The position numbers and the translations under genes were made by a program. DNA of 64,000 nucleotides from a virus. The stretch is from the IMG/VR virus record IMGVR_UViG_3300025000_000078, positions 10,947 to 74,946 of that record; one strand, given 5' to 3'. The notes beneath the pieces were generated by a model. It had not been told where the DNA came from. It worked only from the letters and a program-made list of their open reading frames with translations, and did no database searches. Shown here one piece after another: positions 1 through 64,000 of the stretch (positions within the stretch are counted from its first letter, which is position 1; every line of letters starts with the position of its first letter).

Positions 1-319
1 CATATCTTAATTTTTCATTTGTAAGAAACTCTTTTCTAAACTTTCTAGTATCAAATTTAATATCTTTTAAACCTTCAATATATTTATAAGGGTTACGACC
101 AGCAATTAATTCATTATCTTCAGCAAATCTTAATTGAGTTAAAATAGGATCAAATCCAGTAGACTGGTCATAAATAAGATTTACAAATTGACCAGCTTTA
201 TTAGTTCTAGATTTTAAAAATTCAGCTCTTACACCAAAACCATCAAAACCATGTTCCTCTTTTTTAAACTTTTCTGAACCTAAAGCAATAAAATTTATTA
301 ATAAATTAGCATAATAGAT
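1..319 (-). CDS. uvsX: RecA/UvsX-like recombinase, exon 3 (runs off window start)
   Basis: Open frame IYYANLLINFIALGSEKFKKEEHGFDGFGVRAEFLKSRTNKAGQ... begins right after the intron terminal G at 320; it has no start codon of its own. Confidence 0.85.
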   Translation of the reverse strand, partial: MYYANLLINFIALGSEKFKKEEHGFDGFGVRAEFLKSRTNKAGQFVNLIYDQSTGFDPILTQLRFAEDNELIAGRNPYKYIEGLKDIKFDTRKFRKEFLTNEKLRY

Positions 320-727
320 CGATATATTCACATTGGTCGTCAGTCAATGCAGTTCTCTTATGAACTTCCCTAATTTTCACTAGGATACTAGACTATATCT
401 TCATCCTTAATACAATAATGTATTAAGGAGTTACCCATTTCGTAAAGAACTCTGAAAAGTTCACCTCACCATTATTGACTTGTGAGTCTACTCCTACTCT
501 ACTAAAAGTAGCGTCATCAGATAGTCGTTGAACTTTATTCTAATAATATTAATATATTAGAATCTTAGCTGCGGATTACCTAATTTCTTACCTTGTTACC
601 ATACCTAAGGCATTACCCTTCGCCACTATAATATTGCTATTATAGTTTGGTAGTAAGAGATTTAAAGGGCTTCCCCGACAATTAAAGTAGTATTAACATA
701 ATATTACTATTATGCCACCCTAAATTT
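320..727 (-). mobile_element. Group I intron (recA intron 2), ORF-less, family A
   Basis: Core elements on the minus strand: TTGTCGGGGAAG (P), AATCCGCAGCTAAG (Q), TTCAACGACTATC (R), AAGATATAGTCTAG (S). The upstream exon ends in U and pairs with intron GGGUG. The intron ends in G. Confidence 0.9.
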
Positions 728-742
728 AGGTGCATTCCCACC
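728..742 (-). CDS. uvsX: RecA/UvsX micro-exon 2 (15 nt, GGNAP)
   Basis: GGT GGG AAT GCA CCT lies between two introns and restores DQSIP-GGNAP-IYYA, matching the RecA PGGNALKFYA motif. Confidence 0.85.
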
Positions 743-1131
743 CGTAATGTTCACACTATTCGTTAGATAGTGCAGTTCTCCTATGAACTTCCCTAGAATT
801 TCCCTAGGATACCAGACTATATCATCATCTCTATATTTTCATATATAGATGCTTCCTATTTCGATTTAAGGGAATCTCACCCACTCACTTGAGCCCTACT
901 CCTATTGCTTATTTCAAAGCCAAGGGATAGTCGTTGAACCTTTCTCTAATAAATTAGAGGCTTGGCTGCGGATCACTCAATCCTAAAACATTATTACTAT
1001 ACCTTAGATAGTTAATCTAAGCCATTAATACATTACTATATTAATTTAGTAGTTTTAGGCTCTAAGAGATTCCCCGACAATTAAAGAAGTTATTCAACAT
1101 ACATTACTGTATGAGGACCCACAAATCTCGA
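743..1131 (-). mobile_element. Group I intron (recA intron 1), ORF-less, family A
   Basis: Same P/Q/R/S elements; exon ACCU pairs with intron GGGU; ends ...CATTACG. Confidence 0.9.
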
Positions 1132-1905
1132 AGGTATCGACTGGTCCATCTTCATATATAATAACTGTGGTTGTGTTTTATTCATTGGAGAAATTTCTAT
1201 TTTTTGATTAATATGATTTATTGCAATAACATTTATATTATATGCTTTTATAATTGGCATCAGTCTCTTATAGAATTGAGCTAATGCTTTAGCAACTCTA
1301 TTAGCATATGTTCCACCTTCCATTTCATTAGAAGTATCTTTTGAAGCAACAGTTGGGATTGAGTCAATAATCATAATCGTTGGAACAAAAGCTTTAATCG
1401 GTCTATTAAATTCATCGAATAATCCAGTATTATAAGTATAGTCTTTTCTATTAGCTTCTTTTTCCTGAGCTATTTCAACTATACTATTAAATATATCTTC
1501 AATATAATTTTTTTCTTGTTTTAATATATATTTATCATCAAGTTCTTGTTGTGTCATAGATGTTACATTTTTTATTCTGGTGTACGATAAAACTTGTTCT
1601 AAATCAAAATGTTGAACAAATGCATTATCATCAAATCTTCTAACAATATTAGCGGCAATTTGAATAGCAAAAGTAGTTTTAGCGGTACCAGATTTACCTA
1701 TGATTGTCATAAAAGTACCACCGACTATACCAATAGAAGAATATGTTGTTATTAAAGTTTCATCTAAACCTCTAACTTCAACCATATACCCATTCCTATA
1801 ATCAAATGGTACAAAACCTGTTGGATAACAAATCGATGTTTGTGTTGGATTAAATAAACCTTTTTTATCCTTTTCTCTTAATCTTGAAAGCATTTTATTA
1901 GCCAT
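1132..1905 (-). CDS. uvsX: RecA/UvsX-like recombinase, exon 1
   Basis: Walker A GKSGTAKTT, Walker B IMIIDS, IAINHI motif; the listed ORF reads through into the intron to a stop at 1090. Confidence 0.88.
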
Positions 1906-2034
1906 TTTTCTTTAACAATCCCCCTTTTTATTATTTACCCTTATATGATAGTTGTTCTAAATATAAAATTCTAAAAATATAAAAAAATAAAGAATGGAAT
2001 TTAACCATTCTTTATTTTTAATAAATTAGATAAT

Positions 2035-2967
2035 TTAATATTTTTGTTTTAAAATATTTCCGTTATTCAACATAATGAAGAATATCTTAAAATCATGTTC
2101 CAACAGAGATAACGCATTGGAGTAAAACTTTTTAACCCTATTGTTATAATACTCAGAGTCAACAAATAGAGTTACTGCATTAAATCTCTGTGCTTTTATT
2201 TCTTTAATAATATACGGTAATTCAATATTGTTAAATTCCACAATATTGAAAGCAGAAGTATTACTGAATTTTGGATGTAATTCACGTAATTTATTAACAT
2301 CCGACTTAAGTGCAAAAATGGTATGAGTAGGTCTACTTGGTCTGAAATTAGATATGATATACGGTCTATATTCTTTTTCATTCTTAGAATCTAGAATTTT
2401 TTTAGAATATACAACCTTGCCGACAACTTCCGTGATAATTTCAGTACCTTCAACAACGTCTTTAATCTCTTCATCATTAATGGTGACAGTATATACTACA
2501 TCTGATTTGGTGTATTTGTCATACAGTCTAATTTCTAGTGGTTTAGATCTTTTATTAACAGCTACAATAAGGGTTAGTTCACCATCAAGTAGATAATGTT
2601 CTAACACAGAGATGAAATCTTTACTAATACTGACAATCATCCTCTTACCAACATTCAAAGTGATTAACAAAATGTCGGTATTATGGTTATTTTTACTCTG
2701 AATTATAAACGGATTAAAATCCTTTTTCCCATGTATAAGACTTGTCAATTTTTCACTATCACCAAGAATAACAGGCTCTTTCATTTTAACAAGTTTTGAT
2801 ACAGTGTCACTATCCAGTGGTGTAACTATTTCTTTCATACAACGAATGAAACAATGCATGTCATTTACAGGCGAATCTTTTCTTTTAAAGAATGAACCAG
2901 TTCTCTCATTAAAATCATTATTATTTATCTCCCAAGGTCTCGGACTTTCGTTAAAAAGTAATATCAT
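2035..2967 (-). CDS. Hypothetical protein, tandem paralog of 3017-3928
   Basis: 310-aa ORF sharing LFN..PWEI, DFNPFI, RP.RPT and NA.TLF.D with its neighbour. Confidence 0.75.
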   Translation of the reverse strand: MILLFNESPRPWEINNNDFNERTGSFFKRKDSPVNDMHCFIRCMKEIVTPLDSDTVSKLVKMKEPVILGDSEKLTSLIHGKKDFNPFIIQSKNNHNTDILLITLNVGKRMIVSISKDFISVLEHYLLDGELTLIVAVNKRSKPLEIRLYDKYTKSDVVYTVTINDEEIKDVVEGTEIITEVVGKVVYSKKILDSKNEKEYRPYIISNFRPSRPTHTIFALKSDVNKLRELHPKFSNTSAFNIVEFNNIELPYIIKEIKAQRFNAVTLFVDSEYYNNRVKKFYSNALSLLEHDFKIFFIMLNNGNILKQKY

Positions 2968-3016
2968 GTTTATCTCTCCCCTATTTTATTATTTTTTATC
3001 TTTTAATTACATTTTT

Positions 3017-3928
3017 TTAATATTTATATTGTACTATGGAACCAGTGTTTAATAAAATAAACACTACTCTGAACTTTGATGTGAGTTCTTTTAGTATTAC
3101 CTTATATCTATCTTCTTCTTCATAATGATCAGCATCAATAAATAAAGTTATAGCATTATATTGTTTATCTTTTATTTCTTCTATTATGTCTCTGACATTT
3201 TCAAGTTTTTCATCCCAAAAAGTATACATATTATGATATTGTAAACTATTTCTGTAAAATTTTTCAATTACATTTTCCAATCTCGGATATATATCAACGG
3301 AACATATAATTATCTGTGTAGGTCTCTTCGGTCTATTGTTTTTTATTTTTATAGGTGTTGGTACATAAGATAGATTTAATCTCTGTATATTTTTCATACA
3401 GGTTAAATCAAGATTTTGATTATAAAATATAATATATTCTATAATTTCTTTCTCTTTTTTATCATAAAGAGAAATTATAAATTCAGAATCTATTGTATCC
3501 TCCATTGATAACACTATACTTAGGTGATGTCTATTGAGAATATGTTCAATAATAAAATTTCTACCCATTTCCATATCAAAAGCAATTTTACCATTAATTT
3601 CTAAACTTAATAATAAAACATTTCTGTTTTTACCGTCGTATATCGAATGTTTAATAAATGGATTAAAATCTTTATGACCAAATACAACGCTGGTATTGTC
3701 ATCACAAATTTTAACAACATCTTCAGTTTTAGAAAAATTATTAACATGTGTTTTTATTTTTTCTAAAAAATCTCTCTCATATGACGTTATTGATATACCA
3801 CAATTATAATGAGGCTTTATATTATCTTTGTTTTTGACTATTCCATAATCCTTAGAAATTCTTAAATGTTTTTCCCCTTCTCTGGATATTTCCCAAGGGG
3901 TTTTTGTATTATTAAACAAATAAATCAT
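3017..3928 (-). CDS. Hypothetical protein, tandem paralog of 2035-2967
   Basis: 303-aa ORF with RBS and the shared motifs above. Confidence 0.75.
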   Translation of the reverse strand: MIYLFNNTKTPWEISREGEKHLRISKDYGIVKNKDNIKPHYNCGISITSYERDFLEKIKTHVNNFSKTEDVVKICDDNTSVVFGHKDFNPFIKHSIYDGKNRNVLLLSLEINGKIAFDMEMGRNFIIEHILNRHHLSIVLSMEDTIDSEFIISLYDKKEKEIIEYIIFYNQNLDLTCMKNIQRLNLSYVPTPIKIKNNRPKRPTQIIICSVDIYPRLENVIEKFYRNSLQYHNMYTFWDEKLENVRDIIEEIKDKQYNAITLFIDADHYEEEDRYKVILKELTSKFRVVFILLNTGSIVQYKY

Positions 3929-3996
3929 TATACTCCGCCTTCTCTCTATTTTATTTTACCAATCTTTTCTATTTAATAATTTTGTTTATTTACAAA

Positions 3997-4353
3997 TTAT
4001 TTTTTAATTGAAACTTCATCATAAAAATGAATAAATATTTTGTATTTACCAATACATAAGACATTATCTGATGGAAGTTTATTCCAATCAGAACAAATCT
4101 CTCTAATTATATTTTTTATTTTATAAAACACTTCAACATTTTCTTGTATTAATACATTAATAAAACCATAAGCAGAACTATTATTTTCCTCAATAATACA
4201 AGATTCATAATGACTAAAAAACAATTCATTTATTTCTTCTGTAAGTTTTAAGTATTGTAATAATCTTTTATATACTGATAATTTTAAACCTTCTCCTAGT
4301 CTATTAAAATAAAAAGCACCATCGTATTTACCTTCATTTAACATATTTATCAT
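3997..4353 (-). CDS. Hypothetical protein
   Basis: 118-aa ORF with AAAGGA RBS. Confidence 0.65.
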   Translation of the reverse strand: MINMLNEGKYDGAFYFNRLGEGLKLSVYKRLLQYLKLTEEINELFFSHYESCIIEENNSSAYGFINVLIQENVEVFYKIKNIIREICSDWNKLPSDNVLCIGKYKIFIHFYDEVSIKK

Positions 4354-4374
4354 TTATCCTTTCTAAAATAAATT

Positions 4375-4406
4375 TAATATAAGGTTGATTAATCAACCTT
4401 ATATTA
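4375..4406. terminator. Intergenic hairpin, probable intrinsic terminator
   Basis: Inverted repeat TAATATAAGGTTGAT / ATCAACCTTATATTA just after the stop of 4418-5272. Confidence 0.6.
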
Positions 4407-4417
4407 AATATTATTTT

Positions 4418-5272
4418 TTATAGAAATTTCTTATTTTTCATATTAGAAATAACGTCTGATACTTTCGGATATGTTTCAGAACTTATCTGTGTAAATTGAA
4501 TCCGACGAGCACTATCTTTACCTCGTTTATCATCTCTTTCACGGCGGTCAATAAAATAGGTAAGCCTTTCTTTAATTTCTTTCTTTTTACATTCTTCAAG
4601 ATAAGAAAGAATAAAGTTAGTTAAAATATTCCACGTTACCATCTGCTTATCATCCAAATGACGGATAATATCTTTACGCTCTAAAGATATCTCCATCACA
4701 ACAATATTAAGAAATTCTTCATTGAATAACAACATGAAGAGTTTCTTCAATATTTTATTGTCAAGTTTCAATTCAACATCTTTACTCATAGCGTACATTT
4801 TACGAATTAATCGCTGTACGTATATGCCGACAACCCTTTCATTTTCAACCATATCCCTAGATGGTAAAATAGCCAGTAATTCCTTAATTGTACTTTCATC
4901 TAAATCAACTTTCTTCTTTATCTTTTTAACTTTCTTTTTAAGTAAATCATCAATTATACTACAATAAATTTCATTTACATCATTTTCAACTTTCCCATGG
5001 TTTCTCTCCAGGAAGTTATAAATTAATACAACTACCGCCAAGTCCTGGTCATTGTCTTTATTATCTTTAATGACCTTCTTCAAAGTTTTAGCAAATTTTA
5101 AATCCATCATTTTCTCAAATATGACGGATACTATGTCCTGCTCTTTAAAACCTCTTTTAATATAAAAGCTTGTGAGGTCTGAAAGGTTATCGGAGATAAC
5201 ACGAATCCTCTCATCTTTATTCATTTTCTTAGGTTTCCATTCTTTCAATAAATCTTTTACTGACATTATCAT
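4418..5272 (-). CDS. Hypothetical protein
   Basis: 284-aa ORF with AGGAGG RBS; both promoter motifs lie upstream. Confidence 0.75.
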   Translation of the reverse strand: MIMSVKDLLKEWKPKKMNKDERIRVISDNLSDLTSFYIKRGFKEQDIVSVIFEKMMDLKFAKTLKKVIKDNKDNDQDLAVVVLIYNFLERNHGKVENDVNEIYCSIIDDLLKKKVKKIKKKVDLDESTIKELLAILPSRDMVENERVVGIYVQRLIRKMYAMSKDVELKLDNKILKKLFMLLFNEEFLNIVVMEISLERKDIIRHLDDKQMVTWNILTNFILSYLEECKKKEIKERLTYFIDRRERDDKRGKDSARRIQFTQISSETYPKVSDVISNMKNKKFL

Positions 5273-5476
5273 ATTCCTCCTTTTAAATTTTACAATAAGT
5301 TTCTAATATTAATTTGTTGTTTATTTACAAATTAATTTTTAAAATATCCACTCCTTAAAAATTTATTCCGTATACTTAAAAATAATATATATTTATAAAT
5401 TAAATATAATTTTTATGTAATAATAAAAAAATAGATATTGGATTATTATTACCCATATCTATTTTATATAACTAAT

Positions 5477-6175
5477 TTAAATAGCAGTTTCTAAAGTATA
5501 AATCACATCTTTATCTGGAGAATTAAATAATAATGGAATATCATTCGATATATTTAAAGCTGGACGAACACCATGAAACATATTACTACTAGAATCATAT
5601 AAATATCCTAAATGATTGATATAAAGTAGTCCCTCTGAAGAGCAACGTAACCACCACGCCCAACCATCATCTTTTTTTATTTTTATTTTATTAATTGTGC
5701 AATTACTTTCTTTAAAACATTGTTCAGATAAAGGTGTTATAAAACTTTTTGATCCATCAAAGATAGGTAAACGAACACCTTTTTTAATAAGTCCTATTTC
5801 TACTAATGATAAAAGAAATACTTTATCTATCAGTTCATCATATTTATATTTACAAGGATCATCATCTGATATGATTTCAACATTAGTATCTAAAATTTTA
5901 GAAAATTCTTCGGTAGTAAAATGACTTAAAAATCCTGAAACAGTATTCAACCAATTACGTATATCAGAATTAGTGTATGAAGTTAATTTATCTTTTGAAA
6001 AAGGACGTAAATCAATGATTCTATCTGTTAATAAAGTAACTGAATTTTCAGGATAACCAGGATGGTTCTTAGCAGCAATTCTCCAAATAATAGGTGAAAC
6101 CTCATTATCACCAACTTTATAACTACCAAATCTAATCTTATCACCAATACCTAATTCATTAACTAATTTAGACAT
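5477..6175 (-). CDS. DUF6273-like protein
   Basis: PIIWRI, Y..SDIR.WLN, DKVFLLS, WWLR and GVRPAL motifs. Confidence 0.65.
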   Translation of the reverse strand: MSKLVNELGIGDKIRFGSYKVGDNEVSPIIWRIAAKNHPGYPENSVTLLTDRIIDLRPFSKDKLTSYTNSDIRNWLNTVSGFLSHFTTEEFSKILDTNVEIISDDDPCKYKYDELIDKVFLLSLVEIGLIKKGVRLPIFDGSKSFITPLSEQCFKESNCTINKIKIKKDDGWAWWLRCSSEGLLYINHLGYLYDSSSNMFHGVRPALNISNDIPLLFNSPDKDVIYTLETAI

Positions 6176-6267
6176 TGATATACCTCCTATTTTTTATTTT
6201 TAAATAATTTTATTCGGTATAAATTAGATTATAAAATTTACACCGAATAAAATATAATAGTATTATA

Positions 6268-6708
6268 TTATAATGTTAATGAAGTTATTTGTACAAAATC
6301 AGCTGATTCTGAATAATAACCATTAGATGTACCATACCAACTAATTGTCACATATCCTTTTATTGTTGCAAGTTTATAGAATGTCCAACTATAACTTGTT
6401 TCCCCATCATCTTTATTACCAGAATCACTTGTTTCTTCGGCCATTAAGATAGGTGAATCAATCAAATCTTCAATATTTCCAATTATATCATGCATATCAA
6501 CTGATTCACAACACAACTGACAATGAAACATAGAATAAATTGCACCATCCGAACAGTAGAAATTTATTTTTTCACTACTTTTATCGATATCAATTTTAGT
6601 TAAGGTTTTTCCAATAAGTTCATTGAAGGGTAATGTAATAAAGTATTCTTCACAGTTAACAACTATTTTTTTCAATTTTTTATTTTTTTTCTTTTTCAAT
6701 AGTTTCAC
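6268..6708 (-). CDS. Conserved phage hypothetical protein
   Basis: CCESV...[11 protein letters not shown]...WYG.SNGYYSE pattern typical of a widespread phage family. Confidence 0.65.
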
Positions 6709-6828
6709 CCCTAATATAAAATTTTAATTTCTTTAATTATAATATATATTTATATTCTCTTTTTATATGTTCCTAAAAATATAAAAAATAATAAGATGTG
6801 TCTTTTAAACACATCTTATTATAAAATT

Positions 6829-6988
6829 ATTTACTTAGATTTTCTAAATTAGTTTTTACAGATGATTCAATTAAAGTCTCTAGTTCATCTTTTTTCTTAA
6901 CTTTTTTCTTTGTTGGATCTTTAATATCAAGTCCAGCAAAGACACCAACTTCAGTTATTATACATAAATCTTCTTCCTTATTTAACAT
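6829..6988 (-). CDS. Small hypothetical protein (about 53 aa)
   Basis: AGGAGGTG RBS followed by ATG TTA AAT AAG GAA...; below the ORF-track cutoff; coordinates approximate. Confidence 0.5.
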
Positions 6989-7004
6989 TTTATTCACCTC
7001 CTTA

Positions 7005-7202
7005 TTATTTTAAAGATTTCTTAACTAACAAACCTTTTGTAACTAGGTCAGACAAAATTCCCATTGATATTAAGTGAACATCAATTAAATTTAAAGTCAC
7101 TTTATTTTCAACGTTATTAGTTAAACTATTTAAAGAAACAAAACCTTTTTGTGCTATTTGTGCATACATTTCATTTTTCATGACCATATCATCTGATCTA
7201 GG
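7005..7202 (-). CDS. rpoB: RNA polymerase beta C-terminal fragment, exon 2
   Basis: PRSDDMVMKNEMY corresponds to beta KSDD...MY; starts after the terminal G at 7203. Confidence 0.8.
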   Translation of the reverse strand, partial: PRSDDMVMKNEMYAQIAQKGFVSLNSLTNNVENKVTLNLIDVHLISMGILSDLVTKGLLVKKSLK

Positions 7203-8183
7203 CGATATATTCACATAGGTCGTTAATCTATGCAGTTCTCTTATGAACTTCCTTATCTTTCGATAAGATACTAGACTATATCATTAACCTAATAACTTTC
7301 ATTAGGTTACTTCCCATTTCGATTTAAGGGATTTTCACCCACTCACTTGAGCCCTACTCCTATTGTGTATTTTAACACTAGGATAGTCGTTGAACTTTAT
7401 TCTTATTTTCAATTTTATAATTTTTCGAAATATGATCCCATTTACCATATTTTATCCCATCTATTAAACTATAAAAACTATTATTATCTTTTCTTTTTTT
7501 ATAGCCATAGATATGCATTATTTGCATTTGAGTAAGTCCTTTCTCAAGATATTTACAAATATCTTCTACTATCTCTTCCGAATATTTAGCATAATAATTT
7601 AAACTACCTTTACAACCAAATCTACTTTTACTATGAATTAAACTAAATTCATTATTTTCTTTGGTTGTAACCCATTCAAGATTCTCATAATAATTATTAA
7701 ATGTGCATGTGTCTTTATGATTTACATTCGTTCTTTTTTGTTCTTTATTATAACCATTAACAAATTCCCATGCAACAAGTCTATGGGTTCCAACAATTTT
7801 TACTTTTTTAGTTTCACCAATTAAAACTGAGTATAAATATCCTTTTTTATCAGAATATGGATTTATTATTTTATTGATGTGTATATCTTTAACTTTACCA
7901 AAATTACTTATTAAGTAGCTATTTTTTTTAATAAATGGGTATGTGATAATTCGAAAAATTTCTTTATCTTTTTTAATAATTATATACATTTATTATCATC
8001 CTTTTTAAAATAAATTAAATAAATGTATAATAATATATTAAAAAAAATACTTAATTAATAAATAAGAATCTTAGCTGCGGATTACTCAATCTTTTTATTA
8101 TATAATAAAAAGCTCTAAGAGCTTCCCCGACAATTAAAGAAGTTTTCTATATATGTTACCATATATAGGGGCTAAGCTATGTA
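7203..8183 (-). mobile_element. Group I intron with HNH endonuclease ORF, family A
   Basis: P1: exon GGGU pairs with intron GCCC. P/Q/R/S elements present, with the ORF between Q and R. Ends ATATATCG. Confidence 0.9.
7378..7989 (-). CDS. Intron-encoded HNH homing endonuclease (NUMOD4-HNH-HTH type)
   Basis: YLISNFG, HRLVA, VNHKD...NNYYENLEWVT..EN; the C-terminal VQRL overlaps the intron R element. Confidence 0.88.
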   Translation of the reverse strand: MYIIIKKDKEIFRIITYPFIKKNSYLISNFGKVKDIHINKIINPYSDKKGYLYSVLIGETKKVKIVGTHRLVAWEFVNGYNKEQKRTNVNHKDTCTFNNYYENLEWVTTKENNEFSLIHSKSRFGCKGSLNYYAKYSEEIVEDICKYLEKGLTQMQIMHIYGYKKRKDNNSFYSLIDGIKYGKWDHISKNYKIENKNKVQRLS

Positions 8184-8705
8184 ACCCATAAATTCACGTA
8201 ATGCATCAATAGCATCAACAGATAATAATGAAAAATTTTCTTGATCGGATTCTCTAGCATTTTTATCTTCCCCAACAACTTGACCTGTCATTGCAGAACG
8301 ACTTGAACTTTTCAATGATAAAGTATTTTTTTTACTTAATAGTTGTTGCATTCTTTTAACATGAACATACCCAACAGGTACTTCATATTTAATAACAATA
8401 GGATTTTCTATACTATTATTAACAAAAGGCACTACTACTTTTTCAAATAAAGGTATGTCTAAGATTTTAGCTGCTTTTTCTATATTTTCGATAGTTAGAT
8501 CTCTTTCATAATCAACCATATCTAGAATAAGATATTGTTCATCATCTTTAAAAAATTCTTTAAAGAAAATATTAAATTGTATATCACTCATTGGTTGAAA
8601 TAATTCTTTATATTTTTTAGTATTAATACCTGTTGGGTCTAATTCATTAAATGTTTCATAGATTACTTTTTCCATTTTTTTTCTCTTATCTTTATTTATA
8701 GTCAT
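8184..8705 (-). CDS. rpoB: RNA polymerase beta C-terminal fragment, exon 1 (probably virion RNAP)
   Basis: PVGYVHVKRMQQ...RSAMTGQ...RESDQE..SL...ALREFMG parallels the beta C-terminal GY.YMLKL...TQQP...RFGEME...LQEML region; a late promoter lies upstream. Confidence 0.8.
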
Positions 8706-8739
8706 CTTCCCCCTTACTATAAAAATACATATACATCTT

Positions 8740-8778
8740 TAAAAATTTGTTCTGTAAATATGAAAAAACAATTATTTA
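8740..8778. promoter_or_regulatory. Divergent pair of AR9-type late promoters (AACA-N6-TA)
   Basis: Minus copy 8740-8751 and plus copy 8767-8778, each pointing at a start codon. Confidence 0.65.
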
Positions 8779-8804
8779 AAATAAAAAAGGGGTGAGATTT
8801 TATA

Positions 8805-9242
8805 ATGAAAAAAAATATTCTTATTATTAAAAGAGAACTTAATATAATAAAATTAGATTACTTAGATGAAAATAAAAATATTATTGATAAAATATCGTAT
8901 CAAATAAAAAATATGGGTTATGAAGCATTTGATGATTTCAAAAACACAATAGTACCTTTTTTTAAAAAATATTTCAAAGATTCTGAAATAATATTTTTAA
9001 ATGAACGACATTTATTAACTTTATTTGTAAAATTATTAAAAATCTGTATTAAAGATGATAAAATACCTCCAATGAAAGCTAATATTGATGAAAGAAAAAG
9101 ACATTATTTTGTAAATATTTATAAAGAAAAAGATATTAATGAGACAATTATTGAATCAAATAGAAATATGACATTTAATTTATTTAGATATTTTGATTAT
9201 CTAGTATTAAAATACTGCTGGTTTGATATAGGGAAAAGATAA
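8805..9242 (+). CDS. Hypothetical protein
   Basis: 145-aa ORF with RBS and late promoter. Confidence 0.65.
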   Translation: MKKNILIIKRELNIIKLDYLDENKNIIDKISYQIKNMGYEAFDDFKNTIVPFFKKYFKDSEIIFLNERHLLTLFVKLLKICIKDDKIPPMKANIDERKRHYFVNIYKEKDINETIIESNRNMTFNLFRYFDYLVLKYCWFDIGKR

Positions 9243-9246
9243 ATGA

Positions 9247-9282
9247 AATTACTAATGTGATATTATATCACATTAGTAATTT
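9247..9282. terminator. Bidirectional terminator hairpin
   Basis: AATTACTAATGTGATA / TATCACATTAGTAATT between convergent genes. Confidence 0.7.
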
Positions 9283-9305
9283 ATATTTTTTCATTAAAAA
9301 TATTA

Positions 9306-9524
9306 CTAACTAACAAGAGGAATATATGCTATTGTTTCATCATACTCCTGTTGAGTTATCCAGCCTTTATTCAAGGCACAATCAATTTGTAATCTACTAT
9401 AAGTAATAGCAGCATATTCTTTTACTGGTTCAACATATTCTACGGGGATTTCTGTAAAAAGTGTATTCCCATAAAGGTAAATATTTCTTGTAAAGGTAGA
9501 TGTCCTAAAAGGTAAAACTGGCAT
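9306..9524 (-). CDS. Small tail-fibre-associated protein (CD1375/XkdX-like)
   Basis: EIP.EY.EPV and GWIT..EY motifs; lies downstream of the fibre gene. Confidence 0.5.
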   Translation of the reverse strand: MPVLPFRTSTFTRNIYLYGNTLFTEIPVEYVEPVKEYAAITYSRLQIDCALNKGWITQQEYDETIAYIPLVS

Positions 9525-9536
9525 ATTTATTCTCCT

Positions 9537-9923
9537 TTATACCACTGGGTTTTCTGAAAAATAAAAATTCATAAATTCTTGAAAATCTGCATTTGTTTGT
9601 GCTAATTGTGTTTCTAACATAGCAATTTTTTCTTCCTGGGTTATTTGTTGTGGTTCAACCGGAGGTTTTAAATTAATAATATAGTTAGCTGTTATTTGAG
9701 TTGTTTCAACTACATAATTTGGTCCTTGCAATACCTCAGTTTCATTATTATATTGTGGGATATTTTCAATTAAAGGAAGCCAACCTTCCTCTATAAGAAT
9801 TCCTTCTGGTAACAAGTTGTATCCAGAAACACTATTACCATTTTTTAAAGTACCAATAGAAGGTAAACCTACTACAACATTTCCATTTTCTACACGTCCG
9901 TACTTCATAAAGTACCCTCCCAA
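9537..9923 (-). CDS. Putative tail fibre assembly/chaperone protein
   Basis: L..EGWLP motif plus C-terminal coiled coil; in the fibre operon. Confidence 0.5.
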   Translation of the reverse strand: MGGYFMKYGRVENGNVVVGLPSIGTLKNGNSVSGYNLLPEGILIEEGWLPLIENIPQYNNETEVLQGPNYVVETTQITANYIINLKPPVEPQQITQEEKIAMLETQLAQTNADFQEFMNFYFSENPVV

Positions 9924-9958
9924 AGTAATATTTAAATTATATAATATAAATTAATATT

Positions 9959-11731
9959 CTAAGTTGCTAATGCACCTCCAGCAAGGAAACCATACCATCT
10001 AGTACCACCATTTACAGTAACTAGTGTTAAGATATAAGTACTATTAATTGTACTGATATCAGGTATAGTATCAGAAGGCCATTTTACAGAAGCTGGCCAT
10101 GTGACTGCTTGTGCAGTTGCACCCTGATGAATAATTAAAGTAAGACTACACGCTTCTCCGGTTGTAGCAGGGTTTGAAAATACTAAAGTAGTTGCCCCAG
10201 TCAAGGTTAATTCATGTATATTACCTAAAGCAATATCTAAAGTCACTGAACCCGTAGCATTAGAATTTGGTGCAACAACTTCAGAATAGTCTTTAATTTT
10301 AGGCTGTTGAACTTCATTACGAGCATGAGATGTATTACCAGTAAATGCACCACCAGATTTATTCATTTTATTAACATCTTCTGGTATTGCTTTCCACTCA
10401 GTATCCAATTCAGTATCACTTTTTTTAAACAATGCTTGACCAGTAGTTCCTCCAGCTGCTACTCCTGGACCTGCCGGTCCTACATCTCCAGTAAGACCTT
10501 GTATTCCTTGAGGACCTTGAGGTCCGGTAGCTCCAGCAGGTCCAACCTCACCTTGAGCACCTGTCGGTCCTACATCTCCAGTAAGACCTTGTATTCCTTG
10601 AGGACCTACATCTCCAGTATCCCCTTTAACACCTGCCGGTCCTACATCTCCAGTAAGACCTTGTATTCCTTGAGGACCTACATCTCCAGTATCCCCTTTA
10701 ACACCTGCCGGTCCTACATCTCCAGTAAGACCTTGTATTCCTTGAGGACCTACATCTCCAGTAAGACCTTGTATTCCTTGAGGACCTTGAGGTCCGGTAG
10801 CTCCAGCAGGTCCAACCTCACCTTGTACACCGGCAGGCCCAGAAGGTCCTGATACTCCTTGTGGTCCTATTTGCCCTTGTAATCCTGTAAATTGACCATA
10901 ATCTTTCCAAGTAGCACCATCGTAACCTATAATATGCAAACTCTTGTCCCCTGATATACCAGCAGGTGTATTTTGATCAACACGTATATCACCAGCTGGG
11001 TCAACTACATAGATGTATTGATTGTTTACAGTTGATCCACTACTTTGTATAAAAGTTATGGTAGCTTCATCTAATACACCATATGATGTAGGAGCAAAAT
11101 TAGTTCCATTATTACCTGGAATACCCTGGGGACCAGCCTCACCTTGTAAACCAGTAGAACCTTGGGGTCCAGTAGGTCCAATCTCACCTTGTAAACCCTG
11201 AGCACCTTGAGGACCCTGGAGACCAACCTCACCTTGTAAACCAGTAGAACCTTGTGGTCCAGTTGGCCCTTCAACTCCAACCTCACCTTGTACACCCTGA
11301 GCACCTTGAGGACCTCTTAATAAAACGGGTTCAGACCAATCACTTAAATTATCAGAATTTTTAATATATAAGTTTCCAGTAACTGAGTCTAAAAAAGTAA
11401 ATCCTTTTAACTCAGCATCATATGAACCCAAATCAGCAATATCTCCAATTATATCAAAAGTAAGCCCTTCACCATTATCACCTTTAATACCTTGAGGTCC
11501 AGTTTCTCCCTGTGGACCCCTAGTTATAAAAGTTTTATCCTGCCAGATTTCACCAGTCCACATCTGATAACCTAAACCAACAGATATAAGAGTTTCTTCA
11601 ACTAGTTCTGTTGGATTATTAGTAAAATATTCATCTCGAATAATATCATCATTGAAAAAATGATTATTGTTTATATTATTAATGCGTTCTTTTTTAATTT
11701 TATTAATTTTTGCTAAAAGCAAAGGGTCCAC
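9959..11731 (-). CDS. Collagen-like (Gly-X-Y) fibre protein
   Basis: Long GPQG/GPAG repeats and a C-terminal beta-rich domain ending TRWYG. Confidence 0.85.
10466..10870 (-). repeat. Exact nucleotide tandem repeats in the collagen region
   Basis: A 72-nt unit ([24 protein letters not shown]) occurs in tandem; the sub-unit [12 protein letters not shown] occurs five times with identical DNA. Confidence 0.8.
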
Positions 11732-12028
11732 TTATATCAACTCCCAACTTATACCATTGGATACTTCTACACCATCAGCATGTGGATCAGTATCAACTGA
11801 CCAATAAGTTGTACCAACAACAACACTATCTGGTGAAGGTCTATTAGCAGCTAAACCCCTTCGATTAAGATTATCACCATTACTAACAGTCTCTAATGTA
11901 CCATCAATACTATGCCTTTGGGGTATTAACAAACCTGCCTGTGTTAAAACATATGGTATTTGTTTTAATGCTAAATCATTATTATTATCTTTAAAAAAGA
12001 CTTTCTTAGGTAGACCATACATTAACAT
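11732..12028 (-). CDS. Hypothetical virion protein
   Basis: N-terminus resembles 20294-20806 (LPKK...KD...Q.PY...GLL.PQ.H). Confidence 0.6.
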   Translation of the reverse strand: MLMYGLPKKVFFKDNNNDLALKQIPYVLTQAGLLIPQRHSIDGTLETVSNGDNLNRRGLAANRPSPDSVVVGTTYWSVDTDPHADGVEVSNGISWELI

Positions 12029-12057
12029 AATAATTATTCCCCTTTCCTTTATTTTAT

Positions 12058-13224
12058 TTATATGTTGTTTTTTTGAATGCTTGCAACAAAAAAAGTAAAT
12101 AAAGCTCTTCTAAAATTATTTATAGTAGCCAATCTTTGTGTTTTCTTATATGTTCCTAGTTCTTCTAACCAACCATCCAGAACTTTTTTAATTTTAATAA
12201 TATTCTTATCAGATGTGTTAGATTTCTTATATAATTCTAAGCAATATACTAAAAACTCATTACTACCTATTTGTTGAATAGTATTATGTGAATCGAATAA
12301 AAATAAAAATAATATACTATCAACAATAGTTCTTATTTCTTCCCTTTTTTCTTGCACTAATAAAGTTTCTATATAATTTCTTAATTCACTTACACTAACT
12401 TGACATAATTTAGCTGATAATGTAATTGAATTTATATTAGGACCATTTACTATTAATTTAAGAACTACTGCATTGGTAATTCTTTCTATAGCATAAATGT
12501 TACTATCAGATTCATGATAATTACCTTCTTCAAAACTGTCACTTTCTAAATTCATATATTTTTTATCATTATGATTATCATAAAACTCATTAGCGATCTT
12601 TCTCATTAACATATTCAAACGAGTTTTTATAGCCTGAACATAATCAACTATTTCTTTATCACTACCATGAATTAATTCATCAGTATACTTTCTATCACTA
12701 ACAAATGATGTATCTATTAATGCATTATGAATAGTACCAGTTTGCTTGATTTTAAATTTATTAGATAAGTTGTTGATGGTATAATTCATAATATTTTCAT
12801 TAGGTTCAAATTCAAAATATTTATGATGTAAAGATGGATACATTGATAATGTTAAATATATTAAAACTATGTCTGCCATATCATTCATTTTTTTTATTTT
12901 AAAATACCTAATAGCTAAACAACATGCTGAATTAAATGGATTATTCATTATTTGCCACTGAGTTTTAATTGTAGGTGAATTTTTAATAATTTCTTTAATT
13001 TTTAAAGGTTCAACCTCAATTGCTTTATACATTTCATTCATATCATCTTCTGAAAATATAGTTCTATGAATAGGACCAATAGTAGATAATTTATTACTAT
13101 TTATATCTATATATCTTCCAACTGCTTTTTTTAAATTTAAAACATTTTCTTTTTTCGATAATCCTTTTTCTATTAAAGGATATAGTTGGGTAATTAGTAC
13201 TTTATCATTAGGCAAATTTATCAC
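12058..13224 (-). CDS. Hypothetical late protein
   Basis: 388-aa ORF with a late promoter at 13246-13257. Confidence 0.75.
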   Translation of the reverse strand: MINLPNDKVLITQLYPLIEKGLSKKENVLNLKKAVGRYIDINSNKLSTIGPIHRTIFSEDDMNEMYKAIEVEPLKIKEIIKNSPTIKTQWQIMNNPFNSACCLAIRYFKIKKMNDMADIVLIYLTLSMYPSLHHKYFEFEPNENIMNYTINNLSNKFKIKQTGTIHNALIDTSFVSDRKYTDELIHGSDKEIVDYVQAIKTRLNMLMRKIANEFYDNHNDKKYMNLESDSFEEGNYHESDSNIYAIERITNAVVLKLIVNGPNINSITLSAKLCQVSVSELRNYIETLLVQEKREEIRTIVDSILFLFLFDSHNTIQQIGSNEFLVYCLELYKKSNTSDKNIIKIKKVLDGWLEELGTYKKTQRLATINNFRRALFTFFVASIQKNNI

Positions 13225-13245
13225 AACCTTTTATATTTTTATCGT

Positions 13246-13273
13246 TATTATTATGTTAAAGAACAAAGTTATA
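13246..13273. promoter_or_regulatory. Back-to-back late promoters (AACA-N6-TA), 4 bp apart
   Basis: Minus copy 13246-13257 and plus copy 13262-13273. Confidence 0.65.
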
Positions 13274-13305
13274 ATAGGAAAAAGAAAGAGTGGTGTATAT
13301 AAAAC

Positions 13306-14496
13306 ATGAGTGTTTTATTATGTAATAAAAGTATTAAACAATTTATACCTGTTAAAGAAACTTATTATGGTAAATCTAAAGAATTTATTAAGATTGAAAA
13401 TGAATTAAAAAAAATAATAGACATAGTAAAACAGGAAGAAAATAAAAGTATATTCACAGCTAGAACTGATTTAGATAATTCTAGTGCTAATAAAAATATA
13501 GAGAAAATACTTACCGATTTTTTTAAAGTTAAATATATTAGAATTAATTGGTCTGATAATTCACCCAATGCTTATACTAGAGTGACATCATTACCATTAA
13601 TGTATTTAACTAATAATAAAAATTTAAAAGAAAATAAAAAATTTATAAATAATGAATTAAAAATTTATATTTTTTTAACAACAACATTAATTAGTTTTTG
13701 TGATTTAGATGAAAAAGAAATATTAGCAATTATTCTACATGAAATAGGACACAATTTTACAATAACACCTTTTTATCTTATGTCATTATTACCTCTATTA
13801 GTTATAGCTCCATTTTCTTATTTTTTTTTACCCTCTTTACAAATTGCTTTATCTGAATTTACAATATTTACAAATAATTTATTTAAAAATTTTTTACCAT
13901 CACTATATAATATGACATCATCAATAAGAAAATTTTTAAACAATACGTCTGGATTGAGAATAGTATCCCCTAATGAATTAATGACATTGATTATATTAAT
14001 TCCAAGTTATTTATTTCAAATGGGTACAGGATATTATGAAGAAAAATTTTCAGATACATTTGCAGCTTCCTTTGGATATGGTAAAGATTTATCATCAGCT
14101 TTATATAAGTTAACTAATCAAAAAAAATCACTATATAATAAAATTATAGTAGAAACTCCTATTATAAATTTAGTTGCTGATTTTTATAAAATTATGATTG
14201 ATTGTGTTATATCTTTTATAGATCCGCATCCAAATGTTCAAACAAGAATTGTTGTAATGATAGATAAACTAAAAAGAGACTTAGATGACCCTAATATACC
14301 TAAAGATTTAAAAATAGAATTAAAAAATAATATTAAATATATTGAAGAATATTATAATAAATTTTATTTAAATGATCCATATACTAAAAAACATAAAATA
14401 TTTACTCAAATGACATTAGAATTATATGATAAAATATTAGGAACTAAAGATTGGCGAGCTGGAATGAGTAGTTTATTTAAAAATTATGAAGCTTAA
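13306..14496 (+). CDS. Zincin metalloprotease-like protein (M48-like)
   Basis: AIILHEIGH, EEKFSD, L.SAL.KL and HP...R motifs. Confidence 0.75.
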   Translation: MSVLLCNKSIKQFIPVKETYYGKSKEFIKIENELKKIIDIVKQEENKSIFTARTDLDNSSANKNIEKILTDFFKVKYIRINWSDNSPNAYTRVTSLPLMYLTNNKNLKENKKFINNELKIYIFLTTTLISFCDLDEKEILAIILHEIGHNFTITPFYLMSLLPLLVIAPFSYFFLPSLQIALSEFTIFTNNLFKNFLPSLYNMTSSIRKFLNNTSGLRIVSPNELMTLIILIPSYLFQMGTGYYEEKFSDTFAASFGYGKDLSSALYKLTNQKKSLYNKIIVETPIINLVADFYKIMIDCVISFIDPHPNVQTRIVVMIDKLKRDLDDPNIPKDLKIELKNNIKYIEEYYNKFYLNDPYTKKHKIFTQMTLELYDKILGTKDWRAGMSSLFKNYEA

Positions 14497-14601
14497 CAAA
14501 AAAAATAAAACCATGTCATAAATAAATAGATATAGTTTTATTTTTTATATATTAAATTTATGATAATAAACTATCACAATTATATCTATTATATACAAAT
14601 A

Positions 14602-14934
14602 TTATTGAATTATAAAATTAATAATATAGTCTATTATATCATTATAGTTATCACACTTAAAAAGCATTTTACTATCCCAAAATTCATTTGAATATCCAAA
14701 AGATACATGTTCATATTTATTACTTTTATAAACGACTACATCATCACTAATACTATGTTCTGAAAATGCAACCGTTTTAACTTCCCCATTGTCCAACCAT
14801 TGAATAATTCTATATCCCTGCTCCCTATAATTCTCAAATGCTTCTAATGTTAAATCAATTTTTTTTAATCTATTTTCCACTAACAATAAATTTTTAATAT
14901 TTTCTGCAACTTTCATTTTACTTAATTTTAACAT
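14602..14934 (-). CDS. Hypothetical protein
   Basis: 110-aa ORF with RBS. Confidence 0.65.
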   Translation of the reverse strand: MLKLSKMKVAENIKNLLLVENRLKKIDLTLEAFENYREQGYRIIQWLDNGEVKTVAFSEHSISDDVVVYKSNKYEHVSFGYSNEFWDSKMLFKCDNYNDIIDYIINFIIQ

Positions 14935-15040
14935 TTATAACCCTCCTTTAAATTTATTTATCTATTTAAATGATATATATTTGAATATTTATATAATACT
15001 AAAAAAATAAAGTTATGTGTATTATCACATAACTTTATTT

Positions 15041-15304
15041 TTATAATTCATAAATAGGAATAAATACTAACCACCATCCACCACCAGTGATTGATTTTTC
15101 ACCAACCACAGATTTTGTGGTTTTAACATAGATTAATTCTAACTTAAAACCACATTCCTTTATTTTTTCAACAACTTCATTTTCTGTCATTTTTTCATCT
15201 ATTTCTTTACATAATTTATATATAAAACAATCAGAAGTGTTACATGAATCTTGGAATTGACGACAGGATCTACTAATACAAGTATTAATAGTATTTAAAA
15301 ACAT
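15041..15304 (-). CDS. Small Cys-rich protein
   Basis: C-x6-C-x4-C-x-IY-x-LC pattern shared with 45232-45489. Confidence 0.55.
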   Translation of the reverse strand: MFLNTINTCISRSCRQFQDSCNTSDCFIYKLCKEIDEKMTENEVVEKIKECGFKLELIYVKTTKSVVGEKSITGGGWWLVFIPIYEL

Positions 15305-15330
15305 AAATAAAAACCCCCCTGTGTATATAT

Positions 15331-15780
15331 TTATTGTTTTATAAATCTTATAAAAGATTCAATAAACTCCTTAGACATTAATATTCTGTATATTCCGTTT
15401 ATAGTAATAAATGTATTCTCATTAACATCAAACCAACAGCCACGTATACTTGTACCCCAATTAATCCAATCATTCATATGTAAAATATTACATACAATAA
15501 TAAACTTTTTGTAATTATCTTTATTTTCAGTATATTCAAAATTTTTTTTATTATAAATAACCTCAATGATATTAAATATATCTCTACCAAATTCAATATC
15601 CAAATCTAAATCATATGTTACTAAATCAAATATAGAACTAGCTAAAAATGCAAATTTTTTATCTTGATTAGATATATTTTCATCAAATTTTTCTTGTTCT
15701 TGTTCATCACCCCAACTTTCTTTTTCACATTGATACCAATCACTATATAATTTTTGAATTATTTCCATCATATTAAACAC
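15331..15780 (-). CDS. Hypothetical protein
   Basis: 149-aa ORF with FDLVTYD and WINWGTSIRGCW. Confidence 0.65.
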   Translation of the reverse strand: MFNMMEIIQKLYSDWYQCEKESWGDEQEQEKFDENISNQDKKFAFLASSIFDLVTYDLDLDIEFGRDIFNIIEVIYNKKNFEYTENKDNYKKFIIVCNILHMNDWINWGTSIRGCWFDVNENTFITINGIYRILMSKEFIESFIRFIKQ

Positions 15781-15843
15781 CCCTTTTCCTTAATAAAAAT
15801 AAAGGTTATGTTGATTATTTCACATAACCCTTTATTTTATAAT

Positions 15844-16299
15844 TTAAAAATTATACATTTTATCAAAATCTTCATCCATGTCTCTTGCAACATCCTTCCA
15901 ATATTCTTTTGAATATTCTTCATTACTTTTCTTTTCATATTTCAATCGATTCTGTTCTTTTCTTGTTATATTTTTTACTTTTACAAATATCATATCACCT
16001 TCACCATTAACTTTTACCTTTATTTCCGAATTGGTTTCCCATTCAAATTTATCACCTTCATAAAATACTATTCCGTAAGAACCACCATAAGTAACAAGTA
16101 TTAGTGGTCTCTTTTTATTCGAATATAACTTACTATTTATTAAATGGTGTTTTGATACCTTCGCCGGTAATTCATTTCCTAAAAACACTTTTTTTCCATT
16201 ATAAACCTTATATCTAGCAAAATATGATACTTCAATTACACTTCTTAATGCATTTAAAACAGAATTTAAGGTTAGTATATTTAATGTTAATTTATTCAT
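15844..16299 (-). CDS. Hypothetical protein
   Basis: 151-aa ORF with AGGAGG RBS and an early motif upstream. Confidence 0.65.
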   Translation of the reverse strand: MNKLTLNILTLNSVLNALRSVIEVSYFARYKVYNGKKVFLGNELPAKVSKHHLINSKLYSNKKRPLILVTYGGSYGIVFYEGDKFEWETNSEIKVKVNGEGDMIFVKVKNITRKEQNRLKYEKKSNEEYSKEYWKDVARDMDEDFDKMYNF

Positions 16300-16446
16300 A
16301 TTAAAACCTCCTTAAAACCCAATAAGTATATTTATTTCCCCTTTATTGGTGGGAATAATATTTAATCTATTATAATAATATATATTTATTATTAATAAAA
16401 ATACTAAAATAAAATACTAGTAATATACTAGTATTTTATTTATAAT

Positions 16447-16919
16447 TTAAGTTCTTTTATATATAGTTATAAAAGGTGTTGTCTGATAAGCCATAGCTAA
16501 ATAATTACCATCTGGTGAAAAAGAACATCCTCTACCAATACCTGTAGGTAATATACTAGGATCAGATAATTTAGTAAATGTATCACCACTTCTTTTATAT
16601 ATAGTTATAAAAGGTGATGTATCACACGCTACAGCTAAATAATTATTATCTAGTGAGAAATAACAATCAAAACCAGTATATGGAGGTAATATACTTGGAT
16701 CAGTTAATTTAGTAAAAGTATCACCATTTCTTTTATATATAGTTATATAAGGTGATGTACCATGTCCTATAGCTAGATAATTATTATCTGGTGAGAAAGA
16801 ACAACTATAAGCAGTACCTGTAGGTAATATATCTGGATCAGATAATTTGGTAGATGTATCACCCCTCCATTATTAATAATATTTTTAAAACTACTCATTA
16901 TCATTAAATTAATTAACAT
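16447..16919 (-). pseudogene. Frameshifted 3-blade copy of the beta-propeller gene
   Basis: ATG at 16919 with promoter, RBS and terminator like those of the upstream gene. Frame breaks at GGAGGGGT (about 16861-16868), followed by three intact 47-aa repeats to a TAA at 16447. Confidence 0.75.
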
Positions 16920-17045
16920 ATTTATCAACCTTTCTTTTTAAGTATTTTATACTAATGTTGAAAGTATAGATATGGATGAATATACTTATTATTAATATAA
17001 ATACTAAAATAAAATACTAGTATATACTAGTATTTTATTAATAAG

Positions 17046-18062
17046 TTAACCTCTTTTATATATAGTTATATAAGGTGATGTATCATGCGCTACAGCTAAA
17101 TAATTACCATCTGGTGAGAAAGAACAACCATAACCATTACCTGTAGGTAATATACTTGGATTAGATAATTTAGTAAAGGTATCACCATTTCTTTTATATA
17201 TAATTATATAAGGTGTTGTGTAATGTGCTACAGCTAAATAATTACCATCTGGTGAGAAATAACAACCTCTACCAGTACTTGTAGGTAATATACTTGGATT
17301 ATCTAATTTAGTAAATGTATCTCCACTTCTTTTATATATAGTTATATTAGGTGTTGTGTAATGTGCTACAACTAAATAATTATTATCTGGTGAGAAAGAA
17401 CAACCATAAGCACCACCTGTAGGTAATATACTAGGATTAGATAATTTAGTAAATGTATCTCCACTTCTTTTATATATAGTAATATAAGGTGATGTATTAT
17501 GTGATACAGCTAAATAATTATTATCTAATGAAAAAGAACAACCTGTACTATAATTTGTAGGTAATATACTAGGATCAGGTAATTTAGTAAATGTATCACC
17601 ACTTCTTTTATATATAGTTATATAAGGTGATGTATTATGTGATACAGCTAAATAATTACCATCTGGTGAGAAATAACACCCATAACCATTACCTGTAGGT
17701 AATGTACCAGGATTATCTAATTTAGTAAATGTATCTCCACTTCTTTTATATATAGTTATATAAGGTGATGTATCATGTGCTACAGCTAAATAATTATTAT
17801 CTGGTGAGAAAGAACATCCATAACCAGTACCTGTAGGTAATATACTAGGATTAGGTAATTTAGTAAAGGTATCACCTTCCCTTTTATATATAGTTATATA
17901 AGGTGAAGAACTATGTGCTACAGCTAAATAATTATTATCTGGTGAGAAATAACAACCATAACTAATACCTGTGGGTAATATATTAGATTCATCTAATTTA
18001 GTTAATATACTATTATTATTATTATTATTAAAACTACTCATTAACATTAAGTTACTTAACAT
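17046..18062 (-). CDS. Seven-bladed beta-propeller (WD40-like) repeat protein
   Basis: Seven 47-aa repeats (FTKL.NP.ILPT....GC.FSPD.NYLAV.H..SPYITIYKR); late promoter at 18091-18102. Confidence 0.85.
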   Translation of the reverse strand: MLSNLMLMSSFNNNNNNSILTKLDESNILPTGISYGCYFSPDNNYLAVAHSSSPYITIYKREGDTFTKLPNPSILPTGTGYGCSFSPDNNYLAVAHDTSPYITIYKRSGDTFTKLDNPGTLPTGNGYGCYFSPDGNYLAVSHNTSPYITIYKRSGDTFTKLPDPSILPTNYSTGCSFSLDNNYLAVSHNTSPYITIYKRSGDTFTKLSNPSILPTGGAYGCSFSPDNNYLVVAHYTTPNITIYKRSGDTFTKLDNPSILPTSTGRGCYFSPDGNYLAVAHYTTPYIIIYKRNGDTFTKLSNPSILPTGNGYGCSFSPDGNYLAVAHDTSPYITIYKRG

Positions 18063-18196
18063 AATAATCAACCTTTCTTTATAAGTATTTTATATCAATG
18101 TTGAAAATATATAAAATATTTATACTTTAAACTATAATAAATAAAAATTTATAGATAAGGTAATTCTCTCTCACCTTATCTATAAATTTAAATAAT

Positions 18197-18508
18197 TTAG
18201 TTTATATATAGAATAAAATTAATTAGTACATGTAAAGTTTGATCAATGAATAAATAAACTCTTGGATTCTTATGTCCATTTCTAGCTTTATCATAATCTA
18301 TAATCATATGAGTAATAAATAAAACTAAAACTTTCCATACTGTATAAACACCTAAAATTTTAAAACATAAAGAAATTGTTAAAGCATATATTATACTATG
18401 TGCTAAAAGACTAGAAAAATATTTACCTTTAGTTTCTGCAAGAAATGGACCTTGTAAAGGATAATCTGCAAGATAATGTGCAAATAAAACCCATAATAAA
18501 TTTTCCAT
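18197..18508 (-). CDS. DUF3307-like membrane protein
   Basis: AHYLADYPLQ, H.IID and DQTLH motifs. Confidence 0.75.
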   Translation of the reverse strand: MENLLWVLFAHYLADYPLQGPFLAETKGKYFSSLLAHSIIYALTISLCFKILGVYTVWKVLVLFITHMIIDYDKARNGHKNPRVYLFIDQTLHVLINFILYIN

Positions 18509-18562
18509 AATTATTTAATTTTCCCTCTTTTACTATTATATGGATAAATTACCCATATTAAT

Positions 18563-18976
18563 TTAATGAAAAAAATCTTGAAGTAATTCTTTTAATTGTT
18601 CTATAGAAATATAAATTATTTTTTGTACAGAATTATTTTTATTAGATATATTATTTTCATCTTTTTTTAAATAATCTTCATAATTAATTAAAAACTCATC
18701 TATCCATTTTAATAATAATTCATGAGATATTTGTCCATTATGTTCAGGATGTTTCTTACATGATAAAGTATTTAAAAATTTTCTCATATTTTCATGATAT
18801 GAATCAAGAATAAATTTTTTTTCACGACATTCTCGAAGTGTTCTATAATACACAGTTTTATTAGTAATATTCATATTATCACATATAATAATTCTAATAT
18901 CACTAAGTTTTCTATTTTTATTTTTTAATCCATTATAAAGATTAGAAAACTCAATGAGTTTACTTAAATCACACAT
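18563..18976 (-). CDS. Hypothetical protein
   Basis: 137-aa ORF with RBS and a late promoter at 19009-19020. Confidence 0.6.
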   Translation of the reverse strand: MCDLSKLIEFSNLYNGLKNKNRKLSDIRIIICDNMNITNKTVYYRTLRECREKKFILDSYHENMRKFLNTLSCKKHPEHNGQISHELLLKWIDEFLINYEDYLKKDENNISNKNNSVQKIIYISIEQLKELLQDFFH

Positions 18977-19133
18977 ATTTTTTAAACACCTCCAAATAAT
19001 TCAATTATTAACTAATTGTTTAATTAACTGTAAAAAATTAATTTTATTACTAAATAAGTAAATTCTTTTTACTTAAACATTTTTTAAATAAACAATTAAA
19101 TAAAAAATACTTATCTAAAAGGAGGAGAATTAA

Positions 19134-19469
19134 ATGATAACTAAACCAAAAGGTATGTATCAAGGTCAACCTGGTATCTTAGAAACAACGTTATATACTG
19201 TTCCAGAAGGAAATACAATGGTATTAAAAGAAATTATTATTACGAATACATCAGCATTGGCTGCTACAATATCATTATCTGTAGTTCCTGCTGGTAATGT
19301 CGCCGGAGTTACTAACCGTATAAAAGTTGCTGAAGAAATAGCAGCTAATAAATCTGAAACATTTGAAGTTGAAATCCCAATGAAGGTTGGAGATTTTATC
19401 AGTGGGTTACAAGGAACTGCTGATTCAATAACTTTAACTATTTCAGGTGAAGAAATTTTAACATATTAA
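19134..19469 (+). CDS. Small virion beta-sandwich protein, paralog of 19937-20269
   Basis: YTVP...GDFISGLQGT shared; late promoter at 19091-19102. Confidence 0.7.
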   Translation: MITKPKGMYQGQPGILETTLYTVPEGNTMVLKEIIITNTSALAATISLSVVPAGNVAGVTNRIKVAEEIAANKSETFEVEIPMKVGDFISGLQGTADSITLTISGEEILTY

Positions 19470-19586
19470 AAATATTTTTTCATTATTATCATATAATTTA
19501 TATGATAATAATGAAAAAAAATACTATTTATCTAATTTAATAAAACAAATATTTAAATAAAATATTATAATCTATTAAAAAAGGAT

Positions 19587-19937
19587 GTGATATATTTAAT
19601 GAGTTATTTAGTTATAAATCAAACTGACATTGTGGTTAATTGGGAAAATGTCGATCCTGTTTTACCCACTTCCACTATTGGAATACAGGTTGATGGTAAT
19701 AATGTTAAACTTCGAATAGGAAATGGTGTTGATAAGTTTAGTGAATTAAATGTAATGTGGTCTGGTACTAATTTAGATTTTCAAAATAGTTTTAAAAAAA
19801 TAAGTCAAAGTGTACAAAATGTAATAGAAACAAATATATCCATTGATGCTGCAATAAAAAATGTTACTGATATTTCTACACAGAAAACTTCTTTTAATGA
19901 ATATAAAATAAGACAAATAATGGGGGTTGAATTATAA
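19587..19937 (+). CDS. Tail-associated protein with Mtd_N/hyaluronidase-N-like domain
   Basis: W..VDPVL....IG......KLRIGNG...FSEL, similar to the N-terminus of 37231-39147. Confidence 0.6.
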   Translation: MIYLMSYLVINQTDIVVNWENVDPVLPTSTIGIQVDGNNVKLRIGNGVDKFSELNVMWSGTNLDFQNSFKKISQSVQNVIETNISIDAAIKNVTDISTQKTSFNEYKIRQIMGVEL

Positions 19938-20269
19938 TGGCGACTACACCTAAAGTTTTATACAGAAATTTAATAGGTACAATAGAAGAAAGTGTTTACA
20001 CTGTTCCAGCTGATACTACAACTATTATAACTGGAATTGTTGTATGTAATAATACCGCTTCAACGGCTACTTTAACACTATCAGTGGTACCTAATGAGGA
20101 AGTAGCTGACACTACAAATCGTATAATGAACACTGAAGAATTAGATGGTAATCAATCTGCAAGTATTAAATACAATTTACCTATGCAAGTAGGAGATTTT
20201 ATCAGTGGGCTACAAGGAACTGAAAATGCTTTAACTGTAACTATTTATGGTATTGAAATAACTGAATAA
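19937..20269 (+). CDS. Small virion protein, paralog of 19134-19469
   Basis: Shared motifs as above. Confidence 0.7.
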   Translation: MATTPKVLYRNLIGTIEESVYTVPADTTTIITGIVVCNNTASTATLTLSVVPNEEVADTTNRIMNTEELDGNQSASIKYNLPMQVGDFISGLQGTENALTVTIYGIEITE

Positions 20270-20293
20270 TTAATAAATGGTCTACAGGAGGAG

Positions 20294-20806
20294 ATGATAA
20301 ATTTGTTAAATAAAAATTTACCTAAGAAATTATTATATAAAGATGCAAATGGTAATACTGCTATAATGCAAGTACCATATGCAATGTTACCTTCTGGTCT
20401 ATTACTACCTCAAAAACATGATAGGGAAGGTATACTGATTAATCAACCATATGGTAATAATACTGAGTTACTACCAGAGGTTACAATTACTTGGGATGGT
20501 ATAAAATTATTTGATTCAGTTGAAATACCAGTAACATTAAAGGATAGTATTATGATAAGTATTGACAATAGCGATACAGCATCAGAATTAACTGCTACTT
20601 TAGAGGTTGAGTTTACAGAAAATGAGTGGCGACAATTGTATGATACTACTGGTACGGCTGTTTCATTTACTGTAGGTGCTAATAAGAAATTTATTTACGG
20701 TCCGTTCCAAAAATTCCCTCGATATTTAAACGGTAGAATTGTACTAACATCTGCTGTTGAACCAACTGATACTAAATTAACCAAAGTACAAGTTCAAGAA
20801 GTATAA
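20294..20806 (+). CDS. Hypothetical virion protein
   Basis: 170-aa ORF with AGGAGG RBS; N-terminus resembles 11732-12028. Confidence 0.65.
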   Translation: MINLLNKNLPKKLLYKDANGNTAIMQVPYAMLPSGLLLPQKHDREGILINQPYGNNTELLPEVTITWDGIKLFDSVEIPVTLKDSIMISIDNSDTASELTATLEVEFTENEWRQLYDTTGTAVSFTVGANKKFIYGPFQKFPRYLNGRIVLTSAVEPTDTKLTKVQVQEV

Positions 20807-20813
20807 AAAAATA

Positions 20814-20851
20814 AAATATTCATATGATATAAATATATCATATGAATATTT
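20814..20851. terminator. Bidirectional terminator hairpin
   Basis: AAATATTCATATGATAT / ATATCATATGAATATTT between convergent genes. Confidence 0.7.
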
Positions 20852-20853
20852 TT

Positions 20854-23226
20854 TTATCTTATGTCAATTATTACTTCACCTTTACGTACTGAAATTAATT
20901 TTCTCCCTTTACTCAATCTAGGTAATTCAATAACATCCTTTATTTTAATCTCCTCAACAGTATTCTTTAAATAAGCTTTAAATACTTCATTACCTCTAAC
21001 AGTTTTAATCATTACAATATTTTCATCATAAATATCAAGTCTTTCGTTATTTAATGAAATAATTCTTAACGGTTTACTATTCCTTTCCATAGTTTTAAAT
21101 TCATTTAAGGTACATTTCTTACCGTTACCTTTATTAGTTAATACGAATAAATATTTATCTTTATCATTTACAATATCCATTCCAATAACTTCTTCATCTT
21201 CAGTTAATTCAATGGCTTTAATACCAATGGACATTCTAGAAGTTTCTTTAATATCAGATGAAGGTATTCTAACACCAAATCCTTTATTTGTATAAATAAC
21301 AACATCTTTGTCACCAGCTAATAATTTAACTGATTTCAACATATCATTTTCTTTAATAATTAATCCAACTAATTCACTTTTAATATTCATATAATATTTA
21401 ATTGGTGTTTTTTTAATAATACCATTCTTTGTAATCATTAAGAAATATATTGGTGTTTTAATATTAGATAATGAGTCAGTTGTAGGTTTAGGGAATATTG
21501 TATTAATATTTCCATTTATATTACAATATTTATTTAATTTCTCCCCATTACTATTAATAATACTATTTTCTAATATGTGAACAGGTAATCTTGAAACTTT
21601 TCCACTATCATCAAAAATTAATAAATCCGTTGTATTTCGACTTTCTATTATTTCAATAGGATAATCTCCTTGAGATATATTACCTATAGAAGTAGAATTA
21701 TCGGATAATTTTTTTACATAACCATTGAAGGTAAATACTATTAAATGATTAGTATTTTGTATTTTAGTTTCACCTTCAATAGAAATAATCCTACTTTTTC
21801 TCTCCTCACCAAATAATTTTATCCCTTCTTCTAATTCACTTTTGATTATTTTATCAATTTTTTTTACTGATTTAACAATCTTTTCATACTTTTCAATTTT
21901 CTCATTAATATCTGTCATTTCTTTCTTATATTTCTTATAAGATTCTTTAGAAAAAGCATTCATTTTCATTTCTGATATATTTTCAGCCTGTAAAGAAGTT
22001 ATACCAAAAGCTGACATTAATTTATTAATAATCTCAGCTTTATTTTCAGATTTTTTAATAATTCTTAAAGTCTTTTCCCCATTCTCTTCATTTAAGATAA
22101 ATAATAATATTTTCAATATATGCTGTCTTTCTCTTACTTTGGTTATCTTATGATTATATATTCTTCTTTTAGTATCTCTTCTAAAATTAATCCAAGATAA
22201 TAATAACATTCTAATATTAAAATCTCTATCTTCATAATCATCAATCAATTTAAAATTGACTGGATATGTTTTTTCAAGATCAGTTTTTTTATATAAAGTG
22301 TGAATAATAGAAATCGGATCAACTTCTTTTTTAAAGAATAATTTTAGTTTAATACCATTTCTTTCAGAATAATCATCTTCAATATCTTTTAAACCAGGTA
22401 ATTTACCTTCACGGAACAAAGGAATTATTTGATCTTTTAATACATCTTTCAAATGAACTCTTAATGGCGATGAAGTAATTGTAATAATATTATTATGCTC
22501 GTCTAAATCAAAACTAGCCCTCATTTTAAATTTACCTTTACCAGTTTCAGATAACTCTTTAAAATTATTTTCATCAATTATAAGAGCACCTGTTGGTGAG
22601 TCTGGTATTAAAGTTATATCTTCATAATCAGGGTCATCTATTAATTTTAAAGTTAATTCACATACTTCTTTGAAATTATACGTTGGTAATGAACAACTTA
22701 TACCATACCCTATACCAAAACTATCATTGATTAATACACTGGGATACTTAGCCGGTAAATATTCTGGTTCTAATAAATCACCACTATAATTAGGTTTCAT
22801 ATCAACAATGTTTTTATTAAATTCTTCAAAGAAACATTTATAAGAATAAAAACTTAAACGAGCTTCGATATAACGAGAAGCTGCAGCTGAATCACCAATA
22901 GGATTACCAAAGTTCCCACTACCTTCAATAAAACATTGTATATTATGCCATGGTTGAGCTAATTTTACTAATGTATCATAAACAGGTTTATCACCATGAG
23001 GATGATAAGCTAAAACCTGGCCTACAAGTGTTGACACTTTTTTGAATCTATCATTATATGAGCATCCTAATTCATATAATGTATATAATATTCTTCTTTC
23101 TCCTATTTTTAGTCCGTCCTCAGCAAATGGGATATGTCTCATAAGATTTGTATTAGCCCCATAAATTTGCATATAATGAGTACAGATATCACCGATATTT
23201 TCTATTTTAACATTTTTATCAAACAT
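20854..23226 (-). CDS. gyrA: Type IIA topoisomerase/gyrase subunit A
   Basis: DGLK..RRILY, YHPHGD, GNFG, catalytic SRYIEARL and C-terminal pinwheel repeats. Confidence 0.93.
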   Translation of the reverse strand: MFDKNVKIENIGDICTHYMQIYGANTNLMRHIPFAEDGLKIGERRILYTLYELGCSYNDRFKKVSTLVGQVLAYHPHGDKPVYDTLVKLAQPWHNIQCFIEGSGNFGNPIGDSAAASRYIEARLSFYSYKCFFEEFNKNIVDMKPNYSGDLLEPEYLPAKYPSVLINDSFGIGYGISCSLPTYNFKEVCELTLKLIDDPDYEDITLIPDSPTGALIIDENNFKELSETGKGKFKMRASFDLDEHNNIITITSSPLRVHLKDVLKDQIIPLFREGKLPGLKDIEDDYSERNGIKLKLFFKKEVDPISIIHTLYKKTDLEKTYPVNFKLIDDYEDRDFNIRMLLLSWINFRRDTKRRIYNHKITKVRERQHILKILLFILNEENGEKTLRIIKKSENKAEIINKLMSAFGITSLQAENISEMKMNAFSKESYKKYKKEMTDINEKIEKYEKIVKSVKKIDKIIKSELEEGIKLFGEERKSRIISIEGETKIQNTNHLIVFTFNGYVKKLSDNSTSIGNISQGDYPIEIIESRNTTDLLIFDDSGKVSRLPVHILENSIINSNGEKLNKYCNINGNINTIFPKPTTDSLSNIKTPIYFLMITKNGIIKKTPIKYYMNIKSELVGLIIKENDMLKSVKLLAGDKDVVIYTNKGFGVRIPSSDIKETSRMSIGIKAIELTEDEEVIGMDIVNDKDKYLFVLTNKGNGKKCTLNEFKTMERNSKPLRIISLNNERLDIYDENIVMIKTVRGNEVFKAYLKNTVEEIKIKDVIELPRLSKGRKLISVRKGEVIIDIR

Positions 23227-23316
23227 AAATCTCCATCTCCCTATATTTTATTATAGATTAATAATATATAAATAAAAAAATAAGGGTTAAATAAAACCCT
23301 TTTCCTTATACATTTT

Positions 23317-23910
23317 TTAAAAATAACCAATTTTTATTTTTGATAACTTGTGCCATATATAATTAAAATATTTAAAAGTGAAATTATCGGCATATAGTTC
23401 ACTAGAATCAAATAATCTAATTAATTCATTAGCTTCAGCATCTTCCATCTCATCAAAATTAAATAATAGATCAATTGATTGTATGTTTTGTCTATCTAAA
23501 GCAATTTTATTACTTAAAGTTTTATTATAACGGTAAATTTTATTCAATTGATCAATATGTCCATATTCATGCAATAGACAAATAAGAAAATGAGTTTCTT
23601 TATTAAATCCAAACCCATTATATTTTAAGAATTCAATAAATCGACATTTAACCGTTTCATAAATATTAGGATTTTTTTCAAGGAAATATATAGTGTCTTC
23701 TTTAATATGTATCTCAGCAATAAATTTTTTTGTTTGTTTATTATCTTTTGAACTATATAAAACAAAAGCAGGTTGTTGATTATAAGGATCTTTATTATAA
23801 TAACTATCATTCATATCCTGGTCTTTTTTCACTAATTGTATTTTAACTTTACCGTTTTTAAAACGAAATTCATTTTTTACAACATTAATACATTCTTCAT
23901 AAAATGACAT
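23317..23910 (-). CDS. HExxH-containing hypothetical protein
   Basis: LLHEYGH...ELYAD motif; lies between gyrB and gyrA. Confidence 0.6.
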   Translation of the reverse strand: MSFYEECINVVKNEFRFKNGKVKIQLVKKDQDMNDSYYNKDPYNQQPAFVLYSSKDNKQTKKFIAEIHIKEDTIYFLEKNPNIYETVKCRFIEFLKYNGFGFNKETHFLICLLHEYGHIDQLNKIYRYNKTLSNKIALDRQNIQSIDLLFNFDEMEDAEANELIRLFDSSELYADNFTFKYFNYIWHKLSKIKIGYF

Positions 23911-23924
23911 AATGACATCTCCTT

Positions 23925-26288
23925 TTAATTATCTAAATCTTCCCTATCGATTTTAAAGTTTTTCATTAATTGTTTTCTTTCACTAATAGCATCTGTTCCA
24001 TCACCATGAATAATTCTAAATTTTTCAACTTCTTTTTCAACATCTTTCATTGTCAATTTTATTAAAATTCTCTTATTTGGGTCCATTGTTGTATCCCATA
24101 AATCTTTAGATTTTAATTCCCCTAGTCCTTTAAACCTAGTTTTTATTTTAGGTTTATATTTCTGACATAATATGAAGAATTCTGCTAAAGACATAACACT
24201 ACTATAATCATTCTCAACACTAACATCATAGTACATTTTTTTATTATTAACTTTATCAATAAATACTTTTAAACTATTTATCCTCTTTCTAAATAAATCA
24301 TCTATTATAACTATTTGAAACTTACCTTCAATAATCCCAGATATAACATTATCCTCAACAGACATTTCTGGGAATTTAAATTGTAAATCATTTATAAAGT
24401 TTTTATCATCACTATGAATAATAATAAATTCCATTAAAATAGGATGTATGTTAAAATGATTAGCTACTCTATATATTTCATCTAAATACATTCTATTCTT
24501 TAACAAAAATTCTTTCATTTGTTCATTAGTTAATACTTCTTTATTATCTTTAATTCTAATCTTATCTCTAATTCTACGTTCAAATACCTCGATATATTCT
24601 TTTTTATCTAATATAAAAGGTTTTTGTTTATCATGTATCTCATAAAGTGGTGAAACTGCTTTATATAATAAACCTTGTTTAATTATTTCAGGTAAATGCA
24701 TTAAAAAGAAAGTACATACTAAAGAAACAATTCTATATCCATCAACATCTGAATCAGCCATTATAATTATTTTTTTATAATGTAATTTTTTAATATCAAA
24801 TCCATTACCAATACCACATTTTAATCTTTTAACTAATTCTTTTAGTTCAGTATTTGATAACGCTTTATCCAACTCTAAATTAAAACTATTTAAAGGTACA
24901 CCAAATATTGAAAATAAAGCCTGTGTTGTAGTATTTCTACCTTGTCTAGCTGTACCTAAAGCCGAATCTCCTTCAATAATAAATAGTTCTCTATAAGAAT
25001 CACCTTTATTATTAGCTTTAACAAAATTTTTTAAAGCATGTTCAGCAAATGCTTGAGTATCACCTTTAATAACTGCATTACGAATTTTATTAGCCTGTGT
25101 TCTAGCTTTAGCTATAAGTTTAATATAGTCAGTAATTTTCTTTAATTCTTTTGAATGAGTTTTAAAATATTCCATCAATGCCTTATATGTCATATCTTTT
25201 AATGGTTTAAAGAAACTATTATTAGTTACCTTTTCTTTTACTTGTCCACTAAATTCTAACCTCATATCAGTACTTAAAAATAAAGTAAGAACTAAATTAG
25301 ATGTAATATCATTATATACAATATCAATATTTTTTAAATCTCTCTGACTTAAACTTTCTCTAGTCTGTTTACCTAAATATTGTATAATGCCCTGTTTAAC
25401 AGCATCAACATGAACACCGTTTTCAATTGTATTAACAAAGTTACAAAAAGAGTCAACTAACATTTCATTATTAGTATTGTTAGAATCGAATGTAAATGCA
25501 ACTTCTAGCCCAATAAATCTATCGTATTCATATCCTTTATCAAATTCTTTTATTTTTAATGATTGGAAGAAATGAATTGGATCTATTAAAGGTTCTTTAC
25601 ATAATTTTTTCATATAATCATATAAACCATTTTTATTTCTATATTTCTTTTGTATGGTAGATTCTTTACCTTTTCTTGTAACACTGACATTAATTTTAAT
25701 ATCAGGTGTAACTAAATAAATTATTTTTTCAACCCAATTTAATAAATCTTCAGTTATTATATTACATTCATCCCCCATATAAAATGGTGATGGTTTAAAA
25801 ATAATACATAGACCATGTTTATCTTTATTATTCACCTTTGTTATTTTTTCATCTATTTTCTTACCATTAATAAATTTTATTGTAAGTTTTTCACCATATC
25901 TAGTTGAACTTATTTCAATTATATCAGATAATGCAGTAATAGTACACATACCAATGCCATTTTCTCCAGCACTTTGTTTGGATTGTTCTCTAGTAAATTT
26001 ACTACCAGATTGTAATGTGGTACATACTAATTCTAACTTATCAAATGAAATTCCCCTACCATTATCTAAAATCTTAATTGTATTTTCAGTTTCATCTAAA
26101 TAAATATTAATTTCATTTCCTGGAGAATTAACATTAATACATTCATCTATAGAATTATTAATAATTTCTTTGGTTAAATGTAATGAACCTTTTTGACCCA
26201 GATATCCTATATACACATTCGGTTTACATTGTACTTTGTCAATATCACTCTCTTTATGATCAATAATATCATCAATAAATTTAGACAT
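23925..26288 (-). CDS. gyrB: Type IIA topoisomerase/gyrase subunit B
   Basis: EIINNSIDE and DNGRGI (GHKL ATPase), IEGDSA and DSDVDG (TOPRIM), RFKGLGEL. Confidence 0.93.
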   Translation of the reverse strand: MSKFIDDIIDHKESDIDKVQCKPNVYIGYLGQKGSLHLTKEIINNSIDECINVNSPGNEINIYLDETENTIKILDNGRGISFDKLELVCTTLQSGSKFTREQSKQSAGENGIGMCTITALSDIIEISSTRYGEKLTIKFINGKKIDEKITKVNNKDKHGLCIIFKPSPFYMGDECNIITEDLLNWVEKIIYLVTPDIKINVSVTRKGKESTIQKKYRNKNGLYDYMKKLCKEPLIDPIHFFQSLKIKEFDKGYEYDRFIGLEVAFTFDSNNTNNEMLVDSFCNFVNTIENGVHVDAVKQGIIQYLGKQTRESLSQRDLKNIDIVYNDITSNLVLTLFLSTDMRLEFSGQVKEKVTNNSFFKPLKDMTYKALMEYFKTHSKELKKITDYIKLIAKARTQANKIRNAVIKGDTQAFAEHALKNFVKANNKGDSYRELFIIEGDSALGTARQGRNTTTQALFSIFGVPLNSFNLELDKALSNTELKELVKRLKCGIGNGFDIKKLHYKKIIIMADSDVDGYRIVSLVCTFFLMHLPEIIKQGLLYKAVSPLYEIHDKQKPFILDKKEYIEVFERRIRDKIRIKDNKEVLTNEQMKEFLLKNRMYLDEIYRVANHFNIHPILMEFIIIHSDDKNFINDLQFKFPEMSVEDNVISGIIEGKFQIVIIDDLFRKRINSLKVFIDKVNNKKMYYDVSVENDYSSVMSLAEFFILCQKYKPKIKTRFKGLGELKSKDLWDTTMDPNKRILIKLTMKDVEKEVEKFRIIHGDGTDAISERKQLMKNFKIDREDLDN

Positions 26289-26499
26289 TTAAATCAACTC
26301 CTTATTTATTCTATGTAAATGTTCTTTTAATAATAAAAAATGATTTATTTAGTACTTTATATATGTTTAATATAAAAAATAAAATAATATAAAATAAGAT
26401 TTAATTAACCATACTCGACCCTAGAGCCTAACATGGTTAATTAAATTTTTTAAAAAAATAGACGAGATATTATTTATCTCGTCTATTTTTCATATGAAA

Positions 26500-26970
26500 T
26501 TATTTCTTTTTACCACCGATAAAAGAAATAGAACCAACACCATAAGAACCAATATCATCTCTATCTTTTTTCTTTTTATTTCTCTTACCATATATGTCAG
26601 CATATCTTTCATATAATTCTTTAGTTTCATGCAAATTGAAATCCAGCTCACCTAGCAACATGATGATTTTCTCATCCTTATCACAATCAGCAAAACTTCT
26701 TATTTGCTGAATTGCATTGTGTAAAGTACTTAATGCATCTTTGAGTTCTTCTTTACTAATATGATTCATATTAAAAATGGTTTTACAATATTTGCATTGA
26801 TAATCACCAGTTTTACCTTTTTCATATGGGTAAATTTTTAATTTACCTTTTTCATTTTGGTGACAACAATGAATTGCTATTTTTTTCTTTTCTTTATGGA
26901 AATCTCTTTCCATACCTTCCAGTCTTTCCAACTTACCAATAATTCTTTTTCTATCTCTGTCCTTAGCCAT
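26500..26970 (-). CDS. Zn-ribbon-like hypothetical protein
   Basis: CCH...CKYC motif with RBS. Confidence 0.65.
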   Translation of the reverse strand: MAKDRDRKRIIGKLERLEGMERDFHKEKKKIAIHCCHQNEKGKLKIYPYEKGKTGDYQCKYCKTIFNMNHISKEELKDALSTLHNAIQQIRSFADCDKDEKIIMLLGELDFNLHETKELYERYADIYGKRNKKKKDRDDIGSYGVGSISFIGGKKK

Positions 26971-27139
26971 TAATTTAACCTCCTATTATTTTTTAAATTA
27001 TTTTATTACATCTTGCTTAATAATATATACTTAAAAAATTAATCAATTTTAAATTTACATTAGTGTTGACTTAGTAATAATTTTTTACACAAGATAATAA
27101 TAAAGTATAAGATAAATATCTTATACTTTATTAAATACA

Positions 27140-27430
27140 TTAAGACATAATAAATCTTTTTTCAATTCTTTCATTATCTTCTGGTTCAGGAACCATTAAT
27201 ATAGCCTGTATATTTTCAACATGTTTGTATACAAAGTATTTATTACCTTTAGTATCCTCTTCTTCCATTCTAACAACCTCAGTATCATCACCTAAAGTGA
27301 GAAATACTTGATCAAAAACAAATTCACCTGTCTTAAACCATCTCTTTGCAATATTATCAAATATAATAGCTAATAATCTATTATCTCCACCACCATGATT
27401 AATGATATTTCTTGCATCTCCAAGTCTCAT
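27140..27430 (-). CDS. Hypothetical protein
   Basis: 96-aa ORF with AGGAGG RBS. Confidence 0.65.
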   Translation of the reverse strand: MRLGDARNIINHGGGDNRLLAIIFDNIAKRWFKTGEFVFDQVFLTLGDDTEVVRMEEEDTKGNKYFVYKHVENIQAILMVPEPEDNERIEKRFIMS

Positions 27431-27602
27431 TTATTTATCCCTCCTATTTTTTTTCTTTTTTCCTTTACCATGAGATAAAGAAAAATATTCTTTAAATCTT
27501 TTAACTTTTTGTTCAATTGACTCATATTTTATTGGCTTATTATTTAAAACAGGTGCTAATAATTTTTCCATATCCTTAAGAGAAATTTTAATACCCCCTT
27601 CA

Positions 27603-28775
27603 TTAAATAGCTATAATCAATCCAGTAGTAGCCCTAGTTATAGCAGTATATAACCATTTAAAATAATATTCTTTATTACCCATTTTTTCATCATATACTA
27701 AAACATTGTTATATTGAGAACCTTGTGATAAATGAGCCGTTATAGCATGAGCAAATTCAAATTTATTAATATAACTTCGTTTACTTTGTTTTCTCTCTTC
27801 ATAACTTTTAAATAAATAATTATGGTCCATTGGAATTCTTCTAAAAAATTCTTCTATTAAAAATTCAGGTCTGAAATCAATACATACTGATTTTTTAGTA
27901 TATGTGTCTAGATGTATATCTTTAACGTAACCAACTAAACCATTAACAAGTGATATATTATCTAAAACAGATAATGACCAATTATTTTGTCTACAAATAA
28001 TCTTATCTCCGATAATTGGAAAAGGTTTATTTATTTTATTAATACTTTCTCTCACATATCTATTTATATTATCTCTAGTTCTATTCTTACCGCAAATAAC
28101 TATATCATTATCAACTAACATGTTATCTTTAATATCCTCTTTATTAATAACATGACATTTATCACCATATTTACCAACCCTTAATAACTTATGTTTTATT
28201 GCTTGCTGGCTTAGATATATAATAGGGTCATCTTTTTTTTGTCTTATTATTTCAGTTAATATAATATCCGGATTATTTAAGAAAAATGGTTTACCAAAAA
28301 TTGGTGGTAATTGATTTAAATCACCTAATACTAAAACAGGTAGATTGAAACTTAGAATATCAGCTCCGATTTTTCCATCGACAGTTGAACCCTCATCAAT
28401 AACTAAAAGTTCAATATTATCAGGTAATTTAGCTTTTTTAACAAATGTTGGTGTTGTAAGTATACGTCCATTTCTTCTTATAAAATTATTATTTTCATCC
28501 AGTATAGGTACATCAATTAAATCATAAATAACACTATGTATAGTATGTGCATTAATACCTTGACGCATTAAAGCCATTGTCGCTTTACCAATATATGCCA
28601 TAAATAAAACATTTTCCATAGGTATTCTTAATTTATTTATTAAAAAACGTACAATAAATGTTTTTCCTGAACCAGCAGGTCCTGATATTTCGATTACTTG
28701 TTTATTTTGTCTCTTTCTCCATAAAACAATTTCATTTGAGGCATTAGCCTGTTGGGTATTTAATATATCAACCAT
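27603..28775 (-). CDS. SF1 helicase, Dda/RecD-like
   Basis: GPAGSGKT, VIDE, GDLNQLPP, LTEIIRQ, TAHLSQGSQY and YTAITRA. Confidence 0.9.
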   Translation of the reverse strand: MVDILNTQQANASNEIVLWRKRQNKQVIEISGPAGSGKTFIVRFLINKLRIPMENVLFMAYIGKATMALMRQGINAHTIHSVIYDLIDVPILDENNNFIRRNGRILTTPTFVKKAKLPDNIELLVIDEGSTVDGKIGADILSFNLPVLVLGDLNQLPPIFGKPFFLNNPDIILTEIIRQKKDDPIIYLSQQAIKHKLLRVGKYGDKCHVINKEDIKDNMLVDNDIVICGKNRTRDNINRYVRESINKINKPFPIIGDKIICRQNNWSLSVLDNISLVNGLVGYVKDIHLDTYTKKSVCIDFRPEFLIEEFFRRIPMDHNYLFKSYEERKQSKRSYINKFEFAHAITAHLSQGSQYNNVLVYDEKMGNKEYYFKWLYTAITRATTGLIIAI

Positions 28776-28910
28776 TTATTTAACATATCACCTCTTCCGT
28801 AAAATATATAGGAAGGTATTTTTATATTCATTTATATGATTGTGTGATAAATATTTAAAATCAATTACAATTATATAAAACTTAATATAATAGATTGGAG
28901 GTAAAGATAT

Positions 28911-29558
28911 ATGATTAATAGTTTAGAAAATCTCGGAGTTAGATCAGATGAATATTGTTTTTTATTAGAAGAATCAGATCAATATAATAAATCTTTTAAA
29001 GTTAATATACCTAAATTTATGCCAATGTTTTCAATAGACGAAACACCTAAAACTAGTAATAATGTCTTTGATAATAATATTTTTATAAATGATACTTCAT
29101 GTAAACCTATTGCAAATAATGCGATAATTACACAAAATTATATTTCTTTAGAAAGATTTAGAAATACTAATTTTAGATTTCATCCTTCTAAAATACAAAA
29201 AAAAACCAGATTTATTTGTAAGATAGTTAATGGTAATCTAAGAAATATGGGTATTACTGATGATGAGTTAAATTTAGAACAGGTTGATGGTAATAATCAA
29301 ATTTTTATTAGAAATCCATCGCATGAAATAATAGATAGGATAAAATCCGGTGATACTGTTAAATTTGCAATTGGTAATAGTGGTCCCAATGCCGGTTTTT
29401 CTATACTAACAGGAACAGTAACTCAAATAAATGATTGGGGTATTATAGCTACAATACCACCAGATCATGATGTTCCTTATAGTGTATTATCAAGTAATAT
29501 TATAGGTGTTTATACAAGTACCGGAACATATAAAACTAATATAAGAGGTGATTATTAA
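28911..29558 (+). CDS. Putative baseplate/virion protein
   Basis: 215-aa ORF translationally coupled to the wedge-like gene. Confidence 0.55.
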   Translation: MINSLENLGVRSDEYCFLLEESDQYNKSFKVNIPKFMPMFSIDETPKTSNNVFDNNIFINDTSCKPIANNAIITQNYISLERFRNTNFRFHPSKIQKKTRFICKIVNGNLRNMGITDDELNLEQVDGNNQIFIRNPSHEIIDRIKSGDTVKFAIGNSGPNAGFSILTGTVTQINDWGIIATIPPDHDVPYSVLSSNIIGVYTSTGTYKTNIRGDY

Positions 29559-29989
29559 TGATTAATAGTATATATGAATGTAATACATTAGAGGATCTTA
29601 TATTATACGGTAAATCTTTAGATATATCTCATGATAAACTACATTTTAAAGCTTCTTTTTTAGACAACTCTAATAATATTATAATTTTTAATTATAGTTC
29701 CTTAATTCAAAAATATAAATACTTTTTAGAAAAGTATATTAGAACTATTGAATTTAATGATGTTGAATACGAGAAATATAGATTTAAGCCAAAAAGTTTA
29801 AGTGTTGATTTATATGGAACTACTGAACTATGGTCAGCTATTTTAAGAATAAATAATGTATTAAGTATTAATGAATTTTCATTAAAAAAAATAAAATTAT
29901 TTACAACAGAAATATTATCTGCATTAAATGAAATATTAATTCTTGAAGAAAAAAATATAAAAGAGAATAGAAGTAATAATAGTATTTAA
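29558..29989 (+). CDS. Baseplate wedge-like protein (T4 gp53/LysM-like)
   Basis: KP..LS.DLYG..ELW..ILRIN motif. Confidence 0.65.
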   Translation: MINSIYECNTLEDLILYGKSLDISHDKLHFKASFLDNSNNIIIFNYSSLIQKYKYFLEKYIRTIEFNDVEYEKYRFKPKSLSVDLYGTTELWSAILRINNVLSINEFSLKKIKLFTTEILSALNEILILEEKNIKENRSNNSI

Positions 29990-30000
29990 TTTTTTATTTA

Positions 30001-30008
30001 TATATTAT
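30001..30008 (+). promoter_or_regulatory. Early-type promoter motif TATATTAT
   Basis: Recurs upstream of non-structural genes (also 30631 on plus and many minus-strand copies). Confidence 0.55.
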
Positions 30009-30040
30009 TCATATAAATAAAAAATTAAAGGGGAATAAAA

Positions 30041-30601
30041 ATGAAAAATAAACAAATTAATTTATATTTAAAAGATAATCCTATTAAATCAGCAAAAGAT
30101 ATGCCAATTCCATTAACTTGGAATAAAATTGATAATGAATGGAAAGAAAACCTTAAAAAAAGTAATCAGTTTTGGTTTAGTGGTTTCGCTGGAAAATTAG
30201 AAGATAGATTTTCTAATAGAATAGATGAAATAATCAAAATATTGCAGTTGCGTGATAAATTACTAGAATTTGGTGGTGAAGAAGCATGTATGTCATTTAT
30301 AGAAGAAGACTTGCAAAATATAATAAATAGGGGTGAATTTTGGTATGGTGATAACTGTTCTTTAATTAAAGGAGAACCATCCCGTTGCCATTCGAATTGT
30401 GCATATTTATGGGAAGTTAATAAAGATAAAATTGTAATATGTACTGGATATGCCTTATCAAAAGATGGAATGTGGAGACAACATACATGGTGTATTGAAA
30501 CTAGAAGCGGTAAAATAATAGAAACTACTGTAAAAAGAATTGCTTATTTCGGTTTTGTTCTTACCGTTGATGAAGCTGAAGAATTTTTATCTAATTATTA
30601 A
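30041..30601 (+). CDS. Hypothetical protein
   Basis: CH.N...TGYALS.DG.WRQH.W motif of a conserved family of unknown function. Confidence 0.7.
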   Translation: MKNKQINLYLKDNPIKSAKDMPIPLTWNKIDNEWKENLKKSNQFWFSGFAGKLEDRFSNRIDEIIKILQLRDKLLEFGGEEACMSFIEEDLQNIINRGEFWYGDNCSLIKGEPSRCHSNCAYLWEVNKDKIVICTGYALSKDGMWRQHTWCIETRSGKIIETTVKRIAYFGFVLTVDEAEEFLSNY

Positions 30602-30675
30602 TCCATTAGTATATTAGGTAATTTTAAGTATATATTATTTAAATAGAATAACTAAAAGAAAGAAGGTAGATATAT

Positions 30676-31260
30676 TTGTTGAAAAAAACTATAAATTTAA
30701 CATTTGAAAATGAGGAAAAAATATTTTTTGAAACGATTATGAGTAAAAGTGGTCTTTCATGTTTATGGGAATTGGGAGCTTGTTATAATGATAGAATAGG
30801 TCATTCGTTAATAATAACTGATGAGAAATTTAAGAAAACTGGTGCAATATTCTTAAAAAATGATCTACATGCACAGGAAGAACATGCTCTAGTTCCAGTA
30901 GCAGAAGGATTTTATGTATTTAAAAGTATTTATCATAAACCAGATTATACTATGTATATATACAGAATTAATTTTATAACCAGTATATTAATTCAAGCTG
31001 ATTTAGTAGGCTGTTCTATTTTAGCAACAAATGATAGTGAATTTTTAAGTAAAAGGTATAAAAATAAAAATTTTATGTCAGCATATGAAATATCATTGGA
31101 TAAGGCTGAAGGTGAGAAAATTCTGTACTGTTATCCCCCAGCACCTAAAAGTAATAATAAATTTATCCATCACAAGAAAGATACGAAAAAAAATGATATA
31201 GTTGAATTAGAATTAATGGATAAAGTAGTAAAAGAATTTGGTGGTTATAGAGTAAAATAA
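30676..31260 (+). CDS. Hypothetical protein
   Basis: 194-aa ORF with an early motif upstream. Confidence 0.65.
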   Translation: MLKKTINLTFENEEKIFFETIMSKSGLSCLWELGACYNDRIGHSLIITDEKFKKTGAIFLKNDLHAQEEHALVPVAEGFYVFKSIYHKPDYTMYIYRINFITSILIQADLVGCSILATNDSEFLSKRYKNKNFMSAYEISLDKAEGEKILYCYPPAPKSNNKFIHHKKDTKKNDIVELELMDKVVKEFGGYRVK

Positions 31261-31288
31261 AAAAATAATAGTGAGGATTATCTCACTA

Positions 31289-31706
31289 TTATTTTTTTTT
31301 ATTTAATGCTGATGAAAAATCAAATAAATCTTCTTCTTTATCTTCTTTAATTACTTTTCTTTCTACTGCATTTCTTTTACCTTTTTTATCTATATTTAAA
31401 TCAACACCTTCAAAATCTGTTGATAAACTTTCTTCAGATAATGAATGTTCTAAATAGATATCATCAATAAGTCTAATTCTATTACCAACTTCAAATGGAT
31501 GGTTAAAATAACTTAATTCGTAAGTATCCCTATATCTTATTTTAACTCTTTTAAATGTTAAATAATAATTATTAGTATTCTTTTTCTTTTCTATGTTAAT
31601 GATAATAACAACGTCACTATTTTCAATAACTTCAAAAGCTGAGCCTACATTACCTCTACCCATGAATCTTGCTAAATCTTCTTTATTAGCCATTAGTGCA
31701 CTATCT
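31289..31706 (-). CDS. dnaB: DnaB-like replicative helicase, exon 3
   Basis: GSAFEVIENSDVVI and K.R arginine-finger region; begins after the terminal G at 31707. Confidence 0.85.
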
Positions 31707-32714
31707 CGTTGGTTCACATAGGTCGTTAATCTATGCAGTTCTCTTAAGAACTTCCCTAGTTTTCACTAGGATACCAGACTATATCATTATCTCTCGGTAT
31801 AAGAGATATTTCCCGTTTCGATTTAAGGGATTCTCACCCACTCACTTGAGCCCTACTCCTAATGCTTATTTCAAAGCCAAAGGGATAGTCGTTGAACCTT
31901 GTTATTAAATATCGTATAAATTACTTATATGTCTCCATGATTTTTTATTTCTTATTTTTTTAATTAAATCTATAGTTTTTGGTTTATTTCGTATATCATC
32001 ATTATGTTTTATTCTATCATATATTTTACCCTGACTTAAACCTTGTTTGTGTAATAAACATATCTGATGAACTGTTTCTTCATTATAAACATTTAATACA
32101 CTATTAATCCCTCTAGGATTCCATAATCCAATTTTTATAGCATGTACATTATTTTCTGAAGGAGTTACCCATTCAAGATTTTGATAATAATTATTATTTT
32201 TAAAACCATCTTTATGATTAACAAATATTTTATATTTAGAATTAGGAAAATCTAAAAAATGTTTGGCTACTAATTTATGAATTGATTGATTTATAAAAGT
32301 AGCTTTATTTCTATATAAAGAAACTTTTAAATAACCATTTGGTCTCTTTTGAGGTTTTAAAATCTTATTTGATGTTTTAGAATAAACTCTACCATAATTA
32401 CTTAAAAGATAATCTGGGAAAAGAGGCATCTGTTTCCATTCTTCATTAATAATTATTTGTATAAGTAATTTATTCATTTTTATTTTTTCACCCCTTTATT
32501 TTATACGATTTTATTTTGAGTTTAAATATTTTTATACGATATTTAATAACCTTGGCTGCGGATCACTCAATCCTAAACATTATTACCATACCTAAGACAT
32601 TATTCTTAGCCACTAAAATATTTCTATTCTAGTTTGGTAGCTTAGACTATAAGAGATTTCCCGCAATTAGAGAAATTTTCATATGATATTTCTACCATAT
32701 GCCGCATATAATTT
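31707..32714 (-). mobile_element. Group I intron (dnaB intron 2) with HNH ORF, family A
   Basis: P1 GCCGU/GCGGC; P/Q/R/S elements; ORF enclosed by an extended P6 stem (31902-31920 pairs with 32531-32549). Confidence 0.9.
31905..32477 (-). CDS. Intron-encoded HNH homing endonuclease
   Basis: EEWK...SNYGRV (NUMOD4), HKLVA, VNHKDG.K.NN...NLEWVT.SEN..HA. Confidence 0.9.
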   Translation of the reverse strand: MNKLLIQIIINEEWKQMPLFPDYLLSNYGRVYSKTSNKILKPQKRPNGYLKVSLYRNKATFINQSIHKLVAKHFLDFPNSKYKIFVNHKDGFKNNNYYQNLEWVTPSENNVHAIKIGLWNPRGINSVLNVYNEETVHQICLLHKQGLSQGKIYDRIKHNDDIRNKPKTIDLIKKIRNKKSWRHISNLYDI

Positions 32715-32743
32715 ACGGCTATTGCGCCAGTTCTATTTAATTG
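32715..32743 (-). CDS. dnaB: DnaB micro-exon 2 (29 nt, QLNRTGAIAV)
   Basis: Restores the helicase motif VITAH-QLNR and keeps frame into exon 3. Confidence 0.85.
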
Positions 32744-33073
32744 CTTTATTTTCATACTATTCGTTAAATAGCACAGTTCTCTTATGAACTTCCCTAAGTT
32801 TCCTTAGGATAAAAGACTATATCATTATCTCTTATTTAAAGAGATACTTTCCTTTTCGATTTAAGGGATTCTCACCCACTCACTTGAGCCCTACTCCTAT
32901 TGTGTATTTCAACACCTATGGGATAGTCGTTGAACCTTTCTCTAATAGTTTATTAGAGACTTGGCTGCGGATTACTCAATCTTTTTATTGTATAATAAAA
33001 AGCTCTAAGAGCTTCCCCGACAGTTAAAAAAGTTTTTCATTATAAATCACTTTATAATGCCACCTATAAATTG
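32744..33073 (-). mobile_element. Group I intron (dnaB intron 1), ORF-less, 330 nt, family A
   Basis: P1 CCAU/GUGG; P/Q/R/S elements; ends AAATAAAG. Confidence 0.9.
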
Positions 33074-34288
33074 ATGGGCTGTAATAACAGGTATATCTTT
33101 ATCAACAGCTAAATTCTTTAATTCATTAGTTACATTTTTTAACTCTTCTTTTTCATCTTTAGCTTTTTCATATGGTCTAATTCTTTTAATATAATCTAAA
33201 ATTAAAGCTATTACTTCTTTACCATCATCAGATAATTCATCTATTATTGTATATAAATCAGCAGTTGATATTTCTCTATTAGGATAATATTTAATGATAA
33301 TGTCAATATCATTATCATCAGATAAAATTAATTCTCCATCTTCTTTTAATTTCTTTATTACCTGTTTAGCAGTAAAACTTCTAATATCATCTGAAGTTAC
33401 TGTCATATTAAATAGTCTTTCAACACTCTCCTGGACTGTATTTTCAGCTGTTACTAATAATACACAAGGTTTCTTACCAGGTTTTTTAACTTTTATACCT
33501 TTATTATATTTCTTTATATCAACTGCTGTTTTTAAAAGAATACCTGATTTAAAACCCCCAGGTAAACCTAAATATGTATAAAGACATTTACTCATATATC
33601 CAGGAGATAATATATGATTTAATTTTTGTATACCAGTTCTTAATATACGAGCAGGGTCTTTTAACTCATTGACTATATCAGTAACAACATCTTTAAATAC
33701 ATCTTCTTCCAAACTAAAAGTTTGTGTATTATCAACAGTTGAAACTTTCCTTGTGTGATTTAATATTTTACTACAAATTTCAGTTAATTCATCATTAACT
33801 TCTTGAAAGCTATTATACTCCCCACTGTCAAGACGTTCAATACTTTCGTATAGTCTATCTTTATAATTAAATAAATAAGCATATTTAAGTCTATCTACAA
33901 TAGCTTTATTAATATATTTAATTTCTTCATAATTTATCTTCTTATATATGATTAGAGATTTTATTATTTCTTCTATTTCTTTATTGAAAGTATCAGTTCT
34001 ACAATAATTAACTATTGCATCTTCATTCTCAAATCCTCTATCTAAACGAGCTTCTAAAGCTCTTTTAATAAAGTACGTTCTTGATTCTATTTTTTCATTT
34101 CCTTCATAAATTCTTTCATCTATAATCTCAAATAAATTCTTTAAATTAGTTAAAGATTTTCTTGATACTTGTGAAGAATTCTTAAATATAAAACCTATTA
34201 ACATATTTAACATACTAATATCAAATTTTAGGCTTATTTTCTTTACTTCATTCTCAACCACCTTAAATAATTTTCTTTTACTTACCAA
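33074..34288 (-). CDS. dnaB: DnaB-like replicative helicase, exon 1
   Basis: GLPGGFKS (Walker A), TAEN, LILDYI, LKNLA...PVITAH. Confidence 0.88.
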
Positions 34289-35489
34289 AGGAAGTCCTCC
34301 TCTGTATCTGTTGATATAAGTAATATCTAATTTTATCTACTGTAATGTCCTTATTATATTTTATTTTTATAAATTTAGATATTTTTTCCTCTGGACAAAT
34401 ATTCTTATTAAAAATAAACCCATATTTCTCTAATAATAAATTTATTTTTTCTTCTGTTTCTTTTTTTTGTCTTAATTTATTATTATTATTAATAATAACT
34501 TTTACATTTGTATACTTATTAAATACTTCATTTACCATATTAGTGAATAATAAAGTATTAGGAAAATCTTCTGGTATATTAATTATTAACCTAATATAAT
34601 CTATTAAAAAATTATTGACCAAATCTATTAAATAATCTATTTGATCTTTTTCATTATTATTAAAAAAAGATTTATTATTATAATCTATAGTAATAGTATC
34701 ATATCTTTTAGCTAGTTTATTGACTATAAATTCTGTATTATAATTTTTAGTATCAGATGAATAAGAGAATAGATAAAAACCCTTATCATTTTCTTCCCCA
34801 TAACACCATCTTGAAAAAGAACCAGTATAATATATACAGTCTTTTATTATTTGTGATTCATGTATATGACCAAATATTATTAATCCATCAGTTATATTTA
34901 ATAAAACATCTGAATTAAATATAGGGGCTTTACTCATAGTCATTTCACTTTCTTGTTTATTGGCAACAAATACTACTTCACCAAATAAACCATGACCAAA
35001 TATCATATCATATCTAGAACTAAAATATTCTTTATAATATTCCTCTTTATTTTCTATATATTCCTCTGGTATATATAAAACTTTTAAATCATCAAATAAT
35101 AATTCACTTTCAACACTATATATGATTTTAAAATCATATTTACTATTTTTAGTATATATTTCTAAAGTCTCTAATTGTTTATTATCATGAGACTCAGTTC
35201 CTTTTATTAATCTAACTTTAATATTTTTTTTATATGAAATTTCTAATAACCTAAAAATAAATTGTAAAGCATATTTAGCATGATCTGAATTCATTGAAAT
35301 CTTTGTATTAAAAAAATCCCCCACTATAATTATAAAGTCTATTACTTTTAATTTTTCAATATAATCTAAAAACCCTTCTTGTAATTCATAATATAAATCT
35401 TTTGATTTAATAGATGAACCAAAATGTATATCACCTATAGAAATTCCAACATATAATTTATTATTCAAGTATATTCCCCCATTCATCAT
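34278..35489 (-). CDS. sbcD: SbcD/Mre11-like metallophosphoesterase nuclease
   Basis: GDIHFG, GDFF, GTESHD, FGHIH and YTGS motifs. Confidence 0.85.
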   Translation of the reverse strand: MMNGGIYLNNKLYVGISIGDIHFGSSIKSKDLYYELQEGFLDYIEKLKVIDFIIIVGDFFNTKISMNSDHAKYALQFIFRLLEISYKKNIKVRLIKGTESHDNKQLETLEIYTKNSKYDFKIIYSVESELLFDDLKVLYIPEEYIENKEEYYKEYFSSRYDMIFGHGLFGEVVFVANKQESEMTMSKAPIFNSDVLLNITDGLIIFGHIHESQIIKDCIYYTGSFSRWCYGEENDKGFYLFSYSSDTKNYNTEFIVNKLAKRYDTITIDYNNKSFFNNNEKDQIDYLIDLVNNFLIDYIRLIINIPEDFPNTLLFTNMVNEVFNKYTNVKVIINNNNKLRQKKETEEKINLLLEKYGFIFNKNICPEEKISKFIKIKYNKDITVDKIRYYLYQQIQRRTSFGK

Positions 35490-36138
35490 TATGATTTAGA
35501 TCATACCATAAATGGAATAAACTTAATAAATTTTTAAAAACTTCTATATATTTATTTATTTTACCTCTTGTAAAAATTCTTTCCTTATATCCAGAATTAT
35601 TAATAATTAAAATTCCTACATTATCAACTTCTAACCCTTTTTCTTCAATTAATATACAATAACCAGCTAATTGTAAGAACATTGTTGAATAAAAATCTTT
35701 AGAAGTTTTAAAATCAAGTATTGTTAATTTATTATCTATTTTACCATAAAAATCTATAGTTCCTCCAAATTTCTCTGATGTTAAGGATTCTTCCAGATAT
35801 ATTGGTTTTATTGTATGTAATTCTCTCCATATATTAAATGCTTTAATATGTAAAAAATTAGAATTTAACACATGATATAAGTTACTATATTTTTTGTTAA
35901 TTAAGTCTTTATCAATTAATTGATTAGATAAAATACAATTAATAATGTAATGAACTAAAGTACCAATATTTGAATAATCTTGTAAAACTAATTCATAATT
36001 TTGTCTTTTAAATCCTAGATAATTAACCCATTTTAATAACTTAGGTTTATTCAATAATTGTAAAATTGTAGTAACACTTGGTACTTCTATATTTTTATCA
36101 TTTATATAAATAGTATGATTTTTATTATATTTACCCAT
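35461..36138 (-). CDS. PD-(D/E)XK exonuclease
   Basis: PSVTTIL, GTLVH, GGTID...ILDFKTS and QLAGY motifs. Confidence 0.85.
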   Translation of the reverse strand: MGKYNKNHTIYINDKNIEVPSVTTILQLLNKPKLLKWVNYLGFKRQNYELVLQDYSNIGTLVHYIINCILSNQLIDKDLINKKYSNLYHVLNSNFLHIKAFNIWRELHTIKPIYLEESLTSEKFGGTIDFYGKIDNKLTILDFKTSKDFYSTMFLQLAGYCILIEEKGLEVDNVGILIINNSGYKERIFTRGKINKYIEVFKNLLSLFHLWYDLNHNDEWGNILE

Positions 36139-36255
36139 ATTTTAGTCAATCCTTTCTAATAATTTTCTTTATCTAATAGTTTACTTAAAAATAATTTATG
36201 AAAAAATGTATTTATAAAACATACTAATAAATATAAACGAAAAGGATGTGATTTT

Positions 36256-37203
36256 TTGGCTTTTAAATCGTTAGAAGATACCTTTATTTATAAAAATTTA
36301 AATAAAGGTGATATCATATCACATAATATTAGTAAAATTTTTAAAGAAGGTTTAATACTTGAGCAAAGAAATTTAGAAGAAGCATTTATTATCATTAATA
36401 AAAATTTTAAGTTCCCATTAAAATATAAGGTGATTGAAGATTTTCAAAAAGGTGGATTAGTTTTAATGTATTCCCCCCCTCATGTTAAATTACCAACATC
36501 AATGCCGTTCTTTTTAACAAGAAACTCTAAAGATGAAATAGTTGCAATAATATTGGTTGATTTATATGGAAGTATGAATAAAGAAACTAGAAATGTTAAT
36601 ATAGATGTTAAAAAATTATATTGTATTATGGAATCAGCTTATATAGCTAAATTATGTTTTTTAAATGCTAATACTATTAATGTATCTAGTACTGTAATGA
36701 CATATGGTTCTATAATATATGCAAATATGTTTACTAGAGTTTTAAATAAAAAATATGCTTTAAATGTAGATAGAAATAAATTTAATAAAGTTATTTTCTT
36801 ATCTAGTAAATTCTTTTTGATTAATATATTAAATAGACAGGACTCTGAAATGATTTTCAATTATTGTTTAAAAAATTGTGTTGAAGGTAATAAATTCATT
36901 CTTAATGAAGTTAATGACATGTTTAAAGATGAATATTTTACTGATTTATCATCATTTATTAATGGATTATCTATTATACCGGAATTAGGAATGAATTTTA
37001 AAGATTTATCTGTTAGAAATTATCTCGAAGCGTTTATTAATATGTATGACGGTTCAGCTTTACTAGCATTAGAATCTTTTCCTTATTTTATGTATAATGT
37101 ATTGGCTGTAATTAATGGAGCCTATTTAAATAATCAATATATATTAGAAGATATTGTACAAACTAATGGTACTAAGTTATATCAATATTTTTTAAATTTA
37201 TAG
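36256..37203 (+). CDS. Hypothetical late/virion protein
   Basis: 315-aa ORF with a late promoter at 36218-36229. Confidence 0.7.
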   Translation: MAFKSLEDTFIYKNLNKGDIISHNISKIFKEGLILEQRNLEEAFIIINKNFKFPLKYKVIEDFQKGGLVLMYSPPHVKLPTSMPFFLTRNSKDEIVAIILVDLYGSMNKETRNVNIDVKKLYCIMESAYIAKLCFLNANTINVSSTVMTYGSIIYANMFTRVLNKKYALNVDRNKFNKVIFLSSKFFLINILNRQDSEMIFNYCLKNCVEGNKFILNEVNDMFKDEYFTDLSSFINGLSIIPELGMNFKDLSVRNYLEAFINMYDGSALLALESFPYFMYNVLAVINGAYLNNQYILEDIVQTNGTKLYQYFLNL

Positions 37204-37230
37204 AAAACTTTAATTGGAGGTTGATAAATA

Positions 37231-39147
37231 GTGTCAGTCAAAAAACGTATTCTACATCGTAGAGACTCTACTTTAAATTGGGAAACAGTCAATCCTATAT
37301 TGGATAAAGGTGAATTTGGTGTAGAGGAGATAGGAAATGATAAACTTAAAATTAAATTAGGTAACGGTGTTTCTAGTTGGGATTTATTACCGTATATTAA
37401 TGATGAAGATTTGGAACAAGTTATAGAATCTTTAACTTTATTAATAAATAATCTAGCAGGTTCCGGTAGAACTACTGAAACGGTTAAACAAAATTCTACT
37501 GATTTATCAAATCATATTAATGATAATATTCCTCATGGTTCAACATCTGATGCGACACCCGATACTATTATATTAAGGAATAGTTTGGGTAGAGCTAAAG
37601 TATCACCACCTAATGCAATAGATGACATTGCTAGGTTAGATACTGTTAATAATGCAATTTCATCATTAGTTAATTCAGCTCCCCAAGTATTAGATACATT
37701 GAATGAAATAGCTATTGCGTTAGGAAATGATCCAAATTTTAGTACAACAATGATTAATGCGTTAGCTAATAAATTAGCAATAAGTGATTTTAATGTTCAT
37801 TTATTAGATTATGTTAAACAAATCCCATATGCTGTAACTTCAGGTTCAGATAATAATTATTCTATAAATCTTAATCCGGCCCCAATATCTTATGTAGATG
37901 GTATGGCTGTAGCAGTTAAAATAAATATCAATAGTACTGGTAGTTCTACTCTAAATGTAAATAACTTAGGTGCAAAAACGATTAAAGATTCTTTAGGTAA
38001 TGATATAATTTCAGATGGGTTAAAACAAGATATTATTTATTCCTTACGGTATAATTTAACAAATCAGACTTTTATTGTACAGGGTAAAGGAGGTGGTGGA
38101 ACAGCTAACGCCGATGATTTATATATAGGGACTACTGCAACTAATGATAGTGGATTAATAATAGGTACTAATAAATATAAAATTGGTGCATTTATAGATA
38201 TGGGTAATTTACAACAAAATATCAGAGAAATATGGTCACTTACTGATGGTAATTATGCTCGTTCTATTGCAATTGACAGTTCTGGGAATGTATATGTTGG
38301 ATATTATGATGTGATAGGTAATAAAACTGTTCGTAAATTAAATAGTTCTGGTGAAGAAATATGGTCACTTACTGATGGTAAGTATGCTACTTCTATTGCA
38401 GTTGACAGTTCTGGTAATGTATATGTGGCATATTATGATGTGATAGGTAATAAAACTGTTCGTAAATTAAATAGTTCTGGTGAAGAAATATGGTCACTTA
38501 CTGATGGTAATTATGCTCGTTCTATTGCAATTGACAGTTCTGGGAATGTATATGTGGCATATAAAGATATGGGGGGTAATAAAACTGTTCGTAAATTAAA
38601 TAGTTCTGGTGAAGAAATATGGTCACTTACTGATAGTAGTTTTGCTACTTCTATTGCAATTGACAGTTCTGAGAATGTATATGTGGCATATGATGGAAAT
38701 ATAACTGGTAGTGATAAGTCTGTTCGTAAATTAAATAGTTCTGGTGGAGAAATATGGTCACTTACTGATGTTAATCATGCTCAGTCTATTGCAATTGACA
38801 GTTCTGGGAATGTATATGTTGGATATTATGAAAATTCAAGTGGTAAACAAGTTCGTAAATTAAATAGTTCTGGTGGAGAAATATGGTCACTTACTGATAT
38901 TGGAGAGGTTAATCATATTCAAGTTGACAGTTCTGGAAATATATATGTGGGATATAGTGAAATGGAGGGTAATAAAATTGTTTGTAAATTAAATAGTTCT
39001 GGTGTAGAAATATGGTCACTTACTGATGGTAATTATGCTCGTTCTATTGCAGTTGACAGTTCTGAAAATATATATGTGGCATATAGTGTTTCGGCAAGTA
39101 ATAAGAATATTCGTAAATTATTCTATGGATATCAAATAATTTCTTAA
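37231..39147 (+). CDS. Tail fibre/receptor-binding protein with C-terminal 7-blade propeller
   Basis: Mtd_N-like start, AP..LDTL.EIA.ALGNDPNF fibre motif, and seven ~43-aa repeats (IWSLTD...SIA.DSSGNVYV). Confidence 0.85.
   Translation: MSVKKRILHRRDSTLNWETVNPILDKGEFGVEEIGNDKLKIKLGNGVSSWDLLPYINDEDLEQVIESLTLLINNLAGSGRTTETVKQNSTDLSNHINDNIPHGSTSDATPDTIILRNSLGRAKVSPPNAIDDIARLDTVNNAISSLVNSAPQVLDTLNEIAIALGNDPNFSTTMINALANKLAISDFNVHLLDYVKQIPYAVTSGSDNNYSINLNPAPISYVDGMAVAVKININSTGSSTLNVNNLGAKTIKDSLGNDIISDGLKQDIIYSLRYNLTNQTFIVQGKGGGGTANADDLYIGTTATNDSGLIIGTNKYKIGAFIDMGNLQQNIREIWSLTDGNYARSIAIDSSGNVYVGYYDVIGNKTVRKLNSSGEEIWSLTDGKYATSIAVDSSGNVYVAYYDVIGNKTVRKLNSSGEEIWSLTDGNYARSIAIDSSGNVYVAYKDMGGNKTVRKLNSSGEEIWSLTDSSFATSIAIDSSENVYVAYDGNITGSDKSVRKLNSSGGEIWSLTDVNHAQSIAIDSSGNVYVGYYENSSGKQVRKLNSSGGEIWSLTDIGEVNHIQVDSSGNIYVGYSEMEGNKIVCKLNSSGVEIWSLTDGNYARSIAVDSSENIYVAYSVSASNKNIRKLFYGYQIIS
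38226..39120 (+). repeat. Near-identical ~129-nt intragenic tandem repeats
   Basis: GAAATATGGTCACTTACTGAT occurs seven times. Confidence 0.85.
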
Positions 39148-39207
39148 TAAAACTAAATTAATTATATTAAATATTTTTTATTTAATAAAGGAGGGAATTA
39201 ATAAATT

Positions 39208-39438
39208 ATGATAGGTAAAGAAATTCAAATACCATCAGTTCAAAATGTTAAATTAGATGATGGTTCATATGTAACAGTATTACCAGTTAATACTTCTAAT
39301 GAAGTTCTTATTGATAATAGTTCAAATGTAATATCATTAACTCAAGCATTAGATATAAGGAAAACACAAATTGGAGTTGATGAAAATAATAAACCTATTT
39401 ATGATATAGAGATGATTATTGACGGTGGAGGAGCTTAA
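39208..39438 (+). CDS. Hypothetical virion protein
   Basis: 76-aa ORF ending in IDGG, with strong RBS. Confidence 0.6.
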   Translation: MIGKEIQIPSVQNVKLDDGSYVTVLPVNTSNEVLIDNSSNVISLTQALDIRKTQIGVDENNKPIYDIEMIIDGGGA

Positions 39439-39458
39439 TTAATAACTTATGATAAGGG

Positions 39459-40241
39459 GTGTTTTGTATTATGCATATGGTAAACGATTGGTTCTTAGAT
39501 GTTGGACATGGTGGAATAGATTCTGGAGCAATAAATGCATATATTAAAGAAAAAGATATAAATTTAATAGTCGGACTTGAAATTGGTAAGATACTTCAAT
39601 TAAATGGTCAAAATGTTAAATATTCTAGAACTACCGATGTCTCTGTTGATTTAAATAATAGAGCACCAATGGCTAATTCATGGGGAGCTGATTATTTTGT
39701 TTCAATACATCATAATGCGGGTGGTGGTAATGGCTTAGAAATAATCCATTCCATTCATGGTGGAGTTGGAAAAAATTTAGCTGAGTTCATGGCTCCTATT
39801 GTATCAAAAGGAACTGGACAAAATATTCGTAGGGTATATTCAAAAAAAGGTAATAGTGGAAATGATTATTATGCTGTTATTCGGGATTCAAAAATGCCCG
39901 CAATTATTATCGAATATGGTTTTATAGATAATCCTGAAGATTATAAATTATTTGATACTAAACCAGAATTATTACTTGAAGCTAAATATATAGCTACTGC
40001 TTGTCTTAATTTCATCGGAATTACTAATATTAAATATGGTGATGAAATTCCAATACCCGAAGTAATTAAAAAGAGTAAATATTTTTCAGATATTCCGGAT
40101 AATCATTGGTCTATTGACAATCTTGATAGAGCTAAAGAAATCGGTCTTATTTTTGGAACAGGTAGTGGTAAGATTGGTTTTTCCGAAGAATTAGCAAGAA
40201 CAATAACATTTATACTTAGAGGAATTGATCTCAAAAAATAA
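39459..40241 (+). CDS. N-acetylmuramoyl-L-alanine amidase (Amidase_3) endolysin with SLH-like C-terminus
   Basis: LDVGHGG.DSGA, EKD.NL, SIHHNA, IEYGF.DN; C-terminal FSDIP.NHW. Confidence 0.9.
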   Translation: MFCIMHMVNDWFLDVGHGGIDSGAINAYIKEKDINLIVGLEIGKILQLNGQNVKYSRTTDVSVDLNNRAPMANSWGADYFVSIHHNAGGGNGLEIIHSIHGGVGKNLAEFMAPIVSKGTGQNIRRVYSKKGNSGNDYYAVIRDSKMPAIIIEYGFIDNPEDYKLFDTKPELLLEAKYIATACLNFIGITNIKYGDEIPIPEVIKKSKYFSDIPDNHWSIDNLDRAKEIGLIFGTGSGKIGFSEELARTITFILRGIDLKK

Positions 40242-40342
40242 TAAATATAATAGGTTGATTTTTTGTTATCAACCTATTATATTTTTTTATCATACAATCA
40301 AAAACTATTATATAAAGAGTTTTTAAAAGGAGTGATATATAG

Positions 40343-42961
40343 ATGATGGATACATTACAATTAATTTATAATAAAAATACTATAAATTTACAAGCTATTG
40401 AAAAAACTTTAATTGAAATAAAACAAAATTCTTTTAATTATTTATATAAAATGCAATTAGATTTAACCGGTTATAAAAGATTTAATTTAAAGATGAATGA
40501 TTTAAAATTAATAAATAATATTAATAAAACACTTAGTTATTATCCTAAAAAATATGTTGCTTTTATTAAAGAAGATTTTATTGATGAAAAAAATAAATTA
40601 ATGTATAAAAGGTCTCAATACTTTAATAAAGAATTATCAATTTTTGATGTATCTAATAATTCAAAACTTTTTACTAAATCATTCATGGTATTTATTGATG
40701 GTAAATTTTTTGATACTATTAATATTTTATGTAAAGGAGATACAACATATATTATTTTTGATATAGTTTCAGATAATAACTTAACAGGTATACCATATGA
40801 CTATTTTAACCAATTAATGAGTTTAAATGCTGATATAAGTGTTATATTTATGCCTAATTGTGAATATGGAATATATAATACAAATATTAATGTTTTACAA
40901 AAATATTCAAATCAATTATCGTTAGATAGATTTAATTTAGTTAATAATTTGGATAGTGAAATTAATTATATTACTTTTATTAATGATAATTCTTTATTAT
41001 TCTCATCTGTTATAACTGATACTGAAAATTCTGAAGGTCTTTTAAAATTTTATGATAATACAATTAATGATGTTGAAAATAAGTTAATTCATATTAACGT
41101 ATTTGGATTTAGACATTTATTAGATCAAATAGATATAATTGGTACTGAAAGATACTTTCAGATCCCAATTCAAGATATGCCACTTCCAATAGAAAATATA
41201 ATGATTTTTAGAAATATTGATGGTAAAAAATATTTTGCTCATGATATTCAATTGAAAATGTATTATCCAAATATATATGAAGTTATTAATAATATTAATG
41301 ATGATAATTTAACATTTTATATATTTTATTCAAATGATACTTTCATTGTAAATGAAAAATATGAAAATGAGTTGGAGATTTATTATAAATATGTAACTAA
41401 TATTTTGGAAAAATACAATGATTTATCTATTCCTGAAATTATTAAAACATATGAACCTCTTGAATATATATATAGTATAAATGATTTTAAAATAACAGGA
41501 TTAGATAGTCCTATAGAATATAAAATAAAAACCTTAGAAGATTGGATAAAAATGAATAATAATATATTTAAATATTATTTAATTAATCAAGTTATGAAAT
41601 ATGATGGATATTATTTAGATGTCTCAAAAATTGATTTGTCCTCTAGATACAGAGAAAATAATCATACTGAAATCGTTGATGAACTTTTAAGAGAAGAATT
41701 TATTGAACCAAGATATGTATTTATCTTTAGAAATGAATTTAGTTCAGAATATTATAATCTAAGATTTTTTATTGATGGTAAATTATATTTACAGGATAAG
41801 TTTTATAAAACAGAAAAATTTGAATATTTCTATATTCCAGTTTCACTTATTAGTCAAAATTCTTTAATAGAAGTAGAAAAATTAAATAAATTTTCTTTAA
41901 TAAAACAAATAGACATAAACTCAATAGATGATTTTATTTTAGTGGAAATACCTTTACTTAATTCATTAGAAATTTCAGCCAATGATATATTTATAACTAA
42001 TGATAATAATGAATATATTAGTAGAGATTTGTTTTCTATATATGTTAAAAATGGTGATAATGATTATGTTGAAATAATAAATAATTCATTTATATCGACA
42101 AATATTTTTTTTATTAAATTAAAAGATGATATTTTATTATCACAAAATATGTCATTATATATAATGAAAACAAATATGATGTTTTCATGGGATATAATAA
42201 CTGAAGAAAATAGAACTGAATCTTTTACAATAAATTCTAAATTAATAAATGATAAACGTCACTTTAGGATATTTAAGAACGGGTTTTTATTACCTTTTTA
42301 TATATATGATATAGATTTTAGTATTTTTAATACAACTAAAGTTAATCTTTTTATGACAAAAAATATCGGTGATAATTTTATAATAGATATCACACCATAT
42401 AAGTATAAATCAGTATATGAACAAAGTGAGATTGATAATAATGGATTTGTCGATTTAATAGGAATTCTTGATAAACCACTAGATTTTAAATGGTATGATA
42501 TTTATTTAAATGGAATAAAATTAAATAAAAATAATGTTCAATTTCTTTCAGCAACAAAAATGATTATTAAAAATATACAAACAACTAAAAATCTAGTTAT
42601 ATTAGAGAAAGATAGAGATAATGAAATATTTTCAATAAAAGAAACACCACCGCCATTAATAGATAAAGTATTAGGAATAATAGAATTTCGAAACATGATT
42701 ACTAGTGAAAATGATGATATAATAGATTTACTACCAGATATTATGCAAGATGTATTTAGTTTATTTGATGTTGATTTATATAATTTTTACAATCTATATT
42801 TAAAATTTATGTTTATAAATCCAGATATTGAACAAATTACTATTGAAATGAAAGAGCAATTTATAAATCTTTTTAAAGATTCAGATATACTTTTATTAAA
42901 TCCAGATATTTATTCTAATTCAGAAACTTATTTAGAACTTAATCCTGATATTATATTATAG
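40343..42961 (+). CDS. Large virion structural protein
   Basis: 872-aa ORF with repeated FIDGK/F.NG beta motifs in the late cluster. Confidence 0.7.
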   Translation: MMDTLQLIYNKNTINLQAIEKTLIEIKQNSFNYLYKMQLDLTGYKRFNLKMNDLKLINNINKTLSYYPKKYVAFIKEDFIDEKNKLMYKRSQYFNKELSIFDVSNNSKLFTKSFMVFIDGKFFDTINILCKGDTTYIIFDIVSDNNLTGIPYDYFNQLMSLNADISVIFMPNCEYGIYNTNINVLQKYSNQLSLDRFNLVNNLDSEINYITFINDNSLLFSSVITDTENSEGLLKFYDNTINDVENKLIHINVFGFRHLLDQIDIIGTERYFQIPIQDMPLPIENIMIFRNIDGKKYFAHDIQLKMYYPNIYEVINNINDDNLTFYIFYSNDTFIVNEKYENELEIYYKYVTNILEKYNDLSIPEIIKTYEPLEYIYSINDFKITGLDSPIEYKIKTLEDWIKMNNNIFKYYLINQVMKYDGYYLDVSKIDLSSRYRENNHTEIVDELLREEFIEPRYVFIFRNEFSSEYYNLRFFIDGKLYLQDKFYKTEKFEYFYIPVSLISQNSLIEVEKLNKFSLIKQIDINSIDDFILVEIPLLNSLEISANDIFITNDNNEYISRDLFSIYVKNGDNDYVEIINNSFISTNIFFIKLKDDILLSQNMSLYIMKTNMMFSWDIITEENRTESFTINSKLINDKRHFRIFKNGFLLPFYIYDIDFSIFNTTKVNLFMTKNIGDNFIIDITPYKYKSVYEQSEIDNNGFVDLIGILDKPLDFKWYDIYLNGIKLNKNNVQFLSATKMIIKNIQTTKNLVILEKDRDNEIFSIKETPPPLIDKVLGIIEFRNMITSENDDIIDLLPDIMQDVFSLFDVDLYNFYNLYLKFMFINPDIEQITIEMKEQFINLFKDSDILLLNPDIYSNSETYLELNPDIIL

Positions 42962-43018
42962 AATAATTTTATCATTCAAAACATTAATATAAAAAAATAA
43001 AAAAGAGGTGATTGATTA

Positions 43019-43642
43019 ATGCCTAATCGTGTTGGGATATCTTTATTATCCCGTGAAAATAAAGCATTAGCTTTACCGGAAGAGGTAATGATTCATAAAT
43101 CTACAGGGCAAATTTTAGTTAAAAATACATCTGGAGATACCATTTCATTTGACTTTCTAGCACGAATAAAAAATCATATAAATACAACTATTCTCAGATG
43201 TTCTAATTTAAATATTGGTGGAAATATATTTATATTAGAATTAGATAATATTGAATTACCTAATATGATTGTATATGATGTAAATATTTTATCAGCACCA
43301 TTAATAATTCATGAAAATAAGGGTTCTGCTAAAACATTAATATCAATTGATTTAGATTGTGTTGAATTATCTGACATAACAACTTTAACAGGATATGAAC
43401 CTACTGTATCTATACAATTTATATTTAAAGATAATATTAATCCAGATAAAATATTTAATGTACATTATTCTATAACAGATTTAAACAATACTGTTATAAA
43501 TCATAATGATTTTCTAACTATTAATGAAAATTTAGAAGACTATACTATCTCATTAAATGGTATTACTATAAGTAACAATATTTTAGATATAGGAGATAAA
43601 GTTATAAACATTCTATACAGTATTTTAATTGTAAATGAATAA
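43019..43642 (+). CDS. Hypothetical virion protein
   Basis: Late promoter at 42980-42991 and RBS. Confidence 0.65.
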   Translation: MPNRVGISLLSRENKALALPEEVMIHKSTGQILVKNTSGDTISFDFLARIKNHINTTILRCSNLNIGGNIFILELDNIELPNMIVYDVNILSAPLIIHENKGSAKTLISIDLDCVELSDITTLTGYEPTVSIQFIFKDNINPDKIFNVHYSITDLNNTVINHNDFLTINENLEDYTISLNGITISNNILDIGDKVINILYSILIVNE

Positions 43643-43667
43643 AATAAAAAGGAGTTGAATATAATAT

Positions 43668-44003
43668 ATGCCCCCAATACTTAAACAAATAGGGGTTTTA
43701 CAAAATATTAATGCTAGTTTAATTGATATTTTAAAAGCATTTGTTTTTGCTGGTATTGATGTAAAAGAACACAACCCTAATACTAATTATATGAAAGGTG
43801 ATTTAATTATTAAAATAAATTCATCAACATTAAAATATGAAGTACTACAGTGTAAAAATGATAACATTATAGGTGAATTTAATACTATTAATTGGGGTAT
43901 AGCAGATGTTAATCATAATCTTTCTATAAATAATATTGCTGTTCTTTCAAATGAACAACCTACTGATGAAAATAATCAAATTTGGTTCCAACCACTTGTT
44001 TAA
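43668..44003 (+). CDS. Hypothetical virion protein
   Basis: 111-aa ORF with RBS. Confidence 0.6.
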   Translation: MPPILKQIGVLQNINASLIDILKAFVFAGIDVKEHNPNTNYMKGDLIIKINSSTLKYEVLQCKNDNIIGEFNTINWGIADVNHNLSINNIAVLSNEQPTDENNQIWFQPLV

Positions 44004-44135
44004 AGAATAAAATAATTTGAAAATATAAAGACTGTTGTTAATAAATTAACAACAGTCTTTATATTATATTTTTTATATACTAATTAAAAACAATTATATA
44101 ATAAATTTATTAACAAGGGGGTATTGAATTAAATT

Positions 44136-44669
44136 ATGTTTAATTTTTTTAAAAAAGAGCCATGTGACCTAATGGAACATATATTTTTTTATAACATTAA
44201 CTATTGGGTTAATATTGGTATTGACAAAATTCCCATTACCAATCCTATAAAAAAAAGAGTCGTTAGTAAATTTTTAAAAATTAAATTTTTATCATATGAT
44301 AGACATCTAAAGCATTTTATTAATAATAAAATAGGTAATAATACAAGAGAGTGTGATATAGTTGAAATGCAAAATTTATTGATTGAAATCGTCAAAGATT
44401 ATGAAGATGAAATTAAAAAGAAAGGTATCCCTGAAATATTTATAGAAAAATTTAAAAAACTTCATGAAAGTAATCTCCAGATAATATTTGATGCAATTGG
44501 TTCTATTTGTACAAGTAAATTTTATGATTCATTACAAGAAAAAATGGCAGCTATATTAGATGTATTATTATTTTCATTTAGGGTTACGTTTACAGATGTT
44601 GAACAAACTATTAATGAATTAAATGGGGAAATAGAAAGTGTATTAAAAGGTTCTATTTTTGATATTTAA
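44136..44669 (+). CDS. Hypothetical late protein
   Basis: Late promoter at 44089-44100. Confidence 0.65.
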   Translation: MFNFFKKEPCDLMEHIFFYNINYWVNIGIDKIPITNPIKKRVVSKFLKIKFLSYDRHLKHFINNKIGNNTRECDIVEMQNLLIEIVKDYEDEIKKKGIPEIFIEKFKKLHESNLQIIFDAIGSICTSKFYDSLQEKMAAILDVLLFSFRVTFTDVEQTINELNGEIESVLKGSIFDI

Positions 44670-44679
44670 AAATTAAACC

Positions 44680-45189
44680 TTGGAGGTTTTTATGGAAAAT
44701 TTTAGTATTGATGTATTTTTACAGTATGGAGTTCTTGGGATTATAGCTTGGGTTTTTCTACAAATGGTTAGTAAACTTTTTAACTCCCAATTAGAACAAT
44801 TTAAAATGTTACTTGATACTATAATTGAAAAAAATGATAAACCAGTAAAAGACATTGAAGACAGTATTTCATTAATACAACAGATGATGAATAATCATCA
44901 AAAATACCTAATGGAAAATATACATAATTTGACAGATAAGATTAATAGTTCTATAAATGAAAAAGACGATATTTGGAAATTATTTATGAATCATGAACAA
45001 CAAACAATACAACATACACAAGATATCAATGAACGTTTAAATGAATTTAGAATACTTTTAAGTAATATTGAAAAAAGATATAATAATAAAATATCATGTG
45101 AAAAGTTAGAATTTTTATTAACTGAAAAAACATCATTAACACAATCTAACATAAGAGATATAATTGATAATGTTAAAAATAATGAATAA
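44680..45189 (+). CDS. Holin-like membrane protein (single N-terminal TM plus coiled coil)
   Basis: FLQYGVLGIIAWVFL followed by a coiled coil; BhlA/UviB-like architecture. Confidence 0.5.
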   Translation: MEVFMENFSIDVFLQYGVLGIIAWVFLQMVSKLFNSQLEQFKMLLDTIIEKNDKPVKDIEDSISLIQQMMNNHQKYLMENIHNLTDKINSSINEKDDIWKLFMNHEQQTIQHTQDINERLNEFRILLSNIEKRYNNKISCEKLEFLLTEKTSLTQSNIRDIIDNVKNNE

Positions 45190-45231
45190 AAAAATATGAT
45201 AAGATGGATAAAATACCATCTTATCATATTT

Positions 45232-45489
45232 TTATTTTTTAATTAAAATGAGCCTATTATTTAAAAGTGATTTTTCTTTACAATTTTCAAGATTGTATTG
45301 AGTTACAACTAAACTAGTTTTATCTAATAAATGTTGTATTTCATTTGATATATTTTCATCTGGTATCTCTTTATAATCTAGTGATTTCATACATAAATCA
45401 TAAATCCTACATTCTTCAGGATGACAACTTTCATCCCATATTAAACAACTTGACATAATAGCTTGTCTTAATTGACCATTTGTAATCAA
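45232..45489 (-). CDS. Small Cys-rich protein
   Basis: Cys pattern paralogous to 15041-15304. Confidence 0.55.
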   Translation of the reverse strand: MITNGQLRQAIMSSCLIWDESCHPEECRIYDLCMKSLDYKEIPDENISNEIQHLLDKTSLVVTQYNLENCKEKSLLNNRLILIKK

Positions 45490-45519
45490 TTAAACATACC
45501 TCCTCTCTTTTATGTAATT

Positions 45520-45735
45520 TTAGTATTTTGAATAAAAATCATTTTTATCCCAATATTTAATAATATCATCTCGATTGTATATTTTTTCACCATCGATTAT
45601 TTCATAAACATAAGACGTATTATTTTCACTTTCAAAATAAGCTGTTAACATTGCTTGATTTAAATTGTCACTCTCTATTTCACCTTTAACATAATATCTT
45701 TTATATTTAATAGTTATTTTTTTCATAAAAATCAC
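45520..45735 (-). CDS. Hypothetical protein
   Basis: 71-aa ORF with RBS. Confidence 0.55.
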   Translation of the reverse strand: MIFMKKITIKYKRYYVKGEIESDNLNQAMLTAYFESENNTSYVYEIIDGEKIYNRDDIIKYWDKNDFYSKY

Positions 45736-45758
45736 CCCTATAAAAATATTTACTTTAA

Positions 45759-46033
45759 TTATTTAATACTAGAAATCCATGCCATACTGGAACTTGCTTC
45801 TTTAGTATCCCACTCATATCTTACTATAATTATAGAAGTCTTAGTCTTAATTATATAAATTTCAGTATAAAATTCCCAGTATAAATATTCATTAAATCCC
45901 TGTTTTTCTTTATGTTTAGTTACTGATAAAACTTCTAAAGGAACATGATTATATCTATTTAGAAGTTCTTTTACTTTAGTTGGTAAAAAGTATATTCTTA
46001 TTTTTTTATATAAATCTTTTAAAAACTTACCAT
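45759..46033 (-). pseudogene. Frameshifted ORF of about 90 codons
   Basis: AAGGAGG RBS then ATG GTA AGT TTT TAA; one extra T in the T5 run opens the frame to a TAA near 45759. Confidence 0.5.
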
Positions 46034-46036
46034 TTT

Positions 46037-46396
46037 CTAATATTCCTCCTTTAAATGTGGATATTCAATATCAAATACATCTTTATTATACAAATCCTTT
46101 TTAGCACAATCTTTACAAAAAGGATACTCTTTTTTAGTAACCTTATGTATTAATCTTATATCAGTCGCAACTTTACATACAACACATTCTTCAAATAACA
46201 AAATATTTTTACTTTCTATTTTTGTTATATCAATTTCTTCCCGACAAGTAAAATATTTAGTATCAAATAAACTAATATGTTTCTCTTTCCCATTTATTAA
46301 TTTCATACTTAGAATGTGATTAGGTGAATTAAATTCAGTTACTAAAAATGTTTGTATTAAACCATTTTTCCAATAAATCGTTAACATTTTTCTCAT
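46037..46396 (-). CDS. Hypothetical protein with CxxC...CxxC
   Basis: CVVC...CKDC motif with RBS. Confidence 0.6.
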   Translation of the reverse strand: MRKMLTIYWKNGLIQTFLVTEFNSPNHILSMKLINGKEKHISLFDTKYFTCREEIDITKIESKNILLFEECVVCKVATDIRLIHKVTKKEYPFCKDCAKKDLYNKDVFDIEYPHLKEEY

Positions 46397-46411
46397 AATT
46401 ATTTTCTCCTA

Positions 46412-48538
46412 TTATTTCTTAGTATGTTTTAATGACATCTTAGGAATTGTTCTTAACTTATAATTTTTAACTGCTTCTTCCATAAAATAATTATGGATAT
46501 TAAACCCGTTATTTACATTATTCTTCAATAAAGAATATTTCCCTTCTTTATCCATAATATATGTATTTATATTATCTTTAAAATAATATGTTAATATAGA
46601 TAAAGCCTTTATTTTTATGTTTTCTTCCTCTAAAGGAATTAAAATTTCTACTCTTCTATCTAAATTTCTAGTAAGTAAATCAGCACTTGACATATAAATA
46701 CCTGTATTATGAAAATAATACATACGACTATGTTCTAAATATCTACCTATTATACTTCTAATAGTTATATTCTTATTAATAGGTTTCATAGAACAAATTC
46801 CTCTACAAATAATATTAATCTTTACTCCATTCTCAGATGCAAAATATAATTTCTTTATTATATCTTTGTCAGATAAGGAATTTAATTTTAATGTAATACA
46901 TGTTTTCTTTTTATTTTTAGCTTGTTTAATTTCATTATCTATCAAGTTATGTATTTGTTTTCTTAAATTATACGGAGCAAAATATAATTTATTAACTGAT
47001 GTAGAAGGTTCTGAAAACCCTGATAATATATTAAAAATATATAACAAATCTTCACCTATTTTTTGACTAGAAGTAAAATATGATAAATCTGTATAAATTT
47101 TACATGTTCTATCATTATAATTACCTGTACCTAAATGAGAATATATTTTTAAACCTTTTTTAGTTCTTTTAACAACAACTATAAACTTACAGTGAGTCTT
47201 CAATTCGTCTATACCATAAATTAATCTACACCCAGCTAATTTTAATTTCTCTATTAGTGATATATTTCTATCCTCATCAAATCTAGCTTTTATTTCTAAT
47301 AATACACTAACTTGTTTACCATTTTTAGATGCTTTACATAATGCTTCAACTATAGGTGAATCTATTGATGAAACTCTATATAAAGTTTGTTTAATAGCAA
47401 CGATATTATCATCAATAGAAGCATGTTCAATAAATTTTACTATTGGATCAAAACTTTCATATGGGTGGTGTAATAAAATATCATTACTATCAATAGCTGT
47501 AAACATATCGTGTTCACCTATTAATTCTTGTGGATATTGAGATTTAAATTCATCATATTGTAAAATCTGATTTTTAATTGGCATATCTATAAGAAATGAA
47601 TAGTCTAATATGTTTTCACTTTTAAATAAATGACTTTTATTTACTCTAAACATTTTTACTAATATTTTTATCACTTGTTTAGATAAATTGTTTGTTACTT
47701 CCATAAATACTGGCTCACTATTATATTCTCTTAATAAAAGAGTTGATTTCATTCTATCCACAATATAAATATCTCTATCATGTTCCATTTCAATATTAGC
47801 TTCTTTTAGAATCCTCATACATCCTTTATTCAAAATATTTTTATTAACAAATATTTTATTTAAAAATGTAAAAATAATATCTTCAAGAAGTATATATTTA
47901 TCACATTCATCATCATTTTCAACTTTATACAATCTTTCAAGATGTTCTATTGGTATTATAGAAATAACTTGAAGATTTGTATTATATTTATCTTCTAATG
48001 ATACAATTATATTTAGTTGTTTAGATTTAATTGGAGGAAATTCTTTAGTTGTATCATATGACATTGGTGTTAAAAGAGGATATATGTTTTTATTAAATAA
48101 ATTTTCTATATACTCTTTCTCCTTCTTTGTTAAGTTATCATATTTACAAATATGGATATTATTTTTATTTATATTTTTTAATAAATCTTTATAAGTAATA
48201 TTTTGTAATACTTGATAATCCTTTATAACATCTAGAACTTTTTCATACTCTTTTTCATGACTTAATCCAGATATGTCATTATTTTTTTCATTAATAAGAT
48301 TATTAATTAAAGATGAGAATCGGACCATAATAAAGTCATCTAAATTACTAGAAGATATACCTAAAAACTTTAATCTTTCTAATAACGGTATTTCATTTCT
48401 AATACTTTGGTGTAAAACTCTTTTGTTAAAATCTAACCAACTTAATTCTCTATTAATATAAAAATTAGGTTTATTGAAAGAATTGAATTGTTTTATTTCA
48501 TTATTTAAAAAGGTTGTAAAATTATTATAAATATTCAA
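46412..48538 (-). CDS. ppk1: Polyphosphate kinase 1
   Basis: NRELSWL.FN.RVL, LHHPYESF, KQTLYR, ARFDE..N, KTHCK (phospho-His), GTGNYN, GRYLEHSR, RNLDRRVE. Confidence 0.95.
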   Translation of the reverse strand: MNIYNNFTTFLNNEIKQFNSFNKPNFYINRELSWLDFNKRVLHQSIRNEIPLLERLKFLGISSSNLDDFIMVRFSSLINNLINEKNNDISGLSHEKEYEKVLDVIKDYQVLQNITYKDLLKNINKNNIHICKYDNLTKKEKEYIENLFNKNIYPLLTPMSYDTTKEFPPIKSKQLNIIVSLEDKYNTNLQVISIIPIEHLERLYKVENDDECDKYILLEDIIFTFLNKIFVNKNILNKGCMRILKEANIEMEHDRDIYIVDRMKSTLLLREYNSEPVFMEVTNNLSKQVIKILVKMFRVNKSHLFKSENILDYSFLIDMPIKNQILQYDEFKSQYPQELIGEHDMFTAIDSNDILLHHPYESFDPIVKFIEHASIDDNIVAIKQTLYRVSSIDSPIVEALCKASKNGKQVSVLLEIKARFDEDRNISLIEKLKLAGCRLIYGIDELKTHCKFIVVVKRTKKGLKIYSHLGTGNYNDRTCKIYTDLSYFTSSQKIGEDLLYIFNILSGFSEPSTSVNKLYFAPYNLRKQIHNLIDNEIKQAKNKKKTCITLKLNSLSDKDIIKKLYFASENGVKINIICRGICSMKPINKNITIRSIIGRYLEHSRMYYFHNTGIYMSSADLLTRNLDRRVEILIPLEEENIKIKALSILTYYFKDNINTYIMDKEGKYSLLKNNVNNGFNIHNYFMEEAVKNYKLRTIPKMSLKHTKK

Positions 48539-48651
48539 ATTAATTACCTCCTAATAATTTTATTTATATATTAATACTTCATTGTTATAATATATAAATA
48601 AAAAGAAGATAACTAATATTAGTTATCTTCTTTTATAAAATAATCATTTAA

Positions 48652-49029
48652 CTATTTTTTATGTATTTCTAGTATGTGGCACCATTTAAAAAATCTATCA
48701 CCATAATTTGTTGATATATTTACACCTCTCCAAGTAATAGCTTTTACAATACCATGACTTAAAATATTATTATATTTATAAATAATTATGTCACCTAAAT
48801 TTACTTTTTTTCGAATTAAATCACCTCCTCGATCCGTAATATAATCACAATAAATGTTTTTAATTATTTCATATTCTGCATATTTTATTAAATCTATTTT
48901 GTCTTCTTTTAAATTAATATAAAATTGTTTTGGTATACTTAAATGTGTTTTCTCATTAACTTTAACTTTTTCAATCAAATCAGTAAATTTTTCACCATAT
49001 ACAACTTCTATTAATATCAATATAAACAT
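48652..49029 (-). CDS. Hypothetical protein
   Basis: 125-aa ORF with RBS. Confidence 0.6.
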   Translation of the reverse strand: MFILILIEVVYGEKFTDLIEKVKVNEKTHLSIPKQFYINLKEDKIDLIKYAEYEIIKNIYCDYITDRGGDLIRKKVNLGDIIIYKYNNILSHGIVKAITWRGVNISTNYGDRFFKWCHILEIHKK

Positions 49030-49074
49030 CCCCCTTATACAAAATTAATCTATTGTATATAATCAAATAAATTT

Positions 49075-50319
49075 CTAGTTTTCTTCATTAAATCCATATA
49101 CATCAAACATTAATGTATTTATATACAAGACATTTACATATATTATTAATCTATATGTTGAATATATATTAACATTTTTTGTTATTAAAATCAATGTATT
49201 AAAATCAATATCATATTCCCCTATATCTTTATTTAACATTTTATTATCCATCATAACAGAAAACTTTAATATTGTTTCTAATGGAACTCCATGGGTTAAA
49301 CAATATTCAATAGATGTTAATATACTTTTATTTAATACTTGTTTTATATCCATTAAATCTGGTTGAATATCACTCTCAACTTTATACAAAGGATATGCAT
49401 ATAGAGTCCATCCAGTAGGAATTTGTTCAGTAAATAAATTACTAATTGTAAACATAGGTATTATTTGATTTTTATTATCAATTATGGACATATCTGTTTG
49501 AGTTATAACTCCTGAACTTTGTGTTACATAGTAATACAATCCTGCACCATTAAATTCTGTTGAAATTGTAAATGTTGTTGCATAAGAATCTGAAACCATT
49601 CCTTTTTTACTTCCATCATCAATAGTTAAACTAGAAAAAGTTGTATCTATATTAACAGGATAAAATCTAAAAAATTCATCATTAGATGAAGCATTTTTTA
49701 CTTTATATGTCACTGGAAATATAGACACTCCGTTCATATAATCTAAAAAAGTTTTAACACTTCCATCTGGAGTATATAGTTCAATTCCTATATCTTTAGC
49801 TAAAAGTTCCATAAGACCTCTAGGAATATAACTTTCTAAACATGTTTCTAAAAAAAATGGTTTATCTTGTCTTATCCTATTTTTTAAATAATTAGCTTGA
49901 TTCAATTGTTGTATCTGTGTATCTGTTATTATTGTTACATCAAAATACATTTTTATACGATTTAATAAATACTTTATATACACACCTTTTTTTCTATCTT
50001 CAATAAATGGTTGTAAATTACTAAAATCAATATCAAAAAAATTATCTGTAATTCTAGTAGTTAAGTATGTTCCGTAAAGAAATGTATCACTATCATCTAA
50101 TTCTATTCTTGGTTTAATTATTAATATAGGTTTATTCTTTTTTATAAATTCTTTATTTGAATTTTGAAATATATTAAATTGTTTATAAGCTATAGATGAA
50201 CTAATATGAATTGTTTTAAAATAATTTGGAGTAAATAAACTTCTAACAAACTCTGTCATAAAAGAAGTAATATTACCAAAAGTGTGCGCTAATGATGTTT
50301 GAGCCATAGCGTATTCCAT
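49075..50319 (-). CDS. Putative virion structural protein
   Basis: 414-aa ORF with a late promoter at 50348-50359. Confidence 0.65.
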   Translation of the reverse strand: MEYAMAQTSLAHTFGNITSFMTEFVRSLFTPNYFKTIHISSSIAYKQFNIFQNSNKEFIKKNKPILIIKPRIELDDSDTFLYGTYLTTRITDNFFDIDFSNLQPFIEDRKKGVYIKYLLNRIKMYFDVTIITDTQIQQLNQANYLKNRIRQDKPFFLETCLESYIPRGLMELLAKDIGIELYTPDGSVKTFLDYMNGVSIFPVTYKVKNASSNDEFFRFYPVNIDTTFSSLTIDDGSKKGMVSDSYATTFTISTEFNGAGLYYYVTQSSGVITQTDMSIIDNKNQIIPMFTISNLFTEQIPTGWTLYAYPLYKVESDIQPDLMDIKQVLNKSILTSIEYCLTHGVPLETILKFSVMMDNKMLNKDIGEYDIDFNTLILITKNVNIYSTYRLIIYVNVLYINTLMFDVYGFNEEN

Positions 50320-50411
50320 AAATTAACCCCATTTCTTTATAATATATTAACTGATTGTTTTTGATAAAAATTAAATGAAAAAAATAAAGGTGAAATAAAT
50401 CTCACCTTTAT

Positions 50412-50789
50412 TTATCTCAAATTTTTAATATTAAAGTTTTTCTTAATATAATCGACTTCTGGTGAAGGTTGGAATTCCCCTTTAGGGATATATATTGCTA
50501 TCATATCTCTACCATTTGGGTCCTTAGAAGAAATAGTAACAACATACTTCATATTAACATCAAAGTTTGTTTTACCATCCTTCTTATAAATAATACTACC
50601 GTTTTTGGGTATGATTAATGTTACTTTGTCCCTAACTAATAGATACTTATTAAATCTCATAGGGTCATTAGTAACTCTAATTAAATACTGATTATCTATA
50701 TCAATATTGTTGATTACATGCTCTAATTCATCCTTACTTAATTCGGGTGCCCTTTTCCCGATTATTCCAATCAGTCGGGCGACCCTCAC
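50412..50789 (-). CDS. Hypothetical protein
   Basis: 125-aa ORF; may start upstream at an in-frame ATA after AAGGAGG. Confidence 0.6.
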   Translation of the reverse strand: MRVARLIGIIGKRAPELSKDELEHVINNIDIDNQYLIRVTNDPMRFNKYLLVRDKVTLIIPKNGSIIYKKDGKTNFDVNMKYVVTISSKDPNGRDMIAIYIPKGEFQPSPEVDYIKKNFNIKNLR

Positions 50790-50900
50790 CTCCAGTCGAA
50801 TCTTCCTAAAGTATCCTCGCTTTATTGGTATCTCCTCCTTAAATTTTTCTTACTTATTACGCAAATAATATATAAATATAATGTTAGAATATACGATTTT

Positions 50901-51080
50901 TTAGATATTATTAAATTCATATAGACCAATGATTTGATCTTTTAATAGATTAAAGTCATCATTAAATAAACCATCATTTCTAGAAATAAACATGGATGTC
51001 ACTGGGTTAAATGTCTTATTGAAGGCTTTTATATGTTTTTTAGACTTCAAGGATATGATATTTAGGATATCTCCGTCAAA
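50901..51080 (-). CDS. rpoC: RNA polymerase beta' N-terminal subunit, exon 4 (FDGD...)
   Basis: Starts TTT GAC GGA GAT after the terminal G at 51081 and completes NADFDGD. Confidence 0.9.
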   Translation of the reverse strand, partial: FDGDILNIISLKSKKHIKAFNKTFNPVTSMFISRNDGLFNDDFNLLKDQIIGLYEFNNI

Positions 51081-52160
51081 CCTAGAGTAATGTATTTTCA
51101 TACATTAGAGACTATATTTTCATCCTATTATAATTTATAATAGGAGCTATGCGCTTCCCAGCTAACCCACAAATTAGCCAGTACTCCACTTATTCATATT
51201 TAATATATTCTATTATATATGAATTTGGGATAGTCGTTATACCTTCTTCTATTAATCTATAAAGTTTTTTATAATTTTCATTAATTGCTTTATCATAGAT
51301 TTCTTTACGTTTATTTTCATCTAAGTAAAACACATAATGTTCCTTTATTTTACATGGCATTCGTAAAGCATTTTTTACTTTATCTTTATTCATATCAATA
51401 AAATCACCAAATAATTTAGCACTATCACAGATATAAAATTTATCATCTTTGATTGCTATTATTTTATTAGATTTTTTTCTTTTAGTTTCAGCAGTTTCTT
51501 TTAAACCCTTATGAGATTCAGACATCTCTTTCTAACATCATTATTGAATATTCTTCTTTTATCTAAATTTGAATTGTATCCTTTATTATAGTCAAGTGAA
51601 TCATATTCTTTTATATAATTGATTTCTTTTTCAGATAATTCAATTTCACTAAAACAATATTCAAGAATCTCATATTCAAAGTTTTCAAACCCATATTCTT
51701 CAATAGCTCGGGCTATTGGATAATTGGCCTCTTTCCAACTATTTCTATGCTTACTTATTCTTTTTCTAAAATTAGTGGTTCGTCCAATATAGATTTTATC
51801 ATTAATCTTATTTCTTAAAAGATAGACCACACCATATGGTTTAATTTTAATATCTATTGTTAACAATTTTATAACCTCCTTTCTTTTATGTTGTTTTAGC
51901 AATTAAATTATAGATTATAGATTAATAGAAGCTTGGCACGGTATTACCTGCTATCCATATTCCAGGACCGTAGGTTCTCTTAGAAAGTGTATTCGCTTAT
52001 GGACATGTCACATAGACAAGGCTTGTAATTGTCATACAAGCAATCTTATTTAACTTTTACCGTTAGCAAGTAATAATAAAATATTACTTACACCGCTTGT
52101 TAGGCGTTCACATAGAACTCGCTATATCATTACTGATACGCCGGACCTCGACTTAGATTG
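51081..52160 (-). mobile_element. Group I intron (beta' intron 3) with GIY-YIG remnant, family B
   Basis: P1 CGGAU/GUCCG; CTAACGGT (P), AATACCGTGCCAAG (Q), TAACGACTATC (R), AAATATAGTCT (S). Confidence 0.88.
51190..51866 (-). pseudogene. Frameshifted GIY-YIG/NUMOD3 homing endonuclease
   Basis: GVVY...IYIG...R domain (51501-51902) and the NUMOD3-like MSESHKG part (51190-51525) join with one added nucleotide near 51527. Confidence 0.8.
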
Positions 52161-52274
52161 ATCCGCATTTAAAACCTTCAATATTTGTATGGGTAAACTC
52201 ATTGTATATTCATCAGTAATACTATTTTTAATATCAACTATCTTCATTAAAAGCATACTTCCGAAATTAATTGT
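52161..52274 (-). CDS. rpoC: RNA polymerase beta' N-terminal subunit, exon 3
   Basis: TINFGSMLLM...LKVLNAD, 38 codons. Confidence 0.88.
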
Positions 52275-53311
52275 CTAAAGGTTCACATAGGTCGTTACTC
52301 TATGCAGTTCTCTTATGAACTTCCCTAACTCTCATTAGGATACCAGACTATATTATCATCTTTATATAAGTTATAAAGAGACACCTATTTCGATTTAAGG
52401 GAATTTCACCCACTCACTTGAGCCCTACTCCTGTTGTACATTTCAGTACTTAAAGGATAGTCGTTGAACTTTTCTTATACTGTTCAGTATTTATATTTGT
52501 TTGTAATATGTGACCATCTTTCCTTTCTTTTAATTTTACCAATAAAATTTTTTAACAGAATATCTGATTTTTTATCATATTCTGTAAAATTTAATCTAAT
52601 TAATTTAAGTATTTTATCAACAGATTCATTACACACTAATAATTTACAAATAAATTTAACAAGCTTTTCAGTATAAATTGAAGCAAAATGTGCTTCACCC
52701 TTATATTGCCAATGTAACCCCATTTTAACTGCATGTCTGATATTATCACCATGAGTTGACCATTCTAGATTTTTATAATAATTATTTCTTTTAATTCCAT
52801 TTTTATGATTCACTTCTATTTTGTTTAAATCATCATTTTTTACAAATTCATAACAAACCAGTCTATGAATACTAAATTGTCTTTCTTTAATAATTTCTTC
52901 CCCTGTTTGTAATGCAAGTCTATAGTATCCAGCTGAACCTAATTGTTGTGATAAAATATGGTCCCAATTTTTATTTTTTATTCTACCATGATCTGATATT
53001 TGATAAAGATTATTTTTAACACCTGGATAGGTAACATCTTTCCATACTTCAGTTCCTATTTCTATAAAAACTTTCATTTGTATCACCTCCTCCTAAAGAA
53101 TTAATTTAAAGATGTCATGTTTATTGAACAGTATTAAGTTTAGCTGCGGATCACTCAATCCTAAAACCTTATTACTATACCTTGGTTGATTAGTCCAAGC
53201 CATTAATATATCACTATATTAATTTAGTAGTTTTAGGCTCTAAGAGCTTCCCCGACAATTAAAGTGTTGTTTTCTTCACTATAAATCACTCTATAGTGCC
53301 CCACAAAGTTT
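52275..53311 (-). mobile_element. Group I intron (beta' intron 2) with HNH ORF, family A
   Basis: P1 CCCU/GGGG; splits NRNP|T, the equivalent of beta' NRAPT. Confidence 0.9.
52484..53086 (-). CDS. Intron-encoded HNH homing endonuclease
   Basis: EVWK...SDHGRI, HRLV, VNHKNG.K.NN...NLEW.T...N..HA. Confidence 0.9.
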   Translation of the reverse strand: MIQMKVFIEIGTEVWKDVTYPGVKNNLYQISDHGRIKNKNWDHILSQQLGSAGYYRLALQTGEEIIKERQFSIHRLVCYEFVKNDDLNKIEVNHKNGIKRNNYYKNLEWSTHGDNIRHAVKMGLHWQYKGEAHFASIYTEKLVKFICKLLVCNESVDKILKLIRLNFTEYDKKSDILLKNFIGKIKRKERWSHITNKYKY

Positions 53312-53543
53312 AGGGTTTCTATTGATAAGAACTTTTGGTTGCCATTTCTTTAATAAATATTTCATTATTTCATATAGTTTATTATTATAAACTATACTTC
53401 CTTTATACCAATATTCATATGCTTCATTCTCAGAAATATCATTTATTTTAGAAACATGAGTTACTATCTCATATTTATATAATTCTAAGAATGCTAAATA
53501 ACCTAATTTAATTTCATTTGCTTTTAATACAGGGTCGGGTATT
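53312..53543 (-). CDS. rpoC: RNA polymerase beta' N-terminal subunit, exon 2
   Basis: IPDPVLKANEIKLGY...VLINRNP, open for 77 codons. Confidence 0.88.
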
Positions 53544-54949
53544 CGATATATTCACATTAGTCGTCAGCTAATGCAGTTCTCTTATGAACTTCCTTATCTT
53601 TCGATAAGATACTAGACTATATCTTCATCCATTATATAATCAGTATAATGGAGCTCTCCATTTCGTAAAGAATTCTTTAAGAATTCACCCTACCATTTAT
53701 TGACTTGTAGGTCTACTTCTACTCACATATTTAAAGTATGTTTTCGAATAGTCGTTGAACTTTATTTTTCACCAGTTATTTTTTAATAATCATATTAAGA
53801 AGTAATGATTGTCCGAACATTTCTTCTCTTTAAATCATAAATTAAATTTTGATAATGTATTTTTTCTTTAATAGGTATATTAATTATTTTTATTATATCA
53901 GTGGTTTTATAACCTTTCTCCAAGTATTGACATATTAAATGAATCAAATCATCACTATATATTTTTTTATCTAATCTTTCAGTAGAAAAATTATATTTTT
54001 TTGATATATTTCTACGAGTTTTAAAGTGACGAATATCACCAATTAATTTAGCGTAACTTCCTTTTTCTTTTTCAACTACACCTAATTCTTTTATTATATC
54101 TCTGGGATATAAACCTTTTTCTAAATATTGACATATAGTATGAATTAGTTCATCAGAAAATTCCCGTTTAAATTTTTTATTAGAAAAATTATATTCACTG
54201 GTTATATCAGCCCAATCACATTTAGCTTTTAATCTATGGATTAAATCACCAAAAGATTTCTTATCTTTATTTTCAATATTCATTAGTTTTATTATTTTTT
54301 TAGGTGATAAATCCTTTTCAATATATTCACACACTTGTCTTATTACCGGTTCAGTATATTTAAAATTAACACAAAATCCTCTTTTTTTCTTTATATTCCC
54401 GTGTTTAAAACCGTGAAGAATATTTTCACTTTGAGTAGTCCATTCTAAATTCCATTTATGACATATATATCTCTGATTATTTAAATGATTAACCACACAT
54501 TTTTTATCACTATATCCCTCAACAAAATGCCACGCTACAATTCTGTGAACAGTATATGTTTTTTTCTTAACTAGATTCTTTACTTTTAATCTAATACGTA
54601 AATACCCATCTGGACATAGTGCTTTAGTATAGATCTTTCCTGTTTTACCATGGTTACTTACAGAATATAGATTTGATTCAATATCCCTATAATTTATAGT
54701 TTCCCATTTTTCTTCTTCTAAAATAAATGTTATATACAATGTTAATTACCACCTCCTTATTATAAATTTTTGAACAATTTTCTATTTCTCACTGGTAAAA
54801 AATCTTAGCTGCGGATTACTCAATCCTAAAACCTTATTACTATACCTTAGATGATTAATCTAAGCCATTAATATATCACTATATTAATTTAGTAGTTTTA
54901 GGCTCTAAGAGCTTCCCCGACAATTAAAAGAGTTACGTTGCGTATTTCC
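53544..54949 (-). mobile_element. Group I intron (beta' intron 1) with HNH ORF, family A
   Basis: P1 CGUUGU/GCAACG; splits SARCVV|IPDP; ends ATATATCG. Confidence 0.9.
53795..54739 (-). CDS. Intron-encoded HNH endonuclease with three C-terminal HTH-like repeats
   Basis: HRIVA, VNHLN...NLEWTT.SEN..H; I..(V/I)C.Y(I/L)EK repeated three times. Confidence 0.88.
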   Translation of the reverse strand: MYITFILEEEKWETINYRDIESNLYSVSNHGKTGKIYTKALCPDGYLRIRLKVKNLVKKKTYTVHRIVAWHFVEGYSDKKCVVNHLNNQRYICHKWNLEWTTQSENILHGFKHGNIKKKRGFCVNFKYTEPVIRQVCEYIEKDLSPKKIIKLMNIENKDKKSFGDLIHRLKAKCDWADITSEYNFSNKKFKREFSDELIHTICQYLEKGLYPRDIIKELGVVEKEKGSYAKLIGDIRHFKTRRNISKKYNFSTERLDKKIYSDDLIHLICQYLEKGYKTTDIIKIINIPIKEKIHYQNLIYDLKRRNVRTIITS

Positions 54950-55839
54950 ACAACGCAGCGGGCTGAAAAGTTGATCTTACCCCCAAGAATTTCCCATTTT
55001 ATATGACCTTTTCTTTGGTCTATTTGTTTAAATATTAAGTAGCATAGCTCAATTAATTTCTTTTGAATTATAGTAAGAATTTTATTTTCATCAATATCAC
55101 CCCAGTCTTTCTTCTTTCTAGTTTCTATTAATTCTCTATCTTTTAATAATCTACTTAAAGAAACTATTGGATTATATTTTTTATCCATAGAGTTATAAAA
55201 GAAAGATTCACCTTTAAATTGAGAGGGTCTCAATACAGATGAATAAACTGGAATAGATGAAGCGAATACTTTATCTTTTTCTTTATATAATTCATCTATC
55301 ATTTCAATCTTATTCTTTTTCTTAGCTCTATAATAATCCATTATTTCATCAAATCTACTTTTAAACTCCATAATACCAATACCTTTAAATGGAGTTTTAC
55401 CATGTTTATCAATTATATGACCATCTTTAGTATATTCTTTGTCATATTCAATAATTTCTAAAAATCCCTTTTCACCAATTATTGATTTCAACATTCTATA
55501 GAATATAGGATGGATTATACTATAAACACCTAATTTAATCCAACCTGTAATTTTTAAATCAACATCTTTAAATTTAACTATTGTACCACAAATATCACAC
55601 TCTTCTTCATCATATAATCTTCCTTTTAATTCTCCGCATTCACATGTATATCTTTCTGCAAATGCATCATCATCTTCAAAATCTGTAGCAAATAGAGGAG
55701 ATTGAATACCATACTTAGATTTCTTCTGCTTTCCTTTAAAAGCAGGTTCTTTTATTTCAAAACCTTTACCTATAATAAAATCTTTTTCACACTCCTCATC
55801 CCAATTTAGTTTTACTAATCTAACCTCATCATGTTTCAA
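54950..55839 (-). CDS. rpoC: RNA polymerase beta' N-terminal subunit, exon 1 (probably non-virion RNAP)
   Basis: Zn finger CECG...CDIC, GWI.L, IPV....LRP, KG.I...ILGGKINFSAR; early motif at 55913-55920. Spliced product is about 471 aa. Confidence 0.9.
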
Positions 55840-55979
55840 TAATTAAACCTCCTTTAGAATAAATATTTTACCTTATTAAAAAGTTCTTAGAGTTTTAAAA
55901 CTCTACTAAAATATAATATATGTATAAAAAAAATATTGTTTATCAGAAAATAATAATCTGATAAACAATAATAAATAAA

Positions 55980-56372
55980 TTAATTCTTAATAACTTGAAC
56001 TACATCTAATTCCCAAGGTTCATCACCCATATTTAGAGCAATGAAAATCTGTTTAATTATATTAAGCGGTTTAAATTCTTTAAGTCTTTCTCTAATTAAC
56101 ATAGGTGCGTTTTTATCATCATATTTAATCTGATCTATTTTTTTCTTTAACTCCTCAGCCTTAGTAATAATTTCTTTCTTAACAGCTTCTGCTTCTTCAA
56201 CAGTATCAAAAAAGATATAATTAGACTCATCACCAAATAGGGGTAGGGGTATTAATTCCATATCTTTAGATATGTGTTTACTACCATACAATGAATTAAG
56301 ATAACTAAATTTCAATGAATAACCTAAAATAGTATCTTTACAAATTTTACGTTCGTCTTCTGTATAATTCAT
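55980..56372 (-). CDS. Hypothetical protein
   Basis: 130-aa ORF with RBS and early motif. Confidence 0.65.
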   Translation of the reverse strand: MNYTEDERKICKDTILGYSLKFSYLNSLYGSKHISKDMELIPLPLFGDESNYIFFDTVEEAEAVKKEIITKAEELKKKIDQIKYDDKNAPMLIRERLKEFKPLNIIKQIFIALNMGDEPWELDVVQVIKN

Positions 56373-56451
56373 AAACTAACCTCCCTATAAAATTACCTAT
56401 ATTAATTAAATAATATATAATTTTATAGTTTGTATTTACTATTTTATCACT

Positions 56452-56679
56452 TTAAATATCCCATTTCATATTTTCTTTAATTGTATTTAATAATAGCTTT
56501 TTATACTCTTTTTTCTTCTTTAATACTTCATCAACACTATCTTCAGAATGAATAAAAACTATAACTGTTTCTTGACCAACAGGATTTTTTATTAACAACC
56601 TTGTAGTTGTTTTTGTTTCTTTATCTATCCACTTATGTGTACTATCATGCACATCTATAACTAACTCAAAACCCACCAT
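56452..56679 (-). CDS. Hypothetical protein
   Basis: 75-aa ORF with RBS. Confidence 0.55.
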   Translation of the reverse strand: MVGFELVIDVHDSTHKWIDKETKTTTRLLIKNPVGQETVIVFIHSEDSVDEVLKKKKEYKKLLLNTIKENMKWDI

Positions 56680-56702
56680 TTTTTCTATCTTCCTCTCATT
56701 TT

Positions 56703-57128
56703 CTATAACTCGTTTTTTCTATTATCTAATTCCATTAATGTGTGATTTAATACTGCTATTTGCATTGCATATATTTCTTTCATATGTCCTTCTTTTTTAG
56801 TTTCATAAAGAACTTCAGATATTTCTATTTTATTCTTTATCCAAATAGATAAATTATTTATTCTGTTATTAGTTCTGAATAGTTCATTACTTAGTCTAAC
56901 ATTTTCATCATGAAAATGTTGTCTACTACGAATAAGTTGTTCTTTTGTTACATGTTTAAAGAGTTTTTCCTCAATCTCAGTTAATGTTATTTCAACATTA
57001 ATATCAGAAAGTTTAATTATTTTAACATTATCATCAACATTAACTTTTTCCTCTTGACTACGAATCCAATAATCTCTCATAAATTTGTCTCGTTCAGCAA
57101 CTATTAATCTTTCACAACATTCTTTCAT
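56703..57128 (-). CDS. Hypothetical protein
   Basis: 141-aa ORF with RBS. Confidence 0.6.
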   Translation of the reverse strand: MKECCERLIVAERDKFMRDYWIRSQEEKVNVDDNVKIIKLSDINVEITLTEIEEKLFKHVTKEQLIRSRQHFHDENVRLSNELFRTNNRINNLSIWIKNKIEISEVLYETKKEGHMKEIYAMQIAVLNHTLMELDNRKNEL

Positions 57129-57230
57129 TATATTTCATCTCCTTTTAATTTATATACATAACAAACAATAATTTCAATATCAACAAAAATTTGTTTTATT
57201 TTATTGTAACTTTACCCAATTAATATTTAG

Positions 57231-57704
57231 TCAACTAAATACTTTAACTAATTTTTCTAATAAATCTTGATAAATATACCACTCTTTACAACAATCTTCT
57301 TTTGAATATCCAACTATACATTCATTTATACTTGGAATTAAACCTCTACCACCCATAGGACGTTCATTGAATGGTAAACTACACCCATGTTCTGTTAATA
57401 ACATACACTGACCACCCCAAGAAGGGTCAACAATATTTGCATCTTTATTTCTTATTCTAAGATATAATGTACGTCTTCTATTTTTATCAAAGACGTCTCC
57501 TTCCCACCAATCAATTGATACAACATATCCTTTTTCAATTAAATTCTTTAAAGTTTTAAAATCTATAACTTCAAAATCTTTAGGTGAAAAATGACATCCC
57601 AAATTCTTACAACATTTACCTTTACATTCAACACATAATTCAAGATTTTCATTATTATTTTGAAAATTATTATCTATTTGTATATTTAATATATTAAATA
57701 TCAT
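57231..57704 (-). CDS. YkgJ-like Cys-cluster (Zn/Fe-chelating) protein
   Basis: CVECKGKCC...C.LL...GC....ERP motif. Confidence 0.7.
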   Translation of the reverse strand: MIFNILNIQIDNNFQNNNENLELCVECKGKCCKNLGCHFSPKDFEVIDFKTLKNLIEKGYVVSIDWWEGDVFDKNRRRTLYLRIRNKDANIVDPSWGGQCMLLTEHGCSLPFNERPMGGRGLIPSINECIVGYSKEDCCKEWYIYQDLLEKLVKVFS

Positions 57705-57766
57705 TCCCTCCTACAAAATTAAATATATTTATATTTTTTAGAACTTTTAATTTACTATATATTAGT

Positions 57767-59062
57767 CTAAATTATATTTAAATTTCTCATGTTATCTTTA
57801 TAAGTATTAAAACTTTTAACATGTTCATTTTTACTTTTAGTAAGAATAATGGACGTTGTTTCAACAGCCTCTTCAATAGTCAAATCATTATTACAAGCTA
57901 ATAAATATTTAGTACCAGTCATGATTTCTTTTAGACTACCCATGGGTAAATTATTACTATATTTAACAAAAAGTTCTATAACTCCCTTATTAGTATCAGA
58001 TCCACTATCATCTTTATAAACTTTATATTCCGATAATAATTCTCCAATATTTCTATTTTGGAAAAATGCACGACGTATATTTTCTGATGGGTTGTCAATC
58101 TTATATGTGCGATCAAAACGACCTGATCTATTCATAAAGGCAGGATCAATATGTTCAGGATAATTTGTTGTACCAATGAAATATACACCAGATTGAATAT
58201 CAATACCATCGAGAATATTTAAAAATTCAGATCTATTTCTTCCATTAATTAATGAATCAATATCTTCAATTATAATAATAGCCCTTTTACCATTTAGTGA
58301 TTTAATCAATATAGATAAAATTTTAGGCATATCATTAATATTAGGATTTATAACTATTTTAGTAATTCTCGGCAGTATTCTGATAATCTCCCGTATCATG
58401 GCACTTTTACCATTACCAGGTTCACCATATAGAATAACCCCTCGCTTGTATGTAATTTGTAATTTTTTATACATATTATGAGTCTCTTCTTTAAAGAATA
58501 AATCAATATCTTTCATAACTTCCATTATTGTTGAATCTTCAGTAAATATAAGTTTTTCTTTAATAATTTTTTTCTTCACAATATCAGCAGGTTTCTTTTC
58601 ATGATTAGAAGAATTAGATATTTCGATATATTCTCTGTTTCTACATTTAAAATCGATTTCTCGAAACATATTTGTATTAGTATCCCGTTGTAATATTAGC
58701 TTTGCATTTTTTGAAAATATCTCTAAATAATCAGTGTCAATTAGAAAAGTACATCGAACATAGTAACTATTAGTTGTATATAGTACAATAGAATTAATTT
58801 TTTTAGACACAGCAATACGCTGGAACATATTAAAATTAGATGATAATTCATAACCACTAATCATTTCTGGTTGAGGAAGGGTATCAGGGTAATCATAAAC
58901 ATTCCCTATATCTTTAAATTTACACTTACGGAGGATATCTTTAATAATTTCTTCACCATATACTTGAAAATCAACCTTTTGATAATTCTCTAAATAGATA
59001 TTAAGTTCAAACATTTCTTCATTAATTAATTTAATAAGTGCTAATTCCATACATCTATCCAT
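57767..59062 (-). CDS. AAA+ ATPase
   Basis: YKRGVILYGEPGNGKS, IIEDID, TTNYPE.IDPA..NRSGRFD. Confidence 0.9.
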   Translation of the reverse strand: MDRCMELALIKLINEEMFELNIYLENYQKVDFQVYGEEIIKDILRKCKFKDIGNVYDYPDTLPQPEMISGYELSSNFNMFQRIAVSKKINSIVLYTTNSYYVRCTFLIDTDYLEIFSKNAKLILQRDTNTNMFREIDFKCRNREYIEISNSSNHEKKPADIVKKKIIKEKLIFTEDSTIMEVMKDIDLFFKEETHNMYKKLQITYKRGVILYGEPGNGKSAMIREIIRILPRITKIVINPNINDMPKILSILIKSLNGKRAIIIIEDIDSLINGRNRSEFLNILDGIDIQSGVYFIGTTNYPEHIDPAFMNRSGRFDRTYKIDNPSENIRRAFFQNRNIGELLSEYKVYKDDSGSDTNKGVIELFVKYSNNLPMGSLKEIMTGTKYLLACNNDLTIEEAVETTSIILTKSKNEHVKSFNTYKDNMRNLNII

Positions 59063-59168
59063 ATTATCACACTCCTCGTTATTTTATTTTCATTTTAATA
59101 ATATATAATTGAAAAGATATATGGCAATTAATTGCCATATATCTTTTTTAATACTTTATTTACATCTT

Positions 59169-60545
59169 TTAAATATGTGTTCCTCTATCTTTAAGTTCTG
59201 ATTTCTTGGCACTATTAAACATATTTATTGTACTTAAATAACCTGTAATTCTTCTAACCCTATTAATATCTTCGGAACCACAACTTGGACAATCTTTAGG
59301 ATATACTCCCGAATAATTACATGAACAACAAAAATCAACTGGGAAATTAAGTCCACCATAACCTACATCACAATCTTTCATATGTTTAATAATATTGATT
59401 AAAGCTTCAGTATTATTAATAAACGGAGAATCTGCTTCAATATAAGTAATATGCCCACCATTACAAAACTTGTGAAATACTCCTTCTAACATAATTTTTT
59501 TAAACCAACTAATCTTATAACCAACTGGTATATGAAAACTATTAGTATAATAATCCTTATCTGTAACTCCAGGAATTATACCGAATTGTTTTCTATCAAT
59601 CCTTAAAAATCTACCTGAAAGTCCTTCAGCTGGAGTTGCTAATAAAACTATATTGAGCTTTCTTTTAATTGTTTCTCTATCACAAAAATCTCTCATGGTT
59701 TTAATAATATTTAACCCAAGCTTATATACTTCATCATCTTCACCATGATGTTTACTAGTTAAAGCAATTAATGTTTCAGCAAGACCAATAAACCCAATAG
59801 ACATTGAACCATGTTTAATAGATTCTTCTATATTATCGTTTTGACTTAATTTTTCAGAATCCAAATATAAACCCTGCCCCATAATAAAAGGCATATCTCT
59901 TACAAGTAATTTCTTTTGTACGTTATATCTATGATTAAGTTGTTCAAATATGAGATTTGATTTAATCTCAAGTAGTGTGAAGAATTTTTCAATACTACCT
60001 TTTGATTCTATTGCAAGTCTGGGTAAATTTAATGTTGTAAATGATAAGTTACCTCTTTTATCTGTAGTTTCAGAACCATTAATATTTGCAATAACACGGG
60101 TTCTACAACCCATATATGCTACTTCTGAATCACCTGTGTACTGTTTATTTAAACTAGCATCCATGAATGAAAATGTTGGATTTAATTTAATGGCAGCTAC
60201 TTCACATGCAAGTTTAAATAAATCATAATTTGGGTCCCCAACTTGACCATTCACACCATCTTTAACTTTAAAAATAATATTTGGGAAAATTGGATTTTCA
60301 CCTTTACCCAAACCAGCTTTATATGCAAGTAAAATATTCTTCGTTACTTTTCTACCAGCATCACTCATATCAGTACCAATATTTAAACTACTGAAAGGGA
60401 CTTGTGATCCTGCTCGAGAGTGCATACTATTTAAATTATAAATAAATGCTTCACATGCTTGATATGCTTCATTATCACTAGCATCAACAAAAAAGTCAGC
60501 CATATCACGATCAAAAAAAGCAAATGATTGACCACCATGCATATC
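59169..60545 (-). CDS. nrdD: Anaerobic ribonucleoside-triphosphate reductase, exon 2
   Basis: DMHGGQS, SRAGSQVPFSS, YMGCRT, ATPAEGL, YYTNS, Zn site and glycyl-radical motif RRITGYL. Confidence 0.93.
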   Translation of the reverse strand, partial: DMHGGQSFAFFDRDMADFFVDASDNEAYQACEAFIYNLNSMHSRAGSQVPFSSLNIGTDMSDAGRKVTKNILLAYKAGLGKGENPIFPNIIFKVKDGVNGQVGDPNYDLFKLACEVAAIKLNPTFSFMDASLNKQYTGDSEVAYMGCRTRVIANINGSETTDKRGNLSFTTLNLPRLAIESKGSIEKFFTLLEIKSNLIFEQLNHRYNVQKKLLVRDMPFIMGQGLYLDSEKLSQNDNIEESIKHGSMSIGFIGLAETLIALTSKHHGEDDEVYKLGLNIIKTMRDFCDRETIKRKLNIVLLATPAEGLSGRFLRIDRKQFGIIPGVTDKDYYTNSFHIPVGYKISWFKKIMLEGVFHKFCNGGHITYIEADSPFINNTEALINIIKHMKDCDVGYGGLNFPVDFCCSCNYSGVYPKDCPSCGSEDINRVRRITGYLSTINMFNSAKKSELKDRGTHI

Positions 60546-61082
60546 CACTGTACCGCCTCTTTCGAGGTATTTCAAACGGGTTAGACTATATCATATACCT
60601 ATTTTTTTATATAGGTACCCTGGTACTTCGGATCGGGATTTTCACCCTAATTACCCCTACTCTACTCGCTTCGTGTATCATAATCATATAATACCTTATT
60701 TTCAACACCAAAAAGATGTCTTAGCTTTCGATAGTCGTTAGCGTTTCCCTAATATTTTTTATATTTAAATTCCCACCCTTTATGTTTTTTAACCCAGATA
60801 TTTTTATTAATAGCATAATTATTTTTATAAAGGGTTAGTGGGATTTTTTAAAATAGTAGGGCTTACGACGGTATTACCTGCTATCCATATTCCAGGACCG
60901 TAGGTTCTCTTAGAAAGTGTATTCGCTTATGGACATGTCACATAGACAAGGCTTGTAATTGTCATACAAGCAATCTTATTTAACTTCTACCGTTAGCAAG
61001 AGTTTTTAAACTCTCACACCCATCTATTGATGGTTCACCAGGTTATTCAATGTACATTACTGTACAAGGGAACAAATTAATT
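60546..61082 (-). mobile_element. Group I intron in nrdD, family B, with endonuclease remnant
   Basis: P1 GAAU/GUUC; P/Q/R/S elements; splicing restores QSCQN|DMHGGQ. Confidence 0.9.
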
Positions 61083-61712
61083 ATTCTGACAGCTTTGTAA
61101 AATTATAGCTGCTAAAGCAGTTGCACTATTTGTTCTTTTAGGGGTTCTAATCCAACCATGACCATTATTAAACCCCCTAGTTAATATTTTTTTAAGGGGT
61201 ATTTGTAAACAGGTTAAAGTTTTTCCATAAAAATCCAAATCATGTATATGCATATAGCCTTCCCTATGAGCAGATGATATTTCTTCAGGTATTAATCTAG
61301 ATAAATAATACTTTCTTGAAGCTTCACCTGCAATCTGTAACATTTTAGCCATTGGTCCTGTACCAATATTAGCATTTTCTCTTGAAGTTTCTTTTAATAT
61401 ATCTTCAACACAATCCATTAATTCACTTCGCCCATCTCTAATACGTGTTCTTTTATTTCTATATAAGATATATGCTTTTGCAGTTTTAGCTCTTCCGTTA
61501 TCAATTAAAACAGTTTCAACTATATCCTGTATGTCTTCAACATTATGTATTTCTTTATCTAAATCTTTTAATCTATCATAAACTTCTAAAGCTAATTCAA
61601 AAGAGGTTGAACTATCCTTACCACCTAAAGATTTTGCTGCTTCAAAAATACAATTAGCAACTGTTTCAATTTTAAATTCAACTATCCTACCATCACGTTT
61701 TTTAACTTGCAT
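61083..61712 (-). CDS. nrdD: NrdD exon 1 (ATP cone)
   Basis: VKKRDGR...VEDIQD.VE (ATP cone), ENAN, HIHDLD, TCLQ. Confidence 0.93.
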
Positions 61713-61743
61713 TTTTTATACCCCTCCGTTTTTTATTTGATTA

Positions 61744-62292
61744 TTAAATAGAATACTTATAATAAATTTCCTTTATTACTTCTGCATCCCATAATGCATT
61801 ATGTTTAAAAACTTCAGACTTAATTTTTATATCTGCTAATTTTTCTCTATTAGCATTAAAAGCTTTATGAGCATCTTTATTAAAATAATCAATTATGTCA
61901 TTATTTATATCATAACAAGCTGGACAGATATTTTTAGGTAAGTCAAGAGCTGAGCCAAATAAATCGATAAGTAATACAAAATCGTAGTGACATACATCTG
62001 AAACAAATAAAATTTCTTCATTACCAAATTTACTCAACCATTTCTTCAATCCTTCTAATACGAATTTTTTACTACCATAATAATAATATTCTGGTAAATC
62101 TTTCATTTGTTTATTTTTCCACCAAAGTTTGTCAATAACATTTTTTTGTATCCAATCATCTACTTGCGATTTATTATAATCATTGAATTCAGCGTAAAAT
62201 TTATCATCATTTTCTGATATAATACCTAATGAAATTAAAGTAGTATCCTTATGCAACCCTGTGAACTCGGTATCAAAAAATAATTCTATCAT
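61744..62292 (-). CDS. DEDDh 3'-5' exonuclease (Rv2179c-like)
   Basis: FFDTEFTGL, FYAE and HNALWDA motifs. Confidence 0.85.
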   Translation of the reverse strand: MIELFFDTEFTGLHKDTTLISLGIISENDDKFYAEFNDYNKSQVDDWIQKNVIDKLWWKNKQMKDLPEYYYYGSKKFVLEGLKKWLSKFGNEEILFVSDVCHYDFVLLIDLFGSALDLPKNICPACYDINNDIIDYFNKDAHKAFNANREKLADIKIKSEVFKHNALWDAEVIKEIYYKYSI

Positions 62293-62308
62293 TTATTATT
62301 ACCACCTT

Positions 62309-63355
62309 TTATTTTTTATTTAACCAGTTAATTAATTGATTTCTTGATTGTTCATTATATAAAAAGAATTGTGATACACAGCCTCCTCCACATCTTCTTA
62401 ATTTATCACATTTATTAACACATATTTCTGGAATTTTTCTCGTTCTTAGAAAAAAGAGAAGTTCATTATGAACCCATATATCATGTAAATTTGTTTTTAA
62501 AATATTGGTAGGTGTTATAAAATCACCTAACCATTTAAATGCTTCACATGGAAATACATCACCTCTAGCTGAAATATTTAATTTGTTAATACCTACTGAG
62601 CATGGTTTATTATTTTTATCATCAGTTATACAATTAAAAGGACAACCATATCTAATAGATAAATCAGTATATTTTTTATTAACAATTTTATTATTTATTT
62701 CTTTTAATAAAAATTGCATATTATCTACACTAACTTCTAATTCATTATTATTTAAACATCTTCCTTGTGGAACAAGTCTTAATAAACTTATTCGCTTAAT
62801 ATTAATATCATTAATTATATCCAATAAATCTAAAAATTCATTATAATTTATATTCATAGGTACAAAATGAATTTCTGTTTCAATATTATATTTTAAACAA
62901 CTTTTAATTGAATTTATAATAGTGTTAAAACCATTTTTAATTTTAACTATTTTTTGTATAGTTTCATCATTTGATCCATGTAAACTTATTATAATCTTAT
63001 TAATATTTTCTTTTAGAAATATAAGAGTATCTTCAGTTATAGAAGAATGTTTGTTATTATTATATATAATCCCACAACTATATACTGTAATATGTAAACC
63101 TAAATCTTTAGCAAAAGAAAATATTTCTTTAAATTCAGGGTGAATTAATGGTTCACCTCCTGATATAGATAAATTTTCAACACCTTCATTAACAGCATCT
63201 ATTAATATCTTTTTTATATCTTCAAATAATAACATATCTTTACTTTTAGAACTAGCTTTAGATGAACAGTGTATACAATTTAACATACATTTATTAGTTA
63301 TTTCTATACATAAATTTTTTAAACTAATATCTGAAAATAATTGACACATTCTCAT
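62309..63355 (-). CDS. Radical SAM protein with SPASM domain
   Basis: CMLNCIHC, SGGEP, C..G...I...GDV.PC, C...C.....C.GGC. Confidence 0.9.
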   Translation of the reverse strand: MRMCQLFSDISLKNLCIEITNKCMLNCIHCSSKASSKSKDMLLFEDIKKILIDAVNEGVENLSISGGEPLIHPEFKEIFSFAKDLGLHITVYSCGIIYNNNKHSSITEDTLIFLKENINKIIISLHGSNDETIQKIVKIKNGFNTIINSIKSCLKYNIETEIHFVPMNINYNEFLDLLDIINDINIKRISLLRLVPQGRCLNNNELEVSVDNMQFLLKEINNKIVNKKYTDLSIRYGCPFNCITDDKNNKPCSVGINKLNISARGDVFPCEAFKWLGDFITPTNILKTNLHDIWVHNELLFFLRTRKIPEICVNKCDKLRRCGGGCVSQFFLYNEQSRNQLINWLNKK

Positions 63356-63370
63356 TTAAATACTCCTTTT

Positions 63371-63804
63371 TTATATAATCAAATCTTTTAGTTCAACATG
63401 TGATATTTGGGTTGTCGAATTGTGAAATTTCTTCATTGATAAATTAACCAATGTAGATGATACTCTAGCTGAAGTTAAACCAATATTAATTATATTTAAT
63501 TTTCCATACATAAGACCAGCGCACTTTTCACATAATTTCTTAGATGTACAACCCATTGGAGTTCTCATTTTAACTTTAACTCCTAAATATTTATTTATAT
63601 TATTATCATCTAATAAAACTAATTTATTACCTTCTACAATATATCTATATAAATAATCATCAATATTATTTTTAGTTATTACAACTTCCAATAATCCTTT
63701 AGAGCCACAATTACTACCTTTTTCATCTAAAACAACAGCCTGTAATGCGGCAATAATCTTTTTAGAAAAATAACCAGAATCAGCTGTTCCAATAGCTTTT
63801 GGAT
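63371..63804 (-). CDS. rpoC: RNA polymerase beta' C-terminal subunit, last exon
   Basis: PKAIGTADSGYFSKK (bridge helix TA.SGY), CGS, RTP..C....C..CAG and MK.FH (trigger loop); begins after the terminal G at 63805. Confidence 0.85.
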
Positions 63805-64000
63805 CGAAAATTCACATAGGTCGTTAATCTATGCAGTTCTCTTATGAACTTCCTTATCTTTCGATAAGATACTAGACTATATCTTCATCCATTATATAAT
63901 CAGTATAATGGAGCTTCCTATTTCGATTTAAGGGAATCTCACCCACTCACTTGAGCCCTACTCCTATTGCTTATTTCAAAGCCTAAGGGATAGTCGTTGA
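63805..64000 (-). mobile_element. Group I intron 3' half (truncated by window end), family A
   Basis: R, S and P9 sequences match the other family A introns. Confidence 0.88.

Follow-up and report, generated by a model that had tools for sequence, protein, structure and literature searches.

Mobile group I introns have very probably colonised, and heavily, the replication and transcription genes of a jumbo phage allied to Bacillus phage AR9. The contig analysed here (IMGVR_UViG_3300025000_000078; hereafter G0) carries at least 12 introns, which take up about 13% of its 74.9 kb, and eight of its genes, five of them RNAP subunit genes, would be unreadable without splicing. Ten introns (i1 to i10), all of them minus-strand insertions, lie in the window, the 64,000-nt stretch at contig positions 10,947 to 74,946 to which the coordinates below refer. 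The other two (i11 and i12), overlooked in an earlier note on this DNA, lie directly upstream of the window on the same contig, in the two non-virion RNAP beta genes.

Judged by protein similarity and gene order, the window appears to be a piece of a metagenome-assembled groundwater jumbo phage, a distant relative of AR9/PBS1 and phiR1-37. The best cultured matches to G0 proteins come from phiR1-37, AR9/PBS1, BpSp and LPJP1, at 29-43% amino acid identity. The split beta and beta' subunit genes are homologous to those of AR9/PBS1/phiR1-37-like jumbo phages, a group with two split multisubunit RNAPs, and share their gene order, and the AR9 order UvsX, beta-C, ligase, beta-N is also found in G0. 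There is no close cultured relative: megablast of window positions 55000-64000 against cultured phages returned only intron fragments of 42-53 nt, from Vibrio and Enterococcus phages. Two near-complete relatives, G1 and G2, are about 88% identical to the window. G0 itself is a 31%-complete fragment, and its ends, like those of G1 and G2, all lie inside intron copies. No tRNA genes were found, and no group II intron family matched at the gathering threshold.

All ten window introns proposed in the earlier note were recovered at the same boundaries. Intron-less alleles in G1 or G2 match the boundaries exactly for six (i4, i5, i6, i7, i8 and i10), a 1-nt ambiguity at i7 being settled by the U(-1)/omega-G rule; the other four follow from gap-free alignments, to AR9/LPJP1 UvsX and phiR1-37 g203 for i1, i2 and i3, and to the Pfam NRDD profile for i9, where the exons meet at profile position 101|101. 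Joining the flanks in silico gave open, in-frame products that are collinear with AR9, LPJP1 and phiR1-37 proteins, and the motifs at the junctions agree with the earlier claim of group I introns splitting six core genes at conserved motifs. U(-1) and omega-G are present in all ten complete introns of the contig. The P1 guides contain a U.G pair and span 4-8 bp; several have only 4 bp, and the short ones are individually not significant, with 4-34% of shuffles equally good. At i11, where P1 measures only about 3 bp and the contig stops short of exon 2, the 5' splice site was placed only by empty-site comparison.

The uvsX/recA-like gene (minus strand, as are all features below) is interrupted twice. 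Exon 1 (1132-1905) matches Pfam KaiC/RecA and is 35-37% identical to the AR9-group UvsX-like recombinase. Two ORF-less introns of the family that we call A, i2 (743-1131, 389 nt) and i1 (320-727, 408 nt), flank a 15-nt micro-exon (728-742) that encodes GGNAP. After joining, the junctions read IP|GGNAP|IYYAN, and the joined sequence is IPGGNAPIYYAN, with IPGGTSCIYLAN as its AR9 counterpart. Against the Rfam group I model RF00028, for which the curated cut-off is 50 bits, i1 scored 60.8 bits and i2 46.7 bits, below the cut-off; i1 has an orthologue in G2, both halves of i2 were matched by nhmmer, and the G2 orthologue of i2 reached 68.3 bits. The gene for the RNAP beta C-terminal subunit contains i3 (7203-8183, 981 nt), a family-A intron recognised by core motifs and nhmmer matches, with an HNH/NUMOD4 ORF (7378-7989; Pfam HNH_3) in the P6 loop; its spliced product is the one collinear with phiR1-37 g203, and the ORF-less G2 orthologue scored 78.2 bits.

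Two family-A introns likewise enclose a micro-exon in dnaB, one of 29 nt (32715-32743) that encodes QLNRTGAIA, and the joined product reads ITAH|QLNRTGAIA|V. On its upstream side lies i5 (32744-33073, 330 nt), which is ORF-less and gave the highest in situ score (86.6 bits); on its downstream side, i4 (31707-32714, 1008 nt) carries an HNH/NUMOD4 ORF (31905-32477; Pfam) and matched RF00028 partially, at 29 bits. Both sites are empty in G1 and G2, and the spliced coding sequence forms one continuous alignment with that of G2. Gene callers break such genes into fragments, and ORF finders cannot see micro-exons as short as 15 or 29 nt.

Three introns fall in the RNAP beta'-N gene, with the junctions SARCV|VIPDP, NRNP|TINF and NAD|FDGD after joining. 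The first, i8 (53544-54949, 1406 nt), is a family-A intron without P2 that interrupts SARCV|V and contains an HNH ORF (53795-54739; PHROG HNH match); its site is exactly empty in both G1 and G2, and RF00028 matched it partially (28.7 bits). At NRNP|T stands the family-A intron i7 (52275-53311, 1037 nt), with an HNH/NUMOD4 ORF at 52484-53086; the G1 site is empty and G2 has an ORF-less orthologue of 53.6 bits. Inside the NAD|FDGD motif lies i6 (51081-52160, 1080 nt), an intron of a second family, B, whose site is exactly empty in G2. The nrdD gene holds the other family-B intron, i9 (60546-61082, 537 nt; ORF-less), with the junction SCQN|DMHGGQ and orthologues of 407-414 nt in G1 and G2. Finally, the contig end cuts the family-A intron i10 in the RNAP beta'-C gene, leaving its 3' part (63805-64000; nhmmer 3' half, 210 bits); the G2 site is empty, G1 has a complete orthologue of 80.6 bits, and exon 2 has a PHROG RNAP beta match.

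In the covariance-model check that the earlier note had called for, i1 and i5 exceeded the cut-off in situ and i4, i8 and i9 matched partially, at 20-29 bits. Missed in situ were i3, i6 and i7, on account of the ORFs that they contain, and i10, which is truncated at the contig end. ORF-less G1 or G2 orthologues of i1, i2, i3, i7, i10 and i12 scored 54-81 bits. With permissive filters and i6, i9 and i12 searched alone, i9 gave its weak match (20.6 bits, over P8-P7'-P9) and i6 and i12 gave nothing; the upstream 10.9 kb, which holds two introns, gave no match. We assign i6, i9 and i12 to group I as probable members, on the strength of core motifs identified by hand, of the rules for splice sites and of evidence from empty sites or proteins; for i6 these comprise its P7 motifs and a P3 that, judged by eye, covaries with that of i9. 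When such introns carry ORFs, the general Rfam model misses more than half of them.

Ten of the 12 introns form the single IA-type family A, and i6 and i9 form family B, a kinship that the earlier note had not seen. Its claim that eight of the ten window introns belong to one family is supported by the conserved core and 3' tail that these eight have in common and by their place in one clade of the intron tree (below). We assessed the fold over twelve helices in a MAFFT alignment of 22 ORF-less family-A copies, excluding P8 from the covariation count because the alignment is out of register there. Paired cells made up 96.2%, against 38-46% when partners were slid by 1-3 columns; compensatory changes on both sides were present in 36 of 66 pairs, and none of 500 shuffles reached the observed values. 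Covariation supports the P3-P9 core helices, with an invariant P7 pseudoknotted against P3. Between the P7 5' strand and P3' stand the hairpins P7.1 and P7.2 (helices 8 and 9; 88.6% and 93.7% paired), in which six of eight pairs covary. Two extra hairpins, P7.1 and P7.2, are the feature by which Michel and Westhof are said to have defined subgroup IA in 1990. In family B, covariation was seen only in P3, in the comparison of i6 with i9 by eye.

We infer that the introns self-splice in vivo. Each would fold into an IA-type core, P1-P9 with P7.1 and P7.2, and leave by two-step guanosine-initiated transesterification, with a cut after the U of the P1 U.G pair and exon ligation after the terminal G; excision would restore the frames of UvsX, DnaB, NrdD and five RNAP subunit genes. 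The only RNA runs found, three very small groundwater metatranscriptomes derived from this sample or study, contained next to none of the sampled sequence words.

Homing-endonuclease ORFs, placed between the two P6 strands, occur in seven introns; six are HNH and the seventh is a split GIY-YIG. Pfam HNH_3 and/or NUMOD4 were found in the ORFs of i3, i4, i7 and i8, with some scores below the curated cut-offs, and PHROG HNH or homing-endonuclease matches in those of i8, i11 and i12. The GIY-YIG ORF of i6 (Pfam) is split into 51501-51902 and 51190-51525, and at least one endonuclease may therefore be dead; the G1 copy of this intron has an intact 234-aa ORF. Spread at the DNA level would be by homing, which the HNH and GIY-YIG enzymes of the P6 loops would promote, and ORF-less copies probably moved by co-conversion with a neighbouring intron or in trans.

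Intron presence differs at seven of the 12 sites among genomes only about 12% apart, and in the relatives these genes are also interrupted elsewhere. Exact plus and minus alleles at many sites in three genomes about 88% identical make a natural data set for intron gain and loss. Within the genome, 3' halves are 60-84% identical (median 73%) and 5' parts 55-76%. This is no higher than the 72-78% identity of the 3' half to introns of Staphylococcus phage K, Twort-like phages and AR9/PBS1, and together with the introns at other sites in the relatives and the low identity among the endonucleases (27-37%) it could mean that the introns never multiplied within the genome, each site having been invaded separately from a pool of related introns in co-infecting phages. 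We regard this as improbable, since in a tree that also included AR9, phiR1-37 and LPJP1 introns and left out those of Staphylococcus phages, all 22 sampled copies from G0, G1 and G2 formed one clade apart from the others (SH-aLRT 98), and since loci have exchanged blocks: i6 and i9 have 133 nt in common at 99% identity, and 95 nt of i1 recur at another locus in G2 with 100% identity.

Colonisation by mobile introns thus remains our preferred account, and a more speculative extension of it, which we offer as a possibility with the balance against it, is that one ribozyme scaffold moved to more than 20 different sites largely independently of its endonucleases, that recombination between loci keeps the copies similar, and that the polymorphism sets co-infecting relatives against one another, as an incompatibility or competition system with many loci. 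If true, this would extend the phiPA3 case from a single intron to a whole set of them across the machinery of transcription and replication.

A reading in which the phage is defective, its interrupted genes are pseudogenes and at least some of the insertions are relics too decayed to splice is very unlikely. The split endonuclease ORF of i6 would fit such decay, as would i12, which has no family-A P9 tail. However, spliced dnaB and beta'-N, compared with their G1 and G2 counterparts, have a dN/dS of 0.06-0.10, which is purifying selection on the exons; compensatory changes keep the ribozyme helices; the interrupted RNAP, helicase and RNR genes are essential and single-copy; and the same pattern recurs in two independent near-complete relatives. 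Intron repeats do break metagenome assemblies, and the ends of all three genomes lie in intron copies, but we give next to no credence to an artefact in which such repeats joined unrelated pieces, as the flanking exons always encode the same protein, in frame, and the contig is collinear with G2 across 72 kb and with the AR9 gene order.

That the density of introns is exceptional, as it looked to the earlier note, which credited AR9 with a few, is not supported. AR9, whose load we took from its GenBank annotation and an RF00028 search, has 18 matches to the model, 13 of them over the cut-off, a load comparable to that of G0; in its record, terL is joined from five pieces and the virion RNAP beta gene from six. 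The close relatives G1 and G2 have 13 and 20 copies of family A, and a Jug phage genome contains 18.5 group I introns on average (PMC12880540). Relatives routinely so loaded, the very finding that the note had named as removing the novelty, are therefore largely what was observed. The phenomenon was already known, at comparable load, from AR9 (2016 record) and Jug phages (2025-26); G0 combines a high local density of introns with polymorphism in their presence or absence and with recombination among the copies.

AR9/PBS1 (Takahashivirus) shares with G0 the phage group, by protein similarity and gene order, the intron type (72% nucleotide identity over P7-P9), HNH_3/NUMOD4 endonucleases within introns and an intron within the catalytic loop of nvRNAP beta'-N. 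That intron lies a few codons from i6 and is of the other family. Other genes and sites are invaded in AR9, whose record shows UvsX, nvRNAP beta-N and nvRNAP beta-C without interruption; protein identity to G0 is only 29-43%, and the intron copies fall in separate clades.

The self-splicing IA2 introns of Twort, Staphylococcus phage K and T4 (td, nrdB, nrdD) have core sequence in common with those of G0 (AAUCCGCAGC, UCAACGACUA, GAUAUAGUCU), as well as the P7.1/P7.2 architecture and an ORF in a peripheral loop. They too target genes of nucleotide and DNA metabolism, including nrdD, with several introns per gene in Twort. Those phages differ in carrying 3 to about 5 introns per genome, against 12 in 75 kb here, some of these in RNAP genes that the other phages lack. 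Domain shuffling between T4 introns was reportedly described by Bryk and Belfort in 1990.

Jug and crAss-like phages resemble G0 in being uncultivated and large, with fragmented nrdD, terL and polymerase genes and many HNH and GIY-YIG endonucleases, and metatranscriptomes confirmed splicing for 37 of 76 predicted introns in that study (PMC12880540). Jug phages are, however, an unrelated lineage with a Bacteroides host, genomes of 360-402 kb and introns for which a mean length of about 206 nt is given (PMC12880540). They thus have about one intron per 20 kb, compared with one per 6 kb in the G0 fragment and about one per 12 kb in G2. In phiPA3, gp210 is likewise an intron-borne HNH-type endonuclease in a jumbo-phage RNAP subunit gene, and intron presence varies between related phages able to co-infect (PMC11620839). 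That case concerns one intron in a nucleus-forming Pseudomonas phage, with competition shown experimentally (PMC11620839). With G0, an environmental lineage from groundwater would join those phages that need many self-splicing introns to splice out before their essential genes can be expressed.

Joining the sequences on either side of each intron in the window yielded uninterrupted frames and restored conserved motifs, as the earlier note had proposed, and all ten introns are preceded by U and end in G. All of the interrupted genes lie on the minus strand. The spliced products are a UvsX/RecA-like protein of 416 aa (introns i1, window 320-727, and i2, 743-1131; DQSIP/GGNAP/IYYAN, with slashes at junctions), an RNA polymerase (RNAP) beta C-terminal subunit of 239 aa (i3, 7203-8183), a DnaB of 553 aa (i4, 31707-32714, and i5, 32744-33073; VITAH/QLNRTGAIA/VDS), an RNAP beta' N-terminal subunit of 471 aa (i6, 51081-52160, i7, 52275-53311, and i8, 53544-54949; SARCV/VIPDP, NRNP/TINF and NAD/FDGD) and an NrdD of 668 aa (i9, 60546-61082; SCQN/DMHGGQ), whose exons join at position 101 of the Pfam NRDD profile. 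The tenth intron (i10, 63805-64000) lies in the gene for the RNAP beta' C-terminal subunit.

On sequence grounds, the strongest evidence for these boundaries is the existence of natural intron-less alleles. The nearest cultured phages (Yersinia phage phiR1-37, Bacillus phages AR9/PBS1 and BpSp, Listeria phage LPJP1 and Staphylococcus jumbo phages) share only 29-43% protein identity with this phage, and the order UvsX, RNAP beta-C, NAD ligase, RNAP beta-N is the same in AR9. IMG/VR holds two far closer uncultured relatives, G1 (187 kb) and G2 (250 kb), each about 88% identical to and collinear with our contig. The i7 and i8 sites are empty in G1 and the i6 and i8 sites in G2, with the flanks abutting exactly at the predicted coordinates; i4 and i5 are absent from both relatives, the spliced dnaB aligning to G2 as a single stretch of 1661 nt, and the i10 site is empty in G2. 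Introns i1, i2 and i3 are present in every relative, with no empty allele among them, and their spliced host products align without gaps to the UvsX of AR9 and LPJP1 and to phiR1-37 g203. Spliced dnaB and beta'-N have dN/dS values of 0.06-0.10 against G1 and G2, indicating that the intron host genes are functional and not relics.

The ten introns are not the full complement, as two more lie upstream of the window on the same contig. One (i12, contig 9452 down to 8067, window -2879 to -1494; 1386 nt) combines a 7-bp P1 with an HNH-type ORF of 341 aa (phrog_559), lacks the P9.1/P9.2 tail of the main intron family (family A), and interrupts the gene for the non-virion RNAP beta C-terminal subunit at NR/LNSYQ, where AR9 g089 has NRLNPSQ. 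The other (i11, contig 1-910) begins at about 910 and runs off the contig start, leaving a 5' half and an HNH ORF in the gene for the non-virion RNAP beta N-terminal subunit; G2 has no intron at this site but carries one 54 nt downstream. The total is thus 12 introns in 74.9 kb, in eight genes and occupying about 13% of the DNA. This IMG/VR viral contig comes from a sample labeled as a groundwater metagenome, is about 31% complete by CheckV and measures 74,946 nt, of which the window covers bases 10947-74946; its G+C content is about 25%. It starts inside the i11 ORF and stops inside i10, and G1 (bases 1-252) and G2 (bases 1-242) both start inside family intron copies. Repeated introns evidently break metagenome assemblies, which is likely why only a 75-kb fragment was recovered.

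Searched in situ with the Rfam group I intron covariance model RF00028 (cut-off 50 bits), i5 (86.6 bits) and i1 (60.8 bits) scored above the cut-off, i2 reached 46.7 bits, and i4, i8 and i9 gave partial matches only. The model misses introns carrying ORF inserts of 600-950 nt; ORF-less G1 and G2 orthologues of those introns score 54-81 bits. The eight family-A members in the window (i1-i5, i7, i8 and i10) share a P3-P4 element (UUUAAUUGUCGGGGAA), a P4'-P6 element (AAUCCGCAGC), a J6/7-P7 element (UCAACGACUA), a P7' element (GAUAUAGUCU) and a characteristic P9, P9.1, P9.2 tail. From an alignment of 22 ORF-less family-A copies from the three genomes, RNAalifold recovered P2, P3, P4, P5, P5a, P6, P7.1, P7.2, P9, P9.1 and P9.2. 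Once P7 was included as a pseudoknot, standard pairs filled 96.2% of cells, compared with 38-46% when partners were slid; 36 of 66 pairs changed on both sides, and none of 500 shuffles reached the observed covariation. Two hairpins between P7 and P3' are the mark of subgroup IA and place family A there.

Profiles of the 5' and 3' intron halves (nhmmer) found 10 family-A copies in our contig, 13 in G1 and 20 in G2, with 3' halves 60-84% identical. The earlier note held that one family had spread within the genome. A maximum-likelihood tree supports proliferation within the lineage, as a branch with SH-aLRT 98 separates the 22 lineage copies from 13 AR9, 3 phiR1-37 and 1 LPJP1 introns (Staphylococcus phage introns left out), while the route of spread does not follow from the tree. 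Occupancy is polymorphic: G1, G2 or both lack the intron at seven of the 12 sites (i4-i8, i10 and i11), and the relatives carry introns elsewhere in the same genes, in G1 dnaB at CDS ~850 and ~1320 and in G2 as additional introns of the beta-N and beta-C genes.

Copies have also exchanged sequence. Introns i6 and i9 are not singletons but relatives (family B), with a 133-nt P4-P5 block in common that is 99.2% identical (window ~51938-52070 and ~60868-61000), and their P3 helices differ compensatorily (CUAUGUG/CGCAUAG versus CCUGGU/ACCAGG). The G1 and G2 orthologues of i9 lack about 40 nt of this block; the copying between loci was therefore recent and took place in this genome. Similarly, a 95-nt stretch in the 5' part of i1 (window 633-727) matches an intron at an unrelated G2 locus (G2:227135-227229) at 100% identity despite genome divergence of about 12%, which suggests recent transfer between intron copies.

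All intron ORFs lie in the P6 loop, with HNH_3/NUMOD4 endonucleases in i3, i4, i7 and i8 and a GIY-YIG endonuclease in i6; the family endonucleases are mutually just 27-37% identical. Because the i6 ORF (window 51190-51902) is split into two overlapping frames of 133 and 113 codons and is a single 234-codon ORF in G1, this gene is probably frameshifted and decaying. Splicing in vivo would be guanosine-initiated self-splicing, homing would be driven by the intron endonucleases, and ORF-less introns 15-29 nt from a neighbor may move by co-conversion. As both uvsX introns are ORF-less, they could move only with the help of an endonuclease acting in trans or by reverse splicing.

The intron density is less exceptional than the earlier note had claimed, and AR9 is much richer in introns than "a few RNAP introns" implies. 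RF00028 gave 18 matches genome-wide in AR9, 13 above the cut-off, and in its annotation (KU878088.1, 94802-98003 and 149146-155764) terL consists of 5 joined segments, virion RNAP beta of 6, and an HNH intron splits nvRNAP beta'-N inside its catalytic DYDG loop. G2 likewise gave 18 matches, G1 9, phiR1-37 5 and LPJP1 3, with just 0-3 in more distant IMG/VR relatives. The 360-402 kb genomes of Jug phages carry 18.5 group I introns on average, whose splicing is seen in metatranscriptomes, and crAss-like phages also carry multiple introns (PMC12880540). At one intron per 6 kb, compared with nine in the homologous 73 kb of G2 (about one per 12 kb overall), our fragment is at the high end, a difference of degree inside a known pattern. 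The analysis confirms and extends the original observation, whose interpretation is partly supported.

Among neighboring genes, a radical SAM protein with a SPASM domain (62309-63355) lies two genes upstream of nrdD, a position that suggests an NrdG-like activase, with domain make-up unusual for one; a Rv2179c-like 3'-5' exoribonuclease gene (61744-62292) lies between them. Uninterrupted genes for gyrase/topoisomerase subunits A and B lie at 20854-26288; in G2, about 1.15 kb of additional sequence separates the two. A full-length polyphosphate kinase PPK1 with all four Pfam domains is encoded at 46412-48538. A G+C-rich island (36-43% versus about 25% elsewhere) with tandem repeats of 36, 45 and 72 nt codes for a 590-aa collagen triple-helix repeat protein (9959-11731). 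Two beta-propeller repeat proteins arise from tandem DNA repeats of 138 nt (16452-18071), a family that recurs at G2:231.6-232.7 kb, and 129 nt (37231-39147), the latter protein starting with a major-tropism-determinant N-terminal domain.

Follow-up and report, generated by a model that had tools for sequence, protein, structure and literature searches.

Two related self-splicing-type introns lie 15 nucleotides apart in a UvsX/RecA-type recombinase gene of a phage

The Recombinase Gene and Its Spliced Product

The DNA analyzed here, hereafter the window, is a stretch of 64,000 nt that belongs to a 74,946-nt metagenomic fragment of the IMG/VR collection, rated 31% complete, and derives from an uncultured giant phage. 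Close to its first letter, and entirely on the minus strand, lies a uvsX/recA-like recombinase gene that is divided into three exons. The first of them (1132..1905) appears in the list of open reading frames with an ATG at 1905 and a translation of 258 amino acids, which includes the Walker A motif GKSGTAKT; its final letters, ...GAT ACC T, bring it to an end at 1132. It is followed by an ORF-less group I intron of 389 nt (intron 1, 1131-743), which starts at 1131 with UCGAGAUUUGUGGGUCC... and has its terminal G at 743. Then comes a micro-exon of only 15 nt, GGTGGGAATGCACCT, which encodes Gly-Gly-Asn-Ala-Pro (742-728) and was delimited by alignment with homologues. A second ORF-less group I intron, this time of 408 nt (intron 2, 727-320), starts at 727 with AAAUUUAGGGUGGC... 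and has its terminal G at 320. Exon 3 (ATC TAT TAT; IYYANLL...) extends from 319 to position 1 and continues beyond the window edge. It was delimited by tblastn and with the help of a further locus of the same record (L006), where the stop codon is found 142 nt beyond the window start, so that this exon encodes 153 amino acids in all. The tblastn matches of exon 3 to relatives begin at the very first residue of the exon, and the three exons, once joined, give a UvsX/RecA-like recombinase of 416 amino acids.

In the unspliced sequence, the exon 1 reading frame stops 13 codons into intron 1, at an in-frame stop at 1092-1090, and intron 2 presents an in-frame TAA at 712-710. According to a review, such early stops after the 5′ splice site are common in group I introns of bacteria and phages (PMC3984707). 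The list of open reading frames contains none of 25 amino acids or more within either intron. The junctions that use the G at 743 and the G at 320 are the only ones that restore the frame. A first-pass annotation of this DNA had placed an exon at 728-742 between twin ORF-less introns and had proposed that it could be skipped in frame. The coordinates proved to be exact, with group I matches on both sides, and the omission of the 15 nt, by which 1132 would be joined to 319, does leave the recombinase frame intact. The layout is thus real: two related introns of the self-splicing type lie 15 bases apart in a gene of the UvsX/RecA type. A match to RalA at 1212-1341, with 17 bits against a cut-off of 170, was discarded as noise.

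The Micro-Exon Encodes a Conserved Recombinase Motif

The protein encoded by exon 1 shares 33-37% identity with the UvsX-like recombinases of phages AR9, PBS1, BpSp and LPJP1 and of Staphylococcus jumbo phages (tblastn), with E-values from 2e-35 to 1e-29 against annotated UvsX-like recombinases. Among Pfam families, the KaiC-type ATPase scores 38.1 bits on exon 1, and RecA scores 20.7 bits, under its cut-off of 27. A relative of the window recombinase, L011, matches both E. coli RecA (3CMU, E 2e-15) and T4 UvsX (3IO5, E 1.4e-4).

In the Bacillus phages AR9, PBS1 and BpSp, in the Listeria phage LPJP1 and in the Staphylococcus jumbo phages, uvsX is devoid of introns, and the spliced product aligns without gaps to the intron-less UvsX of AR9, LPJP1, Madawaska and BpSp. 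The homologues present the pattern DESIPGG[TSKG][SA].Y.AN, against DQSIP/GGNAP/IYYAN in the window (slashes marking the exon limits), and the GG is invariant among AR9-type homologues. Furthermore, about 20 closer intron-less relatives, coming from viral and metagenome contigs and sharing 47-80% amino acid identity, have exactly 15 nt at the position of the micro-exon. These encode GG[NVFHT]A[PA], and GGNAP itself is found in five distinct intron-less relatives, e.g., GGTGGAAATGCACCA. The comparison with intron-less homologues, which the first-pass annotation had put forward as the check on its exon, hence turned out in favor of that exon, with no gap at this position. One intron-less relative (L013:3775-3789, 73% amino acid identity) reads CGHAA, with a Cys in place of the first invariant glycine; this may be a sequencing error, or else the recombinase may tolerate a cysteine.

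The same annotation had attributed to the micro-exon the conserved GG at the end of loop L2 of RecA, and this attribution is borne out by the intron-less L011 (80% identical), whose ESIPGGNAPIYYA is aligned with ETTTGGNALKFYA in the E. coli RecA of 3CMU, GGNA to GGNA. The Gly-Gly motif that follows loop L2 is present only when the micro-exon is included. In RecA, the amides of Gly211, Gly212 and Asn213 bind the phosphates of single-stranded DNA, as stated in PMC9065326, which cites RecA-DNA structures. A twintron is ruled out, given that the conserved GGNAP depends on the 15 nt that separate the introns.

Two Group I Introns Conserved in Sister Genomes

The same twin introns, together with an identical micro-exon, are found in two large phage genomes, L010 (IMGVR_UViG_3300025000_000053, 249,853 nt) and L028 (Ga0209318_1000019, 233,207 nt). 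Their exon 1 proteins are, respectively, 96 and 94% identical to that of the window, and the whole locus of L010 is ~83% identical to it in DNA. In the scan of viral contigs for the pattern formed by the micro-exon and the start of intron 2, only the contig of L010 and another one, L025, which ends inside intron 1, were retrieved, and no single-intron intermediates were seen.

Rfam model RF00028, whose gathering score is 50 bits, matches intron 2 at 738-368 above that score (60.8 bits, E 1.8e-14) and intron 1 at 1134-792, 3.3 bits under it (46.7 bits, E 3e-10). The orthologues in L010 reach 68.3 bits for intron 1 and 67.9 bits for intron 2. In the P1 helix of intron 1, the exon letters ACCU (1135-1132) pair with the guide GGGU (1120-1117), and in that of intron 2 the letters CACCU (732-728) pair with the guide GGGUG (720-716), each with a U.G pair at the splice site. 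GTTCAACGACTA and GATATAGTCT show no variation across the six introns (two each from the window, L010 and L028), and of the 75 pairs predicted by RNAalifold, 22 have changed on both sides and yet are still paired. P3, P9 and the P9 extensions covary among these introns. Some pairs of the RNAalifold model are misdrawn; P2, for instance, is in fact a local hairpin (CAUACA/UGUAUG; CAUAAUA/UAUUAUG). The presence of 70-90 extra nucleotides between the R element and P3′/P8 suggests subgroup IA. The canonical P10, as judged by eye, is weak in both introns (2-3 pairs). RNAalifold also drew a helix of 4 bp in which the stretch immediately 3′ of the guide pairs with the third to sixth nucleotides of the 3′ exon (intron 1, CUCA/UGGG; intron 2, AUAA/UUAU). 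This helix was not counted, because a canonical P10 would form on the other side of the guide and because only two independent classes represent it.

Near-identical cores had been reported for the two introns of the window. This description holds for the core blocks, that is, P3/P4, the R and S elements and P9, to which the near-identity is confined, and does not extend to the introns as a whole, which are 69% identical. Throughout the three genomes, orthologous introns are 81-90% identical, whereas intron 1 and intron 2 share 61-75%, which argues for two old lineages rather than for a fresh tandem duplication. Moreover, exon 1 ends with CCCU in L010 and L028 and the guide of intron 1 is GGGG, as compared with ACCU and GGGU in the window. 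This constitutes a compensatory change within the P1 of intron 1: the A-to-C substitution at position -4 of the exon, which turns one Ile codon (ATA) into another (ATC), is accompanied by U-to-G in the guide. In the three-way alignment, a block of 52 nt (694..745, minus strand) is invariant; it starts with the final three nucleotides of intron 1, covers the micro-exon and takes in P1/P2 of intron 2. It is the longest invariant run, those of the catalytic core being of 22-31 nt, and it is consistent either with several constraints acting on the same letters (those of coding, of the intron 1 3′ splice site and of the intron 2 P1) or with a tract of recent conversion. As judged from this comparison of genomes, the twin-intron arrangement is inherited and under selection.

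The fact that intron 1 of the window falls below the Rfam gathering score could be taken as a sign of a decaying pseudogene with dead introns, or of a single intron spanning the whole 812 nt, with a protein devoid of GGNAP. Readings of this kind are scarcely credible: the exons are all open, with 94-96% conservation in two other genomes, complete cores, compensatory changes and correct termini are found in each of the introns, and the five residues are present at this position in every homologue.

As regards the peripheral parts of the introns, both members of the window pair carry a hairpin extension of ~50-65 nt in the P5 region (986-1050 and 596-660), which is also found in the uvsX intron of another relative, L018. 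The orthologous introns of L010 and L028 lack this extension or have a shorter version of it. In turn, the 3′ half of intron 2 of the window is near-identical to that of L028 and not to that of L010. The introns have the appearance of mosaics whose modules can be exchanged. A search for near-identical DNA in annotated phages returned only a match of 88 nt to an intron core of an Enterococcus phage, which is uninformative.

An Intron Family and a Probable Insertion Hot Spot

A profile built from the six uvsX introns and run on the 64-kb window detected at least eight members of the family. These are the two uvsX introns (1131-743 and 727-320), two introns in dnaB (33073-32744 and ~32718-31706) and others at ~8164-7201, ~53315-52278, ~54934-53543 and 64000-63802, the last one being cut by the window end. 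Five of the eight are interrupted by large insertions, which presumably correspond to endonuclease ORFs. The dnaB introns make up a second twin layout on the minus strand (31706-33073), in which the first intron is ORF-less and the second one, at ~32714-31707 when delimited from the flanking exons, bears an ORF. The exon between them, of 29 nt (32743-32715), encodes QLNRTGAIA plus GT, and its skipping would shift the frame.

A same-family intron of 1.26 kb, with an HNH ORF of 293 amino acids, occupies positions 3775-5026 of L018 (62% amino acid identity), where its insertion site is 4 nt upstream of that of intron 1. A P1 of 8 bp and a P10 of 6 bp indicate the frame-restoring junction CT/T CCA GGT (the slash marking the junction), which would give a terminal A and not the canonical G; the Rfam search at E <= 0.01 did not report this intron. 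Altogether, three insertion sites are found within 20 nt of the same conserved recombinase motif across related phages. In L010, a further group I intron (6185-6477, 74 bits) is located downstream of uvsX, ~1.2 kb from where that gene ends. It presumably sits in the gene after uvsX, which in AR9-type relatives is that of an RNA polymerase beta subunit.

We consider it very probable that the locus contains two distinct, though related, ORF-less group I introns of the same family, each able to remove itself, at a distance of 15 nt in the recombinase gene of a jumbo phage of the AR9/PBS1 type, and that the exon is what was left between their insertion sites. Each intron would rely on a P1 guide, a U.G pair at the splice site, a catalytic core and a terminal G of its own, and most likely excises itself through the usual two-step reaction of group I introns, self-splicing being predicted from these elements. 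The resulting product, ...DQSIP-GGNAP-IYYAN..., would recover the sequence that is contiguous in intron-less relatives. The micro-exon would then be the remainder between two neighboring sites of a hot spot of intron invasion, and the target of insertion would be the stretch where the recombinase gene is most conserved, the one that encodes the Gly-Gly-Asn-Ala in contact with the phosphates of single-stranded DNA. The piling up of mobile introns on a conserved target would be the simplest reading of the 15-nt spacing. Subsequently, the arrangement would have been inherited by the small clade formed by the window, L010 and L028. As to the arrival of the introns, it may be conjectured that they came by homing, by means of endonucleases supplied elsewhere, and that ORF loss or co-conversion followed; no homing endonuclease was identified for the sites of intron 1 and intron 2.

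Order of Splicing and Exon Skipping

The first-pass annotation had considered that the micro-exon, as 3′ partner of intron 1 and P1 strand of intron 2, forces ordered splicing. This is not supported, as the two introns use opposite ends of the exon and share no base: all that intron 1 requires is its terminal G plus, at most, a few nucleotides from the start of the micro-exon, and intron 2 pairs with the last five (CACCU). Since no nucleotide must serve both introns at once, the pairing imposes no order of splicing, and the removal of either one first leaves a normal substrate for the other and leads to the same mRNA. In practice, splicing may nevertheless be sequential through crowding, because two ribozymes of ~400 nt on a tether of 15 nt may exclude each other. 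In addition, a fold of the micro-exon on itself (GGUG/CACC, -5.6 kcal/mol) competes with the P1 of intron 2 (-7.2 kcal/mol).

It had also been pointed out that both upstream exons end in ACCU and both introns have a GGGU guide. In the window this is correct for the two introns; in L010 and L028 it fails at intron 1, where CCCU and GGGG are found. The shared ACCU/GGGU is specific to the window genome and the lineage does not conserve it. This matters for the two routes by which tandem introns have been described to skip the exon between them (PMC10136302): a hybrid "single large ribozyme" assembled from two similar introns, and a stepwise process in which the second intron takes the junction left by the first one as a distal 5′ splice site, provided that the P1 strands match. 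Skipping of the latter type is suppressed when the P1s differ (PMC10136302). The hybrid route is disfavored here because the P3 helices of the two introns are mismatched at 2 of 6 pairs. The stepwise route, as far as the predicted pairings go, is open and mechanistically possible in the window genome. The end of exon 1 in the window pairs, in the correct register, with the guide of intron 2 at -4.5 kcal/mol and with its own guide at -3.6 kcal/mol, against -7.2 kcal/mol for the cognate pairing of the micro-exon with the guide of intron 2. In L010 and L028, exon 1 pairs with the guide of intron 2 solely in a shifted register, with a U-A pair replacing the U.G. The compensated CCCU/GGGG of these two genomes indicates that selection has followed the P1 of each intron and not cross-reactivity between them.

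On these grounds it is possible, if somewhat short of likely, that some transcripts of the window phage join 1132 to 319 by unprogrammed skipping, as splicing noise without regulation. Once intron 1 is gone, the guide GGGUG of intron 2 could bind the distal ACCU at the junction of exon 1 and the micro-exon, bypassing the proximal CACCU; alternatively, a free exon 1 could displace the weakly held exon of 15 nt. The product without GGNAP would probably be dead for DNA binding. The stepwise use of a distal 5′ splice site has been demonstrated for tandem introns with identical P1 (PMC10136302), natural cases are reported in Twort, Coxiella and SIOphi, and the above energies show the end of exon 1 binding the intron 2 guide better than its own. 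Against such skipping weigh the stronger cognate P1 of intron 2, which acts in cis, the P3 differences that counter a hybrid ribozyme, and the loss of the productive register in both sister genomes.

A different matter is whether the twin introns are kept for the sake of a regulatory isoform without GGNAP, e.g., a subunit that poisons the filament. The skip is in frame, the P1 5′ strands are identical in the window genome, and the micro-exon with P1/P2 of intron 2 forms the most conserved 52 nt of the locus. Even so, programmed alternative splicing appears very unlikely, considering that the ACCU identity is lost in both relatives, with P1 compensated and differentiated, and that the residues which would be deleted are those by which RecA contacts the phosphates of single-stranded DNA (PMC9065326). 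Furthermore, most relatives have no introns, so that no such isoform can be essential to the lineage, and the exon of the same-family twin layout in dnaB would be skipped out of frame. A more specific version of this idea, which we regard as highly improbable, is that, owing to the shared ACCU/GGGU, intron 2 acts on the junction of exon 1 and the micro-exon often enough to be useful and that the shortened form enters filaments and cannot hold DNA. If this were true, the mixture of full-length and shortened proteins would act as a brake on recombination, set by the ribozymes, in the window phage, and the sister phages would have disabled it through the A-to-C and U-to-G change in the P1 of intron 1.

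Known Systems With Short Exons Between Introns

Alternative splicing in a phage, which the first-pass annotation had proposed for this locus, is already published for Twort orf142 and for SIOphi (PMC10136302, PMC11878797). The locus is a further case of a published phenomenon, and no new kind of gene control. What is distinctive here is the Gly-Gly motif of a recombinase as the target, along with the occurrence of matched and differentiated P1s among sister genomes.

The closest parallel is offered by introns 2 and 3 of Twort orf142, which flank an exon of 23 nt in a tail gene and for which skipping has been seen experimentally (Landthaler & Shub 1999, cited through PMC10136302 and PMC3073962). 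Like the case described here, it consists of two similar ORF-less phage group I introns around a very short exon, in a configuration permissive for skipping; in the window, the similar introns that flank the short exon are the same-family pair with 69% identity. The differences are that the Twort exon is of 23 nt, in a tail gene and with observed skipping, whereas the present one is of 15 nt, encodes an active-site motif of a recombinase and is known from sequence. With respect to the Twort type, the P1 5′ strands match in the window (ACCU twice) and differ in L010 and L028 (CCCU versus ACCU). For Coxiella 23S rRNA, PMC10136302 describes the skipping of an exon of 34 nt between tandem group I introns. 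Engineered tandem Tetrahymena introns around an exon of 24 nt, in turn, were used to test the mechanisms of skipping (PMC10136302); that construct is artificial and of the IC1 type, with identical copies, in contrast to introns that are 69% identical and have different P3 helices. In this context, the window and its two sister genomes constitute a natural pair for testing inclusion versus skipping by tandem group I ribozymes, in surroundings that are otherwise comparable.

In Bastillevirinae, a small exon exists in the ribonucleotide reductase gene of phiNIT1 and exon skipping in SIOphi (PMC11878797). There too, several group I introns accumulate in single core genes of DNA metabolism in large phages of the Bacillus type, a small exon between two introns had been missed by annotation, and products that join the first 5′ splice site to the second 3′ one were detected (PMC11878797). 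Those phages belong to another lineage and the genes are others, and the junctions are supported by cDNA sequencing (PMC11878797). Mini-exons of less than ~4 codons between group I or group II introns are routine in mitochondria, where they encode highly conserved residues (PMC10352661). Like the micro-exon, they are missed by gene finders and recognized only from gaps in protein alignments; they differ in being organellar, often maturase-dependent and without any virus involved (PMC10352661). At the present locus, gene callers report a truncated recombinase, and the Gly-Gly piece is invisible without alignment to relatives. A step that takes introns into account is needed when intron-rich jumbo phages are annotated.

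Finally, recombinase genes are recurrent targets of group I introns, with published examples in the recA of Bacillus cereus-group bacteria and in the Rec of Twort-like phages (PMC3984707, PMC5618024). Those introns are single, unlike the pair described here, and the ones of Twort-like phages carry an endonuclease ORF (PMC3984707, PMC5618024). With the present locus, the L2/GG motif of the recombinase joins the list of sites at which phage introns pile up.

Follow-up and report, generated by a model that had tools for sequence, protein, structure and literature searches.

Two adjacent group I introns around a 29-nt exon in the predicted helicase gene of a probable AR9/PBS1-like jumbo phage

Closely spaced introns in phage genes

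In the mobE/nrdB system of phage T4, trans homing of a non-mobile intron is brought about by a nearby nicking HNH enzyme, and co-conversion extends to ~2 kb (Wilson and Edgell 2009, PMC2790892). Trans homing was also predicted by these authors for genes that hold nuclease-containing together with nuclease-lacking introns (PMC2790892). The locus studied here, a helicase gene with two introns termed A and B, resembles the T4 system in that a putatively nicking HNH enzyme is encoded next to an intron that is unable to move alone. However, mobE is free-standing and its role was shown by crosses, whereas the HNH gene of our locus lies inside the neighbouring intron and its role is deduced from sequence.

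Three similar group I introns within one small gene, orf142 of phage Twort, as well as exon skipping were reported by Landthaler and Shub (1999, as cited in PMC3073962 and PMC11878797). As far as it is described in these two citing papers, orf142 and the helicase locus have in common that similar IA-type introns are crowded into a single phage gene, that the internal exons are short and that these may be skipped, but orf142 encodes the tail tube protein, whereas here a helicase gene is interrupted and an HNH gene is present in one of its two introns. For Bastillevirinae, several similar group I introns in one phage gene have been documented likewise, together with internal exons of small size and with exon skipping (PMC3073962, PMC11878797). 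Phages phiNIT1 and SIOphi resemble our case in having core replication genes with two or three group I introns each. In these phages a small internal exon was found only through cDNA reads; in SIOphi the exon-skipped form is the dominant terminase splice variant, and >47% of the polymerase transcripts skip an exon. Both belong to the Herelleviridae and their splicing is RNA-supported, whereas the introns described here, from a probable AR9-like jumbo phage, are predicted from homology.

The HNH enzymes I-HmuI and I-HmuII of the Bacillus phages SPO1 and SP82 are encoded by group I introns and have an N-terminal DNA-binding region of the NUMOD4 type, both of which also apply to the HNH protein of our locus. 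The host gene of I-HmuI is a DNA polymerase gene instead of a helicase gene, and identity between the HNH proteins is low. In AR9/PBS1-type phages, introns of group I and of group II with homing endonucleases occur in RNAP genes (PMC12350094). Like the phage to which our locus is assigned, these phages are AT-rich, ~250 kb in size and equipped with multisubunit RNAP genes, but they are apparently far less intron-dense. Over exon 1, the helicases of AR9 and PBS1 were matched by tblastn as single continuous pieces.

Structure of the interrupted helicase gene

The window, i.e. the whole stretch of 64,000 nt analysed here, is part of a 74.9-kb viral record from a metagenome (IMG/VR IMGVR_UViG_3300025000_000078, positions 10,947 to 74,946), the completeness of which is ~31% according to CheckV; homologues of its genes were found on contigs of 200-260 kb. 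On the minus strand, between 34288 and 31289, it contains a gene for a DnaB-like helicase that is split into three pieces (Table 1). Exon 1 matched the Pfam families divDNAB (PF20307; 74.3 bits, 9e-21) and DnaB_C (PF03796; 37.2 bits, 3e-9), and assignment to the DnaB family is based on these domain matches together with the conserved QLNR segment. In an alignment of 24 full-length relatives, Q, N and R of this segment, as well as an A residue of the same short exon, were invariant. The closest uninterrupted homologue, P0001, has 554 aa and is 95% identical across exon 1. Among cultured phages the nearest ones were AR9, PBS1, BpSp, LPJP1 and Staphylococcus jumbo phages, with 29-34% aa identity of the helicase (tblastn). 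Judged jointly with the explanation of the introns given further below, it is probable that the gene is a genuine three-exon helicase gene of an AR9/PBS1-like jumbo phage.

Table 1 Features of the interrupted helicase gene (positions refer to the window)
Feature	Position	Length	Strand	Characteristics
Helicase exon 1	33074..34288		-	divDNAB, DnaB_C; 95% to P0001; ends ACA GCC CAT
Intron A	33073-32744	330 nt	-	ORF-less group I, IA type; RF00028 86.6 bits
Exon 2 (micro-exon)	32743-32715	29 nt	-	QLNRTGAIA + GT; conserved in 24 relatives
Intron B	32714-31707	1008 nt	-	group I; 3' half RF00028 29.2 bits; core helices pair
HNH gene inside intron B	32477-31905	190 aa + stop	-	NUMOD4, I-HmuI homology
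Helicase exon 3	31706-31289		-	A + DSALMANKEDL... to stop; continuous with exon 2 in uninterrupted homologues

Translation probably starts at a TTG codon at 34288, upstream of which a Shine-Dalgarno sequence (GAGGAGGA) is located; this start yields MVSKRK..., the same N-terminus as in P0001. When 34282-33074, 32743-32715 and 31706-31289 were joined, a frame of 1656 nt with one terminal stop was obtained. In the numbering of the spliced protein, which begins with S at 34282, the last codon of exon 1 (CAT) is His403. Across the two junctions the spliced product reads ...PVITAH|QLNRTGAIAV|DSALMANKEDL..., and the equivalent stretch of P0001 is PVITAHQLNRSGAISVDSALMANKEDL. The spliced frame agrees with the uninterrupted homologues over both junctions, in the case of P0001 residue for residue, and more than 70 full-length relatives are uninterrupted across the micro-exon stretch.

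The anatomy given in a preliminary description of the locus was confirmed in full, including its coordinates: a micro-exon of 29 nt (CAA TTA AAT AGA ACT GGC GCA ATA GCC GT), flanked by an ORF-less intron of 330 nt and an HNH intron of 1008 nt, and a Val codon that is split by intron B and completed by the A at 31706. Since both intron A and exon 2 start with the five nucleotides CAATT, the first junction could slide on sequence alone; however, only the boundary chosen in that description provides a U before the 5' splice site together with a terminal G, and the position of intron A is thereby fixed. The expectation that skipping of the micro-exon would shift the helicase frame held as well, the predicted product ending ...AH-R-stop. 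The last five nucleotides of exon 2 (GCCGU) at the same time form the 5' strand of P1 of intron B. Within this helicase gene family the micro-exon is the shortest internal exon observed. A twintron, or a single intron of 1367 nt, was ruled out because the intervening 29 nt are conserved coding sequence for residues that every homologue needs. Gene callers fragment this helicase and overlook the 29-nt exon; the called protein fragment P0121, for instance, begins within the 3' end of intron B and continues into exon 3. The right gene model comprises all three exons.

Intron A matched the group I intron model of Rfam (RF00028, Intron_gpI) along the full length of the model with an E value of 1e-20 and a score well above the gathering score of 50 (Table 1). 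Between P7 and the 3' strand of P3 it has ~70 nt, which correspond to the P7.1/P7.2 insert and place it in subgroup IA. Its P1 is CCAU/GUGG with a U.G pair at the splice site, its terminal base is G32744, and P2, P3, P4, P6, P7, P8, P9, P9.1 and P9.2 all paired in a script check. No ORF with a start codon was detected in intron A, and its P6a is a clean 9-bp hairpin in which no remnant of a lost ORF was recognised. On the plus strand, stop-free frames at 32788-33027 and 31690-31908 were rejected as gene candidates; they have no start codon and mirror the conserved 3' halves of the ribozymes.

For intron B only the 3' half was detected by the same covariance model (E 3e-5), because ~640 nt, the ORF and its flanks, are inserted in the P6 loop; its score stays below the gathering score when the model alone is considered. 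The remaining features are those of a group I intron, with P1 formed by GCCGU/GCGGC, a U.G pair at the splice site and G31707 as terminal base. In the script check, P3 was found to be formed by nt 39-45 and 901-907, spanning the ORF, and P2, P4, P6, P7, P8, P9, P9.1 and P9.2 paired as well. Thus, a U before the 5' splice site, a terminal G, the core helices and a restored reading frame were found for both introns. P3 and P9.2 differ between A and B on both strands in such a way that pairing is maintained; such compensatory differences speak for selection on folding in both RNAs. By sequence, A and B are complete group I ribozymes, and we infer that both are capable of self-splicing.

The ATG of the 190-aa HNH reading frame, which lies in the P6 loop of intron B, is preceded by a separate Shine-Dalgarno sequence (AAAGGGGUG). 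NUMOD4 was matched with 37.4 bits (cut-off 23.4), whereas the match to HNH_3 was marginal, with 23.1 bits just below the cut-off of 24.8. Residues 13-136 aligned with I-HmuI (1U3E; E 2e-14), the segment NHKDG being aligned with DHKDG of I-HmuI, and N87, H88, N100 and N109 were invariant in five related intron HNHs. With this NUMOD4/HNH architecture and the catalytic His and Asn residues retained, the gene apparently is intact and encodes a putative nicking enzyme of the I-HmuI type. Nine contigs from three sources are on record with the identical protein, which makes a single misassembly an unlikely explanation of the arrangement. When viral contigs were scanned with the HNH protein, nothing closer than 38% identity was recovered. 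The HNH of intron B is 32-36% identical to three other HNHs in introns of the window.

With regard to their kinship, the 3' halves of A and B are 82-84% identical; P7, P9 and P9.1 are near-identical and the P7.1/P7.2 block is common to both. However, A and B are equally close (78-84%) to the introns in recA and in the genes of RNAP β and β' of the window, and since neither is closer to the other than to those introns, a local duplication of A giving rise to B was rejected. The 5' halves have other affinities: that of intron A resembles the intron of the relative L053 at the same site (75%), that of intron B, which has a longer P5 extension, aligns with 76-79% identity to introns of the relative L040. 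Judged by these similarities, A and B are members of a genome-wide, modular ribozyme family. The preliminary description had called the locus a second, independent twin-intron arrangement; the twin anatomy stands, but the word independent has to be qualified, as one ribozyme family recurs in recA and in the RNAP β and β' genes. Over a block of ~130 nt, introns of the window and introns of Twort-like Staphylococcus phages are ~81% identical, and in a near-identity DNA search of the phage collection this block was the only match.

Occupancy of the insertion sites and recombination signals

For the occupancy of the insertion sites, two scans were anchored on C-terminal motifs downstream of all sites and are hence unbiased for sites A and B. 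They gave 31 viral and 38 metagenomic loci (69, partly redundant), in which exons were mapped by tblastn and the boundaries read. Site A (H|Q) was occupied in the absence of an intron at site B in three of the scanned phages, by an intron of 1123 nt with its own HNH in P6 (L044) and by ORF-less introns of 268 nt (L052) and 277 nt (L053/L081). The insertion point of intron A is identical to that of these introns, and its guide is similar. Within ~2-3 kb of the L052 helicase, no ORF of at least 90 aa matched a Pfam nuclease family. In addition, six called C-terminal fragments start at QLNR and continue through V-D, i.e. site A is occupied and site B empty; one of them (P0129) is from the L052 contig and the others (P0124, P0128, P0130, P0132 and P0134) represent five further alleles. 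Altogether, at least eight alleles have an intron at site A only. Site B was occupied in the window and in none of the other loci recovered, comprising the 69 partly redundant loci and the called fragments.

In the closest relatives, L039/L070 and L071 (93-94% aa identity), the helicase gene is intron-less, and in L040/L072 (92%) introns are present near residue 284 and at site C only. Site C, after NVGxA, is the commonest insertion site in the family. Further sites are site 0, which follows IPV 13 nt upstream of A (L095, L107), site D after AWEV or AWEI, and positions near residues 211, 234 and 284. Around the QLNR motif at least five insertion sites lie within ~125 nt, and sites 0, A and B within 42 nt. 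The combinations observed were 0+C, A+C, A+B and the site near residue 284 together with C. Every site has its own GC-rich P1 target of 4-6 nt, in an AT-rich genome.

These data bear on the proposal of the preliminary description that the ORF-less intron is co-converted during homing by the endonuclease of its neighbour and that this explains the clustering of introns. The insertion sites of A and B are 29 nt apart, with the putative cut position of the HNH near site B. At this spacing almost any repair begun by the enzyme of intron B would copy intron A, and hitch-hiking of A on the homing of B is likely; to this extent the proposal is plausible. As a reason for the clustering it did not survive the comparison with the relatives, which largely showed independence of the two introns instead of a shared distribution. 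Since site-A introns occur alone in relatives, with an own HNH in L044 and without an ORF in L052, intron A appears independent of the nuclease of intron B. The joint inheritance of passenger and nuclease intron expected in the model of Wilson and Edgell was not seen either, given at least eight alleles with A alone and no other locus with B. Hitch-hiking is thus likely a result of the arrangement and not the reason why the introns cluster.

In its strong form, the co-conversion model would treat the pair as one unit, in which the endonuclease of B maintains and spreads A and thereby causes introns to cluster. Besides the short distance, the model draws on a functional-looking HNH gene in B only, on the precedent of trans homing and on contig L071, which is without both introns and diverges from a point 19 nt upstream of A. 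We nevertheless regard it as unlikely, because the alleles with an intron at site A and none at B include ORF-less introns for which no nuclease was recognised within 2-3 kb, an HNH gene is present in one of the site-A introns, B was recovered from no other locus and the other pairs in relatives mix sites (0+C, A+C, residue 284 plus C).

Contig L071, which is from a metagenome and has no intron in the gene, agrees with the window in every position over 2.7 kb upstream of the first difference, which lies 19 nt before site A; for the remainder of the gene the two diverge by ~20%, and beyond the gene they could not be aligned. Since the divergence starts 19 nt before A, a single recombination junction has both introns on one of its sides. 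A gain of both introns with their flanks in one event, a crossover at the edge of heterology or a strain assembly chimera would each be consistent with this junction, the direction of which, gain or loss, is ambiguous. A near-identical contig that is without both introns is compatible with trans homing, but not decisive.

Compared with L039, the window has a background divergence of 8.9%, and the last 140 nt are almost identical. Differences are enriched in a patch of the CDS at 1180-1500 (Fisher p 2e-9). Of the 29 nt of the micro-exon six differ; the differences include the GCC paired with the guide of intron B, in place of which relatives have TCA or TCG. Divergence peaks at 40% over nt 41-120 of exon 3, centred on sites C and D, and a three-way divergence tally was star-like. 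The idea of one clean tract of co-conversion surrounding A and B was rejected because the peak is around C and D instead of beside site B, and because of the star-like tally.

The uniqueness of B to this lineage would also fit an origin within this genome, in which a copy of the family ribozyme and an HNH cassette moved to a position 29 nt downstream of A, by reverse splicing or ectopic homing into GCCGU, which resembles CCCGU at site 0 and CCCAU at site A. The 3' half of B is 80-84% identical to the recA, β, β' and helicase introns of the window, the three neighbouring 5' exon ends and guides differ by 1-2 nt, and the HNH of B is closest to that of the site-A intron of L044. However, B is no closer to A than to other members of the family, without any sign of local duplication, short GC-rich P1 targets may be no more than those that function in an AT-rich genome, and 44% identity of the HNH proteins is a distant relationship. 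The GCC at the position pairing with the guide of B, in place of TCA or TCG, is explained at least equally well if B was imported together with its flanks from a donor not yet sampled. On balance, we consider an origin of B within the genome improbable.

Splicing, homing and significance of the locus

Poor splicing of one or both introns would yield mainly a truncated protein of ~406 aa (counted from the TTG) or exon-skipped RNA, and the gene would then be decaying or its product regulated. Such an outcome has precedents in the exon skipping between similar adjacent group I introns of Twort and SIOphi, as far as the sources cited above describe it, and A and B have near-identical P7, P9 and P9.1 elements. 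It is nonetheless very improbable here, considering that the three exons are intact and in frame, that an intact homologue shares 95% identity with exon 1, that both ribozyme cores are complete and that a replicative helicase presumably is essential.

The explanation we favour, and hold to be probable as a whole, combines independent self-splicing of the two introns, mobility of B, an older lineage for A, colonisation of a hot spot and hitch-hiking as a by-product. Two group I ribozymes side by side would each fold alone and excise themselves by the guanosine-initiated two-step reaction; splicing of both, in no forced order, would restore the conserved AHQLNRxGAxxVD segment. At one end the 29-nt exon would serve as 3' exon for intron A and at the other end as the P1 strand of intron B, with no overlap between the two roles. 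Intron B would be the mobile element, its HNH nicking intron-less alleles near site B, and repair would copy intron B and, at a distance of 29 nt, nearly always intron A. Intron A, ORF-less here, would belong to an older lineage that resides at the H|Q site in several relatives. The conserved stretch of the gene would accordingly be a hot spot that was colonised independently by different lineages of introns and nucleases.

The HNHs of the site-A intron of L044 and of intron B are, with 44% identity, mutually closest among those compared. They might represent one helicase-targeting lineage that still cuts the same short stretch, although we consider this quite unlikely. If it were true, a single specificity would serve introns at different points within its repair tract, and the region of the H4 motif would be a record of insertion sites (0, A and B) that drifted around a fixed nuclease target. 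The cut site would be decoupled from the insertion site, which is the proposed route to mobile introns. In addition, through the 29-nt exon, competition between the two near-identical ribozymes could set how much full-length relative to truncated helicase is made.

Since each of its elements has a precedent, in Twort, the Bastillevirinae, T4 mobE or the AR9-type phages, the locus is a new example and not a new kind, and no new mechanism is revealed by the arrangement of A and B. Together with its relatives it provides a natural series for the piling up of homing elements in one conserved target, and it lends itself to simple tests of trans homing over a very short distance and of the skipping of an exon flanked by near-identical ribozymes.

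Gene context and other introns of the window

The features that lie around the DnaB-like helicase gene, as well as further group I introns and intron-encoded ORFs of the window, are compiled in the table below. The two neighbours of the helicase gene look like parts of a replication and recombination module; in L052, a relative carrying an ORF-less intron at site A, the counterpart of the 405-aa ORF matches Metallophos.

Features of the window outside the helicase gene
Feature	Position	Strand	Remark
P-loop helicase-like ORF, 390 aa	27603-28775	-	
Metallophosphoesterase-like (SbcD/Mre11-like) ORF, 405 aa	34278-35495	-	directly upstream of helicase
I-HmuI-like HNH ORF in intron of RNAP beta/beta' genes	7381-7989	-	
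I-HmuI-like HNH ORF in intron of RNAP beta/beta' genes	52487-53086	-	
I-HmuI-like HNH ORF in intron of RNAP beta/beta' genes	53798-54739	-	
Two adjoining group I introns and short exon, recA/uvsX-like gene	320-1131	-	Rfam, 60.8 and 46.7 bits
15-nt exon dividing these two introns	728-742	-	reading frame after exon joining

The three HNH proteins from RNAP gene introns were 32-36% identical to the HNH protein of helicase intron B, and conserved NH...N...N residues were common to all four. Besides helicase introns A and B, the recA/uvsX-like pair is the second back-to-back group I intron arrangement of the window. Both of its introns are devoid of ORFs, and the reading frame stays open when the exons are joined (...QSIP|GGNAP|IYYAN...).

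Sequence breaks close to the intron sites

When the intron-less metagenome contig L071 (positions 1-4354) was aligned with window positions 35844-31296, 2.7 kb were identical. The first mismatch was located 19 nt upstream of intron A and was followed by approximately 20% divergence, and beyond the helicase stop codon the alignment failed. Either the break is a junction formed by recombination at the intron pair, or it results from a chimera of strains.

A divergent patch was detected in exon 3, where nt 41-120 (window 31587-31666) differed by 40% from L039, the closest relative, against a background of 8.9%, although this stretch codes for a conserved protein segment. Sites C (after NVGxA) and D (after AWEV/AWEI), both occupied by introns in relatives, are at its centre. 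Directly after site C the window encodes Phe, while Trp was found in 24 of the 24 relatives aligned; Phe was also present in three alleles (P0124, P0134 and P0135), the first two of which have a site-A intron. Two possible explanations are a trace left by a former intron and escape from a site-C nuclease.

Introns across the helicase family

In the distant cultured relative Yersinia phage phiR1-37 (NC_016163, 252016-253933), the helicase match falls in two pieces and is underlain by an annotated HNH endonuclease gene, g336; therefore, this phage may also have a split helicase. With at least eight distinct insertion sites among the relatives (loci L040, L043, L053, L057, L060, L095 and L107), the helicase gene family is a hot spot of intron insertion. 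In L053, four ORF-less introns are present in this one gene.

Follow-up and report, generated by a model that had tools for sequence, protein, structure and literature searches.

The interrupted gene

The window examined here is a 64,000-nucleotide stretch of DNA (positions 10,947 to 74,946 of the IMG/VR virus record IMGVR_UViG_3300025000_000078) from an uncultured, AT-rich jumbo phage of the AR9/phiR1-37 kind. Four exons on its minus strand (Table 1) join into 1416 nt encoding 471 amino acids and a stop codon, with no internal stops. Judging from the sequence, the locus very probably encodes the beta'-N subunit of a non-virion multisubunit RNA polymerase (nvRNAP), with its coding sequence divided by three mobile group I introns. 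A first-pass annotation had proposed the same four exons, a product of about 471 aa and introns at SARCVV|IP, NRNP|T and NAD|FDGD; string searches and the joined frame show its exon coordinates to be exact to the base and all three intron positions to be correct. The junction contexts read SARCVV|IPDP (phase 2), NRNP|TINF and NAD|FDGD. Introns make up 3523 of the 4939 nt of the locus (71%), in agreement with the earlier estimate of about 3.5 kb in 4.9 kb. The TTG start at 55839 is conserved in two relatives about 91% identical in DNA (designated L003 and L004), where the alignment starts at residue 1, and in L003 exon 3 runs on from exons 1 and 2 uninterrupted.

Table 1. Features of the beta'-N locus as read from the sequence, in window coordinates; tblastn rows give the matches of phiR1-37 g274
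Feature	Position	Strand	Description
Shine-Dalgarno AAAGGAGG	55848..55855	-	Precedes the TTG start at 55839 by 8 nt
Exon 1	54950..55839	-	890 nt; residues 1-296 plus 2 nt; ends ...SARCV(V)
Intron 1	53544..54949	-	1406 nt; group I; ends in G
Intron 1 ORF	53795..54739	-	314-aa I-HmuI-like HNH endonuclease; own Shine-Dalgarno; in P6 loop
Exon 2	53312..53543	-	232 nt; (V)IPDP...VLINRNP
Intron 2	52275..53311	-	1037 nt; group I
Intron 2 ORF	52484..53086	-	NUMOD4 + HNH_3 endonuclease; 200 aa from GTG; ATG at 53077
Exon 3	52161..52274	-	114 nt; 38 aa; TINFGS...KVLNAD
Intron 3	51081..52160	-	1080 nt; inside NAD|FDGD; second ribozyme lineage
Intron 3 ORF, GIY-YIG catalytic-domain fragment	51501..51866	-	Pfam GIY-YIG PF01541, E=6.4e-13, above cut-off
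Intron 3 ORF, C-terminal DNA-binding fragment	51190..51525	-	Other frame; 25-nt overlap with GIY-YIG fragment
Exon 4	50901..51080	-	180 nt with stop; FDGDILNIIS...EFNNI, stop
tblastn piece 1	55824-54949	-	Query 3-280
tblastn piece 2	53524-53306	-	Query 288-360
tblastn piece 3	52274-52161	-	Query 359-395
tblastn piece 4	51080-50922	-	Query 396-446

Over its whole length the spliced product can be aligned with the intact phiR1-37 g274, which as a tblastn query finds four collinear pieces in the window. The first-pass annotation had suggested comparison with the AR9 non-virion enzyme as a check, and the product also aligns with AR9 gp270 (nvRNAP beta'-N), at 31% identity over residues 99-470, spanning all three junctions. 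This full-length homology to both proteins, together with the catalytic NADFDGD motif, is what identifies the product as nvRNAP beta'-N. The beta'-N subunit holds a zinc-binding N-terminus as well as the catalytic NADFDGD loop; exon 1 encodes four cysteines invariant among homologs (C66, C68, C81 and C84), and its best solved relative is the beta' chain of AR9 nvRNAP (PDB 7S00/7S01, E=8e-15). In an intact homolog (L010), Pfam PF00623 matches above its cut-off, and the match covers all three intron sites. Synonymous-only codon changes outnumber amino-acid changes by 89 vs 22 and 89 vs 33, and by this sequence measure all exons are under purifying selection in the spliced frame.

Three group I introns of two ribozyme lineages

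In all three introns the 5' splice site comes after a U that forms a U.G wobble in P1, and the last intron nucleotide is G. The P1 helix of intron 1 (hairpin 54957-54934) pairs CGUUGU| with GCAACG, that of intron 2 pairs CCCU| with GGGG, and that of intron 3 pairs CGGAU| with GUCCG. Introns 1 and 2 represent one ribozyme lineage, sharing a 5' block of 124 nt that is 96% identical, and they align throughout with other introns of the window that score 86.6, 60.8 and 46.7 bits against Rfam RF00028, and with the AR9 intron. The elements of the group I core (P3-P4, P4'/P6, J6/7-P7, P8, P7' and P9) are homologous to those of confirmed introns, apart from P3 of intron 3, for which no confident assignment was reached. 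The alignment of introns 1 and 2 contains compensatory changes in P3 (CUCUUU/GGAGAG vs ACACUU/AGGUGU). In intron 3, the P4-P6 consensus, P7 (GACUAU/AUAGUC), P8 and P9 are present. Two candidate CUAUGUG partners for its P3 were rejected, one being broken in L003 and the other distant from P4. A two-sequence alifold gave six compensatory pairs and none broken, which counts as weak support. Precise removal of the introns restores the conserved reading frame and reproduces the intron-less alleles of relatives.

None of the three introns gives a full-length match above the RF00028 gathering score of 50 bits. The 3' halves of introns 1 and 2 match with 28.7 bits (G000:64538-64689, window 53592-53743) and 26.8 bits (E=3.2e-5), while intron 3 yields a partial match of 21.1 bits (E=1.4e-3); the 5' halves alone have no Rfam match. 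Rfam scans of the whole window and of the whole locus find no group I match within the locus, which we attribute to the 0.6-0.95 kb ORFs in P6 splitting the model rather than to absence of a ribozyme. An ORF-less sister of intron 3 reaches just 20.6 bits, and Rfam captures this ribozyme lineage poorly. The second lineage also has a copy at about 60546-61082 of the window. Introns at the same sites in two other homologs (L005 and L020) score 58-100 bits.

Endonuclease genes within the introns

The first-pass annotation had assigned a different endonuclease to each intron. Each does contain a nuclease gene, but those of introns 1 and 2 encode paralogous HNH proteins (31% identical) of one family, and are thus not fully different, and the gene in intron 3 is frameshifted. 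I-HmuI-like enzymes are characterized by an HNH catalytic motif (His general base, metal-binding Asn) and an N-terminal NUMOD4-type region, and both HNH proteins can be classed with them, their NH...N residues aligning with I-HmuI (PDB 1U3E). The intron 1 protein matches 1U3E at E=2.3e-10 and phrog_59 at E=1.5e-24, scores 18 bits against Pfam HNH_3, which is under the cut-off, and ends in three repeats of about 62 aa. The intron 2 protein matches Pfam NUMOD4 (E=1.3e-7) and HNH_3 (E=4.8e-6), both above cut-off, and 1U3E at E=3.5e-9. Both enzymes probably nick DNA.

In intron 3, two fragments represent the GIY-YIG gene; they are 45% identical to residues 3-102 and 46% identical to residues 117-228 of an intact 228-aa protein in L003. 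As these overlapping frames match separate parts of one protein, we conclude that the gene is frameshifted in the assembly: a GIY-YIG domain is present, but no single polypeptide joins it to the DNA-binding part. The enzyme is probably inactive as assembled, and the frameshift could be an assembly error. At its 3' end, the C-terminal fragment runs across the ribozyme elements P6' and P7.

Empty sites and polymorphism among relatives

At every junction, the joined exons match the uninterrupted alleles of L003 and L004 exactly or almost exactly. The intron 1 site is empty in both relatives. The intron 2 site is empty in L003 and holds a 389-nt ORF-less ortholog in L004, while the intron 3 site is empty in L004 and holds an ortholog with an intact GIY-YIG gene in L003. 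The window allele is thus the union of introns found singly in L003 and L004, plus one that is unique. Among 31 homologs surveyed, 19 bear introns (one to five each), clustered at these motifs, and 12 are intron-free; CVV|IP is the only site unique to this phage. Introns are polymorphic in presence and absence among relatives, and ORF-less, intact and broken copies all occur in the family.

An exact search for the intron 1 junction in viral contigs gave no match, and no close relatives of the intron 1 HNH protein were found in viral contigs. Megablast against a phage collection, which may omit the window's own or a near-identical record, also gave no match. In mismatch profiles around the shared introns, no clear signal of co-conversion tracts was seen.

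Within the catalytic loop, four intron positions lie within about 15 nt (N|ADFDGD, AD|FDGD, ADFD|GD and DFDG|D). In different lineages they hold ribozymes unrelated to one another and nucleases of the HNH or GIY-YIG type. A single homolog (L020) has two introns in this motif, with a 9-nt FDG micro-exon between them.

Comparison with known systems

An intron in the catalytic motif of an RNA polymerase is not new, as introns lie at DYDG|D in AR9 and at N|ADFDGD in phiKZ. In AR9, as read from its GenBank record, the orthologous gp270 is interrupted within the motif by a group I intron that bears a NUMOD4/HNH endonuclease, gp271, and the ribozyme core can be aligned with those of introns 1 and 2. 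There, however, a single intron lies 9 nt downstream of the intron 3 site and carries an HNH gene, whereas our locus has three introns and a GIY-YIG gene in the one within the motif. In phiKZ the nvRNAP beta'-N gene is likewise split beside the catalytic motif by an HNH-bearing insert (gp55/gp56 (HNH)/gp56.1), and the fused product is a chain in structure 7OGP. The phiKZ gene is, however, no more than a distant relative (E=0.003 to exon 1) and has one insert, which from the DNA lies 6 nt upstream of the site used here.

Both HNH ORFs also recall the I-HmuI and I-HmuII introns of Bacillus phages SPO1 and SP82, reportedly described by Goodrich-Blair and Shub in 1994 and by Landthaler and colleagues in 2004. 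In those phages similar ribozymes carry highly divergent ORFs, a pattern that recurs here, but the host gene is a DNA polymerase, and the HNH proteins of our locus add one to three C-terminal modules of about 62 aa.

A further relative is PhiPA3 gp210, an I-HmuI-like HNH nickase from a group I intron that interrupts an RNAP gene of a jumbo phage (Birkholz et al. 2024, PMC11620839). That intron splits gp211/209 beside conserved catalytic aspartates and has served as a model for co-infection competition (PMC11620839). PhiPA3 differs in being a nucleus-forming phage with one intron, located in a beta-like subunit of the virion enzyme; activity and a fitness effect have been measured there. Core genes interrupted by many group I introns are also described for the Jug phages (PMC12880540) and the MarsHill-like Staphylococcus phages (10.1101/2020.12.14.422802), with HNH, GIY-YIG and PD-(D/E)xK endonucleases and with exon numbers that differ between close relatives. 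In the parts of those accounts available to us, terL, nrdD and DNA polymerase are the genes highlighted for the Jug phages (PMC12880540), and clustering of intron sites in beta'-N is not described for either group (PMC12880540; 10.1101/2020.12.14.422802).

Homing, interference or regulation

The introns of this locus are very probably ordinary homing introns, of a kind already known. Each ribozyme would excise itself after transcription by way of the P1 wobble pair and the 3' terminal G, leaving a 1416-nt mRNA for the 471-aa protein, and each endonuclease gene in a P6 loop would be translated separately from its own Shine-Dalgarno sequence. In a mixed infection, the enzymes are expected to cut a close relative's intron-less allele at the corresponding exon junction; the intron would spread when the cut is mended from the copy that contains it. 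Introns are known to favor active-site codons (PMC12908238), and the review literature explains their presence in the most conserved codons by DNA targets that are common to many relatives and by the lethality of imprecise loss.

Two other views of the locus would have the inserts either never removed or kept for regulation. If they stayed in the message, the locus would be a pseudogene or a source of separate peptides, and the lack of full-length Rfam scores above threshold could be taken in that sense. Exons 2-4, however, lack both a start codon and a ribosome-binding site at the 5' end, and interruption of NAD|FDGD would abolish catalysis. In the spliced frame every exon is under purifying selection, the junctions equal the empty alleles exactly, ribozyme cores are present, and the equivalent spliced product of phiKZ (PHIKZ055/PHIKZ056.1) is chain A of 7OGP; we find this reading hardly credible. 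Regulatory introns, whose splicing efficiency would gate the catalytic subunit and so time the activity of the non-virion polymerase, are very improbable in our estimation. Production of the subunit does require three splicing events, and the intron-borne gene of AR9 has its own early promoter (PMC5312081). The introns are nevertheless dispensable, since 12 of the 31 homologs have none and only one of the three is present in each of the closest relatives. Nor is there a promoter signal inside the introns: the AR9-type early promoter motif TATATTAT is neither enriched (47 found vs 47.8 expected) nor positioned upstream of the intron ORFs, and a sigma-70 scan is at background (44 vs 42).

The first-pass annotation had suggested that the locus could be a multi-nuclease battery aimed at the RNAP genes of relatives. 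On this reading, stacked introns are kept because their endonucleases would damage the RNAP gene of a co-infecting rival at as many as three sites and so reduce its yield. Its precedent, an intron endonuclease that interferes with competing phages, is real, as PhiPA3 gp210 acts in a jumbo-phage RNAP gene, nicking the intron-less allele, with 3.7-fold fewer rival progeny (PMC11620839). The empty sites of L003 and L004 match the 42-nt targets at 33-40 positions, and the allele combines the introns that these two hold singly with a unique one. Distant homologs, however, share only 16-31 of the 42 nt, and the GIY-YIG gene is frameshifted. At about 91% identity a cut would probably be repaired by homing and the rival not killed, whereas the interference in PhiPA3 was ascribed to limited recombination at about 60% identity (PMC11620839). 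The mixture of ORF-less, intact and broken copies, moreover, fits a selfish cycle of gain, decay and loss with no benefit to the phage. On this analysis we consider a battery unlikely. It is similarly doubtful that the catalytic-loop codons of beta'-N are a contested landing pad at which the three-intron allele, immune to several nuclease lineages, would act as a multi-site marker-exclusion or interference cassette favoring its carrier.

Across the family surveyed, mobile introns have entered the beta'-N gene repeatedly, at the three motifs where it is most conserved. The gene model, one 471-aa subunit with three nested endonuclease genes, matters for the annotation of uncultured jumbo phages because ORF callers see fragments only. 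As the relatives between them show occupied, empty, ORF-less and decayed states, the gene is a natural system for the life cycle of homing endonucleases and, given a host, the beta'-N locus could be used to test whether stacked introns help a phage to compete.

Structure and identity of the gene

The gene was mapped independently of the first-pass annotation, using the uninterrupted 452-aa phiR1-37 protein g274 as a tblastn query, which matched four collinear, contiguous minus-strand pieces of the window (table). String searches showed the junction coordinates of the first-pass annotation to be exact, and its gene model holds up as well: the joined exons (1416 nt) give a frame of 471 aa with one stop, at the end, and the junctions read from them lie in SARCVV/IPDP (phase 2), NRNP/TINFGS and NAD/FDGD (slashes mark insertion points). 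Introns account for 3523 of the 4939 nt of the locus. In two close relatives, L003 and L004 (protein 93-95% identical to the window gene, DNA about 91%), junctions 1 and 2 (L003) and junctions 1 and 3 (L004) are uninterrupted, and these sequences equal the joined exons except for one synonymous change at junction 3 of L004. In every exon, codons that differ only synonymously are more numerous than those with a changed amino acid (89 to 22 for L003, 89 to 33 for L004), thus the spliced frame is under purifying selection.

The earlier assignment to RNAP beta' agrees with the alignment of the spliced protein to AR9 gp270 (31% identity, residues 99-470), which is annotated in AR9's record as the N-terminal beta' subunit of the non-virion RNAP (nvRNAP). 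Among solved structures, exon 1 is closest to the AR9 nvRNAP beta' chain (7S00/7S01, E=8e-15), with phiKZ gp55 as a weak further match. Four invariant cysteines mark an N-terminal zinc site, and PF00623 (Rpb1 domain 2) is above cut-off on the intact homolog L010 at residues 282-419, a span that includes all three intron sites. At window 50382-50413 and 49075-50789, a 125-aa ORF for which no family match was found is followed by a terminator-like element, a strong hairpin of 14 bp with a T run behind it; the next ORF (414 aa) matches only phrog_21946, of unknown function.

The IMG/VR record is linear, 74.9 kb and about 31% complete by CheckV, and the locus has a GC content of 20-35%. By protein comparison, no named phage comes closer than Yersinia phage phiR1-37 and the Bacillus AR9/PBS1 group (about 28-31% identity), which makes this partial record a piece of an uncultured jumbo phage of the AR9 type.

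Mapped pieces of the gene, occupied sites at the catalytic motif, and the motif introns of relative L020
Feature	Location	Strand	Detail
g274 residues 3-280	55824-54949	-	tblastn E=8e-31
g274 residues 288-360	53524-53306	-	tblastn
g274 residues 359-395	52274-52161	-	tblastn
g274 residues 396-446	51080-50922	-	tblastn
AD/FDGD occupied			L013 (=L003), L018, L020, L025 (=L005), L030, L035, L031, L037, L041; earlier-numbered duplicates L007, L008, L012
ADFD/GD occupied			L022, L032, L034
DFDG/D occupied			AR9, L020, L038, probably L023
L020 first motif intron	NAD/ site		1030 nt; intact 227-aa GIY-YIG gene
L020 micro-exon	L020 9216-9224		TTCGACGGC (F-D-G), 9 nt
L020 second motif intron	DFDG/D		272 nt, ORF-less group I; RF00028 58.8 bits

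Insertion sites across the family

Insertion into the catalytic motif is frequent in this family. Among 31 homologs (29 IMG/VR loci, AR9 and phiR1-37), 12 have no intron and 19 have one to five. AD/FDGD is occupied in the window and in ten surveyed loci, and the phiKZ insert, at N/ADFDGD, represents a fourth site at the motif, where the DNA (L042:9150-10560) runs from ...APN through an HNH gene to ...cg/GCT GAT TTT GAC GGC GAT. The phiKZ record annotates the two exons, gp55 and gp56.1, as separate CDSs around gp56. The nuclease at AD/FDGD is GIY-YIG in the window, L003 and L020, HNH in L005 and L008, and absent from L007 and L012. The NRNP region has three insertion positions and the GKxG...NFSxRxV region four, with CVV/IP used only in the window within this survey. 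The closest known cases are AR9 gp270/gp271 and phiKZ gp55/56/56.1, and reports on Jug phages (PMC12880540) and MarsHill-like phages (10.1101/2020.12.14.422802) already describe huge phages dense in introns.

The extreme case is L020, with five introns in its beta'-N gene, so the three introns here are no record. Its catalytic motif (IMGVR_UViG_3300001041_000014, 8186-9496) holds two introns separated by a micro-exon; the second has its 5' splice site after C, not U, and a search for its P1 gave no convincing helix. The L020 record, a 100-kb phage fragment, has 22 RF00028 matches, 20 of them above cut-off and five in the beta'-N gene.

Two ribozyme lineages

In all three introns the 5' splice site follows a U paired with G in P1, and the last nucleotide is G. 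Introns 1 and 2 belong to a lineage that occurs at least eight times in the window; their 124-nt 5' blocks (54805-54928 and 53140-53263) are 96% identical, and the block is 92% identical to 961-1092, in an intron of another window gene. They align throughout with window introns scoring 86.6, 60.8 and 46.7 bits on RF00028, and copies of the lineage differ by compensatory changes in P3. With their ORFs placed in P6, none of introns 1-3 can be scored full length by Rfam; the 3' halves score 28.7, 26.8 and 21.1 bits, respectively, and same-site introns of relatives, ORF-less or short, reach 58-100 bits.

Intron 3 represents a second lineage, with a P4-P6 consensus, P7 (GACUAU/AUAGUC), P8 and P9, and a hairpin whose pairing survives several double changes in L003; no P3 helix could be assigned in it. 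A short intron about 9 kb away is its sole sister in the window: 133 nt from the 5' region of intron 3 (51938-52070) match 60868-61000 at 99% identity, while outside this stretch the two are different. Intron copies may thus have recombined recently or undergone gene conversion. Since even this ORF-less copy (60546-61082) scores only 20.6 bits on RF00028, standard Rfam scans would miss the second lineage.

Intron endonucleases

The HNH genes of introns 1 and 2 are paralogs, only 31% identical against 96% for the 5' ribozyme blocks of their introns; these introns resemble patchworks of interchangeable modules. Each gene product has the nicking enzyme I-HmuI (1U3E) as a match, with E about 1e-9 to 1e-10, and the intron 2 gene has NUMOD4 and HNH_3 above Pfam cut-offs. 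The C-terminus of the intron 1 protein is made up of three modules in tandem, each of about 62 aa (53795-54360) and with a core like ELIHxICQYLEKG...DIIK, which may form a variable-copy DNA-binding array. One such module is present in the intron 2 HNH and at least two in the HNH of L009.

Intron 3 has a GIY-YIG domain (Pfam, E=6e-13), its gene spread over two overlapping frames. The orthologous L003 intron has an intact 228-aa ORF, to which these frames align collinearly at residues 3-102 and 117-228. Unless the assembly is in error, a frameshift has broken a single gene here. The orthologous introns (L003:9237-10315 and window 51081-52160) are 91% identical over the 5' 246 nt; DNA similarity is undetectable in the GIY-YIG catalytic regions (protein 45%), and the 3' part of the ORF is 68% identical. 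This gene either evolves at a pace well beyond that of ribozyme and host gene or was partly replaced.

Probable homing introns and the weapon hypothesis

The first-pass annotation had proposed that these nucleases could be a battery aimed at relatives' RNAP genes, an idea for which PhiPA3 gp210 (PMC11620839) is the precedent. Candidate targets in close relatives are indeed 33-40 of 42 nt identical, but between genomes so similar a cut would be expected to lead to repair by homing rather than to a rival's death, while only 16-31 of 42 nt match in distant relatives, and one of the three nucleases, the intron 3 GIY-YIG, appears broken. We consider such a role unlikely.

The best-supported reading of the sequences is that these are group I introns of the ordinary mobile kind, which carry homing endonucleases. 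Phages that are 91% identical differ in which of the introns they have, a sign of recent gain or loss, and ORF-less, intact and frameshifted nuclease states all fit the known cycle of invasion, decay and loss. According to a review (PMC12908238), active-site codons are favoured for insertion, imprecise deletion being lethal. What is new here is the CVV/IP site, unique to the window, and a family-level map of insertion sites for the beta'-N gene, along with the micro-exon in L020.

What the first reader, a model, noticed from the sequence alone, without database searches (positions are those of the whole stretch)
53566..63990. Family A introns are mosaics of interchangeable modules
Seen: the P5 region is either long (introns at 320, 743, 31707, 52275, 53544) or a short AT hairpin (7203, 32744). 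The R-to-S region is either the CCCACTCACTTGAGCCCTACTCC type (six introns) or the TTTCGTAAAGAA...TTGACTTGT type (320, 53544). About 85 nt at 53570-53655 and 63830-63915 are identical although the adjacent module differs. P1/IGS and P2 are unique to each site and co-vary with the exon. Inference: ectopic gene conversion homogenises and shuffles ribozyme cores among resident introns while the site-specific guides persist.
Basis: partly seen in the sequence, partly recalled or inferred. Interest (0 to 1): 0.75.

Follow-up and report, generated by a model that had tools for sequence, protein, structure and literature searches.

The report
Part-swapping self-splicing introns in jumbo phage
A fragment of an uncultured giant phage carries at least eight related self-splicing introns whose RNA cores are patchworks of shared hairpin modules, while each keeps its own site-specific guide; this is a clear natural case of intron-to-intron recombination, a process already known from phage T4 experiments.

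Summary
The window is part of a 74.9-kb fragment of a jumbo phage that is collinear with a 250-kb IMG/VR phage, here called G001. It holds eight family-A group I introns (IA-like) on the minus strand.

- Window 53571-53655 and 63831-63915 match exactly over 85 nt, while the flanks are only 39% and 61% alike.
- Each module has different nearest neighbours. AU tests reject 11 of 12 foreign-module trees, and PHI gives p<=0.0005.

Sister phages add the strongest evidence. recA intron 2 keeps a P1-P2 guide identical to its G001 ortholog. Its next 214 nt (P3 to mid P7.2) are 100% identical to a non-orthologous G001 intron. The orthologs in two sister phages have the short P5 instead.

Four of the eight introns, including the one at 53544, sit at sites that are empty in G001.

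The shuffling and the persistent guides are supported. Genome-wide homogenisation is not: identity within a genome is about the same as between genomes. Donors could equally be co-infecting relatives.

The process is known from T4 crosses, which I cite from memory. This scan has already noted it in at least seven other genomes. I rate it a rich new member of a known kind.

The parts
320..727 (-). Family-A intron 'i320' (recA/KaiC-like gene, intron 2). It has no ORF, a long P5 and a type II P7.1-P7.2.
   Evidence: Rfam RF00028 scores 60.8 bits. Sequence and P1 (CACCU/AGGGUG) are.
474..687 (-). A 214-nt tract inside i320 (P3, P4-P6, P7, P7.1 and the first half of P7.2). It is 100% identical to the non-orthologous sister-phage intron at G001:227135-227348.
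   Evidence: Exact-match scan. The orthologs in G001 and in a third phage have the short P5 instead.
728..742 (-). A 15-nt micro-exon (GGNAP) between the two recA introns.
   Evidence: Reading frame and P1 pairing.
743..1131 (-). Family-A intron 'i743' (recA intron 1). No ORF, long P5, type I.
   Evidence: Rfam scores 46.7 bits, below threshold.
7203..8183 (-). Family-A intron 'i7203'. It has a short P5 and an HNH/NUMOD4 ORF at 7381-7989 in the P6 loop.
   Evidence: The ortholog at G001:92090-92393 lacks the ORF.
31707..32714 (-). Family-A intron 'i31707' (DnaB-like gene). It has a long P5 and an HNH ORF at 31908-32495.
   Evidence: The site is empty in G001, which fixes the boundaries.
32744..33073 (-). 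Family-A intron 'i32744' (DnaB-like gene). No ORF, short P5.
   Evidence: Rfam scores 86.6 bits. The site is empty in G001.
52275..53311 (-). Family-A intron 'i52275' (RNAP beta'-like gene). It has a long P5 and an HNH ORF at 52487-53092.
   Evidence: The ortholog at G001:135130-135515 lacks the ORF.
53544..54949 (-). Family-A intron 'i53544' (RNAP beta'-like gene, at SARCVV|IP). It has an HNH ORF at 53798-54745, no P2, and a mosaic core.
   Evidence: An empty site in G001 gives exact boundaries. No ortholog was found in IMG/VR.
53571..53655 (-). P8, P7', P9 and P9.1 of i53544, identical over 85 nt to 63831-63915.
53656..53747 (-). The type II P7.1-P7.2 module of i53544. Its nearest relatives are the recA intron-2 copies.
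54805..54928 (-). The P4-P5-P6 domain of i53544, 96% identical to that of the neighbouring intron i52275 (53140-53263).
   Evidence: Exact blocks of 67 and 31 nt are.
63805..64000 (-). Family-A intron 'i63805' (RNAP beta'-C-like gene). Only the 3' half is present, because the contig ends in the R element.
   Evidence: The site is empty in G001.
63831..63915 (-). P8 to P9.1 of i63805, the partner of the 85-nt identical tract.
63913..63983 (-). The type I P7.1-P7.2 of i63805. It matches i743 (851-921) exactly over 71 nt, although the two differ in P8, P9 and P9.2.

Best explanation
Family A is a multi-copy lineage of mobile group I introns. They are IA-like, with P7.1/P7.2, and many carry HNH endonuclease ORFs in the P6 loop. 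They live in the essential genes of a jumbo-phage lineage.

The ribozyme cores are recombinant mosaics. Stretches of roughly 30 to 214 nt have been copied non-reciprocally from one intron copy into another. These stretches are a single hairpin, a run of hairpins, or the whole P4-P6 domain.

The most likely route is homologous recombination, meaning gene conversion during recombination-dependent replication or break repair. It would be seeded by the invariant core blocks that flank every variable hairpin. These blocks include R, a 31-47-nt block in P7.2/J, S, and the 20-nt P9.1.

P1 (plus P2 where present) and P3' stay tied to the insertion site, because an intron whose guide no longer pairs with its exon cannot splice out of an essential gene.

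Shown: the mosaic pattern, the incongruent module histories, guide retention together with core replacement at orthologous sites, intact hairpin pairing, and presence/absence polymorphism.

Inferred: that exchange is at the DNA level and non-crossover, that the conserved blocks are the exchange points, and that selection on splicing is what protects the guides.
For: Module-by-module identity matrices give different nearest neighbours for each module:
- P5 extension: 743/52275/53544 (88-95%) and 7203/32744 (95%).
- P7.1-7.2: 743/63805/31707 (95-98%) and 320/53544 (74%).
- P8-P9.1: 53544/63805 (100%).
- P9.2-tail: 320/53544 (90%).

AU tests reject 11 of 12 foreign-module trees. PHI gives p=0.0002-0.0005 in G000, in G001 and in both together, and 47-68% of informative site pairs are incompatible.

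Exact tracts: 85 nt between i53544 and i63805, 71 nt between i743 and i63805, 67 nt between i52275 and i53544, and 214 nt between i320 and G001:227135-227348.

At the recA intron-2 site, P1-P2 is identical (34/34) to the G001 ortholog. Both sister phages have the short P5, while i320 has the long P4-P6 of another intron. This makes i320 the recipient.

Orthologous pairs are each other's closest relatives only in P3' and P8. In P7.1, P9 and P9.2 the closest relatives are paralogs.

One 28-nt P8 allele occurs in 6 introns, combined with 5 P7.1 alleles, 4 P9 alleles and 4 P9.2 alleles.

Gene order on both sides of every intron is collinear with G001, so the exchanges did not rearrange the genome.

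In 20 aligned copies the P7.1, P9, P9.1 and P9.2 hairpins show compensatory changes and no broken pairs, so the chimeras remain under structural constraint.

The phage encodes its own RecA/KaiC-like recombinase.
Against: No recombination event was observed directly.

Within-genome module identity is no higher than between-genome identity. Concerted evolution inside one genome is therefore not shown.

The best donor-like copy for i320 lies in another phage (G001), and G000 is only about 30% of its genome.

The left edge of the 85-nt tract abuts P3', with almost no shared sequence beyond it. A simple homology-bounded conversion does not explain that edge without later selection on P3'.

PHI can be inflated by correlated changes in RNA stems.

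Splicing of the chimeras was not tested.
Confidence: 0.75

Rival explanations
1. The exchange takes place mainly between co-infecting related phages, not between copies resident in one genome. A shared population-wide pool of module alleles is reshuffled in mixed infections and then spread by homing.
For: Module alleles are shared across genomes as often as within them. The 214-nt perfect match of i320 is to an intron in another phage, whose recA region is only about 80% identical. Three related jumbo phages occur in the same metagenome. Four of the eight introns sit at sites empty in G001, which shows ongoing mobility.
Against: The exchange must still be ectopic, between non-orthologous sites, so this changes where the donor is and not the process. 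The partners of i53544 (i52275 and i63805) are in the same contig, 1.2 and 10 kb away. G000 may well carry its own copy of the 227k-site intron outside the fragment.
Confidence: 0.3
2. Intron-encoded HNH endonucleases cut or nick sister introns, for example ORF-less copies at P6. Repair from the ORF-bearing copy then co-converts the neighbouring ribozyme modules. This would be intron-to-intron homing.
For: All the ORFs sit in the P6 loop. Orthologs differ in whether the ORF is present: i7203 and i52275 carry ORFs and their G001 orthologs do not. The 214-nt tract in i320 is roughly centred on P6. [quoted passage not shown]
Against: i320 and its donor-like copy both lack an ORF. The 85-nt tract (P8-P9.1) is far from P6. 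The ORFs of i52275 and i53544 differ (202 vs 316 aa) although their P4-P6 domains are 96% alike.
Confidence: 0.15
3. The mosaic is an assembly artefact. The metagenome assembler switched between paralogous introns at shared repeats, or collapsed near-identical copies.
For: Both ends of the contig, and the start of G001, break inside intron repeats, so the assembler did struggle here. Bubble-popping could turn about 97% identity into 100%.
Against: The switch points of the i320 tract share only about 20 and about 10-13 nt, which is too short for a de Bruijn path switch. Exon order on both sides of every intron is collinear with an independent 250-kb contig. The same kind of mosaic is seen in independent contigs. 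All stems remain paired.
Confidence: 0.05
4. There has been no recombination. The introns diverged vertically after old duplications, and the shared hairpins reflect conservation or convergent compensatory evolution.
For: Core elements are under strong constraint, and some shared blocks (R, S, P9.1) are invariant in all copies.
Against: The shared tracts include the most variable hairpins. P8 has 50 alleles among 63 copies, yet is identical in six copies that have different flanks. There is a 214-nt perfect match between non-orthologous introns of phages whose recA region is about 80% identical. The AU and PHI tests also argue against it.
Confidence: 0.03

Closest known systems
Recombination and domain shuffling between the td, nrdB and sunY group I introns of phage T4 (Hall, Liu & Shub 1989, Nature; Bryk & Belfort 1990, Nature). 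I cite these from memory; they were not found in the searchable library.
   Same: In both cases related group I introns at different sites of one phage genome recombine through their conserved core elements. The result is chimeric introns that keep a working ribozyme.
   Different: In T4 the events were selected in the laboratory and were crossovers that deleted or rearranged the DNA between the introns. Here the exchanges are natural, numerous and short-tract, and they leave gene order intact. They involve at least 8-20 copies per genome and reach down to single hairpins.
Mosaic omega intron and HEG in yeast mitochondrial 21S rRNA (Wu & Hao 2014, PMC4059233).
   Same: That work also found mosaic intron sequences explained by horizontal transfer plus gene conversion. 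It likewise found independent gain and loss of the endonuclease ORF relative to the ribozyme.
   Different: That case concerns alleles of one intron at one site, compared between species. Here the exchange is between paralogous introns at different sites, with the site-specific guide retained.
Intron-rich jumbo phages, such as the Jug phages with an average of 18.5 group I introns per genome (PMC12880540), and the PhiPA3 gp210 intron in an RNAP gene (PMC11620839).
   Same: These are also jumbo phages whose essential genes (nrdD, polymerases, RNAP) are interrupted by many group I introns and HNH/GIY-YIG endonucleases. G001 has about 19-20 family-A copies.
   Different: In the passages I read, the Jug paper counts introns, validates splicing and lists interrupted genes, and it does not discuss exchange of modules between introns. 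The phages here have about 25% GC and 250-kb genomes, and are unrelated at the DNA level to any cultured phage.
Twort orf142 and SPO1-like phage group I introns (subgroup IA2).
   Same: The P3-P6 region gives 73-77% blastn matches to introns of Bacillus SPO1-like and Staphylococcus Twort-like phages. Both have P7.1/P7.2-type insertions between P7 and P3', and both show several related introns in one gene.
   Different: The copy number is much higher here. Tandem introns are separated by micro-exons of 15 and 29 nt. Alternative P5 and P7.2 architectures occur within one family.

Membership tests
Group I intron (Rfam RF00028), IA-like | Conserved P, Q, R and S core elements in the correct order | tested here: met
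   The motif scan finds P, Q, R and S in order in every complete copy. R, S and P9.1 are invariant in 26 copies.
Group I intron (Rfam RF00028), IA-like | A match to the curated covariance model | tested here: inconclusive
   Two copies score above the gathering score (86.6 and 60.8 bits). Two score below it (46.7 and 29.2). Four are not reported, namely the ORF-bearing or truncated copies.
Group I intron (Rfam RF00028), IA-like | A 5' splice site after a U paired with G in P1, and a 3' terminal G | tested here: met
   P1 pairings with a terminal U.G were read for seven copies. Gap-free alignment of the spliced exons to intron-less G001 fixes the boundaries of i53544, i31707 and i32744 and restores open frames.
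Group I intron (Rfam RF00028), IA-like | Extra P7.1/P7.2 helices between P7 and P3', the hallmark of subgroup IA | tested here: inconclusive
   Two hairpins lie in that position, and the first is supported by compensatory changes. Folding the isolated segments was not better than shuffled controls. No subgroup-specific model was available.
Group I intron (Rfam RF00028), IA-like | Self-splicing activity | not testable with these tools
   RNA-seq runs could not be retrieved. The essential host genes have intact frames once spliced, which is indirect support only.
Ectopic gene conversion among dispersed repeats | Different segments of the same copies have significantly different phylogenies | tested here: met
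   The AU test rejects 11 of 12 foreign trees. PHI gives p<=0.0005.
Ectopic gene conversion among dispersed repeats | Tracts of identity bounded by divergent flanks between non-allelic copies | tested here: met
   Exact tracts of 85, 71, 67 and 214 nt, with flanks 39-61% identical.
Ectopic gene conversion among dispersed repeats | Non-reciprocal exchange with no rearrangement of the flanking DNA | tested here: met
   The contig is collinear with G001:74,555-146,448 across all intron sites. Non-reciprocity itself is inferred from this.
Ectopic gene conversion among dispersed repeats | Donor and recipient reside in the same genome, giving within-genome homogenisation | tested here: inconclusive
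   The partners of i53544 are in the same contig. However, mean within-genome identity equals between-genome identity, and the donor-like copy for i320 is known only from G001.

The most novel reading that the evidence does not exclude
New insertion sites may be colonised by assembling an intron from resident parts. The intron at 53544 sits at a site that is empty in the sister phage and has no ortholog in IMG/VR. It has no P2, and every core module is borrowed: P4-P6 from its neighbour, the type II P7.2 and the P9.2 from the recA intron-2 lineage, and P8-P9.1 from the 63805 intron. On this reading the family behaves as a pool of interchangeable ribozyme parts onto which a new guide can be grafted. 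That would be a natural modular retargeting system, and a ready-made data set on which group I domains are functionally interchangeable.
Probability: 0.25. Interest if true: 0.65.

Novelty: new member of a known kind. Interest (0 to 1): 0.5.

Why it matters
This shows, in natural genomes, that the guide of a group I intron (P1/P2/P3') and its catalytic chassis evolve as separable units. Whole domains, including long and short versions of P4-P6, can be exchanged at one insertion site without losing the host gene.

That result bears on three questions: how mobile introns reach new sites, how fast they turn over compared with their host phage, and which ribozyme modules are interchangeable.

There is also a practical point. 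The repeated cores break metagenomic assemblies: both contig ends lie in introns. Half of the copies are also missed by the standard Rfam model, so intron-split essential genes in such phages are easily mis-annotated.

Tried and rejected
- **Circular genome.** I first took the contig as circular and paired the 5' half at the contig start with the 63805 intron. Collinearity with G001 showed the contig is a linear fragment, so that pairing is wrong. The '63804' column of the 5'-half matrices therefore describes a ninth intron. The AU test left it out.
- **Run-length test.** The GENECONV-like test counted gap columns as sites, so its run lengths are inflated. I rely on the exact-match scan instead.
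- **blastn with a 93% identity filter.** It missed the tracts because HSPs extended into diverged flanks.
- **Regex parsing of modules.** This failed for most copies and I replaced it with alignment columns.
- **Folding isolated P7.1-P7.2 segments.** Z-scores were near zero, which is uninformative.
- **Third phage.** The contig Ga0209318_1000019 could not be opened beyond 1.7 kb.
- **Orthologs of the 53544 intron.** None were found in IMG/VR.
- **Cultured phages.** None share DNA similarity with the backbone.
- **Pfam on the G001:227k intron.** Pfam gave no name for the gene that holds it.
- **Literature.** Searches found no paper on natural module exchange among phage introns.
- **Mitochondrial origin.** Low GC and many introns suggested this at first. 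I rejected it because of the phage gene content and the IMG/VR relatives.

Full report
**What the window is.**
The window covers bases 10,947-74,946 of a single 74,946-bp virus record. It has about 25% GC.

It encodes phage-type genes: a RecA/KaiC-like ATPase, a DnaB-like helicase, NrdD, a type II topoisomerase, RNA polymerase beta'-like fragments, and many HNH and GIY-YIG endonuclease ORFs.

It is collinear, at 75-90% nucleotide identity, with positions 74,555-146,448 of a 249,853-bp IMG/VR record that CheckV rates 100% complete. I call that record G001.

The record is therefore about 30% of a jumbo-phage genome. Both of its ends break inside intron repeats. I first assumed the contig was circular, and that was wrong. 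The half-intron at the contig start is a ninth family-A copy, not the missing 5' half of the intron at 63805.

**The observation.**
Eight related group I introns lie on the minus strand. Their 3' ends are at 320, 743, 7203, 31707, 32744, 52275, 53544 and 63805.

They have the P, Q, R and S elements in order. Each has a U.G pair at the 5' splice site and a terminal G. HNH ORFs, where present, sit in the P6 loop.

Rfam reports two copies above its threshold, two below it, and misses four.

- P5 is long in five copies and a short AT hairpin in 7203 and 32744.
- The R-to-S segment is of one type in six copies and of a longer type in 320 and 53544.
- 53571-53655 equals 63831-63915 exactly over 85 nt. 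The adjoining segments are only 39% and 61% identical.

The intron boundaries are solid. For the introns at 53544, 31707 and 32744, and for the family-B intron at 51081-52160, the spliced exons align without a gap to intron-less G001 sequence and restore open reading frames. At the 63805 site, G001 reads straight through as exon sequence, so that site is also empty there.

That alignment also shows the 53544 intron has no P2. Its P1 hairpin (exon GCGUUGU, guide CGCAACG) leads directly into P3.

**Is it more than chance?**
Each module has its own nearest neighbours:
- P5 extension: 743/52275/53544.
- P7.1-7.2: 743/63805/31707 and 320/53544.
- P8-P9.1: 53544/63805.
- P9.2-tail: 320/53544 and 7203/31707/52275/63805.

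I built maximum-likelihood trees for four partitions and tested each partition against all four trees. The AU test rejects 11 of 12 foreign trees at p<0.05, and the twelfth has p=0.0501.

The PHI permutation test gives p=0.0002-0.0005 for this genome, for G001 and for both together. Between 47% and 68% of informative site pairs are incompatible.

**Evidence from relatives.**
A 26-nt motif of the type I module occurs in 43 IMG/VR stretches, often many per contig. nhmmer finds 63 distinct 3' halves, and G001 alone has about 19-20 copies.

Four of the eight window introns have orthologs in G001: 320, 743, 7203 and 52275. Two of those orthologs lack the ORF. The other four sites are empty in G001, so the family is actively mobile.

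The clearest single result concerns recA intron 2 (320-727):
- Its first 34 nt (P1-P2) are identical to the G001 ortholog.
- Nucleotides 41-254 (P3, P4-P6, P7, P7.1 and half of P7.2) are 100% identical to a different intron, at G001:227135-227348.
- The true ortholog has the short P5 hairpin.
- A third phage from the same metagenome has the same guide, the short P5, and a 3' half like that of the 320 intron.
- The long P4-P6 in this genome is therefore the derived, imported state.
- The recA region of these phages is only about 80-89% identical. A 214-nt perfect tract must be recent.

Across the four orthologous pairs, the orthologs are each other's best match only in P3' and P8. In P7.1, P9 and P9.2 the best matches are paralogs.

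The 28-nt P8 hairpin shared by the 53544 and 63805 introns occurs in six introns. There it is combined with five P7.1 alleles, four P9 alleles and four P9.2 alleles.

In 20 aligned copies the P7.1, P9, P9.1 and P9.2 stems show compensatory changes and no broken pairs. The chimeras therefore remain under structural constraint.

**Anatomy of the focal intron (53544-54949).**
- Its P4-P6 is 96% identical to that of the neighbouring intron at 52275.
- Its P7.2 and P9.2 are closest to the recA intron-2 lineage, with P9.2 95% identical to the G001 copy.
- Its P8-P9.1 is identical to that of the 63805 intron.
- Its P7.1, P1 and HNH ORF are its own.
- Its site is empty in G001, and no ortholog was found in IMG/VR.

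**Mechanism.**
The best-supported reading is non-reciprocal homologous recombination between paralogous intron copies. It would use the invariant core blocks that flank each variable hairpin as homology. Exact blocks of 31-47 nt are shared by many copies.

Gene order is untouched, which points to conversion and not crossover.

The guides persist because these are essential genes, and an intron whose P1 no longer pairs with its exon would be lethal.

These steps are inferred. What is shown is the pattern.

**What is not supported.**
Homogenisation within a genome is not supported. Mean module identity within a genome is no higher than between the two genomes.

Intragenomic donors are not proven either, because exchange during co-infection fits equally well.

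An assembly artefact is unlikely. The switch points share only about 10-20 nt, the exon context is collinear with an independent contig, and independent contigs show the same kind of mosaic.

**Comparison with what is known.**
Recombination between the T4 td, nrdB and sunY introns through their conserved cores is the direct precedent (Hall, Liu & Shub 1989; Bryk & Belfort 1990). I recall these from memory and could not retrieve them.

Jumbo phages with about 18 group I introns per genome are described (PMC12880540).

I found no paper on natural module exchange among phage introns.

This scan has already recorded the same pattern in at least seven other genomes, and in another note on this genome.

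**Verdict.**

It is a well-documented new member of a known kind. Its most useful feature is the three-phage comparison, which shows one guide attached to two different catalytic domains.

Noticed in passing
window 63990-64000 and contig start (G000:C1:1-905): Both ends of the contig break inside family-A intron repeats. G001 also starts inside one (3' half at 42-239). The repeated ribozyme cores fragment metagenome assemblies. The contig is a linear fragment, not a circular genome.
   Followed up: yes
G000:C1:1-905 and about 8,100-9,500 (outside the window, locus L001): There are two further family-A-like introns. One is a 5' half with an HNH ORF (2-703) at the contig start. The other has a family-A-like P4-P6 (5' hit near 9,427) and a 346-aa ORF, but a divergent 3' half (R-like CAACGACCAT at 8,186). 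Its ortholog is at G001:82,695-82,900.
   Followed up: partly
window 51081-52160 and 60546-61082: A second intron family ('B', with R = TAACGACTAT). One copy carries a GIY-YIG ORF and splits the RNAP NAD|FDGD motif; its site is empty in G001. The other copy is in nrdD. The two share a 157-nt repeat at 92% identity (51931-52087 / 60861-61017), so family B may exchange parts as well.
   Followed up: partly
G001:82,968-83,300 (L056:2967-3300): G001 has an extra ORF-less intron, absent from this genome, whose P1-P2 is almost identical to that of the 7203 intron (37-nt exact match). The 5' exon at its site also ends in GGGU. This looks like a copy that landed at a new site matching its guide, as expected for site choice of the reverse-splicing type.
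   Followed up: no
window 728-742 and 32715-32743: Micro-exons of 15 nt (recA, GGNAP) and 29 nt (dnaB, QLNRTGAIA) lie between tandem introns. The dnaB micro-exon aligns exactly to the uninterrupted G001 gene.
   Followed up: partly
window 16423-18011, 38096-39175 and 10423-10925: Long in-frame tandem repeats of 138 nt (9 copies), 129 nt (7 copies) and 36 nt (GC-rich, collagen-like) lie inside large ORFs. The 138-nt repeat matches a repeat array at a non-syntenic place in G001 (231,658-232,738).
   Followed up: no
G001:228,198 (L063:8198) and window 51081: The exon upstream of the G001:228k intron ends in a ...GGDYDG-like motif. This suggests that a second RNAP catalytic-loop gene is also split by a family-A intron at the metal-binding motif.
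   Followed up: no
window 7203-8183, 31707-32714, 52275-53311 and 53544-54949: The Rfam RF00028 model misses or under-scores every ORF-bearing copy. Standard annotation would therefore leave dnaB, recA and the RNAP genes looking fragmented.
   Followed up: yes
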